DNA of 64,000 nucleotides from an uncultured virus (IMG/VR IMGVR_UViG_3300044627_003959). Taxonomy: Duplodnaviria > Heunggongvirae > Uroviricota > Caudoviricetes. Position 1 is the stretch's first letter; each line of letters opens with the position of its first letter. This document shows positions 1-64,000 of the stretch, piece by piece. A program made the translations under genes and the position numbers. Below the pieces are notes generated by a model. That model was not told the origin of the DNA and searched no databases. It saw nothing but the letters and a program-made list of their open reading frames with translations. The stretch lies in IMG/VR virus record IMGVR_UViG_3300044627_003959; one strand, given 5' to 3'.

Positions 1-237
1 CAGACTGCTCCCTATCAATTCGGCTTCGTCGCATACAAATTCCCGCATAACCGCTGGATTGTATTTCATTATTTTGCCTTTTCTTATTATAAATAACAAA
101 GCCGGATTGTGTTTCCAAAAAAGAGATAATTCGGATTCTATTTCAACTAATTGATCTGAAAGCACGCGCAGCTTAGGCAGAAAACTTCTCTTTTCTTTCT
201 TGACTGTAATTTCGTCTTCTACTAAAGGTGATTTCAT
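1..237 (-). CDS. 5' part of a PAS-domain-like protein (runs off the window start)
   Basis: Open minus-strand frame from ATG at 237, translated by hand: MKSPLVEDEITVKKEK...LLFIIRKGKIMKYNPAVMREFVCDEAELIGSSL. The end resembles the PAS N-terminal pattern (G-x-I-x-x-x-N-P-A...E-L-I-G). Not in the ORF track because it is truncated. Confidence 0.45.
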   Translation of the reverse strand, partial: MKSPLVEDEITVKKEKRSFLPKLRVLSDQLVEIESELSLFWKHNPALLFIIRKGKIMKYNPAVMREFVCDEAELIGSSL

Positions 238-294
238 ACGGCTTAGGTTGTAGTGGTAATTAGATAAATAAACTCAATCCAAACTAATAAAATT

Positions 295-768
295 ATGTAC
301 TGGCAAAATATTAATCGTGTAACTATCGGGGGTAACATTTGCAACGACCTTAAACTCAGAGATATTAAAGGGGGCAAATCCGATACTAAGGTAGTAGATT
401 TTTCAATAGCTAACAACTTGAAATCCTCTGATAATCAAAACAGCAAAGCACATTTTTACCGATGCGAAGCCTGGGGTAAGACAGCCGAAACTATTTGTAA
501 CTTTTTCAAAAAAGGAGACCCTATTACTATAGATGGTACACTGCATCATAGTAAGTGGACCCATAAGGATACAAAAGAAGACGTCGAAACTATAACCATT
601 CGCGTTGAATCTTTCTTCTTCCCGCCTACGAGAAAGAGCGGAAAGCCGGAAAACTCCGAACCCAGAGTACCCGGTAATTTCCCGCCGCCCATTCCTACTA
701 CTGGAGACGCACCGATCTTGTATTCTTCACAAACTGCAATTGATGATAAAGACGATATCCCATTCTAA
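295..768 (+). CDS. ssb: Single-stranded DNA-binding protein
   Basis: INRVTIGGN, FSIANN, CEAWGKTAE and KKGDPITIDG OB-fold motifs; acidic tail DDIPF. Confidence 0.95.
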   Translation: MYWQNINRVTIGGNICNDLKLRDIKGGKSDTKVVDFSIANNLKSSDNQNSKAHFYRCEAWGKTAETICNFFKKGDPITIDGTLHHSKWTHKDTKEDVETITIRVESFFFPPTRKSGKPENSEPRVPGNFPPPIPTTGDAPILYSSQTAIDDKDDIPF

Positions 769-799
769 TAGTTATGCGCTATGCGACAGAGTAGTTAAA

Positions 800-812
800 T
801 GTGTTATATAAT
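800..812 (+). promoter_or_regulatory. TGTGTTATATA-class promoter motif
   Basis: TGTGTTATATAAT in intergenic space at the head of a long operon; motif recurs at 9808, 26925, 27412 and 27956. Confidence 0.6.
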
Positions 813-912
813 CTTGATACGCTGTTGAGGTTATCAAAGTGGCGTGATTGATTCAATCACGCCACTTTGTATTTATATACGTATCAAAAGAGTAACTCGC
901 GAACAAAACAAT

Positions 913-1191
913 ATGGCTAAATTCATACTAGAAATCGAAGACGTTAAAGATGCAGATGCAATTAATATTAATTACGAATTTAAAGATTCTAAAATCGGGG
1001 TAGAAGAAAATATCGATCCCGCTACGCGCACCGCCGCAGAAAATTTAGCTTTGGCTGTTATGTATCATATTAATGATTTAACTAAAGCTCTGGATAAATT
1101 TACAGCAGATTTAAAAAAAGGATGCGATAAAGAATCATGTGCTTGTGAAACCGCGAACGAGCCCGCAGTAAATGACTCCAAAACGGTCTGA
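913..1191 (+). CDS. Hypothetical protein (ATG at 913 preferred over GTG at 844)
   Basis: ORF track; A/C-rich leader before the ATG. Confidence 0.7.
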   Translation: MAKFILEIEDVKDADAININYEFKDSKIGVEENIDPATRTAAENLALAVMYHINDLTKALDKFTADLKKGCDKESCACETANEPAVNDSKTV

Positions 1192-1678
1192 TGCCGAGTT
1201 AAGAAAGCTTGCTTTAGATATAATGAGCGGGCTTGTGTTTGGTTCTTGGAATTTAATAAATCAAAAAGATATGCCCTTGGTTTTCATGTCGCTTATCTTT
1301 GCTTCCAAGAATCAGGTACCGCAGGACGTAGGCACGGTATACGAATATTATTCAGAAGCAGGGCCCCGTAGTATTAACGGTTATCCTATTTTTACCAGCT
1401 GCTATTTTTTAACGGAAGCTGAAACAGACACCGTTCAGCTATATTGTAATGAGTTAAAAAAAGAACGAAACAAATTTTTAAATGAAGAATCTAAAACTAA
1501 TACTGTCAGAATTGAACCAGAGGCTGCAACAGGAATACCAATGGATTCCAGGAACTCCACCAAACGAGCTCCTAGCTCAGCCAGCGATAGCGCAACCCAC
1601 GTCGACACAACCAATAGTCGACTTCTTGCACTTTTTAAACGCGTCACCGCAAGCAACGGGCCTTCTCAAAGATTATAA
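1172..1678 (+). CDS. Hypothetical protein
   Basis: ORF track; the last 197 nt overlap the next ORF. Confidence 0.6.
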   Translation: MTPKRSDAELRKLALDIMSGLVFGSWNLINQKDMPLVFMSLIFASKNQVPQDVGTVYEYYSEAGPRSINGYPIFTSCYFLTEAETDTVQLYCNELKKERNKFLNEESKTNTVRIEPEAATGIPMDSRNSTKRAPSSASDSATHVDTTNSRLLALFKRVTASNGPSQRL

Positions 1679-2018
1679 TATCGAATGGGGAGTAACAAAT
1701 AAACCTGATACGCGCGGCGAATTACCCGCAAGCGAAGAACTCAGGCCTGATTGCTGTGTAGATAGTGTTAAGGAGCAGGCAAAGACTAGTGCTGTGACTG
1801 ATACACCCCGGACTAATTCTATATGGGGTGGGCTATTATACACCCACTCATATCTGCAAAAGTCAGTGGAAGAGACAAGCTTAATTGAGCGTGAGCTTAA
1901 TGCCGCAAATGATCAACTGCACAAAGTTTGCATTCGCTGTGGTGAGTGGGCCGAAATCGCAGGAAAGCACGGGGCTGAGCTGGACAGGCTGCGCGCTCTT
2001 ATAAACACAGAACACTAA
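1482..2018 (+). CDS. Hypothetical protein
   Basis: ORF track; C-terminal 'TDTPRT...IERELNAA' coiled segment typical of small phage orphans. Confidence 0.6.
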   Translation: MKNLKLILSELNQRLQQEYQWIPGTPPNELLAQPAIAQPTSTQPIVDFLHFLNASPQATGLLKDYNIEWGVTNKPDTRGELPASEELRPDCCVDSVKEQAKTSAVTDTPRTNSIWGGLLYTHSYLQKSVEETSLIERELNAANDQLHKVCIRCGEWAEIAGKHGAELDRLRALINTEH

Positions 2019-2038
2019 ATGTATATCTTATCTATAAT

Positions 2039-2314
2039 ATGAGCGGTGCCTACCTTCGTGTGTTAAGACACAATAAATGGGAAAATGTTGAGGTTGAACA
2101 CTTAACAAAACAAGAATTAATTGATAAGTTTTCACAGCGCCCCGCTGAAGAACTTGTTAATTGGATAAGTATGCTTTGTGAAATAGTTAAAGCCAATGAA
2201 ACTATTTTGCAGGAATTAGAAAATGAAGGTTTAATAAAAAAAATAACAAAAGAAGAATTTATTAATATCGCTGCAAATGACACTCCCTCACGTAAACAAG
2301 ACTCCCCATTTTAA
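2039..2314 (+). CDS. Hypothetical protein
   Basis: ORF track, operon packing. Confidence 0.65.
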   Translation: MSGAYLRVLRHNKWENVEVEHLTKQELIDKFSQRPAEELVNWISMLCEIVKANETILQELENEGLIKKITKEEFINIAANDTPSRKQDSPF

Positions 2315-2600
2315 AGCAACCATAGACGAGCATAATGTAAACGGATTATGTATAACGACTAATGTTAAATCTTTATCCGAAACAGTATGGACTGCTAGTA
2401 TCCGAGAGGAATTTTGCTCGGCTATATGGTTTTTAGTGGCGTTTGTAGCTGACATTGCCGGGTGCCACCCGTGGGTGTTTTGGACATTTATAGTTAAAGC
2501 TATTTTTGATTTTATTTTTAGTATTATCATTGCCATTAGAGACATGAAAGAAGAAGAAAAACTGCTTGAAAAATCTAGAAGAACCGAGCCAGAGACCTGA
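2277..2600 (+). CDS. Small membrane protein (2 hydrophobic segments)
   Basis: AIWFLVAFVADIAG and VFWTFIVKAIFDFIFSIIIAI. Confidence 0.6.
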   Translation: MTLPHVNKTPHFKATIDEHNVNGLCITTNVKSLSETVWTASIREEFCSAIWFLVAFVADIAGCHPWVFWTFIVKAIFDFIFSIIIAIRDMKEEEKLLEKSRRTEPET

Positions 2601-3093
2601 TATTTATTTGAATGATAGTATTGTAAACATAGCAAAAAATCATATGCTGACAGACGGTTTTGTAGCCTCTGTTTTCATTACTATAAAAGATAATAAGTTT
2701 GCAGCGTATCCTGTTCCGCCTAATGAGATGGACGATAAAGATGAGCTTGCGCGTAAGCTTAAAAATCTAGTTGATACACAACAACCTGATTTTTATTATT
2801 TTATCAATGAGGTATTTTTCTACAAAGCCAAGGCCCAAGATCCTAAAGGCATTGATGAGTTTGTTAAGGAATATGTGGGGCCTGACGGTAAGCTATTAGT
2901 ACCGGATAAAGATAAAGCCGAAGCGATCCACATAATGGCTGTTCGTGTAGAACCCGATAAATCAAAATCTCGCTGGAGCGCAATTATAGAATTCCACCGA
3001 GATGGAAACGGTAAAGTTTCTCACTTCTCCCCCGAGAATTGGGTAAAAGACAAAGAACAAGACATCAGCATAAAAGGAAGATTCACGATATGA
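2566..3093 (+). CDS. Hypothetical protein
   Basis: ORF track; stop overlaps the next ATG (ATGA). Confidence 0.7.
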   Translation: MKNLEEPSQRPDIYLNDSIVNIAKNHMLTDGFVASVFITIKDNKFAAYPVPPNEMDDKDELARKLKNLVDTQQPDFYYFINEVFFYKAKAQDPKGIDEFVKEYVGPDGKLLVPDKDKAEAIHIMAVRVEPDKSKSRWSAIIEFHRDGNGKVSHFSPENWVKDKEQDISIKGRFTI

Positions 3094-3437
3094 AAGACAC
3101 GCTCGCCCCAACAAAAAAAGCTAAAGATTCACAAAGGTTCACACCTGAGTTTAGAGCTCATGTGCTTGACTTCATTAAAGAGAAAGGATGCAGTGTCTCG
3201 GACGCCGCTTCTCGTTTTAATATTAAAAACTCTAATATCCATTATTGGTTAAAGGTACAGGGCAATAAACCTAAAATTGATTCCATTTCTGATGTGATGC
3301 TTGATAAACCCAAGAAATCAAAAAAGAAAGCAACCATGGAAGATTCCTTGCCTAATGTGTCTTTTTGTCCTTGCTGCGGAACAAATATTAAAGCCGTGGC
3401 TATCGCGTTAAGCACTTACAATTCCATCGCACTATGA
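3090..3437 (+). CDS. Helix-turn-helix protein with C-terminal CxxC (CPCC) motif
   Basis: RFTPEFRAHVL...SVSDAASRFNIKNSNIHYW HTH; FCPCCG; start at ATG 3090 coupled to the upstream stop. Confidence 0.65.
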   Translation: MKDTLAPTKKAKDSQRFTPEFRAHVLDFIKEKGCSVSDAASRFNIKNSNIHYWLKVQGNKPKIDSISDVMLDKPKKSKKKATMEDSLPNVSFCPCCGTNIKAVAIALSTYNSIAL

Positions 3438-3802
3438 TCAATCATAGAATAATTTCTTCTTCGCTTATTGATTCTGATATTGCTACGCAGTTATTAAATT
3501 ATAAAGTTATTCGTTTAATTCAACATGGGTTCTCGGGTGAAGGCATAGCAAATCTTACAGGTTTGACTAATTCTCAGATTCATTACCGCGTACGTATGTA
3601 TGAGTTACAGGGCGTCCGTCGTCAATTTAGAAACGGCGCTACACCAGCAGCAGATGTTGTTGTAAAGTTGGCTGTTGATGTCCCAAAGGCTAAACAGAAA
3701 CGAGATAGCGCAGTATATGAATGCGTCAGGAAGAGTGTCCTGGCTGCGTATAAGTCAAACCCCCGGCCTAATAAAAAAGGAAAAACAAAAAATGGGCGCT
3801 GA
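3434..3802 (+). CDS. Putative HTH DNA-binding protein
   Basis: GFSGEGIANLTGLTNSQIHYRV HTH-like segment; basic tail. Confidence 0.55.
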   Translation: MINHRIISSSLIDSDIATQLLNYKVIRLIQHGFSGEGIANLTGLTNSQIHYRVRMYELQGVRRQFRNGATPAADVVVKLAVDVPKAKQKRDSAVYECVRKSVLAAYKSNPRPNKKGKTKNGR

Positions 3803-4160
3803 GGCTATATACTCTGATATCTATGACAGAATAGCTAAGCTGAATTCACAGGAAAAAGAGTTACGCGATGAACTCGTAAGGATACGAACAGAAAGAGAAA
3901 ATTTAAAATCTCAATGTAACGTATCTTATTTAATATCTAGACCAAAGTGGGTAGCGGATTTACCGCGAGAATTTTGGTACCCTGCTTATACAGCTAGCTC
4001 TGTACTCAATGATCTCAATCCAAATATGGAGCAAAGAAATATTGCTCCAGACTTGACCGACTGGCAGAAAACCGGGGGCCTAAAGGAATTTGTATTTAAT
4101 ATTGGTGTGACTGTGGTGATTGTTTATTTCGCCTTACAGCTTGTGTTCATACTGTTATGA
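3792..4160 (+). CDS. Hypothetical protein with coiled coil and C-terminal membrane anchor
   Basis: ATG at 3792; hydrophobic C-terminus IGVTVVIVYFALQLVFILL. Confidence 0.6.
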   Translation: MGAEAIYSDIYDRIAKLNSQEKELRDELVRIRTERENLKSQCNVSYLISRPKWVADLPREFWYPAYTASSVLNDLNPNMEQRNIAPDLTDWQKTGGLKEFVFNIGVTVVIVYFALQLVFILL

Positions 4161-4714
4161 GTCTCAACGCAGTAACAAGCTTACGCCAATATGTAAATAC
4201 GCTGGCGTCTATACGTAGGCAAGGCAAGATACCTTCGAGTTTTACTGATGAAAATGTAAAAATTGAAGCTGACCCTGAATCCTCGCTACGTGATTCTAAT
4301 GGATTAGAACATATGTTTTTAGATTTTATTAATATTAATAAAGAGCATAAACTCAAAGGTAAAGTAGGGGGCTGTTACAAGTATGCTTATAGAGCTTCAT
4401 GCGACTACGACAACCTTATTTACTGCGAAGGTTACGCTGTAGGTCGCGGGCTGGGTATACCTTTAATGCATGCTTGGTGTGTAGATAAAAATACACACCA
4501 GGTGTATGATCCAACATGGAAGAATAAAAACGCAGGTGAATCTTATTGTGGTTTACCTCTGAGTACTAGGTTTATTCATGCTGTCATGATACAGTCTGAA
4601 TTATATGGCGTACTGGATAACTTGTGGTATGTCACTAAAAAGTTAAATAACTTTAAACTGAACGAAATAGTACACAAAGATTTTCATGATTTAGTGTTTG
4701 CTAAGTCTATTTAG
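4157..4714 (+). CDS. Transglutaminase/papain-like fold protein
   Basis: Cys-His-Asp order: GGCYKYA, YCEGYA, HAWCVD, VYDPTW. Confidence 0.6.
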   Translation: MSLNAVTSLRQYVNTLASIRRQGKIPSSFTDENVKIEADPESSLRDSNGLEHMFLDFININKEHKLKGKVGGCYKYAYRASCDYDNLIYCEGYAVGRGLGIPLMHAWCVDKNTHQVYDPTWKNKNAGESYCGLPLSTRFIHAVMIQSELYGVLDNLWYVTKKLNNFKLNEIVHKDFHDLVFAKSI

Positions 4715-4740
4715 TATGTAGGTTACATTACTAATGTATT

Positions 4741-5334
4741 ATGAAAAAGGATAACATACTAATATGTGCTGACTGTAATAAACCTATGGTTTCTTATGAT
4801 CTGCATGAATTTAAATGCGACAAAACAAACATAACCTTAAAAATGGAAGAGAAGTTATGTTTGTTTTGTACGTCTAAAACTCTAAGTATAGTCGATACGC
4901 GCTTCGGAGACGCCCAATTTAATATAGGGAGAACGGAGGCATTAGATGTTACGCTTAGCGACGATAGAGTTAGTAAGTACCTTGAACCAGAGTTTATATA
5001 TAATGTAGTTTTAAATCATTATAAAAATTATATATTAAACCTGTGCGTAGTTAAAACAGGATATGTTTGGTACGATGGGTTTGAAATCGACTTATGGGAG
5101 AGTATAACAAGTAAAAGCAACAGGTTAAAGCTTACCAAAAAGCAGATATCTGATATGCGACTGTACGTCAAATCTACAGGCTACTGGTTAACCGCTCCCG
5201 GGCATGAGCTCGATTTTGATTCTAGCATTTTACCTCTTATAAAAGTAGAAGAGTGGTTAGAGATATACAAAAGAAAACAAACGCAAAAATCTAATGAGCA
5301 GCAACGTACTGGAAGAACTGAGAAGAACACCTGA
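4741..5334 (+). CDS. Hypothetical protein with N-terminal Cys pairs
   Basis: CADC and CLFC motifs. Confidence 0.6.
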   Translation: MKKDNILICADCNKPMVSYDLHEFKCDKTNITLKMEEKLCLFCTSKTLSIVDTRFGDAQFNIGRTEALDVTLSDDRVSKYLEPEFIYNVVLNHYKNYILNLCVVKTGYVWYDGFEIDLWESITSKSNRLKLTKKQISDMRLYVKSTGYWLTAPGHELDFDSSILPLIKVEEWLEIYKRKQTQKSNEQQRTGRTEKNT

Positions 5335-6433
5335 TCTTAAAAAGAAAATTAAAGAAATTCTTGATCAAAAATTTATTTATACAGCTAACATCGCCGGAAT
5401 TATAGCTTCCGCTATTTACGCGAAACAAAATGTTGTCTTGTATGGTCCAGGCGGTCACGGCAAGTCTGAGATGGTGGAATGTGTATTGGAAGGCTTAGGC
5501 CTTTGGAATAAAAGCAATCCTGCGGATTCAACCACGCTGGTTCAATCATTTGGCGAGGGATTAACAGAGGATGCTCTGTGGGGCGGTATTGATTTTAAGA
5601 AACTAAATAATACATCTAACCCCGAGATGTGGTTCAACGTGGAGAATTCTTTCTTAAATTATCCCGTCGCGGTATTTGAGGAGCTTTTTGATGCTCCGGC
5701 TTTTTGTTTGCTGCCGCTAAAGCATACGCTTCAGGCTGGGTTCCTTGCCAAAAATGGTAAGTCCTACCCTATGAAAACTGAAATTATTATTGCGTGTACA
5801 AACCGGGATCCAGAAGAGATCGCAGAAATGGGTGAAACTTACCGCGCCTTACTGGAGCGCTTTGTTTTACGTCAAGAAGTGGTGTGGCAAAAATATGACG
5901 TGCCTAGCTATTCTAATCTGCTTAAAAAGCATAAAAGCATAGATAGAATTCCTGAGGAGCTTCGGACTGTGTTCGCGACCACCTGTGCGAACTGTTTTGA
6001 TTCTGGTAATTTTATTTCTCCGCGTACAGCTATGAAAGCTGTTGATGTTATCTGCGGCGCGGCTACTTCAGCTAATAGACAGCTTGCAGTAATTGAGGAT
6101 TTGCACGCTTTATCTGATGTTGCTGGCTTCGGAAAAGCTACACAGAAACTTAAGGATTCGTTTGAGCTGATTATCCGTCAGTCTAAAGCTGAAAATGAAA
6201 TGCAAATTAAAACCAAGGAGTTTGACGAGCTTATAAAACAAGTCGAGAGCGGCACGGTTCACAAGGTTATTGAGTATTGTATTTTAGCGAAGAAATTCCT
6301 GAATCTACATGACATGTTTAGCGCTATCAGTGTACCTGATAGTATGTACGATAAAAAGATGTCGTATGCGCACGCCTGTGCAGACAAATCTAATGCCTGT
6401 ATGACACAGGCTTTAAATCAAACTAAAGTATAA
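5294..6433 (+). CDS. MoxR/RavA-like AAA+ ATPase
   Basis: Walker A GPGGHGKS, Walker B VAVFEE, ACTN sensor, ALLERF Arg finger, ISPRT; adjacent VWA gene. Confidence 0.85.
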   Translation: MSSNVLEELRRTPDLKKKIKEILDQKFIYTANIAGIIASAIYAKQNVVLYGPGGHGKSEMVECVLEGLGLWNKSNPADSTTLVQSFGEGLTEDALWGGIDFKKLNNTSNPEMWFNVENSFLNYPVAVFEELFDAPAFCLLPLKHTLQAGFLAKNGKSYPMKTEIIIACTNRDPEEIAEMGETYRALLERFVLRQEVVWQKYDVPSYSNLLKKHKSIDRIPEELRTVFATTCANCFDSGNFISPRTAMKAVDVICGAATSANRQLAVIEDLHALSDVAGFGKATQKLKDSFELIIRQSKAENEMQIKTKEFDELIKQVESGTVHKVIEYCILAKKFLNLHDMFSAISVPDSMYDKKMSYAHACADKSNACMTQALNQTKV

Positions 6434-6437
6434 TTTA

Positions 6438-7913
6438 ATGCAAACCACAATCGCGAGTGGCTATCTGCCGCCGTCTGAATCATTGATTCAGACGGCGGCG
6501 AAAGCGGCAAACATAAAAACTAAGGCAGATAGTTTTATTTTAGATGTATGTAATTTGAATGCTGCAGGTAGGTTTATGACTGCTGAAGAATTGAATACAG
6601 AAATCCAGCATGAGCTGGAGACGAAGTATCCAATTATTTCTACACGCATAAAAAATTCGCCATTTCAACGTACGGACACAGGAAAAACCTACGGGAAATA
6701 CAGCGCAGCGTTCAAAGATTTCACAGATAACAAGTTGGAACTAGCAGGAAAAACGAGACACGCTTTAGAAACTATTCCAGACTCCGACGTTCCCGGGGAA
6801 AGTCCCATGGAACGCGCTGTTAATTTAATACAATTACTAGAGGCACAGACGCAGCAGCAAGATGGTGAGGACGGCGAAGACTCACCCTTAACTCAGCTTA
6901 GTGACCTACTAGACAAGCATAATGTATCCGCAGCCAAGAAGGCTTTAGACGAAGCAAAGGGCTTATCCGCAAAGGAAAAGAAACTACTTAGTGAGCTTTC
7001 AGATATTAAAAAGAATAAAGGCGCGGGCTCCGGTAAAGGTAAAGGTGAAGGGGCAGGCGCAGATAGCAAAGATGCTAAAGCGCCTGAAGAACCTGGAGTT
7101 GGCGGCTCGTCCGCCGGTAAAGCCGCCGGGGTTAAAGGTAAAAATGTATTAGAACTGGCTGTAGCTATAAGCGACAGACAGCTGGCAGAAATTATTCGCA
7201 TCAGCAGGAAGTTGAAAGCTATTTCACAGCTTAATACTTCTAAACTAGTAGAATTTGTTCCGGACTCTGCAGGGCAAGAGGTGAGGAATAAACAAATGCA
7301 AAATTTTAATGATGTGCATAAATTGAAGTCTTCGCAGTTCGCGCAGATGACTTCAAATAAAGCATTGTTCAATTACAGAGCAGTAACTAATCAATATGTG
7401 ATTCGCGAGCGTGGGTATTTCAAAGAAAAGAAACAATTGCTTTATGTGCTGATTGATTGTTCTGGTTCTATGACCGATGGAGGAATGTCTCGTGTTAATA
7501 TTGCGGCAGGGGTTCTTGTTAATCGTCTTATGGCTGTCGCTAACGGAGACGCTAAGTTATACTGGCGCTTTTTTGATACGAAGCTACATGATATGACTTT
7601 TGTTGAAGATAAGAATCAAGCCTATGATTCTATTAATACTGTGCTCAAGAAAGAAAATTATAGCGGAGGTGGTACCAACTTCAACGTCGCTTTAACCGGC
7701 GCTGTGTCACATATAACGTCTATTGCTGAATCTTTAGACATCGTTAAACCTGAAATTTTTATGGTTACAGACGGCGATTGCTCGTGCGCTGTGAAGCATA
7801 AAGATTTGAAAGGAATAAAGCTACATACGGCGTTTGTGGCTTACTTGGGCGAAAGCTCCGAGCTTAAAAGGCTTTCTAGAGAAAGCGGCGGTGTCGCATT
7901 ACAGCTGACTTGA
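6438..7913 (+). CDS. VWA-domain protein (ViaA-like partner of the AAA+ ATPase)
   Basis: MIDAS motif DCSGS, GGGTNF and MVTDG. Confidence 0.88.
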   Translation: MQTTIASGYLPPSESLIQTAAKAANIKTKADSFILDVCNLNAAGRFMTAEELNTEIQHELETKYPIISTRIKNSPFQRTDTGKTYGKYSAAFKDFTDNKLELAGKTRHALETIPDSDVPGESPMERAVNLIQLLEAQTQQQDGEDGEDSPLTQLSDLLDKHNVSAAKKALDEAKGLSAKEKKLLSELSDIKKNKGAGSGKGKGEGAGADSKDAKAPEEPGVGGSSAGKAAGVKGKNVLELAVAISDRQLAEIIRISRKLKAISQLNTSKLVEFVPDSAGQEVRNKQMQNFNDVHKLKSSQFAQMTSNKALFNYRAVTNQYVIRERGYFKEKKQLLYVLIDCSGSMTDGGMSRVNIAAGVLVNRLMAVANGDAKLYWRFFDTKLHDMTFVEDKNQAYDSINTVLKKENYSGGGTNFNVALTGAVSHITSIAESLDIVKPEIFMVTDGDCSCAVKHKDLKGIKLHTAFVAYLGESSELKRLSRESGGVALQLT

Positions 7914-7929
7914 AATGATGTGGAAAACA

Positions 7930-7956
7930 AAGCGCGGAGGAAATACCTCCGCGCTT
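7930..7956. terminator. Perfect 11-bp hairpin (possible terminator or processing site)
   Basis: AAGCGCGGAGG-AAATA-CCTCCGCGCTT; no clear U-tract on + strand. Confidence 0.45.
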
Positions 7957-7964
7957 AAATCACT

Positions 7965-8285
7965 ATGGAAGAAACAAAAGTAAAACGTCCGAGAGGACGA
8001 CCAAGAAAAAATCCTCTACCAGAGGAACCTAAACCTAAAAGACCTAGGGGAAGACCCAGGAAAAATATTTTCGCGGAGGCAGTAGCTAAAACAGCAGTGG
8101 CTGCTCCGCATAGATTAGTAAAAGATTATTGTATTATAACACCTGATGATCTACGTATGTGGATTGAAAGTACAGGCCGCGCGCTATTCGTAGATGCGCT
8201 GAACCAGCACAATAAACTTACTAAAGCAAAAGTTTCTACAGAAATTCGTTGGCATACGGATAGAATTGATGTAGTAGCTAAATAA
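7965..8285 (+). CDS. AT-hook DNA-binding protein
   Basis: Two KRPRGRPRKN motifs (AT-hook core RGRP). Confidence 0.75.
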   Translation: MEETKVKRPRGRPRKNPLPEEPKPKRPRGRPRKNIFAEAVAKTAVAAPHRLVKDYCIITPDDLRMWIESTGRALFVDALNQHNKLTKAKVSTEIRWHTDRIDVVAK

Positions 8286-8297
8286 GTACACACTTTC

Positions 8298-8687
8298 GGG
8301 GGCGTACTGGTTTCGATAGATATGACGAAGGAATTAAACGCAAGTCGTGGTTGATCGGTTGGCCACGTAAAAAGCCGTTCAAAAAACTAAATGAAGACGA
8401 TAACATCGCCTCTCTGCTGGCCGAAGCTGAGTCCATCAAGGACAACGCCGACGCTTACCTTCCTCAGGAAGAGCTCGCGCTCGCCTAAGTAAGGGAGCAT
8501 CTCTAAAGTTGTAATGAGATGCTAGCCTATAACAACCTAAGTCTACCAAAGTTATTCGCTTACTTTGACTAGACCTAACAATTGAAATCGGATATCCGCC
8601 AACAGGAGATAAAAGTTGGGAAACTTGTAATTCGGAAGTTTTGTAGTTATGATCTAGACAGGGGTTCAACTCCCCTCGCCTCCACCA
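8298..8687 (+). ncRNA. ssrA: tmRNA
   Basis: 5' GGGGGCG pairs with 3' CGCCTCC including the G3:U Ala determinant, followed by ACCA; GGTTTCGA near the 5' end; T-arm AGGGGTTCAACTCCCCT; internal tag frame 8393-8488 ending ...EELALA-stop. Confidence 0.93.
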
Positions 8688-8688
8688 T

Positions 8689-8763
8689 GCCCGGTTAGCT
8701 CAGCGGTAGAGCAGGTCCTTTACACGGATAAGGTCGGGAGTTCGAATCTCTCACCGGGTACCA
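8689..8763 (+). tRNA. tRNA-Val(TAC)
   Basis: Cloverleaf: GCCCGGT/ACCGGGT acceptor, TAGCTCAGCGGTAGAGC D-arm, TT-TAC-AC loop, GTTCGAATC T-loop, encoded CCA. Confidence 0.93.
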
Positions 8764-8770
8764 CTTTCAG

Positions 8771-8789
8771 CACACACACACACACACAC
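8771..8789 (+). repeat. (CA)9 dinucleotide run in the leader of the 8795 ORF
   Basis: cacacacacacacacacac. Confidence 0.9.
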
Positions 8790-8794
8790 TAGCA

Positions 8795-8944
8795 ATGCAA
8801 GTCACTGTAACGGAAAAAAAGCTGCAGCATATTAACGCGGCGCTACAGCACTACGGGCTCGACCCTATAGAGAATGAAGAAGATTTAGATAAGTTTATTT
8901 TAGATTTTTTTGACACTTTGACGTACGAGTACGACCACCAATGA
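8795..8944 (+). CDS. Small acidic protein, 49 aa (below the ORF-track cutoff)
   Basis: MQVTVTEKKLQHINAALQHYGLDPIENEEDLDKFILDFFDTLTYEYDHQ; stop overlaps the next ATG (ATGA). Confidence 0.6.
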   Translation: MQVTVTEKKLQHINAALQHYGLDPIENEEDLDKFILDFFDTLTYEYDHQ

Positions 8945-9243
8945 GAAAAGCACAACTGAGCGAAAAGGTTTGTTTAAATGAAATAGGGGCTCACGCAATC
9001 AGACACACGGATGGTTGGTGGGTAGGAAACGATAAAGGTATTCTTTGCTATAAAGATCACTATTTAGCGCGCGTAGCTTTAACCATTTTATGGCAGAGAG
9101 ATGGGGGTAAAAAATTGAATTATTCTATTCAAACATTTACTGGCGCGGACACAATTAATGGTACACATACGCCAAAATTTTCAGCTGAAGAAGCTATAAA
9201 TAATTACGAGGATAAGCCTAAAAGGTGTAGAATACGTAGTTGA
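8941..9243 (+). CDS. Hypothetical protein
   Basis: ORF track. Confidence 0.65.
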   Translation: MRKAQLSEKVCLNEIGAHAIRHTDGWWVGNDKGILCYKDHYLARVALTILWQRDGGKKLNYSIQTFTGADTINGTHTPKFSAEEAINNYEDKPKRCRIRS

Positions 9244-9278
9244 CACATTTTTTAAAAAGGTTAATTAGTAAAGAACAT

Positions 9279-9366
9279 GGAAAGGTGGCGGAGCGGTTTA
9301 ACGCGTCGGTCTTGAAAACCGAAGTACTGAAAAGTACCGTGGGTTCGAATCCCACTCTTTCTTCCA
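9279..9366 (+). tRNA. tRNA-Ser(TGA)
   Basis: GGAAAGG acceptor, TCGGT-CT-TGA-AA-ACCGA anticodon arm, long variable arm GTACTGAAAAGTAC, GTGGGTTCGAATCCCAC, CCA. Confidence 0.9.
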
Positions 9367-9371
9367 CGCAA

Positions 9372-9797
9372 ATGCAAGAGTCAGAAAAAAAGAAGGCTAC
9401 CGGTAATTTAAATAAAGAGTTACAGCTTAATCCTGAGCTAAACCCGCCAGAAAATATAGATGAATTGGAATGCTTAATTTCTCGCCTACAAAATAAGGCG
9501 ATTAATATGCGCCTTCAACTTGAGGACATATCTAGTCGCGAGAAAGATGGGCTGTTTGTAGATTACGACAGAGTGAAACGTTTGTTATATGCGCGCACGC
9601 GCACGAACAAATCAATATCCGCCCTTCAACGCATAGTTAAACAAAAGCGAAGGGAAATAAATGAAAAATTAGGATACAAATTTGAGCAACTTTTTATGCT
9701 TGTGGCCAAAGAAGAATTACCTCTTAGCAAGTATAAGGACATACTGAATATTTGCAAAGCGCGGTATGAAGCGAAGGAAGCATTAGAAGTGAAATAG
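9372..9797 (+). CDS. Coiled-coil hypothetical protein
   Basis: In-frame ATG right after tRNA-Ser; the track's 9240 start runs through the tRNA. Confidence 0.7.
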   Translation: MQESEKKKATGNLNKELQLNPELNPPENIDELECLISRLQNKAINMRLQLEDISSREKDGLFVDYDRVKRLLYARTRTNKSISALQRIVKQKRREINEKLGYKFEQLFMLVAKEELPLSKYKDILNICKARYEAKEALEVK

Positions 9798-9807
9798 AGT
9801 GTGTGTT

Positions 9808-9822
9808 TGTGCTATATATAAA
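9808..9822 (+). promoter_or_regulatory. TGTGTTATATA-class promoter motif (variant TGTGCTATATATAAA)
   Basis: Intergenic; precedes a single gene followed by a terminator. Confidence 0.6.
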
Positions 9823-9878
9823 TGACCGCACAGACAGCCTGTCTGCCAAGTCACTTTAACACCAAGCAAACACCCACA

Positions 9879-10043
9879 ATGAAAACGAAACTCACCCTAC
9901 TACTCGCCACACTGCTCGTCACTAATCTCACATCATGCGATCCAAAAGACCGCGTGGTGGGTGTCACAACCTACTCTGTCACCGTGCCCATCACGGCGCG
10001 GCAGCTGGAGACGCTGCAGCAGCAGGAAGAGCAGAAGAAGTAA
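9879..10043 (+). CDS. Small lipoprotein
   Basis: MKTK + hydrophobic core + lipobox LTS-C; ATG at 9879 after a C/A-rich leader. Confidence 0.7.
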   Translation: MKTKLTLLLATLLVTNLTSCDPKDRVVGVTTYSVTVPITARQLETLQQQEEQKK

Positions 10044-10061
10044 TTCTTGCGCTCCTATTGC

Positions 10062-10100
10062 AACGGACCCTCTTAATTGAGGGTCCGTTTTTTATTTTTT
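10062..10100 (+). terminator. Intrinsic terminator
   Basis: AACGGACCCTC-TTAATT-GAGGGTCCGTT followed by T-tracts. Confidence 0.85.
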
Positions 10101-10183
10101 ATATCTAAAAATAGTGTTTGACATATTTTTAAAAAGAATACTGTATAAACAATATTTTAGTAAACCCAAACACACCACCCCGT

Positions 10184-10336
10184 ATGGAAAAAATACAACA
10201 ACAACAAAACGCGATCTGGGAAGATCTAGGTTTAGACCTGGGTACCCCAGAGGGTGAGGGCTTCGTAGATTTTGATTTCTATGAGCCTCCTCGCCAACAG
10301 CCAGAACTCGTCATGGTAAACGACGACGAATTGTGA
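10184..10336 (+). CDS. Small highly acidic protein, 50 aa (below the ORF-track cutoff)
   Basis: MEKIQQQQNAIWEDLGLDLGTPEGEGFVDFDFYEPPRQQPELVMVNDDEL; C/A-rich leader. Confidence 0.55.
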   Translation: MEKIQQQQNAIWEDLGLDLGTPEGEGFVDFDFYEPPRQQPELVMVNDDEL

Positions 10337-10370
10337 TTGTCAGTCGCTCATAGCTCGTTAGTATACGACT

Positions 10371-10841
10371 ATGAGCGACGATAATAAACGAATTCACGGA
10401 AGAGCATTAGACGCTAAGTTAAATGCTTTAGTATTAGTCAGCTTAATTTTCATAGGTTTTATTTTTAGCTGTTTAATAATCTGTATAGGTTTAGGTTTTT
10501 ATACAAAAAATCCTGCCTTTATTTTACTTATTGGACTATGCGCATTTGTTATTAAATCGTTATTTGACTATATAAAAAAAATAACAGCGCTTAAGAGGAT
10601 AGTAGAAAACAGTCTCTATTCTCAATCAGACAAACAGTATGTATGGGCAATAGAAGAGACACGCGACAAGCTCATGGCCCGGGTTATTCAAGAAGGAATA
10701 TGCCCATGGCGTGAAACTAATAAATGTGTCGATTTGCAAAACTGTAAATGTGAACAACAAACAAGAGCTTTAAAAGAACTTGGTTTGGATCCAACGTTAA
10801 AAAAGATAATCACCCTTAATGACAAAGACACCGGAACCTGA
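10371..10841 (+). CDS. Membrane protein (2 TM) with Cys-rich C-terminus
   Basis: Two hydrophobic segments; CPW...C...CKC. Confidence 0.65.
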   Translation: MSDDNKRIHGRALDAKLNALVLVSLIFIGFIFSCLIICIGLGFYTKNPAFILLIGLCAFVIKSLFDYIKKITALKRIVENSLYSQSDKQYVWAIEETRDKLMARVIQEGICPWRETNKCVDLQNCKCEQQTRALKELGLDPTLKKIITLNDKDTGT

Positions 10842-12075
10842 GCAGCATGATTTTATTGATTATATTGATTATATTGATGTAATTTACTCGACATTAAATT
10901 ATTTAAAAATACACAGGTTTAAAACTAGTGTAATTAATTACGACAGAAATAGTAGCAATAACCATCATTGGATTAAGACCGCCGAAGAAAACGTAAGATT
11001 TATTCAAAACACAGTTTTTAGTAATGATACTAGTATAACTTCAACTGCTTGTGCTAATCTGCATCCTGTGAATGTAGTAACTTCATTCCATGTAGCTACG
11101 GCTTATAATATTAAGAACCGCAAAGACATAAAAGAGCAGTATAGTTTAAGTGCTCGTTTGAATAATGAGCTTGTGGAAAAAATAAGGAACGCTTCTGAGC
11201 TACATATTTTTTACAATAATAAAGATTTAAAATTCGATAACAGGCTTGTTTGGCAGGCGTACAGGAAGCCGGATGATGATTATCATGTTTACTTCCACTT
11301 TCCTGAAACGGACACGTGGATTGATGTTTTTGTAAAAACAATAACTGAACACACAGAAGTATTTATATTCTACGGCGCTGCCGCCATGGCAGTCATAACC
11401 CATGATTCTTATGGTTACAATTTTGGTGGTTTAGAAGACTTCGAGGGGTGTGATATACTGGCCCGATCAAATAATATTAGCAATAAAGAATTGTTAGAAA
11501 AATCTTCAGATGACATAGAAGACGAAGCCAGTGAAGTCGTTGAATCTTTTAGTGAGAAACAAGACGATCCTTTCTTTGAGCCGGATGGTTCTAATAACGC
11601 CCCGCTGTCTTTTATTTCTGGTTCTGAAGAAGAACTTGAGAGATTAATTAAACTGGTGTGCTGCGCTAGTATTCCTATGCAAATATGGGAGAAGTCTGGC
11701 GTGGCGGAGCTTAATATTGCTGTGCGCTCATCAACTGATGATGGCGAGCCTGCGTGTATTGACTTCGATAATATGGATTGGAATTCTGACTGGCCTAGAA
11801 TTAAAGAATTACTTCCCGAAGAATTTATGAGTAATTTTGGACCAATGCTTGATATTATTTTAAGCAACAACACACCTAGCGGGCATTCCTGGGAATATAA
11901 TGACGGCGCTTACGATCGGCGCTCGGGTTATGACCAGCAAGCACTGATGTTAGATATAATTGTATCTGCGCCTTCAGCTCACGAGCAGATCGGCGCTAAG
12001 ATGGAGTTAATGAAACTAGCGCCGATGTTCGGCAAGCAAGCTATTAATAATATTTTAAATATTGGCGATGCATAA
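10819..12075 (+). CDS. Hypothetical protein
   Basis: 418-aa ORF; C-terminal PSAHE motif. Confidence 0.7.
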   Translation: MTKTPEPEQHDFIDYIDYIDVIYSTLNYLKIHRFKTSVINYDRNSSNNHHWIKTAEENVRFIQNTVFSNDTSITSTACANLHPVNVVTSFHVATAYNIKNRKDIKEQYSLSARLNNELVEKIRNASELHIFYNNKDLKFDNRLVWQAYRKPDDDYHVYFHFPETDTWIDVFVKTITEHTEVFIFYGAAAMAVITHDSYGYNFGGLEDFEGCDILARSNNISNKELLEKSSDDIEDEASEVVESFSEKQDDPFFEPDGSNNAPLSFISGSEEELERLIKLVCCASIPMQIWEKSGVAELNIAVRSSTDDGEPACIDFDNMDWNSDWPRIKELLPEEFMSNFGPMLDIILSNNTPSGHSWEYNDGAYDRRSGYDQQALMLDIIVSAPSAHEQIGAKMELMKLAPMFGKQAINNILNIGDA

Positions 12076-12544
12076 AGAAACGACAGAAGAAGTAAATAAA
12101 GAGAAGGAATTATTCGAAGGTCCTCCTTTTGACGTTGCTAAGAGAGAAGATTACATTAAATGGGTCGATAAGCTTAGAGACATCTCAATGCATTTAATTT
12201 ATGCTGTTACTCCGGAAACAGCCTGGAATAATCCTGAAAACAGGTTGGAAGTGGTTTTGCATGGTAACACAGGACAAACTAAAGAATTACCTATAGGTTT
12301 GTATTTGATACTGCTACCAGATGGGGTACCGCAAAAATACAAAAATGCGCTGGCTTGTGCTTTCGCGCATCTATGTATATCTCCTTCTTGTTTAAGAGTT
12401 CCACTTTCTTTATTTAAAGTATTATTAAATAAGCCTTCTGGGCATGAAGTTTTTTCGGCTAAAATGTTTATCAGAAAGTATAGCAGCGATAATGCGCAAG
12501 ACAGTAAAATTCAAATGTGGGCAACTCAGTTACTAGATCAATAA
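12068..12544 (+). CDS. Hypothetical protein
   Basis: ORF track; ATG at 12068. Confidence 0.65.
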   Translation: MHKETTEEVNKEKELFEGPPFDVAKREDYIKWVDKLRDISMHLIYAVTPETAWNNPENRLEVVLHGNTGQTKELPIGLYLILLPDGVPQKYKNALACAFAHLCISPSCLRVPLSLFKVLLNKPSGHEVFSAKMFIRKYSSDNAQDSKIQMWATQLLDQ

Positions 12545-13648
12545 ATGGCTAATCTCAACATCGACAGCGTCAGCCCCAAGAGGGCACATGAACTTGCTAA
12601 CCGTATGGTTAAACTTAAAGATATTCCGTTCTTCTTTCATGGAAGACCAGGTATCGGTAAGTCTGAAATTGTGGAGCAGATTGCTCAGGAGAATAATATG
12701 AAACTTGAGATCTTAATGCTAACGCAGATAGATTCTCAAGATTTACGTGGTATCCAGTACCCAGACCCAGCGTCTAAACGCATGGTGTACTACCCCCCGG
12801 ACTTTCTACCAGGGGAAGATGCACCGCCTACATTATTGTTTTTGGATGAATTAACTGGCGCGGAACCAAGACTACAAGTTTCTGCGTATCAGCTTTTGTT
12901 GTCGCGAAGAATAGGTAACTACTTCCTCCCAGATAATTGTTATGTTTGCGCTGCTGGTAATGGTCCTGCTGATGGTGCCATTGCTTACGATATGGGTACT
13001 GCCTTGGCTTCACGTCTGCTGCATATCAGTGTACAGGCGGAGCCTCGATCCTGGATTGAATGGGCTTTGAATAATAATATTCATAATAGTATTATTACTC
13101 TCATTCAACTTAAAGGGGACTTGCTAGAGCAAACTGATTCACAACTTGAACGTGGAGATCTTATTGGGCCTAACCCGCGTGCATGGGCTCGAGCGTCAAA
13201 AATTCTACATAGTGTCGGCGCTAGTAACCGTGGTATTGCGGAACCTCTTGTTGAGGGTCTTGTTGGTAAATCAGCTGCTGCTGATTTATTTTTGACTGCG
13301 GAGGAGATGAAGGATTTACCGTCGCCAGATAAAATTCTCGCTATGGATATTAAGGAGTTTGGAAAGATCATACCTAAAACTATTCCAAGCTTGTATGGTC
13401 TCACTTATTCTCTTGTCGCTTACGCGTCAGACGTAGCCATGATGGATAAAGCTATTATGTTCTTGCAGGTAGTGGCAGAGCGCGCCACAGATCTTCCTGC
13501 TGCAGATTGTATGTCTTTGGGTATGGAGTTAATTATGGAGAAAGCTATTAAGTCTAAACAAGATAACGCTTTGATGAATGCACCTGCCTTCATCGCTAAC
13601 TTTGATAAAATTAAAGATGTTTATTCTGTCTCATCTAATGAAAAATAA
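12545..13648 (+). CDS. MoxR-like AAA+ ATPase
   Basis: Walker A GRPGIGKS, DLRG, Walker B LLFLDE, AAGN, ALASRL, PNPRAW. Confidence 0.9.
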   Translation: MANLNIDSVSPKRAHELANRMVKLKDIPFFFHGRPGIGKSEIVEQIAQENNMKLEILMLTQIDSQDLRGIQYPDPASKRMVYYPPDFLPGEDAPPTLLFLDELTGAEPRLQVSAYQLLLSRRIGNYFLPDNCYVCAAGNGPADGAIAYDMGTALASRLLHISVQAEPRSWIEWALNNNIHNSIITLIQLKGDLLEQTDSQLERGDLIGPNPRAWARASKILHSVGASNRGIAEPLVEGLVGKSAAADLFLTAEEMKDLPSPDKILAMDIKEFGKIIPKTIPSLYGLTYSLVAYASDVAMMDKAIMFLQVVAERATDLPAADCMSLGMELIMEKAIKSKQDNALMNAPAFIANFDKIKDVYSVSSNEK

Positions 13649-14994
13649 TGAGTATAAAAATCCTACCAAGGAGTAACAAACTTTATGCTACTCTAGAAAA
13701 AGTTAGGAAGTATTGTATCACCAAGAGTCCCGGGTTTGCAGGTGTTGCCCTACTTCCCGAGTATAAAATTGTGGATCCTAAAGATCCACTAGGTAAAGAA
13801 TACGGCTTTACTGATGGACGCTGTATATGGTTAGGCACACGTCTGTTCAAGGAGAGTCCTAAAGCGCAAGCTTTTGTTATTATTCATGAAGTACTTCATG
13901 TTGCCTTGCGTCATCCTCAACGCGCGCTGGCTCTAAGAAAAGCCCGACTTAGCAGAGGTTTGCATTGGTCTAGTGAAGTATTTAATTGGGCGGCTGATGC
14001 CATTATTAATTTTAGTTTAAGTAGCCTGAGTAGTTGGGTGAATAAACCTGATATTGGAGTTATAACATTTGCCACTCTACTACCCGAGGAAGTGCTAAAA
14101 CAAAAACCTGCGCATAATTGGAATGTTGAGCTCTTGTTTGTCTATCTGATGGACAACGTTGTTACACCTGCCATAGAAAATGGTGCGGTCCTTGACGCTA
14201 AACAATGGGGCGAAAAGAACCTACCTAAAAATGGCAGCGGTATGCTTGATATTGAATTACCTTCTATGAATAGAAAAACCCCAGGTAAGGGTGATATTAA
14301 AGAAGATGATCGGGCAGAATCCAGAAACTGGGAGAATAGAGTAAAACGTGCTGCCGCAGGAGACAGACCTGGGGGCATCATGAAAGAAATATTGTTCGAT
14401 ATTCCGATAACGAAAACACCCTGGCGTTATCTACTCAGAAAATATGTGTCAGAAGTTGTAATGCCGAGAACACAAATAAAACCTACCAGACCAAGTAGGC
14501 ACGCTATTATATTGGATTCTTTCTACAAAGAAACATGTAGTGAATGTCTAGTTCCGTTCTTTCCTGCGCATCAACCTATGCCGGGAGTAAGGAAGATAGT
14601 TATAGTGATAGATACATCAGGTTCGATTGACGATCATCTATGTGAGTATTTTGCAGGGGAGATACAATCAGTGAGGGCTAAGGTTGGTTGTGATTTAGTT
14701 TTGATTACTTGCGATGCCGTAGTGCATCAGACAATAAAAGTTAATACATATGATAATCTTCACTCGATTATTAAAGCCCAAGGCGGCTTCAATGGTAGAG
14801 GAGGAACTAACTTTGTTCCTGGTGTGGAAGCGGCGGAAAAAGTAGCTGGCGCTTCAGTTATTATATATTTAACTGATATGATGGGCCCTTATCCTGATAA
14901 ATGCCGTGTCCCATTAATTTGGGCCTCCATTTCTAAAGATTATATAAAACCACCTGTAGGTCGAGTTATAATTATAGAACCAGATAGTTACTAA
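13648..14994 (+). CDS. HExxH metallopeptidase + VWA-like protein (DUF2201-type)
   Basis: FTDG, HEVLH, FNWAADAIIN; DTSGS MIDAS, GRGGT, YLTD. Confidence 0.88.
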   Translation: MSIKILPRSNKLYATLEKVRKYCITKSPGFAGVALLPEYKIVDPKDPLGKEYGFTDGRCIWLGTRLFKESPKAQAFVIIHEVLHVALRHPQRALALRKARLSRGLHWSSEVFNWAADAIINFSLSSLSSWVNKPDIGVITFATLLPEEVLKQKPAHNWNVELLFVYLMDNVVTPAIENGAVLDAKQWGEKNLPKNGSGMLDIELPSMNRKTPGKGDIKEDDRAESRNWENRVKRAAAGDRPGGIMKEILFDIPITKTPWRYLLRKYVSEVVMPRTQIKPTRPSRHAIILDSFYKETCSECLVPFFPAHQPMPGVRKIVIVIDTSGSIDDHLCEYFAGEIQSVRAKVGCDLVLITCDAVVHQTIKVNTYDNLHSIIKAQGGFNGRGGTNFVPGVEAAEKVAGASVIIYLTDMMGPYPDKCRVPLIWASISKDYIKPPVGRVIIIEPDSY

Positions 14995-14995
14995 T

Positions 14996-15586
14996 ATGGG
15001 AGATCCTTTATTCCACAGCCAGTCCTCAGCTAATAAATTTGGCGGAGTACCTGAAGACTATTTACATATACACACTGTGATGGATAGCTCCAAGCTGTTC
15101 CTTGCGGATTGGAGGCACCGAGCGCTGCTACATAATACTTTTGGTATTCATGTATTCGAGCAGTTGCTTGGTGCCTCGTTTTGTCGTAAGTCTGATAACG
15201 TTGCGGTTTGTACTCGCTCGGTTATTTCGCAACATATCATGGAGGACATTAACTCCATCCCTACTCCTGGGGAGTTCCTCCGGGAGATGCCGGTTAAGAG
15301 GTGGATGGCTGGTATGTCTAAGACAGAGAAGGCTACTATGCAGGCTCTGACTATTGAGGGAAATAGCAATAAAGAGGCTTATATACAATCTAATATTCTT
15401 TGGAATCTAGCAAGTAACCAATTACCTCTTCACGACGATTATTATTTAGTATCCTTTCAAGGAACATCAGCAACTTCTTGTGTAAAATTTGTTGCGTCTT
15501 CTAAATGCTGGCTTAATTCCTCAGGTAGAACTTTGACGTCTATTGAGTATTGGGCGGCGCTCCCGATGGGCCCTATAGAAAATTGA
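14996..15586 (+). CDS. DUF6915-like His-rich protein with extra C-terminal domain
   Basis: HSQSSANKFGG.PEDY..IH..MDSSK...RHRALLHNTFGI...QHIMED pattern. Confidence 0.65.
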   Translation: MGDPLFHSQSSANKFGGVPEDYLHIHTVMDSSKLFLADWRHRALLHNTFGIHVFEQLLGASFCRKSDNVAVCTRSVISQHIMEDINSIPTPGEFLREMPVKRWMAGMSKTEKATMQALTIEGNSNKEAYIQSNILWNLASNQLPLHDDYYLVSFQGTSATSCVKFVASSKCWLNSSGRTLTSIEYWAALPMGPIEN

Positions 15587-15588
15587 TT

Positions 15589-15795
15589 ATGGCTGAAGAA
15601 ATTACAAATAAATATAAAGATGATTTGGCAAGATTTTTAATTAAATATGTGCCATCATATACTAGTTTATCTCCTGAGGTCTTGACTTCTATGGAAGAGA
15701 TTTGGGACGCGGTAGGTAACAACAGGATGGAGTTTATCGCGCTTTTGAATAATTTGCGTAAAACACGTAAAAAAAGAGTTGCGCATAATTCTTGA
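15589..15795 (+). CDS. Hypothetical protein
   Basis: ATG 2 nt after the upstream stop. Confidence 0.55.
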   Translation: MAEEITNKYKDDLARFLIKYVPSYTSLSPEVLTSMEEIWDAVGNNRMEFIALLNNLRKTRKKRVAHNS

Positions 15796-15818
15796 TACTA
15801 CTATAGGTTATTTAATAT

Positions 15819-16172
15819 ATGGAATTTGAAACTGATCTGAAATGTCGTTTATACGTCGGCAATCTGAGTTTTCGTGTAAATGAAGATGACGTCAAAGATA
15901 TGTTCGGTACTACAGGTACTGTGACTGATGTATATTTACCTCGCATATATAAAACGAGTAAGCATAAAGGTTTTGCATTTGTTGAGATGGCTAACTTAAC
16001 AGACGCAAAGAATTCTATATTGCAGTTACATGAAAAACCTGATCTTTACGGGCGTCCAATGATTGTACGCTTCGCCGATTTACGTCGCTCAAAAGAAGAA
16101 CAGATTGAGCGGCGTAAAAATGCGGATAGCAGGAATAACAAGCGTAAGAGCTTTAGACCTACAGATGAGTAA
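15819..16172 (+). CDS. RRM (RNP-1) RNA-binding protein
   Basis: RNP2 LYVGNL and RNP1 KGFAFVEM; GRPMIVRFA. Confidence 0.93.
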   Translation: MEFETDLKCRLYVGNLSFRVNEDDVKDMFGTTGTVTDVYLPRIYKTSKHKGFAFVEMANLTDAKNSILQLHEKPDLYGRPMIVRFADLRRSKEEQIERRKNADSRNNKRKSFRPTDE

Positions 16173-16539
16173 TAATAAAACACCCAGAAGAAAGATTTTA
16201 GCAGGAACAAACGAGGCTAAACCTTGGCGTGTTTTGTTACAGGTTAGACCTAGTCTGCTAGCTACTGAGCTAGAACCTGTTATATATTATGTAAGAGGCA
16301 GGGTTGATGAGGCGGGTAACATCGCTTATTTAATGTGGAAGCGGTGGGAAAAAGATGATATAGGACTCGCGGACTTACAATATCCAGACGTAGAAGAGAA
16401 CGGGATTATTGAGTGTATCGATGAGGACGATTTCAAACGAGCTTTCTCGGAAATTAAAAAATATAATCTTCCCTACGCAGCCGCAGGTAATCCGACAAAC
16501 CCTACTGTGTTTACTTGTTTTAAAAGAACAAACATATGA
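16165..16539 (+). CDS. Hypothetical protein
   Basis: In-frame ATG at 16165 overlapping the RRM stop. Confidence 0.65.
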   Translation: MSNNKTPRRKILAGTNEAKPWRVLLQVRPSLLATELEPVIYYVRGRVDEAGNIAYLMWKRWEKDDIGLADLQYPDVEENGIIECIDEDDFKRAFSEIKKYNLPYAAAGNPTNPTVFTCFKRTNI

Positions 16540-16796
16540 AACATCGTTGTTTAAATATGATTGAACTATATCCTGATTCTGCTAAAGTTTTAGCCGCGTT
16601 AGCAAAATACGGAGAAAAAGAAGTCAGTTATGCGTTATTGCAGACCAGATTATCTTTTGATCTAGAACCAGAACTTATTACCTTTCTAGTAGAAAATTCT
16701 TACATAGAAAAAAATGAGCAGGCAGGTCAGGATTATTTAATGCTTTCACCGAAAGGTAGAAGTTTTTTACAATGTAAAATGGATTTAGTAGAATAA
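16536..16796 (+). CDS. Winged-helix-like hypothetical protein
   Basis: LVENSYIE...LSPKGRSFL pattern. Confidence 0.5.
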   Translation: MKHRCLNMIELYPDSAKVLAALAKYGEKEVSYALLQTRLSFDLEPELITFLVENSYIEKNEQAGQDYLMLSPKGRSFLQCKMDLVE

Positions 16797-16799
16797 TAT

Positions 16800-17183
16800 A
16801 TGAATATTAATAGTCTTGCCCTTGAAATTGTCGAGCTGGTTCAAAACGAAACAGCGAATAAAACAAATTTAAACAAGATTAATCGGCAGGTAATTAATAT
16901 TCTAAATAAGATAGTAAGTAATTTTTCTGATACAGAAGCGGATGATTACACCGTTGTAATAAATTTAGATCAAGGCTTACCTGCGTCAGTGATCACAAAT
17001 CATCCCAGTTTAAATGGGGCTTTGTTTGTGTGTACAGATAATATTTCTGTAGCTGACGACGAGGAAGCCGCTATTTGTATCGGAGAGGAAACAATTATTG
17101 TAGGTGTTGGAGAGATACAAATGCAGGACGATATGACTATTTATCATAAAGCCGCACACAAGTTTGAGAGACAAAATTATTAA
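16800..17183 (+). CDS. Hypothetical protein
   Basis: ORF track. Confidence 0.65.
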   Translation: MNINSLALEIVELVQNETANKTNLNKINRQVINILNKIVSNFSDTEADDYTVVINLDQGLPASVITNHPSLNGALFVCTDNISVADDEEAAICIGEETIIVGVGEIQMQDDMTIYHKAAHKFERQNY

Positions 17184-18013
17184 TGAACCCGGACTGTTTA
17201 CCCGTTATCAGAGAAGAAGATATTAAAGATTTGTTATTGGGGGACGATACACCGTTTGATCTCGCGCAAAAGTGCCAGCAAAACGAGACTCCCGCTAACG
17301 TTAATGTTTGTGTATTAGAAGACGATGAAAATGATGAGACTAAAGAAGAAGATGAGGAGCCTGTTATTGCTGAAGTACATCGAGGTACTGTAGATAACCC
17401 TTTTCTTCTCGACGCTACTGAGTATGAACTTCAAAAATTTATTCTTGTTAATATGTTTGTGGCAGGTAAAAATGCGACAGTACAACAAGGTAAATTGGAT
17501 TTATTTATAGCCCGCGCAAAACAAGAAATGGGCGAGTTCGCAGTAAATACTATGGGAGTACTATCGGCTATTTTTCATTCGTATACTGCGGACGAGATGC
17601 AGGACAAGATTTCATCATGGCTCAAGGATGTTAAGACCGGGCAATATGGCAGGCTTTCTGCTGGTATTCAGCAGCTGGCTTCCAAAATTGGACACGGTAA
17701 ATTACACCTGAAGACTTGCGCACGCGAGAAGCTGGTGGGTATAAAAGGTATAGGCTATAAAACGGCCTCTATGTTTTTGATGTATACGCGTAAAAACTGG
17801 CGCGGAGCATGCTTAGATACTCACATTTTAAAGTACATGCGAGAAGAAGCGAAGCTTCCTAATATACCAATTAGCACACCATCTCTAAAAAGTGATTATA
17901 TTAATATAGAAGGTATGTTTATTAGTATAGCTGATCAACTCAGGAAGGGCGTAGCTAATTTAGATTTTGAAATTTGGAGTAAGTACAGGGTCAAACCTAG
18001 TTCTAACCCATGA
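17183..18013 (+). CDS. HhH-GPD DNA glycosylase/lyase (OGG/EndoIII family) with acidic N-terminal extension
   Basis: LVGIKGIGYKTASMFL HhH with catalytic Lys, CLDTHI Asp, DFEIW. Confidence 0.85.
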   Translation: MNPDCLPVIREEDIKDLLLGDDTPFDLAQKCQQNETPANVNVCVLEDDENDETKEEDEEPVIAEVHRGTVDNPFLLDATEYELQKFILVNMFVAGKNATVQQGKLDLFIARAKQEMGEFAVNTMGVLSAIFHSYTADEMQDKISSWLKDVKTGQYGRLSAGIQQLASKIGHGKLHLKTCAREKLVGIKGIGYKTASMFLMYTRKNWRGACLDTHILKYMREEAKLPNIPISTPSLKSDYINIEGMFISIADQLRKGVANLDFEIWSKYRVKPSSNP

Positions 18014-18315
18014 AAAGAACGCCTGTCTACACAGAGGATAAACCAGATAGAAGATTTTTGACACTTATTAGAAATTGGTTAAAAGATCGTAAGCTGGTAG
18101 CGAGTGCTTTGTTGGTTTCTAAATCTAACTTAGTGATAGCTGTAATTCAAAATAGGCAGGCGGATAATATTATATGTTTCTATATGCAAAAACTTTGCGC
18201 ATTAGGAACGGGCGGTATGATCGTTTACTACGATCTTGACTCCATGAGTACAAGATTAAAAGTAAACGTTGAAAATACATTCACTAACTGGTTAGCACAG
18301 CACGCTATTAACTAA
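18010..18315 (+). CDS. Hypothetical protein
   Basis: ORF track, ATGA overlap. Confidence 0.6.
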   Translation: MKRTPVYTEDKPDRRFLTLIRNWLKDRKLVASALLVSKSNLVIAVIQNRQADNIICFYMQKLCALGTGGMIVYYDLDSMSTRLKVNVENTFTNWLAQHAIN

Positions 18316-18322
18316 GCTGCTA

Positions 18323-19078
18323 ATGTCAGAACAAATAACGAATCCATTGTTGAAATTCAACTTTGGCGGTAACGCAAAACTATCCAAAGAGATAGTCACT
18401 TTTTCCCTACCTTCCGGCTACTCATGCCCGGGAGCAAAGGATTGTTTAGCAAAAGCACATAGGGATACAGGTAAGATTACAGATGGTAAAGATCAAAAAT
18501 TTAGATGTTTTTCCGCTATAAGCGAAACACGTCCTGCTGTCCGTTTACAACGGTGGCATAATTATGTATTGCTTAGAGATGCGAAAACAAAGGAAGCAAT
18601 GGAGAAACTCATTATTGATTCCTTTCCGCGCGGAGCAAAAATATTACGACTTCATGTAGGTGGCGACTTTTTTAGTCAAGCCTACTTTGATGCCTGGGCT
18701 AGTGTCGCTAGCCGTTTTTATAATTGTATTATTTACGCTTATACAAAGAGTGTTCATTATGTGAAAGCGCATAAAACTAAGCTGCCTGATAATTTCAGAA
18801 TTACTTTAAGTAAAGGGGGTAAGTATGATCATTTGATTACCGACTCTGATTTTGAAGATTCTGACGAGGGAGTTCAATATGGTATAGCTGAAGTTTTAGG
18901 GCATCCTGAGGAGGCAGAAGAGAAAGAATTGGAAGTTGACCATGACGATTCTCATGCTATAGCAGGTAAGAAACATTTTGCTTTACTCTTACATAGTATG
19001 CAGCCTGCTGGTTCCCAAGCCGCAGAAAAAGTTAAACGTATGCGTAAAGAGGGTGTTAAATTTTCATACCCAAGTTGA
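18323..19078 (+). CDS. Gp88-like protein (radical-SAM-related phage family)
   Basis: GNAKL, FSLPSGYSCPGAKDC, RCF, RLHVGGDFFS, YAYTKS. Confidence 0.75.
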   Translation: MSEQITNPLLKFNFGGNAKLSKEIVTFSLPSGYSCPGAKDCLAKAHRDTGKITDGKDQKFRCFSAISETRPAVRLQRWHNYVLLRDAKTKEAMEKLIIDSFPRGAKILRLHVGGDFFSQAYFDAWASVASRFYNCIIYAYTKSVHYVKAHKTKLPDNFRITLSKGGKYDHLITDSDFEDSDEGVQYGIAEVLGHPEEAEEKELEVDHDDSHAIAGKKHFALLLHSMQPAGSQAAEKVKRMRKEGVKFSYPS

Positions 19079-19084
19079 TATATT

Positions 19085-19486
19085 ATGGCCAGACCTAAAA
19101 AAAGTAAATTACCTGAAACTGTTACACCTGAAGTTGAATCTTTAGAAAAACATATTTCAGCTTCTGTTATTAATCCGCCTGAAGTTGTCGCAGAGGTTCC
19201 ACCTCCTGTTGCACCTTCACCGGTAGAATCTAAACCTAATTTTTTAGATACTATTCAGCCTGAGGCTGATAGGAGTGAAATGAGTAGGTACTTTTGTGTT
19301 ATAAATAATAGTGAGCAGGCAAGTCGTATTATGCAGGCAATCTCGCACCAGAGAGATCTGGAAATGTGGGGCTTACATCAGTACGATAACAATCGCAGTC
19401 GTAATTCTTATTCTAAGAGTTTTTACTTTAAGAGCAGGGAGAACGCCGTAATTGCACTTGAACACGCTAATAAACTTATGGCTTAG
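19085..19486 (+). CDS. Hypothetical protein with Pro-rich N-terminus
   Basis: ORF track. Confidence 0.7.
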   Translation: MARPKKSKLPETVTPEVESLEKHISASVINPPEVVAEVPPPVAPSPVESKPNFLDTIQPEADRSEMSRYFCVINNSEQASRIMQAISHQRDLEMWGLHQYDNNRSRNSYSKSFYFKSRENAVIALEHANKLMA

Positions 19487-19520
19487 CAGCCCTTAAGTTT
19501 CTGTCAGATTAATTGCTTCG

Positions 19521-19559
19521 GCAGCGCCGCTTTCCCCAGGGAGCGGCGCTGCTTTTTTT
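19521..19559 (+). terminator. Intrinsic terminator
   Basis: GCAGCGCCGCT...AGCGGCGCTGC + T7. Confidence 0.85.
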
Positions 19560-19593
19560 AACAACATAAATTCTGGGGTACACGAAAACTGAT

Positions 19594-20577
19594 ATGAAAA
19601 CAAATAAGCCGTTTAATCAAATCGAGAACACCGTCCTTGGAGGTCTTACCTTCAAACAGGAGAAAGCCATCAGGCCACCGGACATCACTCTTGTATTGCG
19701 GGGGCATCTGGACTCAAAGTCCGAAGCCACTTCCTACAAAGTGGCGGAGGTCCTGGTCATCTGGGATCCTGTATCCCAGGCTGTGCTTCGCATTCTCGGC
19801 GCGCACATACCAACGTGCAAGCTGAAGGATGGCAGCGTAAAGGTGGGTCTCGGGTTCTACCCGGACCACAGGACGTTGGGTGCTGCCATTCAGCACATCA
19901 GCACTCGGAATCTGCCAACGGGGGAGTGGGACAGCCCCACTGGCGTCAAGCTGCGGGAAAATCAACTCCCACAGTACGCACCGCAAGCGCACTACGCCGT
20001 ACTGCGCTTGTTCCGCGCAGACCAAGCTGTGCGCTTCCGGTTTCAGCTCATAGGCTTTTCCTTCGCGAACCTGTGGATGCAAAAGGACAAGCACTCCGGC
20101 ATGACGTTGCCGCAGATCAATCGATCAACAATGCGGGTCCTGGCCTCTTTTGGCGAGAGAGGTCCTAAGTTTTCGCTTTTCAACAAGCGGAACGACAGAC
20201 CTGACATCGTTGGCGGCAACCTGGACCAGGTTAAAAAGATCATAGAGGCGTTGGGCCTCTATGGCGGAGTGGACCTGGCTTGGGCTTTGAGCGTGTCCGC
20301 AAAGCTGCGGGACACGACGGGTAAGACCGTTGTGGAGGCGGAGGAGGAGATGGATATGAGTGTTGAGCCACTCATTGAAACTATCTCCAGCGCGCGTGAC
20401 GTCGAGGACGCGGGTCCTACCAATCACGCCGCTGCACATGAGGAAGAAATGGATATGAGTGTTGAGCCGCTCATTGAAACCATTACCGAATCCGCACTGG
20501 AGCATGACGCCGAGGACGCAGGTCCCGTCAATCATGAGGCCGTGCAGGAGGAAGAAGAAGAGGCGTTAATCGCCTAA
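19594..20577 (+). CDS. GC-rich orphan with duplicated acidic C-terminal repeat
   Basis: Two copies of EEEMDMSVEPLIETI...EDAGPxNHxA; flanked by terminators. Confidence 0.8.
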   Translation: MKTNKPFNQIENTVLGGLTFKQEKAIRPPDITLVLRGHLDSKSEATSYKVAEVLVIWDPVSQAVLRILGAHIPTCKLKDGSVKVGLGFYPDHRTLGAAIQHISTRNLPTGEWDSPTGVKLRENQLPQYAPQAHYAVLRLFRADQAVRFRFQLIGFSFANLWMQKDKHSGMTLPQINRSTMRVLASFGERGPKFSLFNKRNDRPDIVGGNLDQVKKIIEALGLYGGVDLAWALSVSAKLRDTTGKTVVEAEEEMDMSVEPLIETISSARDVEDAGPTNHAAAHEEEMDMSVEPLIETITESALEHDAEDAGPVNHEAVQEEEEEALIA

Positions 20578-20580
20578 GTA

Positions 20581-20618
20581 AAAAGTCACCTGGGTTTATA
20601 CCCCGGGTGACTTTTTTT
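20581..20618 (+). terminator. Intrinsic (possibly bidirectional) terminator
   Basis: AAAAGTCACCTGGG...CCCGGGTGAC + T7. Confidence 0.85.
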
Positions 20619-20670
20619 AGCTATTCATTGCTTGAAAACCTGTTATATTCTGGAATATATTATCTGTACT

Positions 20671-21840
20671 ATGTTCACTGTAGAAAAAATTTTGATGGTC
20701 AAGAGTGCCAATGAAACTGAGACTTCTATTAATATGGAGGCTAGGAGAGAGTGTGAAGATATCATGAAAAAGATTTATGATGAAGAGCCCTCCTACTGGC
20801 CTTATGGGCTGAGCATAGCAGCTCATGACGGAGGAGTGTTTATGATTCGCGAAGCGAGCACCAAAAAGCCTATAGGGTTTACAGGGTGGCAGGAGCGTAT
20901 GGATGGTGATGCCAAAGTAGGCTTTTATTCGATAGGTATTCTCCCGGAGTACAGGAATAATGGTTACGCTAAGCAGGCAATAGCGAAGTTAATTTCTATT
21001 AAGGCTGCGAATGTAGATCGTGTAAAAGCTTTGGTTATGAAGCATAATACACCTTCATTAGCTTTAGCTGAATCATTACATATTCCTGTAGTAAAAGCAG
21101 GCAGTACCAAAAAGGCTTCTAATATTAAAACTTTATTAAAAATGGTAGGAGGCGGAGGATTACCTGCTGCAGTTGGTATGGACGCTTTAACTTACGGAAG
21201 AGACAAATCTTTTGAGGAATATACGAATACCCCTATTACAACTAATCGCGTGATACAGGCGTTGGCTAACACAGCATTCGGGTCTTTAATGTTGAAGCCG
21301 GGTCTAGGTATTCCGGAACGTATTGCGGTAGCCGCTGGTATACCGGCAAAAGATGTGGCAATAGCTGCGATTCCCGCTGTACCGTCATTGACTGAAAGCA
21401 TTAAAGATATAGCTGGGAAGGACAGCATGAGTATGGCTGATTTAATAAAAGGCATCAGTCCTACGCAAAAAGCTTTAGGCGCAGGTATAGGAACCGCAGG
21501 TCTTCTAGGTGGCGGTTATTTAGCTTATAAAGGAATTAAAGCTCTTAAAGATTTAGCGTCTGCGCAGCAGCAAGCTAATAGGGGCAAGATACGTGTAGCC
21601 TTACCCACCAAAGATCCCGGGGATCAGGAAACTACTATTGAATTACCTATCGAAGATCTTGAGGTGTCTAGAGCGCAATTTGAAAAGCTGCAGCGCGATC
21701 TTCGTAGAAGAATTAGAAGAGAAACAAAAGAAAGAACTGTTCAGCGTACGCTTGGGGGCTTAATGGAACCTAAAGCAGCAGGCGTTAAAAAGGCTGACTT
21801 AAGTAATATAAATAATTTATTAAATATTCTGTATGCGTAA
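20671..21840 (+). CDS. GNAT (RimJ/RimL-like) acetyltransferase fused to a Gly-rich hydrophobic region; probable virion head protein
   Basis: IGILPEYRNNGYAKQAI acetyl-CoA motif, NTPSLALAESL; KSA/KKA motifs bracket the domain; ATG at 20671. Confidence 0.75.
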   Translation: MFTVEKILMVKSANETETSINMEARRECEDIMKKIYDEEPSYWPYGLSIAAHDGGVFMIREASTKKPIGFTGWQERMDGDAKVGFYSIGILPEYRNNGYAKQAIAKLISIKAANVDRVKALVMKHNTPSLALAESLHIPVVKAGSTKKASNIKTLLKMVGGGGLPAAVGMDALTYGRDKSFEEYTNTPITTNRVIQALANTAFGSLMLKPGLGIPERIAVAAGIPAKDVAIAAIPAVPSLTESIKDIAGKDSMSMADLIKGISPTQKALGAGIGTAGLLGGGYLAYKGIKALKDLASAQQQANRGKIRVALPTKDPGDQETTIELPIEDLEVSRAQFEKLQRDLRRRIRRETKERTVQRTLGGLMEPKAAGVKKADLSNINNLLNILYA

Positions 21841-23683
21841 TTCCACTTTTAAGTTATTGAAAGATTTAAAGAAATCAGCATCCGCTATGGGTGCTGGCTC
21901 TTTCATGCCTGTGCAGCCTTTACCTAATTCTGTAAAGGCGAAGCAAATTGAACAGCAAGAACTGGAAGCACAGCAAGCCGAAGCAGGCGCGGGCGCAGGT
22001 AATGAGCAAATGCAGCAAATGCAAAAAGCACAGGAGGACGCTGTAAAACAATTACAACAGACACAGGAGCAGTTGGTCCAGACTCAGGGCGAGCTTCAAA
22101 ATATACAGGCGCAGACGCAGCAGCAGATGCAGCAGATGCAGATGGATGCACAGCAGCAAGTCAATAAAGCGCAGATGGATGCTGAGTATAAAATGCAGGA
22201 GGAGAAGATTAAGAACCAACAGAAGCTGCTTAGTGTACAAGAGAAGTATACTAGGGCTTTAGGTAAGAACCCTCCGAATCAGTCTCCCATTCTTATTAAT
22301 CAGTTGAAAAGATTAAACAAGAAAATTAATAACTTAAAGATTGCTAGCTCCGTTCCTCCACCTCCACAGCCTAAGCCTGTAAGCGCGCCTTCTGAAGAAG
22401 CGCCTAAACCAGTTAATACAGGCATCACCATGCCTAGTCAGAATTCAGCCATACAGGCGCGTGAAGGACAAAAAAAGTTTGAAGGTATGCCTCACACTGG
22501 CGTAGTTCCTGCCCAGCGAACGCAGCAACAGTGGGACGAGATATCCAAATGGAAGAGGAATAGAGTTCTTAGTGATCCAAAAAATAAGGAGATCGAAAAT
22601 AAAGTTATGTCCGCGCCCACCGGAGTGCCTAGCTACGCTTCCGGAGTGAAGGAGGAGATATCTAGCTACTGGCAAGATCCTAAAAAATACATGGCGCATA
22701 ATAATCCTTTCGGCAAAGGATTAGGCGGCTCTGTTGCTAACTTTTTAGGCGACTTCACAACTGACATCAATAGCGGGTTTTCCAACTTAGCTAAAGGCAA
22801 TCTAGCGCAGGGAGTTGGAGACTTGGTTGGTGGCTACGCAGGTGGCGCGCTTACCCTCGGCACTGGAGGCACCCTACCTACGATCGGCAAAGGTTTAGCT
22901 TGGGGCGCAGGAAAAATGGGCCTAAAAGGCTTAGCTTCTAGCGGTGCTAAAAGTGTTGGAAAAACCGGCTTAAAGGGTTTTCTGCCGAGCGTAGCTAAAA
23001 ATGTTGGGCTACTTGGCTTGACTCAGCTTTCTACTGCATATGACCCGCAAAGCGATGAGGAGCAGGCTACGGAAAACGAAGAATGGAATAATTCTTGGAA
23101 TAACGAAGGCTCCCCAGGGATGGGAGGCACGCCGCTGGCAAGTGGGCAGCAAGCTCCTGGAGATTTTTCTGCGCAACAACAGCAGCAATCACCTTATACT
23201 TCAATGACCCCTTCTCAAAGATTTAGCGCTATGAATCAGCAGGCACTAAATAGTATGTACGCTAACAGCCCTAATATGTATAAGGTAGCTGGAGACTACT
23301 ACAAAGAGGTTACGGAAGGCTTAGCGCCGGAAGACGCCAAGGCCACGATAGATTTTATGAAAAATCAAAAAGAGAAAGGCTTGTATAGCCCCTTGCCTAT
23401 TCTCCAGCGCACATCTTATTTAAAACCGCAAGAGTTTAAAAATGATATCTTTAATCCGTCCGGGCAGCAAGGGTACGGACCAGTAGGTGACTTTATAAAG
23501 AAGTTGATTTTCTCATTCGTTCCCGGCCTTTCTCCACAACCTGACTGGCAGCGTGTTCACGGAAACTTATCAAATAACCAAGCGCATAGAATTGGCGGAC
23601 GTCCTACCGTAGGGGCGCAAATGCCCGCATCAGTAGTTAACAATATGCAGACGCCCAGTTATTTGACCTCTGATTTCAATTAA
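21833..23683 (+). CDS. Gln-rich/Gly-rich probable internal virion protein
   Basis: Q-rich coiled coil, Gly-rich hydrophobic block, KSAS/KIAS/KVAG motifs at domain boundaries. Confidence 0.6.
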   Translation: MRNSTFKLLKDLKKSASAMGAGSFMPVQPLPNSVKAKQIEQQELEAQQAEAGAGAGNEQMQQMQKAQEDAVKQLQQTQEQLVQTQGELQNIQAQTQQQMQQMQMDAQQQVNKAQMDAEYKMQEEKIKNQQKLLSVQEKYTRALGKNPPNQSPILINQLKRLNKKINNLKIASSVPPPPQPKPVSAPSEEAPKPVNTGITMPSQNSAIQAREGQKKFEGMPHTGVVPAQRTQQQWDEISKWKRNRVLSDPKNKEIENKVMSAPTGVPSYASGVKEEISSYWQDPKKYMAHNNPFGKGLGGSVANFLGDFTTDINSGFSNLAKGNLAQGVGDLVGGYAGGALTLGTGGTLPTIGKGLAWGAGKMGLKGLASSGAKSVGKTGLKGFLPSVAKNVGLLGLTQLSTAYDPQSDEEQATENEEWNNSWNNEGSPGMGGTPLASGQQAPGDFSAQQQQQSPYTSMTPSQRFSAMNQQALNSMYANSPNMYKVAGDYYKEVTEGLAPEDAKATIDFMKNQKEKGLYSPLPILQRTSYLKPQEFKNDIFNPSGQQGYGPVGDFIKKLIFSFVPGLSPQPDWQRVHGNLSNNQAHRIGGRPTVGAQMPASVVNNMQTPSYLTSDFN

Positions 23684-23689
23684 AACTTT

Positions 23690-25618
23690 ATGATTCAGCA
23701 AGCCCCAAAAAAAATTTTTGCACTGAGAGATAATAAGATTCAGGAGCTGGATGACCAGGATGCGGATGTAGAGTTAATATCTCCAAACAACTTTTTCAGT
23801 ACGCATATTAACCTTATTCCTATGCACTCAGCGGTGCAGGGACCTCGACTGTTTTACGGTGCGCGCTTCTACAATCAAGCCATGCCTTTGGTCCATCCTG
23901 ATTCGCCTCTTGTGCAGAATCTTGATATGGAAGACAAGGAGGGTAGGTCGTTCGATGAAAAGCTCGGGCGTATAGCCGGAACCGTGACCGCTGATGACGA
24001 CGGCGAAGTAATCGATCTATCTCCTGACTTTGTAAAAGTTAAAAAAGCAGATGGATCAGAAAAAGTTTTTGATCTTTATAACAATTTTCCTTTCAATAGA
24101 AAGTCAGCTATTACGCACACACCTTTAATTAAAAAAGGTGATGTAGTAACACGTGGGCAAATTTTGGCTAAAAGCAACTACACGAGCGACACTGGCGCTT
24201 TAGCTTTAGGCGCAAATGCAAAAGTAGGGTTAGTTCCTTTCAAGGGGTACAGTATGGATGACGCTATTGTGGTTAGTAATAGCTTTGCCAAAAGACTTAC
24301 CAGCGACCATTCTTATACAGTCGAACAGGATTATGACAATGATATCAAGGGAGGTCTTAATCATTTTGTATCTTTATTTCCTACTCAGTTTAAGAAAGAG
24401 CAACTAAAGCAGTTCGATGCTAACGGCGTGGTAAAGCCAGGCACAGTGGTTAGGCAGGGGGACCCGTTAATTCTCGCCACACGGCCTAGAGTTTTTTCCT
24501 CGACTACCGCTCAACTTGGAAAGCTATCCAAGGCCATGAGGCAGAGCAGACACGATAGCTCACAGTTATGGGACTCTGAGTTTGATGGTGTAGTAACTGA
24601 TGTAGCAAAAACAAAAACCGGCTATAAGGTTATTGTCAAATCAGAAGCCCCGGCCCAGATGGGGGATAAAATAGTTTTTCGTTCCGGGCAGAAGGGAGTT
24701 ATTGCTAACATTTTATCTGACGATCAAATGCCGCGCACTAAGGCTGGCGAGGCCCTGGAGGTTCTGCTGAATCCTCTGGGGATTCCGTCCCGCGTGAATA
24801 ACGGAATTATATACGAATTATTATTGGGTAAGGCGGCAGCTAAATTAGGCAAGCCAATTAAAGTTCCTAGCTTTAATAAAAAAGGTGAAAAGTGGTATGA
24901 CTTTGTAGCCAAGACGCTTCAGGATGCTGGGTTGGCTGAGACGGAGGAGGTCTTTGACCCTATGTCTAACAGATTGCTTGAAAATCCTATAACTGTTGGT
25001 GTAGGTCATGTTTTGAAATTACATCACACTTCGGCTTCAAAAGCATCCGCGCGCGGGCAGGGCGGTTATGATTTAGATCAACAACCATTGAAAGGCGGCA
25101 GCGAGGCAGCTCAAGCTAAAAGACTGTCTGGTTTAGAAATTCACAGTTTACTATCCGCTGGTGCGTACAAAACTCTTAAGGAGGGCTCAACACTAAGAGG
25201 ACAGAAGAATGACGAGTACTGGCGCGCATTACGTCAGGGGTATAAGCCTAAACCTCCAGGCACACCTTTTGTTTGGGAGAAATTCCAGACACTGCTTACT
25301 GGCGCAGGCTTGCACGCTAGAAAAATAAATGGAGGTAAATTACGCCTTGGTCCTTTCACAGATGACGAGCTCAATAAACGTAATCCGATGGAAATTAAAT
25401 CAGGCGATCTTGTGGACATGAACACCATGGACCCCATTCCCGGCGGGCTATTTGATCAATCCATTGTAGGTAACAACAGGTGGGGTAAAATCTCGATTCC
25501 TTTTTCCGTTCCTAATCCTGCGTTTGAATCTTCAATACGTCACCTTTTGGGTTTGACCGAAAAGGATCTTAGAAAGATATTGTCCGGAGAAATGGAACTT
25601 CCTCCACATTTAAGATAA
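23690..25618 (+). CDS. Phage RNA polymerase: beta C-terminal half fused to the beta' N-terminal segment
   Basis: NLIP..H..GPRLFYGA, GYSMDDAIVVS, GDKIVFRSGQKGVI, LLNPLGIPSRVN, LKLHH, QQPLKG; then GGLFDQSIVG-NNRWGKISIP matching the beta' start. Confidence 0.93.
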   Translation: MIQQAPKKIFALRDNKIQELDDQDADVELISPNNFFSTHINLIPMHSAVQGPRLFYGARFYNQAMPLVHPDSPLVQNLDMEDKEGRSFDEKLGRIAGTVTADDDGEVIDLSPDFVKVKKADGSEKVFDLYNNFPFNRKSAITHTPLIKKGDVVTRGQILAKSNYTSDTGALALGANAKVGLVPFKGYSMDDAIVVSNSFAKRLTSDHSYTVEQDYDNDIKGGLNHFVSLFPTQFKKEQLKQFDANGVVKPGTVVRQGDPLILATRPRVFSSTTAQLGKLSKAMRQSRHDSSQLWDSEFDGVVTDVAKTKTGYKVIVKSEAPAQMGDKIVFRSGQKGVIANILSDDQMPRTKAGEALEVLLNPLGIPSRVNNGIIYELLLGKAAAKLGKPIKVPSFNKKGEKWYDFVAKTLQDAGLAETEEVFDPMSNRLLENPITVGVGHVLKLHHTSASKASARGQGGYDLDQQPLKGGSEAAQAKRLSGLEIHSLLSAGAYKTLKEGSTLRGQKNDEYWRALRQGYKPKPPGTPFVWEKFQTLLTGAGLHARKINGGKLRLGPFTDDELNKRNPMEIKSGDLVDMNTMDPIPGGLFDQSIVGNNRWGKISIPFSVPNPAFESSIRHLLGLTEKDLRKILSGEMELPPHLR

Positions 25619-25623
25619 TATCT

Positions 25624-26919
25624 ATGCCTATCAATATATTACAACCTATCTTAAATAGATTAAAAACTAGCGCGCCTGATTTTTATAACTTTCATGGCGA
25701 AGGCAAGGGTATTAAAAACTTAGGAGAAATGTTTCTTCCCTTGAGTGAAATACCGTACTTCGCAGGTAAGGGGCTTGTATCTCAATTTAAAGGTGCGGAA
25801 GGTAAAAAAAATTTATTACAAGGTTTAACAATTGGGGGCGGATTGTCAGGCGCGTCTCTAGGCTTAGATTATTTAGGTAATGATAAGTTAGATAATAAAG
25901 GACTCTCAGCCGCCTTAGGCGTATTAGGCACTGCAGCTCCGGCAGTTATTAGAGGGGGTAGCTCTGGGTTTTCGAATGCTAGAGATTTTTTTAATATAAT
26001 AAAGAATACTAGCCACAAAGGGTTAAAAACTTTTTCTGAAGAGGATTCCAAGAATAAGATAAAAATATTAAAAAAAATTATAGATGATCCTGCTGGTATT
26101 TTAAATAACCCTGTAGCTGGCGTTAAAAATATACTCTTTAATAAAGATAATAGATCTGATTTGCTGAGCTTATTTAAGCCGAGTAAAGGCGTTAACATAG
26201 GCATGTTAACAAATAGGTACGGTGGTATGTCGGATGTGATGCCAGCTATTAGAGAGTTAAACCAACGTTTCGGTAAAACCGAATTTGGAACCGGGCATAT
26301 TATTAATCCTAATATAGCCGCCATGGTAGAAAGCGGCACTTTAGCCAAACTTATAAAAAGACTTGGGTATGAAAGGCTTCACGGTACTGCTGCTGGTTCT
26401 ACAAAAACAGTAGGTAAAGATCTACAAAAAATATTAAATGAAAGATTAGAAAAATTTACGTTTCCTAACGAGCTCCCTAAAAATATGGAGCCAGAAACTT
26501 TATCTGCTAGAGAAATTAAAAAATTTTTACCTAACTCAGAGAATATTTTTCCTTTTTCTTTTGCGCCGGAGCCTGGCTTAAAAATTAGAATGCCTATAGG
26601 TAGGCGTGCCAGATCAAATAAAGACTTTATGTTTGCCGATTCTGAGGAGTTGGTACCTGCGCTGAATTGGCGCAAATTCAGTCCTGCACAAAAAAAATGG
26701 TTTAAATCGCAAAATATAAACACAGCCAAAGATTATGGAACATTAGTAGACGCGGCTAAACGTATGCAGTTTGAGGCGTTAGATGCAGCCGAAGATCCGA
26801 TTGCGTTTTTAAACCAAAAGTATACAAAGCAAAGATTAGAAAATATATTTAAAAACCGTAAAAACACCGCTTTTGACTTTAATTTAAAATCAGTAGCTCC
26901 CGGAATTGCTACGCCCTAA
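25624..26919 (+). CDS. AT-rich, Lys-rich hypothetical protein with Gly-rich hydrophobic segment
   Basis: ORF track; GLTIGGGLSGASLG and AALGVLGTAAP. Confidence 0.7.
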   Translation: MPINILQPILNRLKTSAPDFYNFHGEGKGIKNLGEMFLPLSEIPYFAGKGLVSQFKGAEGKKNLLQGLTIGGGLSGASLGLDYLGNDKLDNKGLSAALGVLGTAAPAVIRGGSSGFSNARDFFNIIKNTSHKGLKTFSEEDSKNKIKILKKIIDDPAGILNNPVAGVKNILFNKDNRSDLLSLFKPSKGVNIGMLTNRYGGMSDVMPAIRELNQRFGKTEFGTGHIINPNIAAMVESGTLAKLIKRLGYERLHGTAAGSTKTVGKDLQKILNERLEKFTFPNELPKNMEPETLSAREIKKFLPNSENIFPFSFAPEPGLKIRMPIGRRARSNKDFMFADSEELVPALNWRKFSPAQKKWFKSQNINTAKDYGTLVDAAKRMQFEALDAAEDPIAFLNQKYTKQRLENIFKNRKNTAFDFNLKSVAPGIATP

Positions 26920-26924
26920 ACTTC

Positions 26925-26943
26925 TGTGTTATATATAAAAGAT
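26925..26943 (+). promoter_or_regulatory. TGTGTTATATA-class promoter motif
   Basis: TGTGTTATATATAAAAGAT, identical over 19 nt to 27412-27430. Confidence 0.7.
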
Positions 26944-26969
26944 ACACTAACCTTCTATCTTTTATAACT

Positions 26970-27398
26970 ATGGAAAAAAACCAGACGGAAAGCATATTGC
27001 ATAATACGCCAAATTTAACAGTAGCGAATATTGAGTTCGATTCTATTAATTGGCAGGTAAATATATCGGAAATTGATGATGACTATATCAATCTAGATCT
27101 TATTCCTCTACTTAAGTATAATTTAAGTGAAAACAAAGAATTGTATAAGCAGGCGATAAATAATGGAGCTAAATTAATTTTTAGCTTAAATAAAGAAATA
27201 GAAAAAATAATTAATTTTGATTTGTGTTTAGAATTAAAAAAATATAAGGAAACATTACTCTGTGGTAAGTCGGTGTGTCATTACCGGGTTATTGATGGTG
27301 GCGATAATTTTATTTTTACTAAGGATGAAATATTCCCTAGTTTTATAGGAACTCTCCCAAGTTTAATGTATATTTTTATAAAGGCTAATAGGAAGTAA
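26970..27398 (+). CDS. Hypothetical protein (very AT-rich)
   Basis: ORF track. Confidence 0.65.
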   Translation: MEKNQTESILHNTPNLTVANIEFDSINWQVNISEIDDDYINLDLIPLLKYNLSENKELYKQAINNGAKLIFSLNKEIEKIINFDLCLELKKYKETLLCGKSVCHYRVIDGGDNFIFTKDEIFPSFIGTLPSLMYIFIKANRK

Positions 27399-27411
27399 CG
27401 CGAGTTGTTTT

Positions 27412-27430
27412 TGTGTTATATATAAAAGAT
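27412..27430 (+). promoter_or_regulatory. TGTGTTATATA-class promoter motif
   Basis: TGTGTTATATATAAAAGAT. Confidence 0.7.
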
Positions 27431-27469
27431 GGGACACACGTCGCATTAAACAACAAACACAAACACATC

Positions 27470-27937
27470 ATGAATATACTAAAAAGTCTCGGACTTAAAA
27501 TAAAGTCCGCCATCGGCGTCTCAGAGGTGATTAAAAATCTCATAAACTTTAACTTGTCCAAAAAAGCTTGGACGCACGTTATCTTTATGCGATGGAACAA
27601 AGAATTCAAGCAGTGGTGCTTCGATATTCCTATCGTAGGAATAGAAGACGAGCCATTCGTGGCGGGAATTCCAGAGATCATTGATTACCACTTAAGCAGT
27701 GGTAACAAGCTCAAAGGCGCGAAAGAAAATGGCACCAGCGTGCTGTTCAGTGGTGACAAGAACAAACCGAAGAATTTCTCGGTTGGTCACTATTTCAAGT
27801 TGGTTAAGCTCCAGGAGGAAAATGGCGGCTGCTGGTACCGCGATCCAACTTCCAAAATGGACGGTTGGTTGTGCCCAAATCTGTTTCAGTTTTTCGCCAC
27901 AGCCCCAAAGCAGATTCATATCTGCATCAGGGGTTAA
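27470..27937 (+). CDS. DUF6717-like protein
   Basis: WCFD....G...EPFVAGIPEIID, WY, GWLCPNL..FF..AP..IHI; ATG at 27470 after a CA-rich leader. Confidence 0.7.
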   Translation: MNILKSLGLKIKSAIGVSEVIKNLINFNLSKKAWTHVIFMRWNKEFKQWCFDIPIVGIEDEPFVAGIPEIIDYHLSSGNKLKGAKENGTSVLFSGDKNKPKNFSVGHYFKLVKLQEENGGCWYRDPTSKMDGWLCPNLFQFFATAPKQIHICIRG

Positions 27938-27955
27938 TGCAATGAAACTGAAATT

Positions 27956-27968
27956 TGTGTTATATAAA
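27956..27968 (+). promoter_or_regulatory. TGTGTTATATA-class promoter motif
   Basis: TGTGTTATATAAA, intergenic. Confidence 0.65.
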
Positions 27969-28025
27969 CATGTAGACCTAGATAGTACCTAGGGCGAATG
28001 CAATTAACAAACAAACAAAGCAAAT

Positions 28026-28409
28026 ATGAAAATCAGCAAAATTCTGGATACGGTGGCCCTGAACGCCTACGGGCTGTTCAGCATATTCCAACCCGCTCCC
28101 GAAACTCGTGAGGCCCTGTCTGAGGGTGCCCACAAAATCAGCGAGGCAAAGGCCGCGCTGAAGAGTGTTAAAGGGCAGGTGTATGCGAGTACACTGGCCC
28201 TTAACACGGCCCACACCCTTGAGCGCTCAGCACTCAAGGACAAACAGACTCAGGAGAGGGCCCTCCTGAGAGCGAACGCCGCTGAGGCCATCAGCACTGC
28301 GAAGGACAACCTTTCCACAGTGCGGGAACGCGCAGTGGAAAGTGTTGCCGAATCCCGCCGCCGCCGCTTGGCGGAGTCGGGGTTTGCCCTCGCAGCTGGC
28401 GCGGCGTAA
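28026..28409 (+). CDS. Ala-rich helical protein, GC-rich, with ssrA-like C-terminus
   Basis: Ends ESGFALAAGAA; own promoter motif and terminator. Confidence 0.75.
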   Translation: MKISKILDTVALNAYGLFSIFQPAPETREALSEGAHKISEAKAALKSVKGQVYASTLALNTAHTLERSALKDKQTQERALLRANAAEAISTAKDNLSTVRERAVESVAESRRRRLAESGFALAAGAA

Positions 28410-28412
28410 ATC

Positions 28413-28448
28413 AAACAGGCGCGGAGATATCTCCGCGCCTGTTTTTTT
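28413..28448. terminator. Terminator between convergent genes (perfect 32-bp palindrome)
   Basis: AAACAGGCGCGGAGAT|ATCTCCGCGCCTGTTT + T-tract. Confidence 0.85.
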
Positions 28449-28481
28449 ATCTATTGGCTTTTTTTTATCTATCAAGTCTTG

Positions 28482-28727
28482 TTACACGCCTTTACCCTTC
28501 TGCGCTATTTCTTGTAATAACATAGCTATACCCTTGGCCATGTCTTGATTATTAATCGCGCCTGCTGTATTCATTCCCCTGTCGAATCCTACTTGCTCGC
28601 CTAGTAAACCTCCAGCTAAACCTGATGTACCTGCTAACCCTAAGGCTTTCAGAATATATTTAATTTTACCTGCGTTGGCTTGTTTAACTATATACGAAGC
28701 GCTTGCTAATTTTTCGATGTTTTGCAT
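28482..28727 (-). CDS. Small Gly-rich membrane-type virion protein
   Basis: ATG at 28727: MQNIEKLASASYIVKQANAG...ALGLAGTSGLAGGLLG; carries KLAS and KQAN motifs like the head proteins. Confidence 0.7.
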   Translation of the reverse strand: MQNIEKLASASYIVKQANAGKIKYILKALGLAGTSGLAGGLLGEQVGFDRGMNTAGAINNQDMAKGIAMLLQEIAQKGKGV

Positions 28728-28738
28728 GATTAAGTGAG

Positions 28739-28786
28739 TTGTAAAGATTGGGTATTCAAATATACTGTGGTAAGGAAGTAAGTCAA
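28739..28786. promoter_or_regulatory. Overlapping divergent sigma70-like promoters
   Basis: + strand TTGTAA-N16-TATACT (28739-28766); - strand TTGACT-N16-TATATT (28786-28759). Confidence 0.45.
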
Positions 28787-28790
28787 AAAA

Positions 28791-29927
28791 ATGCAACAAC
28801 AAGCAATTCCAATTACAGGCCCCGAAGCAATAGCGCATGCGTTATCTCGAATTAATTTAGAGGGGCTGAGAGAAAAGCATTTGCAGCTTATAAAGTCTGG
28901 AGCGAAAAGCAAAAGAACAAAGTCTGTTCAAGCTTTAAATACTATTGAAGGTTTAAAAAGAAATGGGCTCACACCTGACAAACTTTTAATTAAAAGCGTA
29001 CCTGTAATACCCCCAGCGTTTAGACCATTCAGCGTAATAGGAAACGCCTTTGTTCCCGGGGATGCGAATGAACTTTATAGAGATATGTTTCAATTTAGAA
29101 ATATATACGAGGAGACTAAAAATGTCCTTGGTGAAAGAGGCAGCGCGCAAGCCAAATTAGATTTATACGATACTGTAAAAGCGCTATACGGTTACGGTAC
29201 GCCTATAGCAACGAAAACCAGACAGCGAGGTGTGGCTGGATTTTTAACTCAGATTACAGGTGTAAATCCTAAGTATTCGTTTTTTCAGCGTAAATTAATT
29301 TCTAAGCCTCAAGATTCTGTCAGCCGAGGTACCATTGCTGTTGATCCAGAATTATCGTTAGATGAAATAGGAGTACCTTTACAAATGGCATGGACTATGT
29401 ACGCGCCTTATATCCAGAGAAGGCTTGTACACAATGGAATGAATCCTTCGTCTGCTTTACAAAATATTAAAGACAGATCCGATTACGCTTTAAAAGCTTT
29501 GCATAAAGAAGTAGCAGAGCGTCCTGTAATTTATTCTCGTGCGCCTTCTTGGCATAAATTCAATGTTCTTGCCGGGAGGCCGAAACTTATTGAAGGAAAT
29601 ACAATAGCTATTAATCCTCTTGTTACGACTGGTTTAAATGCGGATTTTGATGGTGACGCAATGAACCTGCACGTACCCAGCCATCCTGACGCGGTGGATG
29701 AAGCATGGAAAAAGTTGATGCCGTCGAAAATGTTATTTTCCATTAGGAACCAGGACCAAGTCGTACCCTTACCGAAACAGGAGTTGATTTTAGGGCTTTA
29801 TACTGCTAATAGACGCGATGCTAAAAATAATCATTCTTTTAGTACAGAAGAAGATGCTTTAAAAGCAATCAGAACAGGGGCTATAAGACTTTCAGATGAG
29901 ATTGAAATTAAAGCTCCTAGTATCTGA
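28791..29927 (+). CDS. Phage RNA polymerase beta' middle (catalytic) fragment
   Basis: VPVIPPAFRP, DANELYR, SRGTIAVDPELSLDEIGVP, RAPSWH, catalytic NADFDGD, PKQELILGLY. Confidence 0.96.
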   Translation: MQQQAIPITGPEAIAHALSRINLEGLREKHLQLIKSGAKSKRTKSVQALNTIEGLKRNGLTPDKLLIKSVPVIPPAFRPFSVIGNAFVPGDANELYRDMFQFRNIYEETKNVLGERGSAQAKLDLYDTVKALYGYGTPIATKTRQRGVAGFLTQITGVNPKYSFFQRKLISKPQDSVSRGTIAVDPELSLDEIGVPLQMAWTMYAPYIQRRLVHNGMNPSSALQNIKDRSDYALKALHKEVAERPVIYSRAPSWHKFNVLAGRPKLIEGNTIAINPLVTTGLNADFDGDAMNLHVPSHPDAVDEAWKKLMPSKMLFSIRNQDQVVPLPKQELILGLYTANRRDAKNNHSFSTEEDALKAIRTGAIRLSDEIEIKAPSI

Positions 29928-29931
29928 TTTC

Positions 29932-29960
29932 TTGCACGGGATAACAATTTGATATACAAT
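29932..29960 (+). promoter_or_regulatory. sigma70-like promoter, probably leaderless transcript
   Basis: TTGCAC-N17-TACAAT; ATG 7 nt downstream. Confidence 0.6.
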
Positions 29961-29967
29961 ACTAAAT

Positions 29968-30417
29968 ATGACTGATTACTCGCAGAAAATAAGAGAAATT
30001 AACAGCTTGTCTGAAACATTAAAGCAGGCGTTCCAACCTATGCCTCAGGCTCCAGGAGAGGCCCCGCCTCAAGGCGCTCCCCCTATGGACCCAGCTATGA
30101 TGCAGCAAATGCAACAACAGGGAATGGACCCAGCTATGATGCAACAACAGGGAATGGACCCAGCTATGATGCAGCAGGCTGCGCCGCCCGCCGGAGATCC
30201 GGCGCAGCTAGAAGCTATGCTTTCTGAAGTTATGTCCGCTGTAGAGCAAGTCACCGCCGCCATGGAGCAGCAAGGCCAAGCGGCAGCGCAGCTACAACAA
30301 CAGATGCAGCAGATGCAAGCGGAGCACATGCAAATAGGAGCCAGGATAGACATGCTCGAAAAGGCCTTCAAAGATTCGGCTTCTCCTTTAGAGGGCGTAC
30401 CAGCAGAGGCGATGTAA
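29968..30417 (+). CDS. Gln/Met/Pro-rich probable head protein
   Basis: KQA near the N-terminus; three MDPAMMQQ repeats; C-terminal coiled coil. Confidence 0.75.
   Translation: MTDYSQKIREINSLSETLKQAFQPMPQAPGEAPPQGAPPMDPAMMQQMQQQGMDPAMMQQQGMDPAMMQQAAPPAGDPAQLEAMLSEVMSAVEQVTAAMEQQGQAAAQLQQQMQQMQAEHMQIGARIDMLEKAFKDSASPLEGVPAEAM
30085..30177 (+). repeat. Coding tandem repeat (about 30 bp, MDPAMMQQ x3)
   Basis: atggacccagctatgatgca occurs three times. Confidence 0.9.
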
Positions 30418-30421
30418 CATT

Positions 30422-30649
30422 ATGATACGTTTGAGAGACAAGCACGGAAATATTCTAACCCTCCCCTTTGAGCCCGGTTTTGTGGAGGTATGTGATACAA
30501 ATGCAGATGTGGCCTGCGCTATATATTCGGATTCTAAAGGCTTTGTTCATATAGTTACTAATCAATCGCATGAGGCTAAAAGATATTCCGAGATATTTAA
30601 ATTAAAGTTCACACCCATTATTAACATTCCAGCGGAGTTAAAAGACTAA
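30422..30649 (+). CDS. Hypothetical protein
   Basis: ORF track, operon packing. Confidence 0.65.
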
Positions 30650-30650
30650 T

Positions 30651-31241
30651 ATGTTTAGAGCAGGACGCACATATATAAGCGGAGGAAGTAGTACCGTCAC
30701 AGTCAGCTTTGGCGCTACTTTTTCCGCAGCACCCACAACAGTTATTGGTACTGTGTCTAATACTGCAGGGGGTACTTATTATTTGTTGTATCCCACTTTA
30801 ATATCAGCTTCTACCTCTGCCTGTGTATTCGAACTCAGCGCTACAACAAATAATGCGTCCTACGCCCTATCCTGGATTGCAACTGATGACAGCACAATAA
30901 CTGCAGGCGCTGGCGCTACCGGGGCCACTGGTTCCACGGGATCGACTGGTGCTACAGGCTCAACCGGCTCTACTGGTGCTACAGGCTCAACCGGCTCTAC
31001 TGGTGCTACAGGCTCAACCGGCTCTACTGGTGCAACCGGCGCTAACTCTACTGTTCCAGGCCCTACCGGCGCTACGGGCTCTACCGGAGCAGCGGCTATT
31101 CCCGCCAAGCCTATTAACAGAGTTTCTGCTAGAACGAGTATTTCGGCTAATGATTATATTCTCTTACAGTCCACGTCTGGAGGTAGTCCTGTATCTGTGC
31201 GCATATCATTAAGCGATTTAAAAACTTTTATAACGAGTTAA
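30651..31241 (+). CDS. Collagen-like (G-x-T) fibre/appendage protein
   Basis: Long run of GAT/GST triplets after a beta-rich N-terminal domain ([14 protein letters not shown]). Confidence 0.75.
30945..31025 (+). repeat. 27-bp exact tandem repeat x3
   Basis: actggtgctacaggctcaaccggctct. Confidence 0.95.
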
Positions 31242-31242
31242 C

Positions 31243-32109
31243 ATGGCTGGAATAGTTCCAATTTCAAATGCTATATTTAGTGATGCGCCTGATTTTAATT
31301 TTCAGAGCGTCACTGGTGTTACGGGTGTTGCTTTTCATAAGTTCGAAAGCGCATACGTTCTCGGGCCCTCTGCAACGTTGAGTTTAAATGATAGTCATGT
31401 ATATAATATTTATATAAACGAATCAGGTAATAAGTACATCAGCACTGTAGATACTACAATACCTGGGGGTGAGATTATATTTATAGTTAATGCTGGGTAT
31501 ATAAATTTTTCTGGTGCGAATTTTACGGGCGGCGTGTCTTTGACTGATGGCGCTGTGTTGATTGGGCCTTGTTCGGCTAAACTTATTTTAAATGAAGGAT
31601 TTCCTACTTTAACTTCAAATAATAAATCAGATATTCTTGTTTTAAATGGCGCGGATTGCTGCAACAACAGTAAAACTTTATATCAAGTAGGCGAATCATT
31701 TAGTACAGATCGACTTATATACACTTCAGCCGCGTTACTAACACTAGCTAATACTTCTGCTATTACAGAGGGACCTGTAATTATAAGTGGTAACGCGTAT
31801 AATATAACCGAAGGAGTTCCAAGTATTACATCGTGTGCTACAGTTGACTATAATGAAGGTTACGTGTTTTATGACTACGGCGGTTCATCCTATACGATGT
31901 ACACAAATGCCGCTAGTATCAGTTACTTATCAGATGATGTAAAAAATTATAGATGGAAAACGATTGTGACTTCATCAATGTACTCGTGTGCTAGTACTAA
32001 TGATGTTGCTAGTGGTTGCTACTACCGAGCATATGATCCGATTTACGGGCCCTCCGCCCCGGCTACGTTTTTTAATGGTCTCATAGTTGATACTTTAACC
32101 TACTGTTGA
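31243..32109 (+). CDS. Putative fibre/receptor-binding protein, paralog 1
   Basis: Ser/Thr/Gly/Tyr-rich; MAGIVPISN start and DCCN motif shared with 32534. Confidence 0.6.
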   Translation: MAGIVPISNAIFSDAPDFNFQSVTGVTGVAFHKFESAYVLGPSATLSLNDSHVYNIYINESGNKYISTVDTTIPGGEIIFIVNAGYINFSGANFTGGVSLTDGAVLIGPCSAKLILNEGFPTLTSNNKSDILVLNGADCCNNSKTLYQVGESFSTDRLIYTSAALLTLANTSAITEGPVIISGNAYNITEGVPSITSCATVDYNEGYVFYDYGGSSYTMYTNAASISYLSDDVKNYRWKTIVTSSMYSCASTNDVASGCYYRAYDPIYGPSAPATFFNGLIVDTLTYC

Positions 32110-32139
32110 TGCTGTAACCTGACGTCTGCACATATAATT

Positions 32140-32532
32140 ATGCCTGGTATTATTCCATTATCTAATATTAAACTACTTAACTCTTTTGATTTAAATAATC
32201 AAGCGTCAGTTAATACGAAAAGTGCGAGAGGGTACATAGTAGATACATCCTTACAGTCCGCCCCGGGTATTTACAGTATCGGGGCTAACACAGCAGGAAG
32301 ATTTTATATTTTAGCTTATGGCGGCTCTAACCAAATAACATTGGCTAATACCAATTATCAAATTGGAGATTCTATGCTATTCAGTCAATCTTTGAATTTA
32401 ACTTTTGTCATCACAGGCGGGAGCGTAGACTACGACAGCTTATCAGGAGACCCGCAACAATCCGTTGCGGGAAATGTAGCGCAGTTAGTTAAACTTAGTT
32501 CGTCACAGTGGTTAACAATAAATTATACTTAA
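32140..32532 (+). CDS. Putative fibre-associated protein, short paralog
   Basis: MPGIIPLSN...FDLNNQ start homologous to neighbours. Confidence 0.6.
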   Translation: MPGIIPLSNIKLLNSFDLNNQASVNTKSARGYIVDTSLQSAPGIYSIGANTAGRFYILAYGGSNQITLANTNYQIGDSMLFSQSLNLTFVITGGSVDYDSLSGDPQQSVAGNVAQLVKLSSSQWLTINYT

Positions 32533-32533
32533 T

Positions 32534-33400
32534 ATGGCAGGTTTAGTTCCATTACAAAATGCGGTGGTAGAAACTAGCATTGATTTTAATAATAAACGCG
32601 TATCTAATAATGCGGGTTTTCATAGATACAATGTTTTAGCTTCAGCCGATACCTACTATACTGCCACGGCGTCTGATTTTAATTCAGTTATTGTGTTCAG
32701 TGGTAATGTTACTGTCGAAATTAATACTGGAGCTACAGGCAGCTTAAATTATGGCGCTGAGCTAATTTTGATTAGTAATACAGGCAGAGTTAAAGTTTTA
32801 GATTCTGATACACGCTTTTCTCAAGGACCTACTAAAGCTATTAAATTAATTTATACAGGACCGGAAATAACAGGCAAACCATATAAGTTTCTGTATACTG
32901 GTGCTGTTGCCTCCGTGTATACAACCAATTACACGGATTGTTGCAATAGTGCAGCAAGTGTTTACCAGTTATTGAGGAGCGATGCAGTTGGTTTTGACTA
33001 TTGGAAACTTATTTATAAAGATGCAGAATGCACTACACTATTTAACGGCACAATGACTGAGGGCGGTAGTTGGTATAACGTAATTTCCGGAGTAGCAGGA
33101 CCTGGCTCGTTTTGCGTGCCTAATGATTATACTTCTGTATATAGTTATTTTTATGTAAATTCAGATCTATCCGACCCATCTCCTATATCTTTATCATCGG
33201 TAGGCGGGTTAGCTTCAGGTAATAGCCCTGCTGCGTTTACAGGAAATAAATTCTTTGATGCCCCTTTAACCGCATTGGACTGTTTCAACACTGGAGCTGC
33301 TAATGCGACTTACTACTATAGCAAGAGCGGAGGCGATGGGTCAGTATATCTTTGTAATTTCTCATATGGTTATTTATTGAGCTGGAGCCAAGTTCTTTAA
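32534..33400 (+). CDS. Putative fibre/receptor-binding protein, paralog 2
   Basis: MAGLVPLQN...IDFNN...GFH; DCCN...YQ...LIY; 288 aa, same length as paralog 1. Confidence 0.6.
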   Translation: MAGLVPLQNAVVETSIDFNNKRVSNNAGFHRYNVLASADTYYTATASDFNSVIVFSGNVTVEINTGATGSLNYGAELILISNTGRVKVLDSDTRFSQGPTKAIKLIYTGPEITGKPYKFLYTGAVASVYTTNYTDCCNSAASVYQLLRSDAVGFDYWKLIYKDAECTTLFNGTMTEGGSWYNVISGVAGPGSFCVPNDYTSVYSYFYVNSDLSDPSPISLSSVGGLASGNSPAAFTGNKFFDAPLTALDCFNTGAANATYYYSKSGGDGSVYLCNFSYGYLLSWSQVL

Positions 33401-33402
33401 TT

Positions 33403-33528
33403 ATGCAGAATGTAACAAAACATATAAGTAATACAGAAGCATTTAAAGCATGCGCGTTGGGTGTGAGCGCAGGCGTTTTTGTCGGCTTCTTACTATATAA
33501 AATTTGCTATCTTTTAGCATCCATGTAA
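33403..33528 (+). CDS. 41-aa single-TM peptide (below the ORF-track cutoff)
   Basis: MQNVTKHISNTEAFKACALGVSAGVFVGFLLYKICYLLASM; fills the gap 2 nt after the upstream stop. Confidence 0.45.
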   Translation: MQNVTKHISNTEAFKACALGVSAGVFVGFLLYKICYLLASM

Positions 33529-33550
33529 ATTAGATAATCCTTATTTTATT

Positions 33551-33907
33551 ATGAAAGTTAATCCAGTTTCACAGCTTTACACATTTTTTTCAGGGACTAC
33601 TGCGCAAGGCGCTACTAGTGATGACCTATTCCGAGGTTTTCACACACACCACATGATTCAGGTGAGCACCGTAGGAGCTACAGCTCAGACATTTACATTG
33701 TACACGAGTGCTGACGGAAATGTTTGGTCCGCTATCAGAGACAATACTGATGTCGATAGTACTGTAGCCGGGTACACCGGGACTAATGCTTCTGGCGTTA
33801 TTAATTTAATTGGCAGCTACCCTTATTTCAGAATTGTCACAGGCTCTTCTGTCAGTACAGACCCATTCACCGCTACCATCTACAGCACAAATCGTACTAT
33901 TACTTAA
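33551..33907 (+). CDS. Small beta-rich probable virion protein
   Basis: LYTSADGNVW...YPYFRIV; Thr/Ser-rich. Confidence 0.65.
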   Translation: MKVNPVSQLYTFFSGTTAQGATSDDLFRGFHTHHMIQVSTVGATAQTFTLYTSADGNVWSAIRDNTDVDSTVAGYTGTNASGVINLIGSYPYFRIVTGSSVSTDPFTATIYSTNRTIT

Positions 33908-36900
33908 TGAAGGCTATTCAGCTATTGGTCAACAGCCAATTACCGCCAGATTTACGTGATTATACGCGTGAATATGATTCTAAATCAATAGGATCATTGA
34001 TGGCTGAAGTGGCTAGGAAATATCCGGATCAATATGAGCGGATATCTAAATTCATTTCAGACGTCGGCAGAAAAGCTAGTTATTTTCAAGGCGAGTCACT
34101 CACGCTTGAAGACAACAGACCTGTTATAGATAGGGACAAATTACTATCTGAAATGGATTTAGAGATTGAGGAGGCCAGCCGTAACACTCCAGATAAAGAA
34201 GAATTCGATAAAAATAAAATCGGAATCTGGACTAAATATAATGAAAAGATTCAAAAGGAGACAGGCAGAGAAGCATTAGCTAGAAAAAATAATCTCGCTT
34301 ACTCTGTAATATCAGGTGCTAGAGGTAAGTTACCTCAGCTTAAGATGATGCTCTCCACTCCCGGGTTGTACACAGACGCGCAGGATAATGTGATTCCCCT
34401 GTTTGTTCGTACTTCTTTTGCCGAGGGGCTTAGACCTGCAGAGTACTTAGCCGGTACGTATGGCGCTCGTAAATCTGTGCTCTGTTTACAGCAGGATACA
34501 CTTGTAAGATTAGCTGACGGCTCGTCATTAGCTATTAAGCATATAAAACCTGGCATGAGTGTATTGGGCGCGGATAAGGAAGGAAATACATTCCCTGTTC
34601 GCGTATTGCGTACTTATGATCAAGGACTTCAACCCGTGTATCGCTATACATTTAGACGCGGATGCGGCGGGGGAAAACATGAAGTAGTCTGCACAGCCAA
34701 ACATGCGTTTCTTCAGAACGATTACAAAGCATATAATCATTCTTATAATATATTTAAAAAAGGAAAAGCGCCAAGACCTCAAGCGGAGTTAATACATAAC
34801 AAGTCAGTATACCCGATAGGAGAAAAAAGACCCAGGCAGGCTGCTGTATTGGCCGGAGGCACGCAATTTAACGGGCGTAAAGAGCCGTACGCTCTTATGT
34901 TGGGTATTTTAACTGGAGATGGATGTCTGACAAATTCAGACTTAAGAATTAGACTTTCATGTGCTGATGAAAGCATGATAAGTGATTTGGCAGAATATAT
35001 GCATAGTCTGAATTTAAAAATATCAGTTCGTAGAACTGCGGATAATTTCGATTGGGAAATTGTAGCATCTAATTATACAGCTGCGGGTAATAAGAGTATT
35101 CAGAAAGGTATACAAGGTTTTGTCGCTGAAGCCCGCATGCCGCACAAGCAGATTTTAATAGATGAAGGTTTGGCGTTCCATCGCGCTGAAACTAAAAAAC
35201 TTCCTGCTAATATACATGAATGGGATAATGAATCTGCTGCTGCGTATATTGCAGGATTGCTCGCTACTGACGGTTCTATATATTTTGATGCAAACACAGG
35301 ATATCCTCGTGTGTCATTTGCTATGACCGCTAAAGATGTGATATTCGGCTTACATAAATTATTACAGCACAGATTTGGTGTTTATGGTACAGAAATATTT
35401 TTCCGTGACGAGGGAGGATTTGGATCTAGTTCCTCATTAAGAAAAAACCGTTTATGGGAATTTAGTATAACGACGGACACAGGCATTAAAAGGCTGCTGT
35501 CCTCGCTACCTCCTATCCCAGGTTGCAAAGAAAATAAAAGACAACAAGCGCTACTAAATAAGCTTAAACAAAAAAATCCATATCCCAAGGCTCGTTTAGA
35601 ATTTGTTAAAGACGAAGGTTTGGCGCATTGTTATGATATTGAAGTGGATCATCCAGACCATCTGTTCGTATTAGATTCTGGGCTTATTACAAGCAACTCG
35701 ACCAAGCGGGCAACCGCAAAAGGCGGTGACTTAGCTAAGCAAATGGTACAGTCTGCCGCTCGCCTTGTTGTGGCTGAAAATGATTGCGGCGCTGCTAACG
35801 GTATCGATTTGAGTATGGACGATAAAAGCCTCAGGGGTCGCGTGCTAGCTAGGGATTTTGGAGACGTATCTGCGGGTACAGTTTTAGACAAGAACGCGTT
35901 AGCATCTCTTAGAAAAAAGGGAGCTGAAAATATTATTGTTCGCAGCGCTATGACATGCCAAGCGAAAGAGGGAGTATGTGCTAAGTGTATGGGTTTAAAC
36001 GCTTTAGGTAAATTTCCATCTAAAGGAGACGCGGTGGGTATTACTGCTGCGCAGGCTATTGGCGAGCCTATTACGCAAGGAGCTTTAAATGTTAAACATC
36101 AAGGCGGCGCGGCGGGAGCCAGCAACAGATTTGCAGGCTTTTCTGTTATTAATCAATTTGTGCAGACCCCTGACACATTCCCAGATAAGGCTGTATTATC
36201 CAAAAAGGACGGTCAAATTAATAGTATAATAGAAGCCCCGCAGGGAGGCTACTATGTCACAGTGGATAATGAACCGCACTACGTTTCTCCTGGTTACCCT
36301 GTTACCGTTAAGGTAGGAGATCGCGTGGAGGCCGGAGATATGGTTTCCGAAGGCTTGGCGGATCCTGGGGAAATAGTGGAACTACGCGGGTTAGGCGAAG
36401 GTAGGAAATATTACGCTGATAAATTAAAGCAGTTACTGGATGACTCGGGTATGGAAACTGACCGGCGCAATACAGAACTAATGTCCAGAGCCGCGTTGGA
36501 TCATCTGCAGATTACCGATGTAAAAGAAGGCGATGAATATTTACCTGATGACGTAGTTAGCTACTCATATTTTTCTAATAGGTACACACCACCTAAAGAT
36601 ACGCTTAAAGTCAAAACAGATAAATCTATTGGCACATTCTTACAATCCCCGGTGTTGCACTACACCATAGGTACTAAGATCACGCCGAAGATATCAAAAC
36701 ATTTAACGAGCACCGGGTTTAATGAAGTTTTTTCAAGCACGGAGTCCCCGACATTTAAACCTCACATGGTACGTCTCCGAGCGGCCACACACCATGGTAC
36801 AGATTGGCTTGCTTCAATGCACACTTCTTATTTAAAGAAACAATTAAGCGATGCCGCTATCAGGGGCGAAGAAACAAATATAGAAAGTAATATTCATTTT

Positions 36901-36963
36901 GCGCCCAGACTTGCAATTGGTGCTAATTTCGGCGAAAATGTAGAACTTACAGGCAAATTTTAA
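33907..36963 (+). CDS. Phage RNA polymerase beta' C-terminal fragment, intein-containing
   Basis: SGARG, SFAEGL..AEY..GTYGARK (bridge helix), DCG, RSAMTC...GVCAKC Zn site, AAQAIGEPITQ..LNVKHQGG trigger loop. Confidence 0.95.
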   Translation: MKAIQLLVNSQLPPDLRDYTREYDSKSIGSLMAEVARKYPDQYERISKFISDVGRKASYFQGESLTLEDNRPVIDRDKLLSEMDLEIEEASRNTPDKEEFDKNKIGIWTKYNEKIQKETGREALARKNNLAYSVISGARGKLPQLKMMLSTPGLYTDAQDNVIPLFVRTSFAEGLRPAEYLAGTYGARKSVLCLQQDTLVRLADGSSLAIKHIKPGMSVLGADKEGNTFPVRVLRTYDQGLQPVYRYTFRRGCGGGKHEVVCTAKHAFLQNDYKAYNHSYNIFKKGKAPRPQAELIHNKSVYPIGEKRPRQAAVLAGGTQFNGRKEPYALMLGILTGDGCLTNSDLRIRLSCADESMISDLAEYMHSLNLKISVRRTADNFDWEIVASNYTAAGNKSIQKGIQGFVAEARMPHKQILIDEGLAFHRAETKKLPANIHEWDNESAAAYIAGLLATDGSIYFDANTGYPRVSFAMTAKDVIFGLHKLLQHRFGVYGTEIFFRDEGGFGSSSSLRKNRLWEFSITTDTGIKRLLSSLPPIPGCKENKRQQALLNKLKQKNPYPKARLEFVKDEGLAHCYDIEVDHPDHLFVLDSGLITSNSTKRATAKGGDLAKQMVQSAARLVVAENDCGAANGIDLSMDDKSLRGRVLARDFGDVSAGTVLDKNALASLRKKGAENIIVRSAMTCQAKEGVCAKCMGLNALGKFPSKGDAVGITAAQAIGEPITQGALNVKHQGGAAGASNRFAGFSVINQFVQTPDTFPDKAVLSKKDGQINSIIEAPQGGYYVTVDNEPHYVSPGYPVTVKVGDRVEAGDMVSEGLADPGEIVELRGLGEGRKYYADKLKQLLDDSGMETDRRNTELMSRAALDHLQITDVKEGDEYLPDDVVSYSYFSNRYTPPKDTLKVKTDKSIGTFLQSPVLHYTIGTKITPKISKHLTSTGFNEVFSSTESPTFKPHMVRLRAATHHGTDWLASMHTSYLKKQLSDAAIRGEETNIESNIHFAPRLAIGANFGENVELTGKF
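34483..35697 (+). mobile_element. Intein with LAGLIDADG homing endonuclease (405 aa)
   Basis: Starts CLQQDTLVRLADG; block B CTAKH; LGILTGDG and AGLLATDG; block F CYDIEV..DHLFVL; ends ITSN followed by extein Ser. Confidence 0.95.
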
Positions 36964-36965
36964 TT

Positions 36966-38228
36966 ATGAATAATTTACACGCACTTAGTCCAGAAATACT
37001 TAAACAGGCGGGGCTACAAAAGGCCGTTATGGACTTGGCCTCACGAAAAGATTTTTTAGGTGGGCTGGCCGCGCCTGTCGCTAAATTATTTGGAGGCGGA
37101 CAGAAACTCGTGGGTACTGTTCAAAAGGCAATACCCCAGATTAAAAATTTCGATAAGCCTTTATCCGAAATTGCTGACTCTCCGCTCATGCAACAAGGAG
37201 CTAAGAATGTTCAACAAGGCGATGAATTACGTAAACTGACTTCTTTGTTTTCTAAAGACAGTTGGATGCCTAGAATATTCGATAAAAGCTTACCTACACA
37301 ATACCGCGTTGGTCGTGGGTTAAGCACCGCCGCAGTAGGCGCGCCTCTAGTTTATGCTCCGTTTAATTTAGCCGAATACGCAGGGGCTGCTAATGCTGAC
37401 GTAGGTAAAGCGACAGGCAGAGCCAAGCAAATGGCCGCTAATAGAATTAAACAAAGAACGGAGCAGTTTGCTAATATGCCGTTCTTAGAAAGGATTCAAA
37501 CTGCATGGAACCCTGAAAAGTTCACAAGTCAAATAGCTGAAAGCGCCCCAGAGCTTCAAGATTTAGCACAAGCATCTCAAACTGGCGGTATAACACCTCC
37601 AGGTGTTATGTCTTATCTGGCTAGTTTAAATCCGTTTCTTTCTTCGCCCTCTGACGTTATAAAGCAAAAAACTAGATCCGCTCTTATGGATTTGATGCGT
37701 GAAAAAGGGTTGGACATGAACAAGAGTGGTACAGATAAAAAAGCTAATAAGCTCATTCTAGAAGGTTTAAAAAATGCTATAAAGCCCGCATGGAACTTAG
37801 GAAGACAAACAGCTAAGGCGAATAAAAATTTATCCGCGCCGTTACCAAATCTTATTAAAGATCCAAATCATACACCCATTCAAGATTTTCTTTCCAGAAC
37901 TGCTTATTCCGTAGCTAAAAACCCAGGAACTGCGGCTGCGAAAGGTATAGCCGGGATAGGCGTGCCTTACGGTATGTATGCGTCTTATAATGCAGGGAAG
38001 CAACAAGTAGAGGATCAATTAACTCAAGACGCAGCAGCCATGGCGGATATGCAGGCTATGAATACTTTCGCCACTCCTGGTCTTGCGGGAGGTCTAGGGC
38101 GCTTAATTGCCGCCCTCGCCCCGGGAATAATCGGAAATAAAGTTAATGCTGCAGCCGGAGGTATGCTGTCTGCAAATAACATGGGAGCTCCAGGTGGGGG
38201 TTATGTGCAATCCCTTTATGCGGATTAA
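36966..38228 (+). CDS. Probable internal virion protein, Gly/Ala-rich
   Basis: KQAG and KKAN motifs; two similar hydrophobic blocks each followed by a helix (internal duplication). Confidence 0.65.
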   Translation: MNNLHALSPEILKQAGLQKAVMDLASRKDFLGGLAAPVAKLFGGGQKLVGTVQKAIPQIKNFDKPLSEIADSPLMQQGAKNVQQGDELRKLTSLFSKDSWMPRIFDKSLPTQYRVGRGLSTAAVGAPLVYAPFNLAEYAGAANADVGKATGRAKQMAANRIKQRTEQFANMPFLERIQTAWNPEKFTSQIAESAPELQDLAQASQTGGITPPGVMSYLASLNPFLSSPSDVIKQKTRSALMDLMREKGLDMNKSGTDKKANKLILEGLKNAIKPAWNLGRQTAKANKNLSAPLPNLIKDPNHTPIQDFLSRTAYSVAKNPGTAAAKGIAGIGVPYGMYASYNAGKQQVEDQLTQDAAAMADMQAMNTFATPGLAGGLGRLIAALAPGIIGNKVNAAAGGMLSANNMGAPGGGYVQSLYAD

Positions 38229-38239
38229 GTAATAACTTC

Positions 38240-38268
38240 TTGCCAACAGTAAATTTTTAATATAATAT
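38240..38268 (+). promoter_or_regulatory. sigma70-like promoter, probably leaderless
   Basis: TTGCCA-N17-TAATAT (TATAAT overlaps at N15); ATG at 38274. Confidence 0.55.
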
Positions 38269-38273
38269 TCAAT

Positions 38274-40814
38274 ATGCAGTTATCAAACTACGACTGGAAA
38301 AAAGCAGCGGCTCAAGTAATGGACGACGGCACAGTAGAGCGTGCTTTCATGGATCAAGCTTACGGCTTCCTGACTAATAAAGCAGGCAAGTTAATGCAGG
38401 ATCCTTATCGTCTTGGCTTTGAAGTTGTTTATAAGAATGATTCAAACACACGCATGGTAGGTATTTTTGCGTTTCGTGTTAACGATCAAATTATGTATGT
38501 TCCTGTGTTCTTCTTAAATGGAGAAATCAAAGGAACAGATTTATTGTATCGTCAAGAAACTAAAACCTTTGTTCCTCTCAATGACGAGTGGGTGACCTAC
38601 TTAACCGAAAAGAATAATTATGAGCCGGGTATGCCTGTGGACAGAAAGGAATTCACACGGGCTAATAACCATGTGCGTTTGGAAGATATCGCCTACCCGC
38701 CTAACTATAAACGCGATAAGCGTGCCTCTGTAATCGATTCAATGAATACAGATATAGCCGACGCTTACCTCACCGAACGTCGCGCGACAATTTTCAGTAA
38801 GGTCAAAGAGAAAAAGGCCGATAGTGATACCGCGTCTACCTTTGGCGATATCGATATGATTATCGAGGCTGCTTTCGAAAAAGAAATTCCTGCCACGGGA
38901 ACGCTACTGAACGCTAATGATAAGACTGACAAGCCCTTGGCCTCGCGCAGAAAAGAAGTTGTTAAAAATTTAGCAAAGTCTGGACAGCTTCTCCGCAAGT
39001 TCATCACTGAAGATGGCGGGGTGGAAGCCATCTCCAAGCTGGCTTCTCTTATGGAAGATAGCTTTGAATTTACTGAAGCTCTAGTATCTAATATAGATGA
39101 GAAGGACTATATGCCCGAAGACTTGCAGGTTAAGCAAGCCTCTTCAAATAAAGCGGAACCCACACTGGTCCTGTTCGCGGGACGTCCAGGAAAGACGGAG
39201 CATTCTTATTTGTTAAAACAGGCAGATGAAACTAAGGATCCAGATAAACATCCAGCTGTAAATAAATTTGCTGAAAAGTTCTTTTCTCAAGGTTACTACC
39301 TGTGGGACGATAGAGCTGCTAGCGATCTTATTCCCGTCTATAAAGACAATGAAGAAAGACTGGATATGCTCGGTGGCGCGGGTATTTATGATGTCCTTCT
39401 ACATGATGGTTCATTCAGAAAAGCTATCGTTGCTCCTAAAAGCCAAACAGACTTTAATTGCAGCTCTGCTCCTTTAACATCTGGAAGTTACAGTGGTGAT
39501 TCCTGGAACATAGGTGGCGTCGTTGAAGATATTAAATATAATTCAACTTCAAGAAGTATGTATCCTGATATTGTCATCTGTTACATGGATGGCGAAAAAG
39601 AATCAGATATGCGACGTCAGGTCCATGGTAAGTTCGTCAAAGATCAGGCGCAAATGCTGCGTGACGGAGACCTCGATAAAGAGATGTCATCGAAAAAAGC
39701 TTACCGCATTTTCGATGTAGAGGCTGGCGCACTTTCCGCTCCTTTCTACGTAGAGAGCAAAAGAGAAGAAGACGGAATTACTTATTATTCTGTTTGTCCG
39801 ATGCACGGCGCGTCAGATCTTATGACTCTGACTCATAATCCAGACATGACAGAAAATGATCTGCGTATTGGCTTTCTTGGAGCCCATGTTGCATTCGTGC
39901 CTGTTGGTATGGATTCATACACAGTTAAAAACGACACCTACGACGGACGTCCTTATCATAATTTCCATTTTAAACGCATCTGCGGAGAATGCGAAATTGG
40001 TGATGTTGCCTCGCTCGACGCGTGGGTAACTGAATATGTCAAAAAAGCCTCTCTTCTTTATGACCGGGACTCTGACACTTACAGTCTGCGTACTGGGTCT
40101 AGGGAGCAAACGGATTACATGGAAAGATTGAGCATGGCTGTGAAACTGGCTACTGCTGGTTTCCATGCTGACGCTGTGGATGAAATGCTGACCTCCACTA
40201 AATCAGCAGGTCAGACCAACTGGTATTTCGGCGACCCGGAAATGAATAAAGTAGCGTTCCCGATTATGCAAAATCGTGATGCTATTTTCCGCACTACGAC
40301 AAATCAAGATTTCAAAGTAAACCAAGAATATCCTCAGTCATTTATTCTCAAAACTAACAAGGACAGCCTGCAGTTACCTCCTCAGATTGTTGGTGATGCC
40401 TACGATCCAGGTATGGGTGTTAAACCTGACGAACAGTCAGGCAGTCATTCTGGTATGTCCAAGGAGCAACTCATGACCATGTCCCCGGATCAGATTGCGC
40501 AGTTCGCATCGTCTAATAAACTTCCAAATGTTTTCGAACATGGGCTTGTCGGTTCTTTGGTTCAGGTATATGACTCCATGTCTATGATTGATAAATATAT
40601 TCCTGATATGGAAGAGGCGCTGGATAGACTGGGACGTATATTATTCTTGTTCTATTGGAAGCCTCGCGACTTCGAAGACGCTTATGGTGCAGACGACATG
40701 ACCAATCTTGAGAATCAGATCCTTTCTAATTTTAAATCATTTGGCTCCTTAGTCCTGGATCTTCTCAAGCGCTCTAAAAAGCGTAAGCTTGGAAATGTCT
40801 CTATGGGAACGTAA
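38274..40814 (+). CDS. Large head-module protein with many K-x-A motifs
   Basis: 846-aa ORF; KKAA, KRAS, KKAD, KLAS, KQAS, KQAD, KKAS, KLAT, KSAG, KVAF. Confidence 0.75.
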   Translation: MQLSNYDWKKAAAQVMDDGTVERAFMDQAYGFLTNKAGKLMQDPYRLGFEVVYKNDSNTRMVGIFAFRVNDQIMYVPVFFLNGEIKGTDLLYRQETKTFVPLNDEWVTYLTEKNNYEPGMPVDRKEFTRANNHVRLEDIAYPPNYKRDKRASVIDSMNTDIADAYLTERRATIFSKVKEKKADSDTASTFGDIDMIIEAAFEKEIPATGTLLNANDKTDKPLASRRKEVVKNLAKSGQLLRKFITEDGGVEAISKLASLMEDSFEFTEALVSNIDEKDYMPEDLQVKQASSNKAEPTLVLFAGRPGKTEHSYLLKQADETKDPDKHPAVNKFAEKFFSQGYYLWDDRAASDLIPVYKDNEERLDMLGGAGIYDVLLHDGSFRKAIVAPKSQTDFNCSSAPLTSGSYSGDSWNIGGVVEDIKYNSTSRSMYPDIVICYMDGEKESDMRRQVHGKFVKDQAQMLRDGDLDKEMSSKKAYRIFDVEAGALSAPFYVESKREEDGITYYSVCPMHGASDLMTLTHNPDMTENDLRIGFLGAHVAFVPVGMDSYTVKNDTYDGRPYHNFHFKRICGECEIGDVASLDAWVTEYVKKASLLYDRDSDTYSLRTGSREQTDYMERLSMAVKLATAGFHADAVDEMLTSTKSAGQTNWYFGDPEMNKVAFPIMQNRDAIFRTTTNQDFKVNQEYPQSFILKTNKDSLQLPPQIVGDAYDPGMGVKPDEQSGSHSGMSKEQLMTMSPDQIAQFASSNKLPNVFEHGLVGSLVQVYDSMSMIDKYIPDMEEALDRLGRILFLFYWKPRDFEDAYGADDMTNLENQILSNFKSFGSLVLDLLKRSKKRKLGNVSMGT

Positions 40815-41746
40815 TGAATTACACGACGATACAAACTCTTCTAGAGTATCTACCTGAGACAGAAGAATTTGCTACCTCTAATTTTTTTGGAGGTAGCACT
40901 TCTGTTTTAAACGCCAGTTCTATGGATAATGCGAGTATGCGTTTTATCATGGCTTATAAAGATTTATCTTTAGGCTGGAAAAGCGCTAAGCTATTGGCAT
41001 CTAGTGATACTCAATTTCCATGTTTTTTGTCTGGAGATGACCTTTGGTTATTTAAAGCTTACTTATATTGTATAGACAATAAAAAGTTTTATAATCGATC
41101 TATAGCTGAAGCCAAAGGGTTAGCGAGTAATCAGATGACAAGAGATAATGAGACAATTAAAGCATTGCTTGTATCGGACGATATAGATTATAAATTTATA
41201 GCAAATAAGACGGCACTAAACATAGATACTATTAAAGCTTATGAGCGACTATTCTTTAATATAGTAGATCGCAAAAACGAGCACATGTTTATTAAAAACG
41301 TCGTTTACCCGGATGGTCGTTTAATTGAAATGTTCGATGACTATTTAAAAAATGAAGATTTAGGTAAATTATTAGTTCGCACCGGGTATAATAATGGAGC
41401 TGAGCATGTGTTGCATTTTGCAGGATTTAAGAGCGGATTAGTCCATAGTCTAGCAAACGGTAACACCATGCCTAATCAACTAGAGGCTCTATTTATGGCC
41501 AACGGTTATTTACTAGCACGTAATGGCTGGCTTAATCAGCGCGTACATTCTGTGGGATTGAACAACGCCAGAAACCTCCTTCAGGCAGCTAAACAAGGCG
41601 GCGTTGAAGAACAAAAGCCTTCGCCCTTTGCTGGTGTCGGTGATATATTAAGTAATGAGATGTTGAATAATCTCCAAGTTGACGCCAATATTAGACTTAC
41701 TCATATGCAGGAAACCTTCAAGGGGAAAACTATTGTAGATGTTTAA
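40814..41746 (+). CDS. Hypothetical protein
   Basis: ORF track; TAATG coupling. Confidence 0.75.
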   Translation: MNYTTIQTLLEYLPETEEFATSNFFGGSTSVLNASSMDNASMRFIMAYKDLSLGWKSAKLLASSDTQFPCFLSGDDLWLFKAYLYCIDNKKFYNRSIAEAKGLASNQMTRDNETIKALLVSDDIDYKFIANKTALNIDTIKAYERLFFNIVDRKNEHMFIKNVVYPDGRLIEMFDDYLKNEDLGKLLVRTGYNNGAEHVLHFAGFKSGLVHSLANGNTMPNQLEALFMANGYLLARNGWLNQRVHSVGLNNARNLLQAAKQGGVEEQKPSPFAGVGDILSNEMLNNLQVDANIRLTHMQETFKGKTIVDV

Positions 41747-41752
41747 TCGCTC

Positions 41753-41781
41753 TTGCGTATTACCTAGTTCCGAAGTAACAT
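41753..41781 (+). promoter_or_regulatory. sigma70-like promoter
   Basis: TTGCGT-N17-TAACAT. Confidence 0.5.
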
Positions 41782-41794
41782 ATTAATATCACCT

Positions 41795-43459
41795 ATGAAT
41801 CATCAAGCCATTATTGAACAGTTGAGCTCTCTGGCTCCGCAATTAAAAGCTGCCTCTTCTCCTGAGTCGGTTTTGATCAAATACGCTTCAGATAGAAATC
41901 TTTCTTCTGCTCAATTAGAGCGCGTAGGTCAGGTTTATAATATAGCTAAGACGCTGAACTTTATGGATAAGTCCGCTAATCGTGGTGATTCTTTTAAAGT
42001 TTTAGATACGCAGAAAATGCTAGCGGACTACACTGCGTTTAAACCTAAAGAAAATAAGCAAGCCAACAACAATCCAGATTGGAATAGCTGGTTTGAAAAT
42101 ACAACCACGGCTAAAGCCGCTTCTGTAAATAATCCTGACGCTATAGATTCTTGGTTAGATCATACTGAGAAATCAGCCAAGATTGTTGAAGAAAACGGCG
42201 AGTATACTGTTTATAGTTCTGACGGTTCAAAACGCTTATCTAAGCCTGGGACAAAGTCTGAGGCAGTTAAAAGATTACGTGAAGTGGAATACTTCAAGAA
42301 GCATAAGAAGGCCAATACAATGCCTAATCTTTTAGCTATAGCTCATAATGCCGAATACACTTCAGCAGAGGCCCATATTGAAGATTTACCAAAGACAGCC
42401 GCCGCGCTTATTAAGAACGAGCTTAGAAATGAATCTTATTATAGATTTGAATTGGAATCAGCTAAGCAGGTGCGTGAGGACGCAGCTGAAGAAGCACGCA
42501 AGATAGCCAATGAACTTTTCGAAATGCACAGGGTCTGTACACTGCCTTATTCTGAAATGGAAAAGGATGTTGTATACTCTGCTGATGACACCAAGTCTAT
42601 TAAGGCGGCTAGTGACTTTGTGGCAAATTATATTCAGCAAAAGGGATTTAACTTGGATAGGTATGACTTTAGTCAGCCTGCCCCGCGCCTGACTAGAGAT
42701 AGATTTCTAGCCCTGCCTCTTTTTAAAGCCGCATCCGATAAACTGGAGATTTTTAAATCTGCCTGTGCTTACATTACAAATTTAGAGACTCAGATGGAAA
42801 AGCTGGCCGCTAGTGCTGCGACTGCGCGTGGTAAGGCGGATACTGCGCAGGATGAGGAAGAAGAGGATGATGAACCTTTCGCAGGCGGAAACGTAGAACG
42901 TAAACGCAGACCTGAAGAGCCCACCGAACAGGAAGGCAGTTCCGCTGTGCGTCTAGTTAAGGGAGAAAGAGGCGAAAAAGGAGAAAGGGGCGAGGCTGGT
43001 AAATCTAAGTCAGGCCCTGGCTCGCCTAATGTTGCGCAAATAGGCAAGGGATTAAAGGATATGTATGATCCTAGAAGCTACATGAACAAACCCACACAGG
43101 AATTTATTGATAACATTCTCAAAGCTCCTACTCTCAGTAATAAAAATACAAGACAGAAAGGCGTAGATGAAACCGTGTCTGACGTGGGACGTGTAGCGGA
43201 CTTACAACGTCTGCTGCTGACTGATCCAATTATCGGCGAGGCCGATCCTGACACTGTGATCAGTCTTTATAATACTTTAGCGAAAGCTAATCCCGAAGTA
43301 GTTAAAGACAGAAATTTACTTCGCTTTGCGTTAAGAGAAGCATTACAATATGACGCTGTACCGCTACATACCTATAAAGATTTGATATCGATGGGTAAAG
43401 ACCGCGTAGACACCGAAAATAAATTAATGGATATCGAATCTAAACGTTACTCAAATTAA
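41795..43459 (+). CDS. Head-module protein with many K-x-A motifs
   Basis: KAAS x4, KYAS, KSAN, KQAN, KSAK, KKAN, KTAA, KSAC, KLAA; short GER/GEK collagen-like stretch. Confidence 0.75.
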   Translation: MNHQAIIEQLSSLAPQLKAASSPESVLIKYASDRNLSSAQLERVGQVYNIAKTLNFMDKSANRGDSFKVLDTQKMLADYTAFKPKENKQANNNPDWNSWFENTTTAKAASVNNPDAIDSWLDHTEKSAKIVEENGEYTVYSSDGSKRLSKPGTKSEAVKRLREVEYFKKHKKANTMPNLLAIAHNAEYTSAEAHIEDLPKTAAALIKNELRNESYYRFELESAKQVREDAAEEARKIANELFEMHRVCTLPYSEMEKDVVYSADDTKSIKAASDFVANYIQQKGFNLDRYDFSQPAPRLTRDRFLALPLFKAASDKLEIFKSACAYITNLETQMEKLAASAATARGKADTAQDEEEEDDEPFAGGNVERKRRPEEPTEQEGSSAVRLVKGERGEKGERGEAGKSKSGPGSPNVAQIGKGLKDMYDPRSYMNKPTQEFIDNILKAPTLSNKNTRQKGVDETVSDVGRVADLQRLLLTDPIIGEADPDTVISLYNTLAKANPEVVKDRNLLRFALREALQYDAVPLHTYKDLISMGKDRVDTENKLMDIESKRYSN

Positions 43460-43461
43460 TC

Positions 43462-43881
43462 ATGGAAATAAAATCTACAATTAGGTTGTCTAATAGTCTG
43501 TACCAAGCAGAAGTTATGCTTGGCGATAATGGACTTACTCCCGTAGAAACGGAAGTCATTAACTATTTTGGACAGCCGTCCATCGAATGCGGTAGTGCGT
43601 TTGGAACAACCGGGACCACCGGGGCCACAGGTACGAACACTTACTTCGATCTCCCGGCCAACGCTAAATTATTTCCAAGTAATTTTCCTGTTAAGCAAAT
43701 TTTTAGTCTTCTGGATTTTCCGGTTGGTACTACCGCGCCACCTAATGCTGCGCAGCGCGCGGATATATGGCGTGACGCTGTTGTCACTAGAATCACTGAA
43801 GCGATGCAAGCAAAGAGAGCCGAAGCTACATCCAGCGATATCGGCACCATAGTGCAGAACATTGACACCACTCCTGTTTAA
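43462..43881 (+). CDS. Probable virion protein
   Basis: ORF track; GTTGTTGATGT loop. Confidence 0.65.
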   Translation: MEIKSTIRLSNSLYQAEVMLGDNGLTPVETEVINYFGQPSIECGSAFGTTGTTGATGTNTYFDLPANAKLFPSNFPVKQIFSLLDFPVGTTAPPNAAQRADIWRDAVVTRITEAMQAKRAEATSSDIGTIVQNIDTTPV

Positions 43882-43887
43882 TAATAT

Positions 43888-44436
43888 ATGCAAGATTTAG
43901 CAGACAAAATAAAAAATGTTTCAGGACAAGCTTTAGATGCTACTAAAGGTGTGGCGGGTAAATCTATGGATTATCTGCAGGCTAACCCTACTCTTGCTGC
44001 TATGCTTCTCGCTGGAGGTGGGTCTGGTCTTTTAGGCGGGTACCTGACATCACAGCAACCAGAAGAAGAGGGGGAAGATAAAGCATCCAGGCGTATGCGT
44101 ATTTTACGTAATGCTCTTTTGGCCGCTGGCGCTGGCGCTGGAGCGGTTGGGCTAGGCTCCATGGGTTACGATAGATTTAGCGAGGCAATTCCCGCTGGCT
44201 CTCTAAGCCCTGTCGAAGAAAAACTACAAAACCCATGGGTTAGAGGCGCGGGCGCAGGGGGTATGGGTATACTCGGAGCCAACAAAGGAAATCAGGCCTT
44301 ATCTTCTTTATTTAAAATGTTCGGTAAGAAGGCACCCCCAGGTGTTGGTGGTTTAGCAGGCTTAGCTGCAGGTGCGGGTGTTGGTTATTTTGCACCAGAG
44401 ATGATTGAAGGAGTTAAAGATACATTAGTTGGATAA
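43888..44436 (+). CDS. Gly-rich membrane-type virion protein
   Basis: Four glycine-zipper-like hydrophobic segments. Confidence 0.7.
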   Translation: MQDLADKIKNVSGQALDATKGVAGKSMDYLQANPTLAAMLLAGGGSGLLGGYLTSQQPEEEGEDKASRRMRILRNALLAAGAGAGAVGLGSMGYDRFSEAIPAGSLSPVEEKLQNPWVRGAGAGGMGILGANKGNQALSSLFKMFGKKAPPGVGGLAGLAAGAGVGYFAPEMIEGVKDTLVG

Positions 44437-44440
44437 TCTT

Positions 44441-45907
44441 ATGAATAAGATACATTACCAGACCGATCAGGAAGATTTACTTCGCTTATGCGATGGTCAA
44501 ATGTTTACGTTTTATGACGGCAATATTAAGTCCGCTGCTTCCGATACTTTCACGCAAGAAATGCTGAAGGAGCACGCACCTGACAAAGATCATTTCATGC
44601 TTCATGTCGTTGCTATGGGCGACCAGGAAACTTACGGCCCTAATAAGAATGGTGATGGTTTTCCTAAAGAGGCGCTAGAAAAATATCATCCTACATTCAT
44701 TAGTGATGGTTGCTTCTTCCGGGAACATAGGAATCGCTGTCAGCAAACGCAGGGTATTGGATCTATTAAAGCATCCGCATATAATCCAAAGATGCGGCGC
44801 GTGGAATTGATCGTACACGGTAATAAAGAAAAAGCAGCCAAGGAATACGAGATGGCCAAATCAGGTAAGGCTTTATCGTTCAGTATGTCATGCCGCGTGC
44901 CTTATGATGTTTGTAACTGCTGCGAAAAGAAAGCCTCGTCCCCGTCTAATTATTGCACGCATCTAAAAGATAGTATGCTGCAGTATCTTCCTGAATTTCA
45001 GAAATACGCGTTTGCGATTAATGATAAACCTAAATTCTTTGATATCTCGGCTGTGGAAAAACCAGCAGATCGCATAGCACATTATTTAGACTACGCTTTC
45101 CCATCTGGAGAAAAGTCTGCCTCCTTCCATGGTGTAATCACTGGGGCGCAGTGGGCTGAATTTGAAGGCGTCAATCTTCCCGGTACAGAATCACATTGGG
45201 AACCTGCACAGATGAAGCTACTCGAAAAATTAGCTTCCGCAGAATATTATATCTACAATATTCTTAATCACAAGTCCGCTTCTTCAGATCAAAAAGCAGC
45301 CTTTGTTCGTGATGTAGTTCCAAACGCCTTTAGTGAAGAACTGGAAGATAAAGATATTGAAAAGTTAAGAACTTTACAAGTTGGTACCATGTGTCGCGAA
45401 TTGGCTAAGCGCGCAAGCATTCTCCCTTTTTATTCTTTTATTTCTTATGCTACCGGTAGAAAATTACAGGATACTAAAGATGATCCTGTAACAAAAAGGG
45501 CCTGCGCTATGCTGCCTGATATATTTAAGAAGATGATGTCTTCCAACTGTGGCTGCGAGTTAGGTAACATGTTTGATAGCTCATCAGAACACGCATGCGG
45601 TTGTGACTCAGCTAATGACGATGAGGTGCAGAACCTCATGGACATGGCAGAAAAGAAATTCGCCATTAAAACTGAGCCAGTTAAGAATCGTGTTATGACT
45701 ATCATGATTGTTAAAGGTGCCAATGAAAAAGCATTAAAATCTTCTAATATACAACTTACAGAAAATTTTGAGAAACGTGCATTAGCACTTGCAGAGACCT
45801 ATGGAATGTATAAAATTAGTGCATTGCAGGATATTATGAAATTTCATGGCGACGAAATAGATGAAGCACAACTTTTACTAACAGTCGGACAAAACCTTGA
45901 TTTATAA
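44441..45907 (+). CDS. Prohead (maturation) protease, HK97/assemblin-like fold with a CxxC...CxH insertion
   Basis: NKNGDGF, FREH (His), GSIKAS, SFSMSC (Ser), CNCC...YCTH, FFDISAVEKPAD; lies upstream of scaffold and capsid genes. Confidence 0.8.
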   Translation: MNKIHYQTDQEDLLRLCDGQMFTFYDGNIKSAASDTFTQEMLKEHAPDKDHFMLHVVAMGDQETYGPNKNGDGFPKEALEKYHPTFISDGCFFREHRNRCQQTQGIGSIKASAYNPKMRRVELIVHGNKEKAAKEYEMAKSGKALSFSMSCRVPYDVCNCCEKKASSPSNYCTHLKDSMLQYLPEFQKYAFAINDKPKFFDISAVEKPADRIAHYLDYAFPSGEKSASFHGVITGAQWAEFEGVNLPGTESHWEPAQMKLLEKLASAEYYIYNILNHKSASSDQKAAFVRDVVPNAFSEELEDKDIEKLRTLQVGTMCRELAKRASILPFYSFISYATGRKLQDTKDDPVTKRACAMLPDIFKKMMSSNCGCELGNMFDSSSEHACGCDSANDDEVQNLMDMAEKKFAIKTEPVKNRVMTIMIVKGANEKALKSSNIQLTENFEKRALALAETYGMYKISALQDIMKFHGDEIDEAQLLLTVGQNLDL

Positions 45908-45936
45908 TTGACATCAGTAATTTTCTAACAGATATT
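45908..45936 (+). promoter_or_regulatory. sigma70-like promoter (perfect -35)
   Basis: TTGACA-N17-GATATT ahead of the scaffold/capsid operon. Confidence 0.45.
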
Positions 45937-45950
45937 CCACAAATCCTCAA

Positions 45951-47177
45951 ATGGACACTACAAAACCACTCCAATTCGCCAGCGTACTCGATCGCATCAA
46001 GACTTTTCAACAAAGTAAACTTGCTGCTGATACTTCTTCTGTGAAAGATCCTGCAGATAAGGGTACAGTTGGAATCCCTAAGGATCCAGAAAATACACCC
46101 GCAAAGGAAAACATGCCTGCTAGCGACGATAATACCGTTTCTAACGAAGGTTCAAAAATTGAAGATAAGCAGCTTCATCCTGTTTCAACAGGTAAGAATG
46201 TTCCTTCCACTTCTAACGGTAATTCAAAAGAAAATGCTTCTAGCCCTACTGATTCTCTCAGCAAGATCGCTAAGCGTGTTTCTTCCGTTACAGCCAAGCT
46301 CAAGCAGGCCGGGATGCTGGACGTTAAGGATACGGATGAAAAGAAAGCTGAAAAGCCTAAGACAGATAAAATCGAAGGCGAACCTGAATCTTCAGAAAAT
46401 ACCGATAAAGGAAATAAGGTTAAGCCTCCTTTTGGTAATTTGAAGGGCAAGGATGAAAAATCTGATAAAACAGAGAAGGAAGCCACTAATGATTCCATCG
46501 CTTCCGATATTTCGCCTGAAGCCCTTATGAAGCTTGCCGCGACAATTATAGCCACCGAGGGTGGGCTTGAAGCTGTGGAGCCTGTTCTCATGAAGGCCGC
46601 AGGGGTTGAAGCAGCGAGACAGATTATGGGTCAGGCTGTTGAATCCTACGCTGGCTTCGTACAAGAACAAGCTGCTTTAGATGAGTACGTTAAGCAGGCC
46701 TCAGTCGCGCAAAGTCAAGAAGATGCCGCTTTTGTGAATTTCTTTAAATCCGCCTCTACTAAAGATCAGGAACATATTGTCAAGTTCGCACATGTGCATG
46801 GTACTGCGCTCGGTAATATCGAAAATGAAATGCTTAAGCAGGCTTATATGCAGGGTGCTACCGACGCTGCGGCTATGGAAGACGCTGGCGGAGAAGCTCT
46901 CCCGGACGCAGAAGGTCCAGCTTCCATCGAGCAAATCGCACAACTTCTGGAGGCTATGGTAGCCTCTGGTGAAATTGACGAACAAACAGCAATGGGTATC
47001 CTGCAAGAACTCGCAGGCGCTGAAGGCGCTGAAGGTGCTGAAGGCGCTGAAGGCGCTGAAGGTGATGCCGAAGCTGCGGCTATGCAGGCTGCGGCCATGC
47101 AAGGCGGTGGCGGTGATGCTGAGTTTAAACAAGCCTCAGTTCTTTGCGAAAAGCTGCTTAACCAAGTTAAGTTTTAA
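45951..47177 (+). CDS. Probable scaffolding/core protein
   Basis: Acidic, low-complexity and helical; about 11 K-x-A motifs; between protease and capsid genes. Confidence 0.65.
   Translation: MDTTKPLQFASVLDRIKTFQQSKLAADTSSVKDPADKGTVGIPKDPENTPAKENMPASDDNTVSNEGSKIEDKQLHPVSTGKNVPSTSNGNSKENASSPTDSLSKIAKRVSSVTAKLKQAGMLDVKDTDEKKAEKPKTDKIEGEPESSENTDKGNKVKPPFGNLKGKDEKSDKTEKEATNDSIASDISPEALMKLAATIIATEGGLEAVEPVLMKAAGVEAARQIMGQAVESYAGFVQEQAALDEYVKQASVAQSQEDAAFVNFFKSASTKDQEHIVKFAHVHGTALGNIENEMLKQAYMQGATDAAAMEDAGGEALPDAEGPASIEQIAQLLEAMVASGEIDEQTAMGILQELAGAEGAEGAEGAEGAEGDAEAAAMQAAAMQGGGGDAEFKQASVLCEKLLNQVKF
47016..47060 (+). repeat. 9-bp coding repeat x5 (GAE)
   Basis: ggYgctgaa x5. Confidence 0.9.
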
Positions 47178-47182
47178 TTACA

Positions 47183-47599
47183 ATGCAAGATCAATCCTCC
47201 ATCAATCCGCAAGTAGTTACAGAGATTCTAGGCTTATGCTTAGAAGCTTTGGATGAAGCTAAATCTGCCTATCACGCAGCCAATCAGCAACAAGCTCGCG
47301 TTATCGAATTGGAGAAGGTCGCTGCAACTACTGTTACTACGCACAAGTTAGACACGGCTCTGGTCCAGCAGACCATCCGTAATCTTGTTGCTAGCTCATT
47401 TTTAGACGCTGAACATTCAGAAAAACTCGCATCAGAAATCCAAAAAGATCCTTCTGTTGCTTTGAGGTTAGTTCAGCGTTTCATCGAAATTTCCACGCCT
47501 CCCTTCTCCGAAGGGCAAGGAGTGCAGAAAAACGCGTCGGAGGAAACAAATCTAGGTGATCCAGATGGATGGGCTAGAGTAATTTCTAAAGGCGCTTAA
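47183..47599 (+). CDS. Small helical head assembly protein
   Basis: KSAY, KVAA, KLAS, KNAS motifs. Confidence 0.7.
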   Translation: MQDQSSINPQVVTEILGLCLEALDEAKSAYHAANQQQARVIELEKVAATTVTTHKLDTALVQQTIRNLVASSFLDAEHSEKLASEIQKDPSVALRLVQRFIEISTPPFSEGQGVQKNASEETNLGDPDGWARVISKGA

Positions 47600-47628
47600 C
47601 CCCAAACTAAACACAAGGAGACACTAAT

Positions 47629-48285
47629 ATGCCTAGATCAGGTCTAGTCAATACTCGGATCAAACCGAGAGTCACAGTTCTTCGCGGCTTCGATCCGAAC
47701 GCCCCGATGACCCTGACCCAGTCGCTCCCTGCCTTCACGGGCGTGTCGTCTAGCACGGGCATCTACTCCGGTCAGCTGGTATCTGCTGCTTGGGACTCTA
47801 CAAAGGGTTCTTATGCATGGGTACTCGGTCTTACCGGTGGCACAGGTGCCAATGCTTCCGTCCCGCACATCGCTCTACAAGATATTGTAGATCAAGATGT
47901 TTCCGAAGCTGGCAAGCTCACCGGGCTCTCATGCGCCGGTCAGTTCGAAATTCAAACGGCTTACTATACAGGCTTTAACGCCTCCTCAGGTAAGGTCGGT
48001 GCTGCTGTCGTTCCCTCCACGGGCACGGTTGGTTCCATCGCGCTTAGCACCACAACTGGCGAAGTTGTTCTTGGTTACGTTACCCGCGCTCCTATAGCCG
48101 AAGGTATGCAACCCGGCACTCCTAGCCAGTATCCCCAGATCACCATCTCTCCGTCCTATACTGGCGGTTCAGGCGGCACTGGCGCTGGTGCTATATTTTA
48201 CCCAGGTATCGACTCCAGCTCTACACGCCCTGCAACGGTTATCACTTTTGCTACAGCGTATAACGGCTTCAAAGTTGTTGCTTAA
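47629..48285 (+). CDS. Probable capsid decoration/cement protein
   Basis: Directly upstream of MCP; beta-rich; GKLTGL....FEIQT...GAAV...G...VLGYV; AGGAG RBS. Confidence 0.6.
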   Translation: MPRSGLVNTRIKPRVTVLRGFDPNAPMTLTQSLPAFTGVSSSTGIYSGQLVSAAWDSTKGSYAWVLGLTGGTGANASVPHIALQDIVDQDVSEAGKLTGLSCAGQFEIQTAYYTGFNASSGKVGAAVVPSTGTVGSIALSTTTGEVVLGYVTRAPIAEGMQPGTPSQYPQITISPSYTGGSGGTGAGAIFYPGIDSSSTRPATVITFATAYNGFKVVA

Positions 48286-48309
48286 TAACCTATAACCTAA
48301 GATAAATAT

Positions 48310-49266
48310 ATGTCGCAAGATGTTAATATTGAATCCCCAGAGGTTTTGAGCAAGAAACTTCTCGACGCGATTTCTCGCGCCGACGACGGCCTGCTCAAAA
48401 ATGCTTCGGATGCCGGTACCCAAATGATTCGCCGTAGGCTTCGTGAAAACGGATTTTCCCGTTTGATCCTGCCCTATAAGCAAGTCTCGGACGCTGACCT
48501 CAACTACCTCCCCGATACCGAATTGCCGGTCATTGTGGAAGAAATGGAGCCAGAATCCCCAGGTGCTAAGGCTATCCCGTTTAATGATACAGCCGACACA
48601 GCGTTCTATCGCGGTGACAAGTTTGTTGTGTATTTTTGTAAAATCACAACTCCCGAGTTTACCAAGAACGTTGACGAGCTGCGTACGTACAAAAATGACC
48701 TGCGTCAGGTGATCACCGACAACTCTCTGAAGGATATTCAGACAGAAGAAGATGGTCGCTTTATTAAGGAAGTGGACCGTATTTGCGCCGCTGGTGAGGC
48801 TGGTCTTACCCAGTCTTACACGATTAATTCCCTGATTACCCGTGACTCATACGCGGAAGCTCTTAGCTTCCTTGAGGATCGTAACCTTAACAACGGCGTC
48901 TTCCTTATGAACCGTCGCACTGCTAAGGACATCCTCCGTCTGGATCGTACGGAAATCGGTGGTGATCTCGCGGAAACTCTGTTCAAGTCTGGTCTCAGCG
49001 GTCTTCAGTCTGCTGAAATCATGGGCGTACGTCACATCTTCACCATGAAGCGCGATCTCGTTGCTGATGGTGTTGTGTACCAGTTCGCTGAACCGAACTT
49101 CCTCGGGCGTGCCTACGTTCTCCAGGACGTCACCATGTATGTTGAGAAGAAGAAGGACATCCTTCGCTTCTCAGCTCAAGAAAAGATTGGTATCACGTTT
49201 GCTAACGTGGCTGGTCTTAACAAGGTGAACTTCTCGGGTACCCGTTACTCCGCAGCTGTTGCTTAA
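48310..49266 (+). CDS. Major capsid protein (HK97 fold, inferred)
   Basis: Position after protease/scaffold/decoration; IRRRLRENGFSRLILP, IQTEED..F, FLMN, FAEPNFLG, EKIGITFAN; C-biased codons and a strong terminator behind it. Confidence 0.82.
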   Translation: MSQDVNIESPEVLSKKLLDAISRADDGLLKNASDAGTQMIRRRLRENGFSRLILPYKQVSDADLNYLPDTELPVIVEEMEPESPGAKAIPFNDTADTAFYRGDKFVVYFCKITTPEFTKNVDELRTYKNDLRQVITDNSLKDIQTEEDGRFIKEVDRICAAGEAGLTQSYTINSLITRDSYAEALSFLEDRNLNNGVFLMNRRTAKDILRLDRTEIGGDLAETLFKSGLSGLQSAEIMGVRHIFTMKRDLVADGVVYQFAEPNFLGRAYVLQDVTMYVEKKKDILRFSAQEKIGITFANVAGLNKVNFSGTRYSAAVA

Positions 49267-49295
49267 TTCTAACTTTAATTAGTTAGTTTTTAATT

Positions 49296-49327
49296 GGGCC
49301 GTAGGACTAAAATCCTACGGCCCTTTT
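49296..49327 (+). terminator. Intrinsic terminator after MCP
   Basis: GGGCCGTAGGA-CTAAAA-TCCTACGGCCC-TTTT. Confidence 0.85.
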
Positions 49328-49336
49328 ACTTTACTA

Positions 49337-49365
49337 TTGGCACAACGTACATTACATTGTATAAA
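49337..49365 (+). promoter_or_regulatory. sigma70-like promoter, probably leaderless
   Basis: TTGGCA-N17-TATAAA; ATG 7 nt downstream at 49373. Confidence 0.5.
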
Positions 49366-49372
49366 TACTATT

Positions 49373-50545
49373 ATGAGTAATCATTTATCCTCAAACATGG
49401 ATTTCATTAGTTCGTTTGTTACCGTTTGCTACGAAAATGGTTTGAACGAAAAACAAGCGTGCGCATTATTTGACGACTACGCCAAAAACGAATTTTATTT
49501 AAATGACAAAGATTTTAAAGAGGGATTCGACAATACCGTCAAGCAGGCCGCAGGTGTCGGCGGTGCCTTATACAATTTAGCCAAGGCAATCGGGACTGTA
49601 GCTATGAAACATCCTAAAATCAGCTTACCTGTAGGTGGCAGTTTAGCTGCTGGTGCGCTAGCGCCTGAAGGTATTTTACCAGATGATTATTCTGGTGGGG
49701 TACTAGCGGGTGGTGCGTTAGGTGGTTTACTGGGGCTTCTAGCCACAAAAGGTAAAGGGCTCGGTACCGCAGTTAAACGCTTAGGAACAGCGGCCACGCA
49801 AGGAGGCACGGGACGCACAACAACAGCACAAGGACTTAAGCTTTTAACACAGCCAAAATTATGGCGCGGTGTAGGCACAGGCGCGGCATCTGGAGCTGCT
49901 GCTGTTGGTGTTAATAAATTAACAGATTTTATTTCTAATATCCATCCAAACATTCCACCTGCCTTCAGAGTTCCCAGCTCAGCTGGAAAAGAGCAGAGTT
50001 CTAGGTCTGTTATGTCTAACCCTTATGAATTGCCCAATGAAGTAATGGCTAGGAATGTTGCAGGATTGAATACTTCCGGCGGCGCTTCCGATGTTTTATC
50101 CGGTAAAAAACAACAGCTTATAGAGCTGGAAAATAAAATTAGCGAGATGCAGAGAAGTCTCCCTATAGCTAGCAATCCCTCTGCCTATTCTGAACGTCTA
50201 GCTTTACAAGCACAACTTGATAACCTTAAAGAACAAAGAAATTTAATCTCTTCTAGTATAGATAGCGAAGCTCAGAATTTGGCGAACGAAAGTCAGATGG
50301 CTAGGGCCAATGCTTTAGAAAGACAAGACGCCGCTTCTAGGGGAGTACAGACGTATCAAAATGAGTATGAAAATTTAATGCGTAGACAACAAATAGAACA
50401 AGGCGGCGGAATCGGTGGTTCTTTAATGGGAATGTATAATCAGTTAACGGGCCTGCCTTCACGCTTAAAAACAATGGCTCCTGGCTACTCCGCCTACCAG
50501 TCAGAGTTAGAGCGGGCGCAAGCAGATCAAGCAGCATTAAAATAA
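49373..50545 (+). CDS. Probable internal virion protein with propeptide, Gly-rich segments and coiled coil
   Basis: FKEGFDNTVKQA|AG marks the switch to Gly-rich hydrophobic sequence. Confidence 0.7.
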   Translation: MSNHLSSNMDFISSFVTVCYENGLNEKQACALFDDYAKNEFYLNDKDFKEGFDNTVKQAAGVGGALYNLAKAIGTVAMKHPKISLPVGGSLAAGALAPEGILPDDYSGGVLAGGALGGLLGLLATKGKGLGTAVKRLGTAATQGGTGRTTTAQGLKLLTQPKLWRGVGTGAASGAAAVGVNKLTDFISNIHPNIPPAFRVPSSAGKEQSSRSVMSNPYELPNEVMARNVAGLNTSGGASDVLSGKKQQLIELENKISEMQRSLPIASNPSAYSERLALQAQLDNLKEQRNLISSSIDSEAQNLANESQMARANALERQDAASRGVQTYQNEYENLMRRQQIEQGGGIGGSLMGMYNQLTGLPSRLKTMAPGYSAYQSELERAQADQAALK

Positions 50546-50552
50546 TAACAAT

Positions 50553-50969
50553 ATGGGGTGCCTAACATCGGACGACGTAAGGATGTATATCTTCGATAGA
50601 ACTATCGAAGATAACGACCTACTTTTAGACTTAAACTTTGGCGAGGAAGAAATAGCTAACGCGATGGTTCGCGCGGCACGAGAATATGCGAGCATACCCC
50701 CGTACACCAGTACCGTACATGCCGCCTGTCTCCCGGATGACACTAACATGTTCTTAGATGCGATTGTGGCGCAACTGTACATGAGCGAAATGAATAAATT
50801 AATGCGCAACGATATCGATTACACCTCCGGGAATGTAACTACGAATTTAGTAGCTAAACGAATTAAACATTTATCTGAACTGGTAAAGTTTTATCAAGAT
50901 AGATTTAAAACTGCAGCCAAGGAGTGGAAAATTAGTGAGAACGTCAACGCCGGTTTTTATCATTTCTAA
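50553..50969 (+). CDS. Head-tail adaptor (neck) protein, putative
   Basis: Size and position after MCP; LTSDDVRMYI.D, RNDIDYTSG. Confidence 0.6.
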   Translation: MGCLTSDDVRMYIFDRTIEDNDLLLDLNFGEEEIANAMVRAAREYASIPPYTSTVHAACLPDDTNMFLDAIVAQLYMSEMNKLMRNDIDYTSGNVTTNLVAKRIKHLSELVKFYQDRFKTAAKEWKISENVNAGFYHF

Positions 50970-50971
50970 AA

Positions 50972-51793
50972 ATGAGCAGCCCTTTTTTAAATGTTCATGT
51001 CCAGCCTTCTTATGCTAAGAATCAGGCTGTTATAACCTGGACAGTGCGTCAAGGTTATACGGGGGCGGAATACTATGTTTTTAAATCTTATAACAAGGGT
51101 GTAGCGCCGTGGACATTAGTTAATGAACAAGCCGTATACACTAATTTATTACAGGACAAAAACCTTTTTGTAGATGGTGATCCGTACTATCGAGTATTGA
51201 TGGTATGGAGCGGGCAGGAATTTGATAGTCCTGTAGTCGGTACATTTGATAAATTATCTAAAGCGCAATACGGCGGTGTAAGTCGTATGATGCAGCTTGA
51301 ATACCTTCGTATGAGTACTGGTAACGGTATTCAAGTTCTTCATTACGTTCCTTTGTTGGATGGCGAATATATAGACAGTGTAGATCCTGAAACACAACAA
51401 GTGTACGGGTTACCCTGCAAAGAAGATTTCACATCAGATCTAGGAGAAATGTTTAAAGGCGGCTTCGCTAGTCCAGTGTACACGTGGGTAGAAATTTCTC
51501 GTTTTGGTGAAGATGAAAGGATTGAAGATGATGCTGGGTTGGGTGTAGATAGTAAACTAATACATCAAGCGCGTCTTTTGGCTTTCCCTAGACCTAAACC
51601 AAATCATGTAATTATTCATCCCTCCACAGATAACAGATATGCAATTACTACAAAAATAGCAGGAAACTTTTTTCGTGGTGTGTTTCCTATATCCTACGAT
51701 GTGGGTTTACAATTATTAAGAAAAACAGATCCGAGATATAAAATAAAAATACCTAGCGTTCTACCTAACCCATTGTGGGCTAAATATGAATAA
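50972..51793 (+). CDS. Head closure/neck protein, putative
   Basis: Synteny; FN3-like N-terminus. Confidence 0.5.
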   Translation: MSSPFLNVHVQPSYAKNQAVITWTVRQGYTGAEYYVFKSYNKGVAPWTLVNEQAVYTNLLQDKNLFVDGDPYYRVLMVWSGQEFDSPVVGTFDKLSKAQYGGVSRMMQLEYLRMSTGNGIQVLHYVPLLDGEYIDSVDPETQQVYGLPCKEDFTSDLGEMFKGGFASPVYTWVEISRFGEDERIEDDAGLGVDSKLIHQARLLAFPRPKPNHVIIHPSTDNRYAITTKIAGNFFRGVFPISYDVGLQLLRKTDPRYKIKIPSVLPNPLWAKYE

Positions 51794-52421
51794 AGAAAAT
51801 TATAAAGAATTGTTTAATTGTATGGGTGAGCCGTTGAATGGCTCTAATATTCGTACCGTGTTTCTGCTTCTTACTCGTGCGCATTATGCTGACCCAAAAA
51901 ATTATGGGTATCTAGAAGAACAATTAAAATGCGCAGTTTGGTCTCCGGATAAGTCCGTTTCTACAATAGAGATATCACCATCGCAGAGCTACGATATGAA
52001 CCGGGATAATAAACAACCGGCTATATACGTGGGTATGGATCGCCCATTCGAATTCAATAAGATTGATTTAGCCTCTAAGACGGCACACTTAGAGGATAAT
52101 AGCGGATATTTCTCTGGGCAGCTGGTCCGCGCTTCTGTAGGATTTATTCATGTGTTTGAAACTGTGGACCAGGCGTTACTTGCCGCTGATTGTACTGCTT
52201 CATTTTTCATAGGAATTAAACAGTCTTTAAAAGATCAATTAAACTTAAGCTCATTCGAACCCATATCCATCAGTCCCCCGGCGTTAATCGAAAAATCTCC
52301 AGAAAGATTCTTTAGAGTTGACGTTACCTTTGCTTTAGCGTTTAATTACAACGTGCTAGTCAATATTGAAAGTCATAGACTAAAAAAATTCGCTATTGAG
52401 TTTGTGTCTGAAGCGAGTTAA
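51786..52421 (+). CDS. Tail terminator/completion protein, putative
   Basis: Directly before sheath; PAIYV motif. Confidence 0.55.
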   Translation: MNKENYKELFNCMGEPLNGSNIRTVFLLLTRAHYADPKNYGYLEEQLKCAVWSPDKSVSTIEISPSQSYDMNRDNKQPAIYVGMDRPFEFNKIDLASKTAHLEDNSGYFSGQLVRASVGFIHVFETVDQALLAADCTASFFIGIKQSLKDQLNLSSFEPISISPPALIEKSPERFFRVDVTFALAFNYNVLVNIESHRLKKFAIEFVSEAS

Positions 52422-52476
52422 ACTTGCAATCAATAAACTTTACCTTAAGTTACATTAATTCCTAAAAGAGAAGAAT

Positions 52477-54816
52477 ATGCCTATCCCCAACTACGTTCGC
52501 CCTCAGCTTACAATCGAACAAATCCTCCAGCGTACCCCTGACGCCACCAGTGATCGCATCTCAGCCGTCATTATCGGGCGCGACTACCTTATTAATCGCG
52601 TCGGCGTAACTTCCGACATATATGCGGTGGACTTTAGCGCTACAGGTTACTCCGGCACCGGGCCTACTGCGGGTATTCCTTTCCAGGTTTACAATTCTAG
52701 CACGCAGGCCTACGATCCGCTGAATACCGATCTTTATACTGTTTCGGCAGCTAATACAAATCTTTACATTCAGAGCGGCGAGGGTATTCATTTAGACCTT
52801 GCCCAGTCTGATATGCAGGGTGGCGCAACCGGCACATGGAGAGTTAAGAGCGCGGCAGATTCTAATATTCTTGTGTTCTCTTCAGCTAGCGGCAAGAAAC
52901 TTGTATCTTCTTCTACTGCGGAGCTTTACCAGGAATTGGATGGTAGATCTGTGGGCACTGGTGATATTTTCTACGTCACCGAATCCAACGGCGCTACTCC
53001 ACGTAGACGCACTGTTACGGCGGTCTCTCCTACGGAGGTTACGTTAAGCGGACCTGCTGTGGGTAGTACTTCAGCCACGCCTGTTAGCGCTACCGCTAGC
53101 GCCACAGCCTCAGGCGCTACAGCTGTCACTCTTAGTTCTACAGCGGGACTTGCGGGTGGTCAAATATTGATCAGCGTGTCTGGAACTAGCTCATTCTATA
53201 CTGCCGGTACCTACATCTCTTCTGTTGGTGCCACAGGCGTTGTTCTTAGTTCTGGCGTCACAGCCGCAAATGGTTCTGGTTTAAGCTTCTCCAGACTTAT
53301 TAACGCGATTCAATCTACTGTGGTGGTTAATGAAAATCTAGCAACGACCCAGTACACTGTCGATGTAGATAATACACAGGTTAGCGCCATTAGTAACCCG
53401 ACTGTGGAAATTGCTGAATTTAATACCGGTGCTCAATCCCGTACCCTTAAAGATGGTTATGGTGAATTGATTGTTTCGTACAAAGCTTTACGTACGCCAA
53501 CGGCTACAGAAAGTCTGATTCCTATTGAGACTGCTTCAGATATTGAAACTAAACTCGGTACTATAGATCTTGAAAATGATTTAGCTTTTGGTGTTAACGA
53601 GGCCTTCTCTGGCTCCCAAGGTAAAACGGTGTACGCCCTGCGTGTGGCTGCGGATACGACCACTGCTTATACCTCTGCCCTGCTGAAGATAGAAGCTACA
53701 GATAATGTGTATGCTCTCTGCCCTCTCACTGAAAACCAAACAATTCAGCAACTGGTAGCTACTCACTGCGAATCCATGTCTCAGAAAGATGTGAAGAACT
53801 TCCGCAGATGCTACGTAGGCACCGACTCCCCCGGCGAATACGTCACACTGGCCCGTTATGATGAATCACCAATTCAAGTAGCGATAGACGTCACTGGCTC
53901 TGGTTATGTCCTTGATGTAATCACCTCCGGTGTAAATCTACTGCCTCTTAATCTGACCGATGGTGACATCGTAAAGATGATTGACTCGAACGGTAATTAT
54001 ACTGGAGCTGAATATGAAATCCTGACTGTAACTGATTCTAATACCATGTACCTGAAAACAGGGCCCGTCTCAGATCAGACAAATGTGTTTGCTGAGTTTT
54101 GGAAGGCTGACACACCAGAGAGCCAAGCGCAGTATGTCATTGATGTATCTTCAGCTCTTGGTAGCCGTCGCGCTGCTAATATCTGGACTGAAAATGGCAC
54201 GCGTCTCATTAATGGTATCACTACTGTAATTCCTAACAAGTACGTAGCAGCTGAAATAGCTGGTCTCCGTTCTGCTGTTATTCCTTGGCAGGGGCTGACC
54301 CTTACGGAAATCAATTCCATAACTGATGCGCCCGCGATGTACACACGCTACAATAAGACACTGCTTAACAGTGTTGCTGCAGCGGGCACTATGGTTGTGA
54401 CTCAGGAGGCTGAAACTGGTGCTGTGTTCATCAGACATCAGTTAACCACCAAGACTGACGCAGGCAGTTTAGCTTATGAAGATAGCATCGGTGTATCTCT
54501 GGATGATATTTCATTCAAGGTTAAAGATGCCCTGAACGGCTTCATAGGGCGCAAGAATGTAACCAGACAGACATTAGAAGAAATTTATAATGCTGTATGG
54601 ACTATTCTTAATGACTCTACAACTACCACAGCTATAGCGGATTATGGTCCGCAGCTTAACGGCTTCACCAATAAGGCCGGGGAGCGTAATAAAATTGATG
54701 TTACCGCTCACCCTACTTTGAAAGACAGAGTGCAGGTCTACGCTAGACTTCTTATGCCTCTTCCTCTCAATGTTCTTGAGGTTGTACTTGATGCCACAGT
54801 TGACTTTGCGCTGTAA
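52477..54816 (+). CDS. Contractile tail sheath protein
   Basis: Y..P...I.Q N-terminus; HCESMS, VAAEIAGL, VFIRHQLTT, PLPLNVLEV C-terminus; followed by a tube-sized gene. Confidence 0.85.
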   Translation: MPIPNYVRPQLTIEQILQRTPDATSDRISAVIIGRDYLINRVGVTSDIYAVDFSATGYSGTGPTAGIPFQVYNSSTQAYDPLNTDLYTVSAANTNLYIQSGEGIHLDLAQSDMQGGATGTWRVKSAADSNILVFSSASGKKLVSSSTAELYQELDGRSVGTGDIFYVTESNGATPRRRTVTAVSPTEVTLSGPAVGSTSATPVSATASATASGATAVTLSSTAGLAGGQILISVSGTSSFYTAGTYISSVGATGVVLSSGVTAANGSGLSFSRLINAIQSTVVVNENLATTQYTVDVDNTQVSAISNPTVEIAEFNTGAQSRTLKDGYGELIVSYKALRTPTATESLIPIETASDIETKLGTIDLENDLAFGVNEAFSGSQGKTVYALRVAADTTTAYTSALLKIEATDNVYALCPLTENQTIQQLVATHCESMSQKDVKNFRRCYVGTDSPGEYVTLARYDESPIQVAIDVTGSGYVLDVITSGVNLLPLNLTDGDIVKMIDSNGNYTGAEYEILTVTDSNTMYLKTGPVSDQTNVFAEFWKADTPESQAQYVIDVSSALGSRRAANIWTENGTRLINGITTVIPNKYVAAEIAGLRSAVIPWQGLTLTEINSITDAPAMYTRYNKTLLNSVAAAGTMVVTQEAETGAVFIRHQLTTKTDAGSLAYEDSIGVSLDDISFKVKDALNGFIGRKNVTRQTLEEIYNAVWTILNDSTTTTAIADYGPQLNGFTNKAGERNKIDVTAHPTLKDRVQVYARLLMPLPLNVLEVVLDATVDFAL

Positions 54817-54851
54817 TAGTTTAAATTTAAAATCAGTATTTAACAAATAAT

Positions 54852-55283
54852 ATGGCCACAGACTTTTTCGGTTATAATAGAACAGTAGGATCCAGTAACC
54901 AACTTTCGAGCTCGGAGTATGCCGCGCTTACGGTTGGCTCCCAAGTGATGCTCTGTCAAAATGTGACAGCTAACTACGCACAGGAAGTAAGACCCATTTA
55001 CGAAGTTGGTAACCCGTCTATCTTCTTCGTTCCCGGTCACGCGTCCGGTACTGTGCAATTTGGGCGTTTAGCTGGCGAGGGCGGTTTCTTCCAGCAGTTG
55101 CGTGATAGTAACTGTGGTAAGATTACGCCTGTGGCTATTAACTCGCAAGGTAGCGCATGCTTTGCTGGTAGTGGCGCGTTAAACTTCTCAGGCGCTATAA
55201 TTCAACAGGTGAGTCTTACTATGAGTGTAGGTGCTGTTGAGATTCAGGAGTCGGCCACATTGCAAGTAGCTACAATGTCTTAA
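54852..55283 (+). CDS. Tail tube protein
   Basis: 143 aa after sheath; YAQEVRPIYEVG...FFVPG..SGTVQFGRL. Confidence 0.8.
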   Translation: MATDFFGYNRTVGSSNQLSSSEYAALTVGSQVMLCQNVTANYAQEVRPIYEVGNPSIFFVPGHASGTVQFGRLAGEGGFFQQLRDSNCGKITPVAINSQGSACFAGSGALNFSGAIIQQVSLTMSVGAVEIQESATLQVATMS

Positions 55284-55320
55284 TCGGCATATCGCTTGAC
55301 TTTGTAATAAGAAAACCTTA

Positions 55321-55352
55321 AATAGCGGTTACCGAAGTAACCGCTATTTTTT
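55321..55352 (+). terminator. Intrinsic terminator abutting the next ATG
   Basis: AATAGCGGTTAC-CGAA-GTAACCGCTATT-TTTT then ATG at 55353. Confidence 0.8.
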
Positions 55353-57911
55353 ATGCCCCTCTGGATCCCTAATGTAAATACTAATAATAATCTTGGCGAT
55401 ATGATGTCTGCAGGCGAAGGACAGCCTGGGCGCGCTAGGATAGAGGTTGGAAAAGTCTATACTGGAGTTATTACCGCCACGTATCATGGGGATAATTTAT
55501 ATACTGTTGATATTGACGGTATTAAAACGCAGCTGAGTTGTACTTGGGCAGCTGGTATTTTCTCTCCTTTACTAGGAATAAGAACAAAATATTATCCGAC
55601 TTTAAACACTCGTGTGGCTGTGTTATCAACGGGCGGCGCAGTTAACTGGATTATTAGCACCGCCCCGAATGAGATATACGATTACGCTGCAGCTGCTGCT
55701 AATTCTATGGTCGAGATGCAGTTATCTGATTTAGAATTAGAGCCTTATAAGCAAAAGTTTAAAGGCGCTGCACAGAATGTAACTAAGCCAAATGATTTAC
55801 TGGAAGGCGAATTTGATATATCAAATAATCTGGGTGTCGCTGTTCAATTTCTGACTACGATGGTGCGACTTAAAGCATCAGAACGAGCTAAGGTAGAGGC
55901 ATCATTAATGGATGATATGGTGCGTATTGTTAGCGAGACATTTAAACATTTCAGCGCGTTCGGAGATTACCAAATTTATAATGATGGTAGATTGAATGTA
56001 AGGTTCGACGGTACAAGTTACGAACACGAATCTTTTGGTAAATTAACTAACCAGGAACCCCTTGTTGAATTGGATGATAAGAAAGTAGACTTTCAAAAAA
56101 CATTCACTGAAACAGGGCGCTGGAGATTTAGCGAATATATAGGCTTTCTAGGTGACTTCATTCACACGTTTGTGACTGAGCCTAGTAGTACGCTTGCCGC
56201 TATTGCAGAAGACGCCATACGTCCTGGAAAGGCGCGTATGCAAATGCATAGTGATGGTTCTATTCTTATGCAGAGTGTGGCAGATATAGCCCTTGAGCGC
56301 GTGTGTCGTGTCATTACGCCAACTGAAAAAAGAAGGCAGGATGATCCTGAAGGGGTTAAGAAAGATGAGTTTAACCAGCTCAACAAAGAATATTTAAAGA
56401 TATGGAATTATGGTAAGGATATGAGTAAGGCGCATTATACTGCGTATCAATTAAGACAGTACGCGCGGTGGCTATCTTGCTATCACTCCTTTGCCCGGTT
56501 CCATCAGCTTGATAAAGACTGGGCCATGCCTTTAGAAACTGACGAGCCTACAACACACTCATGGCATAACCAAGAGAAGGATGTTGAGCAAGCAAACGAA
56601 GGCCAGGAAACTTTGTATGATGTATACGCTACAGTTAGAATTATGCGTGACGGTTCCATTCTAGTGATGGATGGGTACAACTCTGCCATTTCCATGGTTC
56701 GCGGTAATATCCAGATGTCTTCAGTTAGACATATTGAACTTGATGCCGCTGGCGATATAAGAATCAACGCAGGGCAAAATATTTATATGAAGGCGCGCAG
56801 GAATATTGAGCTTACTGCCGTGACCGGGGGCTTGACGTTGAAAGCTAGGGCTTGGTGGAAGGCGTTATGTGAATGGGGTACGATATGGATTAAGTCTGAT
56901 GCGGTTGACTTGAGTAAAGAAGCAGCGCCATCGCCTGATGATGCTACGCAAGATCCCAAACCTGAAATACACGCGGGCGCTATATTCTTAGACGCATCCA
57001 AAGGTCAGACTGTCTTGCAAAGCGAGAGACGAATTACAATTAATACTATCGGTAGCGCTACATCCGCAGAAGATATTAAGGACACAACAGCGTCTGTAGT
57101 TATTCAAAGTCGTAATCAAGATGTGCGCATGATAGGTAAGAGACACGCTGTCGTTAAATCTGAAGGTCAGAATAACGGTAAAATTATTTTTGATGCCGCA
57201 CAAGCAAAAGCTATTGTTGTGAAAGCACAGAAATTTTTATGCAGTGTTTTGGAAATGTTTGACATTAACCGTATTTTAACGCTAAAAGGTAATTCTCTGA
57301 GCGTTAGCGATGTACGCTGCAAAAGCGCGCATGTTGAAAAAAATCTTACGGGACCTAAAAATCCAGGTAAACAGGAACCGAATAATTGCTGCTTCGTTCC
57401 TCACGGGGAGCACGTGCAGTTATTCAACGGTAATTCCCCTGTCACACTGGCTACAGCATCAGATGTTCAAGAGTTAACAAATTACAATACCGCGTCTGTA
57501 TCGGAAGTTAATCCCCACGAAGATGCACAAGATCCGCCAGACGGACCTGACTGGGCATACACAGCTGAAGACAAAAAGTTTGATGACAGCGGGTATGAAA
57601 ACGATCCTACTGATGATGAAGTGTTCCAGCCTATGGCGCAGCAGAGATTAAGTGAACCATTCGCTGACGCCTTCATTGATAAATCTGGTTATGATTCCTG
57701 GGACTGGGAAGAGGATAATAAACTTAAGGAAGGTAAGCGTACCAACACGAGCAGCCGTCCGTTTCCCGGTGCGAATTCCCAGGAGAAGAAATTTGATGCT
57801 GGACAATCATTACATTCTCCTTTAAGTGAACCCTATTCCGATCAATCGCCGGATAAAGCAAAAGACTTAGTAACAGAAAACATAGTACGCAAATTCTTAA
57901 AATATAGTTAA
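55353..57911 (+). CDS. Baseplate hub/central spike protein (gp5/VgrG-like), putative
   Basis: N-terminal OB-fold-like segment (P.LNTRVAVL), later beta-helix-like IELDAAGDIRINAGQNIYMKARRNIEL. Confidence 0.6.
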   Translation: MPLWIPNVNTNNNLGDMMSAGEGQPGRARIEVGKVYTGVITATYHGDNLYTVDIDGIKTQLSCTWAAGIFSPLLGIRTKYYPTLNTRVAVLSTGGAVNWIISTAPNEIYDYAAAAANSMVEMQLSDLELEPYKQKFKGAAQNVTKPNDLLEGEFDISNNLGVAVQFLTTMVRLKASERAKVEASLMDDMVRIVSETFKHFSAFGDYQIYNDGRLNVRFDGTSYEHESFGKLTNQEPLVELDDKKVDFQKTFTETGRWRFSEYIGFLGDFIHTFVTEPSSTLAAIAEDAIRPGKARMQMHSDGSILMQSVADIALERVCRVITPTEKRRQDDPEGVKKDEFNQLNKEYLKIWNYGKDMSKAHYTAYQLRQYARWLSCYHSFARFHQLDKDWAMPLETDEPTTHSWHNQEKDVEQANEGQETLYDVYATVRIMRDGSILVMDGYNSAISMVRGNIQMSSVRHIELDAAGDIRINAGQNIYMKARRNIELTAVTGGLTLKARAWWKALCEWGTIWIKSDAVDLSKEAAPSPDDATQDPKPEIHAGAIFLDASKGQTVLQSERRITINTIGSATSAEDIKDTTASVVIQSRNQDVRMIGKRHAVVKSEGQNNGKIIFDAAQAKAIVVKAQKFLCSVLEMFDINRILTLKGNSLSVSDVRCKSAHVEKNLTGPKNPGKQEPNNCCFVPHGEHVQLFNGNSPVTLATASDVQELTNYNTASVSEVNPHEDAQDPPDGPDWAYTAEDKKFDDSGYENDPTDDEVFQPMAQQRLSEPFADAFIDKSGYDSWDWEEDNKLKEGKRTNTSSRPFPGANSQEKKFDAGQSLHSPLSEPYSDQSPDKAKDLVTENIVRKFLKYS

Positions 57912-57912
57912 T

Positions 57913-58614
57913 ATGGAACAAGTACAACCTGAAGAAGTGAAAGCGTTTTTGGATGAACAAACAAAATCCGAAAACGAAAAAAGCAATGTAATGAACTTAG
58001 ATGAGGCAGTCAAAGCGCAAGCCGACTCTGATTTAAGAATTAAAGAGATGCTCAATAAAGTAGAAGAAGACAGGGTTAAAACATTCGATCCAGAAGTTGA
58101 TACGTTGTCGAATATATCACCTTGGAAGATGGATGAGAATGACTTCAAAGTAGAAATCTCTGATGAAGATAAGGCGCTGTATCTAAAAGCTTTACTGCAC
58201 GATAATCCCCTCAGGCTTAATATTAAATTAGAAATGGGAATTAGTTTTGAGATTAAATCTTTGACTAATTTTGATCTAGAAATCGTGCATCTTACGTTGA
58301 TGGATTATGTCGATAATAAACGTGTGATCGGGCCTGCGCAATATGCCTCCGCAGTACAGCAATGCGCTGCAGCTATTCAGATTTGTAAAATACAGGACAC
58401 AATTACGGAACCTCCGTCCTTTGTGCCGGGAGAGATTGAGGCGGCAGCTGCTGTAGCGATTCTGAAAGAACGCGTAGAAAAAGTTATCGGTAAATGGGCG
58501 TGGCCTAAATGGCAGGCTGCAGTTACAGCTGTAAGACTCTTTGAATATAAGTTAACCTTGTGTAACGCGAACGCTAGAGATTCAAATTTTTGGCAGACCG
58601 CAGGTGCCAATTAA
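57913..58614 (+). CDS. Tail assembly chaperone (gpG-like), putative
   Basis: Upstream of tape measure; in-phase slippery heptamer near its 3' end. Confidence 0.6.
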   Translation: MEQVQPEEVKAFLDEQTKSENEKSNVMNLDEAVKAQADSDLRIKEMLNKVEEDRVKTFDPEVDTLSNISPWKMDENDFKVEISDEDKALYLKALLHDNPLRLNIKLEMGISFEIKSLTNFDLEIVHLTLMDYVDNKRVIGPAQYASAVQQCAAAIQICKIQDTITEPPSFVPGEIEAAAAVAILKERVEKVIGKWAWPKWQAAVTAVRLFEYKLTLCNANARDSNFWQTAGAN

Positions 58615-58967
58615 TGTTAGCAGCCTATCTGCGGGGGCTATTAAAACCTGACTACTCACAAGGAATTAAATCTGTTTATAGAGAGAATTTAATTCTTCAG
58701 TCTATTGCTAGAGAGCAAGAAGCCGAAGAAATAGTTCTTACTATAAATAATGAGTCTAACTATTCTCCTTTGCTGAGCCCTACTCAGGCAAACAAGCTAT
58801 TGAAACATCAAAATAAAATGTTATCTTTAGCTTTCGAAAACTTAAGGCATAAGAAAGCTACTAGCAACGAACTCAATGTAGATGTCAAAAGCGTTTATAA
58901 TTTTGCTGCTATGTACAACAGACTTAAGCGGGCAAAGTTAGTAGGAGTAGTAGAACCAAAAGAATAA
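58614..58967 (+). CDS. Second tail chaperone ORF (gpT-like), -1 frame relative to the upstream gene
   Basis: Frame is open across 58584-58614; own ATG overlaps the upstream TAA. Confidence 0.6.
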   Translation: MLAAYLRGLLKPDYSQGIKSVYRENLILQSIAREQEAEEIVLTINNESNYSPLLSPTQANKLLKHQNKMLSLAFENLRHKKATSNELNVDVKSVYNFAAMYNRLKRAKLVGVVEPKE

Positions 58968-58968
58968 A

Positions 58969-61593
58969 ATGGATCCTAGTTTATACGCAGCATTAAGCGG
59001 TTTAGGCCCTCAGACAGGCGGATTTAATCCTACGCCTGCGGAGAGTATGTTTGCTAAGTCGCGCGAAAGATCTTCGCAGGGGCTTATGGACTACGCGCTC
59101 TACACCGCGCCGCAGGTTAGAAACTCGAGCATGCTTACAGCTACCGCTTTAGCTGGAGATCCGGCGAAGGCGCACGAAATGCTCAAGAACACCGCACAGG
59201 GGCAATTCATAAAGGATACCTACGGGGTGGCTATGCAATCAGGTTTAATGCCTGGGGGTAACCCTATGAATCTTGCTTCAAGCGTGCAGCAAATGATTTC
59301 TAGCTCGGGCTTTAAAGTTGGAGGTATGATGGGTGGCGGTGCCGCCTTCGGCCATGGAGGCATTACCGACCAACTGAGCCGACAAGTATTCGACCAGATT
59401 AAAGGTAACTTTTTTAGTCCTACATCAGGCCTAAGTAAAAATAACGCTAAAGGTATGGATATGTCTCAATTCGGAGACATGGTCGGCCAGTTAACATCCC
59501 GGGGAGCCTTTGCTGGTATGGAGGCTTTTACTACTACCTCTGTTGGGGGTAAAATGGACTTTAAGGTCGTGCCTGAGAAGATGAAGCAAATTAATAAAAA
59601 ATTGGAGGACTACGCAGGCATGGTTAAAGATGCTACCTCCATATTTGGAAAATTACCCGTGGGGCAGATAACTGAAATCGCCGAAAGATTAACAGGGATG
59701 AGCATGGGCGAGCTTGGGGGTATAAAAGCAGCCAAGGACAAAATGGCTAATATTAAAGCTCACGCTTTAGCTTACGGTGCAAATCCTGAAAAGGTAGCAG
59801 CCAATATAATGAACGCGACGGATTCTGTGCAGCAGCAGTTATTTGCTGGCGGAGTACAAAAGAACGAACAAGCTGCTAGTGCTTTTAATTTAGCAGGTGC
59901 ATCTTCCGCTTACGGCAGACAGGCGGCTATTATAGCCGAGAAGGCAACATTCGCAGGTATGCAAGTAGCTCATGCGAGCGATGTAAATGCTAATCAGTTA
60001 GCCGCTAAAGGCGTGTACACCACACGTTTCAATGAGTCAGATGTCTCTAAAGCATACCAGGAAGGTCACATCGCTATTGGTAACGAATCTAGCTTTAAAA
60101 GGGTAGACGCGGCGCTTTATGAAATGTCCCAGGAAAATTCCAGAATCAAAGGACCAGCCAGAGAAAAAATATTGGAGCTTACTAAAAGAATGGGCTCCGC
60201 CAGCGTCTCAGAACAGGCTACTATAAGCAAACAAATTTCAGATATAGCAAAAAATAGTGGAGCTGATTTATCAGCCATTATTCGAAATATGGATGAATCA
60301 GAAATTAAAGGAGGTACAAGTCAGGAATTAAGTAATTTTAAACAAGATGTTATACACGGGGCGACTAAATCTCGTTTTGCTGCAGGTGCCTTACAACAAG
60401 CGCAGCGTATAGGCTTGGGTGGTGGGTTGCTTAATAGAGGATCAAAAAGTCTAAAAGGGCTTACTTCTTTAGTATCTAAATTTAATGCTGGTACTTTAGA
60501 CCAGATAGCCGGGGCTATAGATGAAAAAGGAAATGTTGATGCGGAGAAATTAGATCAGATATATAAGACCACTCCCTCGCTAAAAAATATTATGACGGCT
60601 GAGCAGCTGAGAGCTGAAGTCGGAGATATAGCCGCAGGACAAAAAGGCGACGTCGGTCAAAATATGCGCGATGTCTTTAGCCGTATAAGAACAACTAACA
60701 GAGGTAAGATGACGCAAAATGAGCAAGACACAAGAGAAGCAGCTGTGCGCGCAGTACAGGCTACATTAGCCGACGCTTCCCTAGGCGGACCTATTGATTC
60801 AGAATCTTTTGGTTCTGAATTAGTTCGCGGGTTTTTAGGCGGAGGTAAAATTGAAGATAAAAATATAACTCAGGCCTTAATGAACGATAAGAATGCGACT
60901 GGTGCTATATTAAAAATCAAAGAAGATAAATCTGGCTTAAACGTCAGCGGAAAAGATATAGCCAATCTTGAAAAAACTTTAGGAGCTGAGAATCTAAAGG
61001 GCTTATACGCTAGCCTGGGTATTAAACAAGGTGACGCCGCAGGGCTAGCTTCAGCTTTAGGTACGCCTCAGGGGTATCAGGCCCTGGAAAAGAATATGGG
61101 GGGAGGTTTAATGCAAGCGGACGCAGAGGGTAACCTTCGTGTATTCGGTGAGGACGCCGTTTCAGGTAAACGAGGTGAATTAGAACAGGAAGCGATGATG
61201 CGTGAAGCTAAGACTTTACTTGGTCCTGAGGCTAGTTTTAAATCTACTGGCGATTCCGGAAAGGATTTAATTAACTTTAACAAGCAAATGAAGGAAGGCT
61301 TAACAAGCGATAAGCTGTTAGGTCTAGCTACAGTATCCAAAGAAGGTAAATATGAAAATAAAGAATTCGATGCTTTAGCCCGCCAATTTAAAAATGATCC
61401 TGACTTAGATAAGCATCTAAAACAAAAAAGTGATGAGTTAAAGGATCAAGGCAAAAAGGAAGAAGCAGGACAAATCAAAGAATTACGCGATGCACTTAAA
61501 TATAGAAATACGCAAGAAGGAGGCGGACAATATCTTGGAATATTACAGATTATGAGTGATAGTATGTCCAGCTTAGCTCTTTATAAACAATAA
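58969..61593 (+). CDS. Tape measure protein, putative
   Basis: 874 aa, Ala/Gly/Lys/Met-rich and helical; follows the chaperone pair. Confidence 0.7.
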   Translation: MDPSLYAALSGLGPQTGGFNPTPAESMFAKSRERSSQGLMDYALYTAPQVRNSSMLTATALAGDPAKAHEMLKNTAQGQFIKDTYGVAMQSGLMPGGNPMNLASSVQQMISSSGFKVGGMMGGGAAFGHGGITDQLSRQVFDQIKGNFFSPTSGLSKNNAKGMDMSQFGDMVGQLTSRGAFAGMEAFTTTSVGGKMDFKVVPEKMKQINKKLEDYAGMVKDATSIFGKLPVGQITEIAERLTGMSMGELGGIKAAKDKMANIKAHALAYGANPEKVAANIMNATDSVQQQLFAGGVQKNEQAASAFNLAGASSAYGRQAAIIAEKATFAGMQVAHASDVNANQLAAKGVYTTRFNESDVSKAYQEGHIAIGNESSFKRVDAALYEMSQENSRIKGPAREKILELTKRMGSASVSEQATISKQISDIAKNSGADLSAIIRNMDESEIKGGTSQELSNFKQDVIHGATKSRFAAGALQQAQRIGLGGGLLNRGSKSLKGLTSLVSKFNAGTLDQIAGAIDEKGNVDAEKLDQIYKTTPSLKNIMTAEQLRAEVGDIAAGQKGDVGQNMRDVFSRIRTTNRGKMTQNEQDTREAAVRAVQATLADASLGGPIDSESFGSELVRGFLGGGKIEDKNITQALMNDKNATGAILKIKEDKSGLNVSGKDIANLEKTLGAENLKGLYASLGIKQGDAAGLASALGTPQGYQALEKNMGGGLMQADAEGNLRVFGEDAVSGKRGELEQEAMMREAKTLLGPEASFKSTGDSGKDLINFNKQMKEGLTSDKLLGLATVSKEGKYENKEFDALARQFKNDPDLDKHLKQKSDELKDQGKKEEAGQIKELRDALKYRNTQEGGGQYLGILQIMSDSMSSLALYKQ

Positions 61594-61597
61594 CAAT

Positions 61598-62062
61598 ATG
61601 GCAGTATTAGTTCCATGTCGAGGCAGTGTATACCGCGTTAACCCTATGCAGGGACAAGGCGGCGAGAGAGGCTTTTATGAAGTCGACGGATTGACAGCTA
61701 AAAAAGGAGACGGGGATGCGTTGCTTATAAACACAGCCAGCCCGAATGAGAATGATGTTGTTTTGCCTGTTATAACTTTGGAAAATACTAGAATACTTTA
61801 TTCGTTCGGAGCTAACTTTGGAGATATGACTATTTCTGGTTTGATCCTTCTAGGTAAGTCAGGCAATCCCGGGACTTCCCTGGCTACTGTTATAGACTTC
61901 TTTAAACAAAAGAGAGTATCTAGTAATAAGGAAGCTGTTAAGGTCACAGGCCCGGGCACAAGCTGGAAAGTATTTTTAACAGGGTTAACAATATCAGACG
62001 CGGATCCTCAGATAAATTCCCAGACATTCGCTTTTACAGGAAAGATCGCAGCCCCTAAATAA
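61598..62062 (+). CDS. Tube-initiator/baseplate protein, putative
   Basis: Tube-like pattern LYSFGANFGDMTISG; follows TMP. Confidence 0.55.
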   Translation: MAVLVPCRGSVYRVNPMQGQGGERGFYEVDGLTAKKGDGDALLINTASPNENDVVLPVITLENTRILYSFGANFGDMTISGLILLGKSGNPGTSLATVIDFFKQKRVSSNKEAVKVTGPGTSWKVFLTGLTISDADPQINSQTFAFTGKIAAPK

Positions 62063-62064
62063 CT

Positions 62065-62823
62065 ATGCGTGACGCTGTATTACATTTAATATCAAATAAA
62101 TCTAATGGGTTCAATGTCCCGTGCTTTCCCGTTTATAGTTCTTTCACTCCTTATACGGCTACAGCACAGGAAACCGTACTGCGAGACAAGCTATTTATTA
62201 ACAGTAGTAATTATCATTTAATAAATAGTTTGCTAGCTGTTTATTCTTTTATAGATATTTTATCTGAATTTAGGGAAACATCCCGCACCTTTAACTTTTC
62301 AGATTTGCCTACTGGTGAAGTCAGCATTGTTAACGCTACTTACGGTAATACAGATACAGTAAACTTTAATATATTAAACATACCAAATTCTTTTCCATCG
62401 CCTAATTATTTTAATTGGGAAATAAAGTATCAAGATGACGCGTTTATTGTTCTACACTGCTGCGATACTGTTTCCACTATTCCGTACACACTGACGTCGG
62501 TTACACAGAATAGTACTACCTATAGATTGCTCACAGCTGATTGGCCTGTTGTGACTGGGATAAAAGGAGGTTTTATATTAGACCCCGCATTAAGCTGGAG
62601 TTACGGTAATAGCATAACTTTAACTGTACCTCCTGTTGTTTTCCCATACGAGCAAGCTATAAAACTTGTAGACAAACTAGCGGAAACGGCGCATGTACTT
62701 AACGGTTCTGGCTTAGCTAGAAATTATTATAATGCACAATCATATATTGAGAAATACGCGTTGCTTATGCTTGCTATAGCTAGACCCGATTTGAGAAATC
62801 CTAAAATAGTAACCGTTTGTTAA
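62065..62823 (+). CDS. Hypothetical baseplate-region protein
   Basis: ORF track, synteny. Confidence 0.6.
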   Translation: MRDAVLHLISNKSNGFNVPCFPVYSSFTPYTATAQETVLRDKLFINSSNYHLINSLLAVYSFIDILSEFRETSRTFNFSDLPTGEVSIVNATYGNTDTVNFNILNIPNSFPSPNYFNWEIKYQDDAFIVLHCCDTVSTIPYTLTSVTQNSTTYRLLTADWPVVTGIKGGFILDPALSWSYGNSITLTVPPVVFPYEQAIKLVDKLAETAHVLNGSGLARNYYNAQSYIEKYALLMLAIARPDLRNPKIVTVC

Positions 62824-62824
62824 T

Positions 62825-64000
62825 ATGGCGAATAAAGCTAATACATTAGAAGTTCGTAGCCCTTCAGTCTCTGTTCAGGAAGAAAAAACAGATAGCGTCG
62901 AACTCACCTGGACGCTTCCCGTGGACTCTTTTTTGGCTGGCGCACCTGCCGCTAAATACTCAGCGCACCCGGCTGGAAGTAACAAAGTTTTCTCCCCTAA
63001 TGCCGCAGAGTTGATAAAAAAAATTGCAGACGCTCAAAACACTATGTTTCAGCCTGCTCAAGTCAAGACGATAACTGTACGTGATGGTAGCGAGCAAACA
63101 CTGGAATTCACAGGGTATGATGGAGGTCCTTCGCATTCTGTGATGTTTGGAAGAGTAAACAATGGTAAAACTATAGTCCATAGATGCTCTAAACTATTTT
63201 TTATAAATACCAGTATTTACAGCCTACCTCCTGATAAATTTGCAGTTTTTGCTGATGAAGTTGCAAGCGCTAAAAATCCTACCGAGATGATAAAAACAGT
63301 TTTAAAAAACTGTTTAGATGAATTTCAAAACACAGTAGACAATGATTTCTCATTAGTAGGTAAGGCAAAAGAAATTAAAACCAGAATACATAATAAAAAT
63401 GTAAAGGTTATTAATGATGAATGGTTTCCTATTTTAGACGCCAGCACTGACTCGGGTTTAGACAGTTTTTCAGAAGTAGTAAGCGATATTTATTCAGTCA
63501 GACAAAAGGTATTTGATTCTATTTACCAAGTTTATGTAAACAGCAACACTGACTTCAGCTCAACTATTTCTCAATTTTGCAGTATGTTTCAAATGGTTTT
63601 TGTTCCGTCTACAGACGGCAAGAGCCCAGGTAAGTTCATATCTTACAGAAAAATGTTGAGCGATGCCGAAGACAAGGATGTTCTAATCTCCAGTCTATCT
63701 ATGTCCCCGGGCTCTTCGAGATTCTTAACTGTTAGTGGTGTTATTATGCAGGGCGGGCCTGGAGATAATTTCTTTGGGGTTCTTTCCAGCGGGTCTGGTA
63801 TAGTCAGCTGGCCGGAGAGCATACCTGAAAATGGGGAATTAATTCCGATGCGTGTTCCTTCTTGGATACCTGCGGAAGAGTTTCCTGAGGAAGTTACAGC
63901 TGACGGTACGACTCTAGATTTAAATGAAAACGCTAAAAATGTCGAAGCGCAGGCAGGTAAAATAAAAACCGACTGCGAACTTGTGGCTAAGCTTATAAAA
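62825..64000 (+). CDS. Baseplate-region protein, 3'-truncated by the window end
   Basis: ATG 1 nt after the upstream stop (MANKANTLEVRSPSVSV...); the frame appears to stay open toward the window edge. Confidence 0.65.
   Translation, partial: MANKANTLEVRSPSVSVQEEKTDSVELTWTLPVDSFLAGAPAAKYSAHPAGSNKVFSPNAAELIKKIADAQNTMFQPAQVKTITVRDGSEQTLEFTGYDGGPSHSVMFGRVNNGKTIVHRCSKLFFINTSIYSLPPDKFAVFADEVASAKNPTEMIKTVLKNCLDEFQNTVDNDFSLVGKAKEIKTRIHNKNVKVINDEWFPILDASTDSGLDSFSEVVSDIYSVRQKVFDSIYQVYVNSNTDFSSTISQFCSMFQMVFVPSTDGKSPGKFISYRKMLSDAEDKDVLISSLSMSPGSSRFLTVSGVIMQGGPGDNFFGVLSSGSGIVSWPESIPENGELIPMRVPSWIPAEEFPEEVTADGTTLDLNENAKNVEAQAGKIKTDCELVAKLIK

Follow-up and report, generated by a model that had tools for sequence, protein, structure and literature searches.

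The sites of the prohead protease gp21 of phage T4 follow the rule (L/I)-x-Glu and occur in gp22, gp67, gp68, gp23, gp24 and in the leaders that target internal proteins to the capsid. The proteases of the giant phages phiKZ (gp175) and SPN3US (gp245) recognise S/A/G-x-Glu and A-x-Glu, respectively, and thus always cleave behind Glu (PMC5694885). According to the accessible parts of two reports, many head proteins are processed in these phages, with long multi-site propeptides, and the protease removes its own C-terminus (PMC5694885, PMC10052503), while gp245 favours Ser at P1' (PMC10052503). For the herpesviruses, the release and maturation sites of the pseudorabies virus assemblin (pUL26) are given, in the section available, as YLQA-T and VQA-S (PMC4498786). 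Gp19 of Bacillus phage G is annotated as a head maturation protease, and no cleavage rule is reported for it in the part of the paper at hand (PMC12484599).

The DNA analysed here (the window) is a stretch of 64,000 nucleotides from an uncultured member of the Caudoviricetes (IMG/VR IMGVR_UViG_3300044627_003959). Its features are listed in Table 1, and genes and proteins are named after their start positions. The motif (M/L/F/I)-x-K-x-A followed by Ser or Ala is probably what the phage's own serine prohead protease, 44429, recognises, with the cut most likely after the Ala (arrows below), a bond placed by analogy. The first-pass annotation had proposed K-x-A as the P3-P1 code of such a protease; this agrees with the clustering of the motif at the protease gene (18 of 18 loci), its conservation and the gp21/assemblin fold of the enzyme, while cleavage itself we infer from the statistics and conservation of the motif, from the enzyme's fold and from its invariant Ser and His. 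If correct, this would be a previously unreported specificity that shares a P1 Ala with the herpesviruses and differs from the phage proteases of this fold studied so far, for which P1 is Glu.

Table 1. Features of the window and the evidence for, or sites within, each of them (↓, predicted cut).
Feature	Position	Strand	Evidence or remark
GNAT acetyltransferase-domain protein	20671..21840	+	Pfam Acetyltransf_1 E 1.6e-8
Orphan, 616 aa, leader candidate	21833..23683	+	L-K-K14-S-A↓S, one refined-motif match at residue 14
Orphan, 420 aa, weak leader candidate	36966..38228	+	I-L-K13-Q-A↓G near N-terminus
Orphan, 846 aa	38274..40814	+	13 K-x-A in residues 1-661; C-terminal 185 aa site-free
Helical orphan, 554 aa	41795..43459	+	13 K-x-A in residues 1-338
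Prohead protease, 492 aa	44429..45907	+	tblastn, fold, PHROG, K-x-A excess
K34-S-A36, predicted N-terminal autoprocessing site	44528..44536	+	conservation
His100 codon	44726-44728	+	invariant in family
Ser152 codon in S-F-S-M-S, candidate catalytic serine	44882..44884	+	invariant in family
K229-S-A231, predicted release site between protease domain and helical C-terminal domain	45113..45121	+	conservation, disorder
Acidic Ala/Lys/Glu-rich protein, 408 aa	45951..47177	+	lies between protease and capsid gene
Protein of 138 aa, 5 K-x-A sites	47183..47599	+	5 vs 0.8 expected
HK97-fold major capsid protein, 318 aa	48310..49266	+	homology to Arash gp226, profile matches
Orphan, 402 aa, weaker candidate substrate	49337..50545	+	NEKQA↓C at 39-41, VKQA↓A at 69-71

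Judged from its AF2 model (pLDDT 82), 44429 has the T4 gp21/herpes assemblin fold: the model matches T4 gp21 (PDB 5jbl_A) with Z 11.4 and an rmsd of 2.7 over 136 aa (model residues 25-211) and herpes assemblins with Z 5.8-7.8. Sequence-profile searches gave PHROG 18299 (head maturation protease, E 0.002) and no match in the curated peptidase families, and among the tblastn matches are gp19 of phage G and gp77 of Rhodococcus phage E3 ('prohead protease'). As in T4, the protease gene adjoins scaffold and capsid genes, many sites lie in scaffold/core proteins and one at the N-terminus of the capsid protein, the P3-x-P1 rule is recoverable by an identical blind scan, and short motif-ended N-terminal leaders (here in the GNAT family) recall the removal of T4 capsid-targeting leaders. 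Unlike in T4, P3 is Lys and P1 is Ala (Leu/Ile and Glu in T4), and 44429 has a Cys/His cluster as well as a helical domain of ~260 residues at its C-terminus. With phiKZ and SPN3US the phage shares Ser at P1', split multisubunit RNA polymerase genes and, as predicted here, many-site head proteins and release of the protease C-terminus, but it differs from them in the Ala at P1, the small capsid protein and the low number of enriched proteins (3-5 per genome in genome-wide scans of Salmonella phage Arash and the related genome G002).

The resemblance to the herpes assemblins extends to a P1 Ala followed by a P1' Ser/Thr, to the order of N-terminal protease, linker (predicted to be cleavable here) and C-terminal helical extension, and to a site 13 residues before the C-terminal end of scaffold-like 45951 (FKQA↓S, residues 393-395, the last of 12). 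However, P3 is Lys and P5 hydrophobic here, whereas P3 is hydrophobic in herpesviruses, there are dozens of sites instead of two or three, and the C-terminal domain of 44429, when compared with the downstream scaffold-like protein, was not a copy of it. A Ser-His-His triad is not established in 44429, in which His100 and Ser152 are invariant. The protease domain of phage G gp19 is homologous (27.5% identity, E 1e-8), K-x-A is likewise the top motif of its surroundings (29 vs 15.1 expected), and sites are found at the equivalent N-terminal (VKTA↓A) and post-domain (EKVA↓S, matching K229-S-A231) positions. In contrast to 44429, gp19 has only 300 aa, with an extension of ~50 aa past the post-domain sites (~260 here), and, unlike 48310, the capsid protein of phage G (282 aa) is without K-x-A.

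Comparison with 5000 shuffles per protein revealed K-x-A above chance in 5 of the 70 window proteins, all of them neighbours (38.2-47.6 kb): 38274 (13 vs 4.5 expected, p 0.0002), 41795 (13 vs 5.4, p 0.001), 44429 (15 vs 4.0, p 0.0002), 45951 (12 vs 5.8, p 0.0076, which taken singly fails multiple-test correction) and 47183 (p 0.0006). The GNAT ORF 20632 was borderline (K-x-A-[SANGD] 5 vs 1.3, p 0.012). These counts, and the single site of 48310, bear out those of the first-pass annotation, but its extension of the motif to about 13 proteins of a larger head region does not stand. The shuffles placed the excess of K-x-A-[SANGD] in the 38.2-47.6 kb block (38 vs 9.0 expected) and only background levels in the 20.6-38.2 kb (12 vs 12.5) and 47.6-50.6 kb (2 vs 1.8) blocks, and K-x-A was at background in the early genes. 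The supposed rarity in sheath, tube and fibre proteins was contradicted by the tail block, which is neither enriched nor depleted (22 vs 22.3), and some of the quoted leader strings are not leaders (EKLA↓S at residues 266 of 44429 and 80 of 47183 and, in 45951, one LKQA↓G at residue 117).

Pooled over the five proteins, K-x-A reached 58 against about 19.5-20.5 expected (z 9-10), and K-x-A-S 19 against 1.5. The enriched proteins are mostly helical and Ala- and Lys-rich, and internal repeats are visible in some relatives, as would fit an excess without function that arises from composition, periodicity of the helices or internal duplication. This explanation is hardly credible and has largely been refuted already by the motif-variant and block-shuffle controls and the K/A-specific conservation: the pooled excess persists (z ~10) under whole-protein and composition-preserving 15- or 30-residue block shuffles, A-x-K, K-A, A-K, K-x-x-A, K-x-x-x-A, R-x-A, K-x-G, K-x-S and E-x-A show no excess in the five proteins, and the extra conservation is limited to the K and A positions. 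Moreover, the site contexts in 41795 are diverse, and K-x-A is shared by proteins without homology to each other and by 18 loci with protease identity down to ~32%.

At these loci, which include Arash and Vibrio phage D69, all 400 a-x-b motifs were scanned blindly, by a preset rule, in same-strand ORFs starting ≤6 kb from the protease gene. K-x-A ranked first in 16 loci and second in the other two (811 vs 396.8 expected when pooled), and was not in excess around the more distant protease genes of E3 and Tonenili. As a method control, the same scan of T4 returned I-x-E at rank 1 and L-x-E at rank 4 (ranks 1 and 2 for gp67/68/21/22 alone). Genome-wide, K-x-A enrichment among the 260 Arash ORFs was strongest in three, the protease and its large neighbours on both sides. 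Of the 238 ORFs of G002, five had p<0.01, among them three of this region: the protease, the 38274 orthologue and the 41795 orthologue. Given so few enriched proteins per genome, and 9 refined-motif matches against 9.4 expected in the window beyond the five proteins, the earlier suggestion that the motif marks a large ejected set and labels packaged orphans was not sustained.

The motif proved to be conserved in homologues: its Lys is conserved in 94% vs 75% for other Lys (Fisher p 8e-5) and its Ala in 93% vs 63% (Fisher p 5e-9), with the middle residue at background (77% vs 74% overall), a pattern indicating residue-specific purifying selection on K-x-A. In a profile of 510 sites the information spans P5 to P1' and is gone from P2' onward, with M/L/F/I at P5 in 53% and Ser at P1' enriched 4.7-fold. 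Conserved K-x-A need not mean cleavage, as illustrated by site 192 of the protease (99% conserved, in a beta-strand, P1' Phe/Tyr) and a K-x-A inside the GNAT fold (residues 70-140; 86-89% of homologues).

K-x-A is found at the positions expected for maturation, i.e. the boundaries of the protease domain and the N-terminus of the capsid protein. In 44429 (numbered from the TTG at 44429; the ATG at 44441, used in the first-pass annotation, may be the true start), the beta-rich protease domain (~37-213) follows an N-terminal segment that ends in K34-S-A36↓A. The linker behind it is disordered and contains K229-S-A231↓S, and the C-terminal domain (259-492) is all-helical; it holds additional sites (267, 282, 327, 356 and 429), and several of the sites in this domain lie within confidently modelled helices. 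All 66 aligned family members have His100 and Ser152, and the relative L004 has a 415-aa intein directly after SFSMS (first residue Cys, last Asn, then Cys). Both K229 and A231 occur in 100% of 119 aligned sequences (flanks average 0.47), with Ser at P1' in 103, and the site lies in a segment of pLDDT<50 (227-237). K34 and A36 are both kept in 92% of the 119 sequences (flanks 0.49) and are invariant in D69, Arash, L005 and L006. The capsid protein 48310 is homologous to Arash gp226 ('major capsid protein') and matches NCBIfam capsid_Caudo_2 (E 3e-9, under that model's cut-off) and PHROG 2522 (major head protein, E 1.7e-5), with PF05065 found on some homologues. Its sole K-x-A is L-L-K30-N-A32↓S33 (nt 48397-48405), predicting a mature form of 286 aa; among 121 sequences, K30 occurs in 110, A32 in 111 and S33 in 102, and the site is missing in one of seven orthologues (L006).

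Among the site-rich neighbours, 38274 is predicted to be a head-core or cargo protein that is cut at many places; family and fold searches gave nothing recognisable, and its C-terminus is weakly similar to Arash gp218. Twelve of its 13 sites are kept in L004, and its G002 orthologue (30% identity) has 14 vs 5.7 expected. In 41795 (AF2 pLDDT 72, no fold match or recognisable family), residues 351-410, beyond the sites, form a disordered linker and residues 411-554 a helical domain free of sites. With neither fold nor family recognisable in 38274 and 41795, the earlier notion of polyprotein cargo is at best tentative. Its 66 homologues hold 829 K-x-A vs 323 expected, the third-highest ratio behind E-x-H and M-x-K, and just 9 of the 829 lie in the final 30% of the length. 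By inference 45951 is scaffold-like (A 15%, net charge -28); 11 of its 12 sites, and all five of 47183, are kept in L003 and L004. The positional equivalents of 45951, Arash gp223 and D69 0271, have 8 and 10 sites.

The K-x-A-S motif might instead be a repeated docking or targeting element (e.g. for the capsid inner surface, portal or protease), with any cleavage following another rule. Several observations would fit this: in 41795 conservation is higher in the site-rich part (0.59) than in the C-terminal domain (0.50), which would not be expected of a disposable propeptide; helices contain many of the sites (in 41795, 5 of 13 within confidently modelled ones); alternating LVKEAS / LEKAAAV units in gp223 and 0271 resemble structural repeats; and Arash gp220 and gp223 were reported in virion preparations at 95.8-100% coverage (protease 84.9%), in a proteome paper that nowhere mentions a protease or cleavage. 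We nevertheless consider docking unlikely, as the motif occupies cleavage-typical places (capsid N-terminus, disordered linker after the protease domain, GNAT leaders), the profile information stops immediately past P1', and no alternative a-x-b motif is enriched that would qualify as the true cleavage rule.

If K-x-A is the recognition site of 44429, the protease would enter the procapsid as a zymogen, borne by its helical C-terminal domain, and would cut itself at K34-S-A36 and in the flexible linker at K229-S-A231, freeing a catalytic domain of ~195 residues. It would then break down 45951 and 47183, and also the first two-thirds of both 38274 and 41795, to fragments of ~10-140 residues, leaving the site-free C-terminal portions of 38274 and 41795 (216 aa in the latter) uncut, and would trim 32 residues off the capsid protein to give the HK97-fold subunit. 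Short leaders may also be clipped from a few proteins, with the best support for the GNAT enzyme, a candidate for delivery in the capsid.

The start of the GNAT gene is 20632 according to the ORF caller and 20671 according to homologues, and the short leader of its product ends in M-V-K-S-A↓N (nt 20701-20709). The earlier leader prediction for this protein holds family-wide: K-x-A occurs within the first 35 aa in 110 of 150 homologues (Ser at P1' in 54 of the 110), K-x-A-[SANGT] in 63% vs 8% in shuffles (maximum 15%), and the leaders are 3-13 residues long. Of nine protease-bearing records, eight contain the family, and the invariant residue is a lysine, so that K-x-A could be the target of another enzyme, either this conserved GNAT modifying lysine or a host protease. 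Such a role is very unlikely, given that the GNAT family had no match in 50,697 phage records and hence was undetected in Arash, D69 and phage G, all K-x-A-enriched, that its own motif-ended leader fits a substrate better than a writer, and that the enrichment follows the protease gene at every locus. As for other possible substrates of 44429, 49337 shows no overall K-x-A excess (2 vs 2.5 expected); both of its sites are kept in the L003 and L004 orthologues (40-42% identity), with the flanks conserved as well. A search for relatives of 21833 found none, and the L004 orthologue of 36966 has an N-terminal MEKSA↓F of its own at a different position.

All long ORFs of the window, which are named here by their start positions, are encoded on the + strand, and the motif statistics were calculated for a set of 70 non-overlapping ORFs. 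The K-x-A counts of the first-pass annotation were right: 13 in 38274, 13 in 41795, 12 in 45951, 15 in the protease ORF and 1 in the capsid protein 48310, at residues 30-32. When 5000 composition-preserving shuffles were made for each protein, the outliers were 38274, 41795, 44429 (the predicted prohead protease), 45951 and 47183, all of which are neighbours; 45951 (p 0.0076) alone fails multiple-test correction, and the excess in 20632, a protein with a GNAT acetyltransferase domain, was marginal in the same shuffles. The earlier figure of about 13 motif-bearing proteins was an overcount, because the counts by block show an excess at 38.2-47.6 kb only (38 K-x-A-[SANGD] vs 9.0 expected), with the early block (10 vs 11.5), the 20.6-38.2 kb region (12 vs 12.5) and the 47.6-50.6 kb region (2 vs 1.8) at expectation. 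For the same reason the supposed rarity of the motif in the tail proteins reduces to a lack of enrichment (8 vs 8.2 expected). The code is narrower than was first proposed.

An artefact of composition or periodicity was ruled out, since the excess survives shuffling within blocks of 15 or 30 residues, by which the local composition is kept (58 K-x-A vs about 19.5 expected in the five proteins, z about 10), and control motifs are not enriched. The reversed and respaced forms A-x-K (14), K-A (23), A-K (13), K-x-x-A (21) and K-x-x-x-A (18), as well as the substituted forms R-x-A (8), K-x-G (7), K-x-S (9) and E-x-A (25), were all at or below expectation in these proteins, while K-x-A-S was found 19 times vs 1.5 expected. 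When all a-x-b pairs were scanned without bias, K-x-A came out on top in the five proteins (p 1e-11), and it is absent from the listed top five motifs of the other 65 window proteins. The refined pattern [LIMFV]-x-K-x-A-[SANGT] occurs 14 times vs 1.7 expected in the five proteins and 9 times vs 9.4 in the other 65. K-x-A is thus a genuine sequence code shared across the clade, and it is rather probable that the code reflects a protease of known type with a new cleavage specificity.

Sites from enriched proteins were pooled to obtain a profile, in which K-x-A is read as P3-x-P1.

Residue preferences around the predicted scissile bond (510 sites pooled from 50 enriched proteins of 16 loci)
Position	Preference	Information (bits)
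P5	M/L/F/I, 53%	0.58
P4	Glu favoured, 22%	0.25
P3	Lys, defines motif	3.77
P1	Ala, defines motif	3.05
P1'	Ser 34% (4.7-fold), Ala 17%	0.63
P2' to P5'	no preference	0.12 falling to 0.02

The asymmetry of this profile and the Ser at P1' would fit with cleavage after Ala. The general consensus of herpesvirus sites is (V/L/I)-x-A↓S (the arrow marks the bond, which for the phages discussed here is a predicted one). Individual herpesvirus sites include YLQA-T and VQA-S in the accessible part of the source (PMC4498786), and the text available for the protease gp245 of phage SPN3US likewise describes a preference for Ser at P1' (PMC10052503).

The protease 44429, whose start may be at 44441 instead, was modelled with AF2 (pLDDT 82) as a beta-rich domain followed, past a low-confidence stretch (residues 214-222, 227-237 and 249-251), by a C-terminal domain made up wholly of helices (259-492). 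The N-terminal domain superposes on T4 gp21 (5jbl_A) with Z 11.4 and rmsd 2.7 over 136 aa, and on herpesvirus assemblins with Z 5.8-7.8; the top three Foldseek matches of the model were all gp21, with probability 1.00 and a weak E of 0.028. As modelled, 44429 thus has the beta-rich protease fold of gp21 and the assemblins. None of the 66 protease family members compared matches any Pfam peptidase family, and 44429 itself has no NCBIfam match and no match at E<=1 in a PDB profile search, its sole curated-family signal being a weak one to PHROG 18299 'head maturation protease' (E 0.002). The protein is a member of the gp21/assemblin class by fold and not of any catalogued sequence family.

The candidate catalytic residues H100 and S152 (the latter in SFSMS) are invariant (66/66). 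In one relative, L004, a 415-aa intein is inserted right after SFSMS, adjoining the putative catalytic serine; inteins in protease genes were seen in some relatives (L004:8309-11014, also P0025), and L007:6267-9062 is a 931-aa ORF. The third residue of the triad is Asp in T4-type proteases and His in those of herpesviruses. In 44429 it would be either D160, which is invariant, or H178, which is conserved in at least 90% of sequences but also belongs to a cluster with C162, C165 and C176. H178 lies 26 residues past S152, the spacing known from SPN3US gp245 (S153 to D178, PMC5694885). The cluster, near-invariant C162-x2-C165...C176-x-H178 (window 44912-44962, protease residues 162-178), is located past the strand of the catalytic serine and may be a metal site of a type not described for gp21.

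The system is likened here to the proteases of T4 (gp21), phiKZ and SPN3US, with which it would share a head protease that reads a short P3-x-P1 code, scaffold or core proteins with many sites, self-processing and short leaders. We infer that 44429 cuts head proteins and itself at a short motif. The predicted P1 residue is Ala, whereas it is Glu for the T4, phiKZ and SPN3US enzymes, and the mapped phage proteases of the gp21 fold (T4, phiKZ, 201phi2-1 and SPN3US) all cut after Glu according to the accessible text of a published study (PMC5694885). Within the model, K229-S-A231↓S is placed in a disordered linker (pLDDT<50) and K34-S-A36 in a coil ahead of the domain, and phage G gp19 carries VKTA↓A, EKVA↓S and LKIA↓S at positions equivalent to sites of 44429. 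The invariant K229-x-A231↓S joins the protease domain to the helical extension, and the predicted cleavage at this point, together with the predicted Ala↓Ser bond, resembles herpesvirus assemblin, in which protease and helical extension are connected through a linker that can be cleaved. Unlike in the UL26/UL26.5 arrangement of herpesviruses, the extension of 44429 does not duplicate the sequence of 45951, encoded downstream: residues 232-492 gave a best BLASTP E of 8.1 against it, and a herpes-like identity of this domain with the scaffold was rejected.

The N-terminal half of 44429 is about 37% identical to proteins of Vibrio phages D69, D181 and D148 and of Salmonella phage Arash. Further matches are to gp19 of phage G (27.5%, E 1e-8), to gp77 of Rhodococcus phage E3, which is annotated as 'prohead protease', and to mycobacteriophage Tonenili. 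The family comprises at least 351 members at E<=1e-5, none of them named and none with a Pfam domain, on contigs of up to about 220 kb. Under a locus rule set in advance (ORFs of 60 aa or more on the strand of the protease match, with their start no more than 6 kb from it), K-x-A ranked first among 400 a-x-b motifs in 16 of 18 loci and second in the other 2 (pooled, 811 vs 396.8); this set left out L016 and L017 (duplicates of L003 and L004) and L026 (identical to L025), and its members L003 and L004 are near kin of the window (81-86% identity) and so not independent of it. These fixed-rule figures are more reliable than those of the unbiased a-x-b scan for D69 and Arash, the ranges of which were picked after the per-ORF results had been seen. 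As a positive control, T4 was scanned in the same way, with I-x-E ranking first and L-x-E fourth (first and second in gp67/68/21/22 alone). Around phage G gp19, K-x-A was first (29 vs 15.1).

An extension of the code to actinophages was dropped, as the head modules of E3 and Tonenili are without a K-x-A excess in the same scan (ranks 229 and 7). These two show a weak excess of R-x-A, and [KR]-x-A reaches 50 vs 39.2 (p 0.054) and 58 vs 38.5 (p 0.002), respectively. Their capsid proteins contain AKLA↓S (E3, L010:12112-13113) and AKLA↓H (Tonenili, L011:13127-14128) at residues 45-47, where a cut would leave 286 residues, the same number as predicted for 48310.

The genome-wide distribution was examined in two relatives. 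Among the 260 ORFs of Arash, the protease gp222 is one of the three most K-x-A-enriched, together with gp220 and gp223; gp230 and gp242 follow and are marginal. In the complete relative record G002 (238 ORFs), five ORFs have p<0.01, including the protease (14 vs 3.1) and the orthologues of 38274 (14 vs 5.7) and 41795 (10 vs 3.7), these three being only 30-50% identical to the window proteins; for another G002 ORF (114972-116585), with a 2H phosphoesterase domain, the bare K-x-A enrichment fell to 2 vs 1.1 with the P1' filter and was treated as chance. With so few enriched ORFs in either genome, the motif marks a small, protease-centred set and not the large cargo that it had been thought to label. 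Outside the head block of Arash, K-x-A is slightly below expectation (218 vs 247.6), which could hint at its avoidance in other proteins; no comparable depletion was seen in the window (98 vs 99.8). Arash gp242 (L015:34466-35335) and the product of a D69 ORF (L001:36269-37120) are homologues of about 285 aa with 45% identity and with 8 and 10 K-x-A. They are encoded beyond the tail genes, distant from the head module, and have no homologue in the window; a 350-aa ORF of G002 (147626-148678) is similar.

Conservation of the sites was assessed in alignments. In comparisons of the five window proteins with those of L003 and L004, retention was 94% for motif Lys and 93% for motif Ala vs 75% and 63% for other Lys and Ala (Fisher p 8e-5 and 5e-9), and the middle residue of the motif is kept in 77%, near the overall 74%. 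In 119 aligned proteases, K229/A231 (100%; flanks 0.47), K34/A36 (92%; 0.49) and K267/A269 (84%; 0.44) are conserved islands amid variable surroundings. In 121 capsid sequences, K30 was found in 110, A32 in 111 and S33 in 102, the adjacent residues being well conserved too. The homologues of 41795 (n=66, 30-64% identity) contain 829 K-x-A vs 323 expected, with just 9 of the 829 in the final 30% of the sequence, although in this family the ratios for E-x-H and M-x-K exceed that for K-x-A and the site-rich part is better conserved than the C-terminal domain.

As regards the putative substrates, 48310 is read as an HK97-type capsid protein (NCBIfam capsid_Caudo_2, E 3e-9 and 36 bits, under the 80-bit cut-off; Pfam Phage_capsid, E 0.04); it is homologous to the annotated capsid protein of Arash, and some of its 120 listed homologues carry a precomputed PF05065 assignment. 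Protein 45951 is called scaffold-like only for its genomic position, its composition and its density of sites. No usable match was found in the protein atlas for 38274 and for 21833, a head-region protein (atlas models with pLDDT 0.34 and 0.42), and the AF2 model of 41795 matched no fold in BFVD or the PDB at E<=0.001; 38274 and 41795 remain orphans, and their proposed role as 'polyprotein cargo' is therefore unproven.

Four of the nine matches to the refined pattern outside the five proteins fall within 30 residues of the N-terminus in proteins of the head region, namely 20632, 21833, 36966 and the capsid protein. For 20632-21840, the TTG start of the gene caller is probably wrong, as the closest homologues begin at ATG 20671. 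K-x-A occurs among the first 35 residues of 110 of 150 representative GNAT homologues (73% vs 22% in shuffles), and K-x-A-[SANGT] occurs there in 63% (vs 8% in shuffles, maximum 15%), a leader signal to be read with the caveat that K-x-A is also very common within the GNAT fold (residues 70-140). The leader Lys is mostly at residues 3-14, with Ser at P1' in 54 of the 110, and a short, motif-ended leader is kept while its length varies, as in T4-type capsid-targeting leaders. The GNAT domain was present in all 15 homologues scanned, and the family in 8 of 9 protease-bearing records. It had no match in 50,697 phage records, including those that show the motif, and the GNAT protein was rejected as the cause of the motif because such phages display K-x-A without a detectable member of the family. 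In ORF 49337, which probably starts 12 codons later than called, both K-x-A sites are kept in two orthologues; the candidate leader site of 36966 lacks positional conservation, no relatives of 21833 were found in viral contigs, and 21833, 36966 and 49337 were each found in 0 of five protease-bearing records.

A statement of a K-x-A rule was not found in the literature outside subscription journals. The Arash paper mentions 'protease' and 'cleav' 0 times, its Table 2 giving coverage figures only, and the available part of its supplement holds gene features only; the accessible text of the phage G multi-omics paper annotates gp19 and contains no cleavage data or rule, and in that of the actinophage capsid paper 'cleav' does not occur and no cleavage rule is given. 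We tentatively propose, as a reading somewhat short of even odds, that in a very large, mostly uncultured group of phages of about 120-220 kb, reaching to Arash, D69 and the 497-kb phage G, the specificity pocket of a gp21-fold protease has come to accept Ala in place of Glu at P1, together with Lys at P3, giving the herpesvirus assemblin rule of a cut after Ala and before Ser. In the same reading, the conserved GNAT protein would be identified, because the code is readable from sequence, as a capsid-loaded enzyme that is trimmed and probably injected with the DNA. If true, a Lys-x-Ala↓Ser rule would constitute a second specificity class within the gp21 fold, and its herpesvirus-like character would bear on the evolution of the substrate pocket along the phage-herpesvirus lineage. 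Sequence alone would then give mature boundaries, scaffold or core proteins and capsid-delivered enzymes for the at least 351 protease-family members, in a clade whose structural proteins currently have almost no matches. The cultured members (Arash, D69-type vibriophages and phage G) make the prediction open to mass spectrometry.

In the window, PHROGs and Pfam recognised almost no structural gene and detected split genes for the beta/beta' subunits of a multisubunit RNA polymerase (23690, 28791 and 33907). The last of these (33907-36963) encodes a 1018-aa RNA polymerase beta'-like protein with RNA_pol_Rpb1_5 at residues 603-750, and matches to Hint, LAGLIDADG and homing-endonuclease domains at 188-495 correspond to an intein within this split gene. 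Two 288-aa paralogues (31243-32109 and 32534-33400; 29% identity, E 9e-13) are encoded between the RNA polymerase genes.
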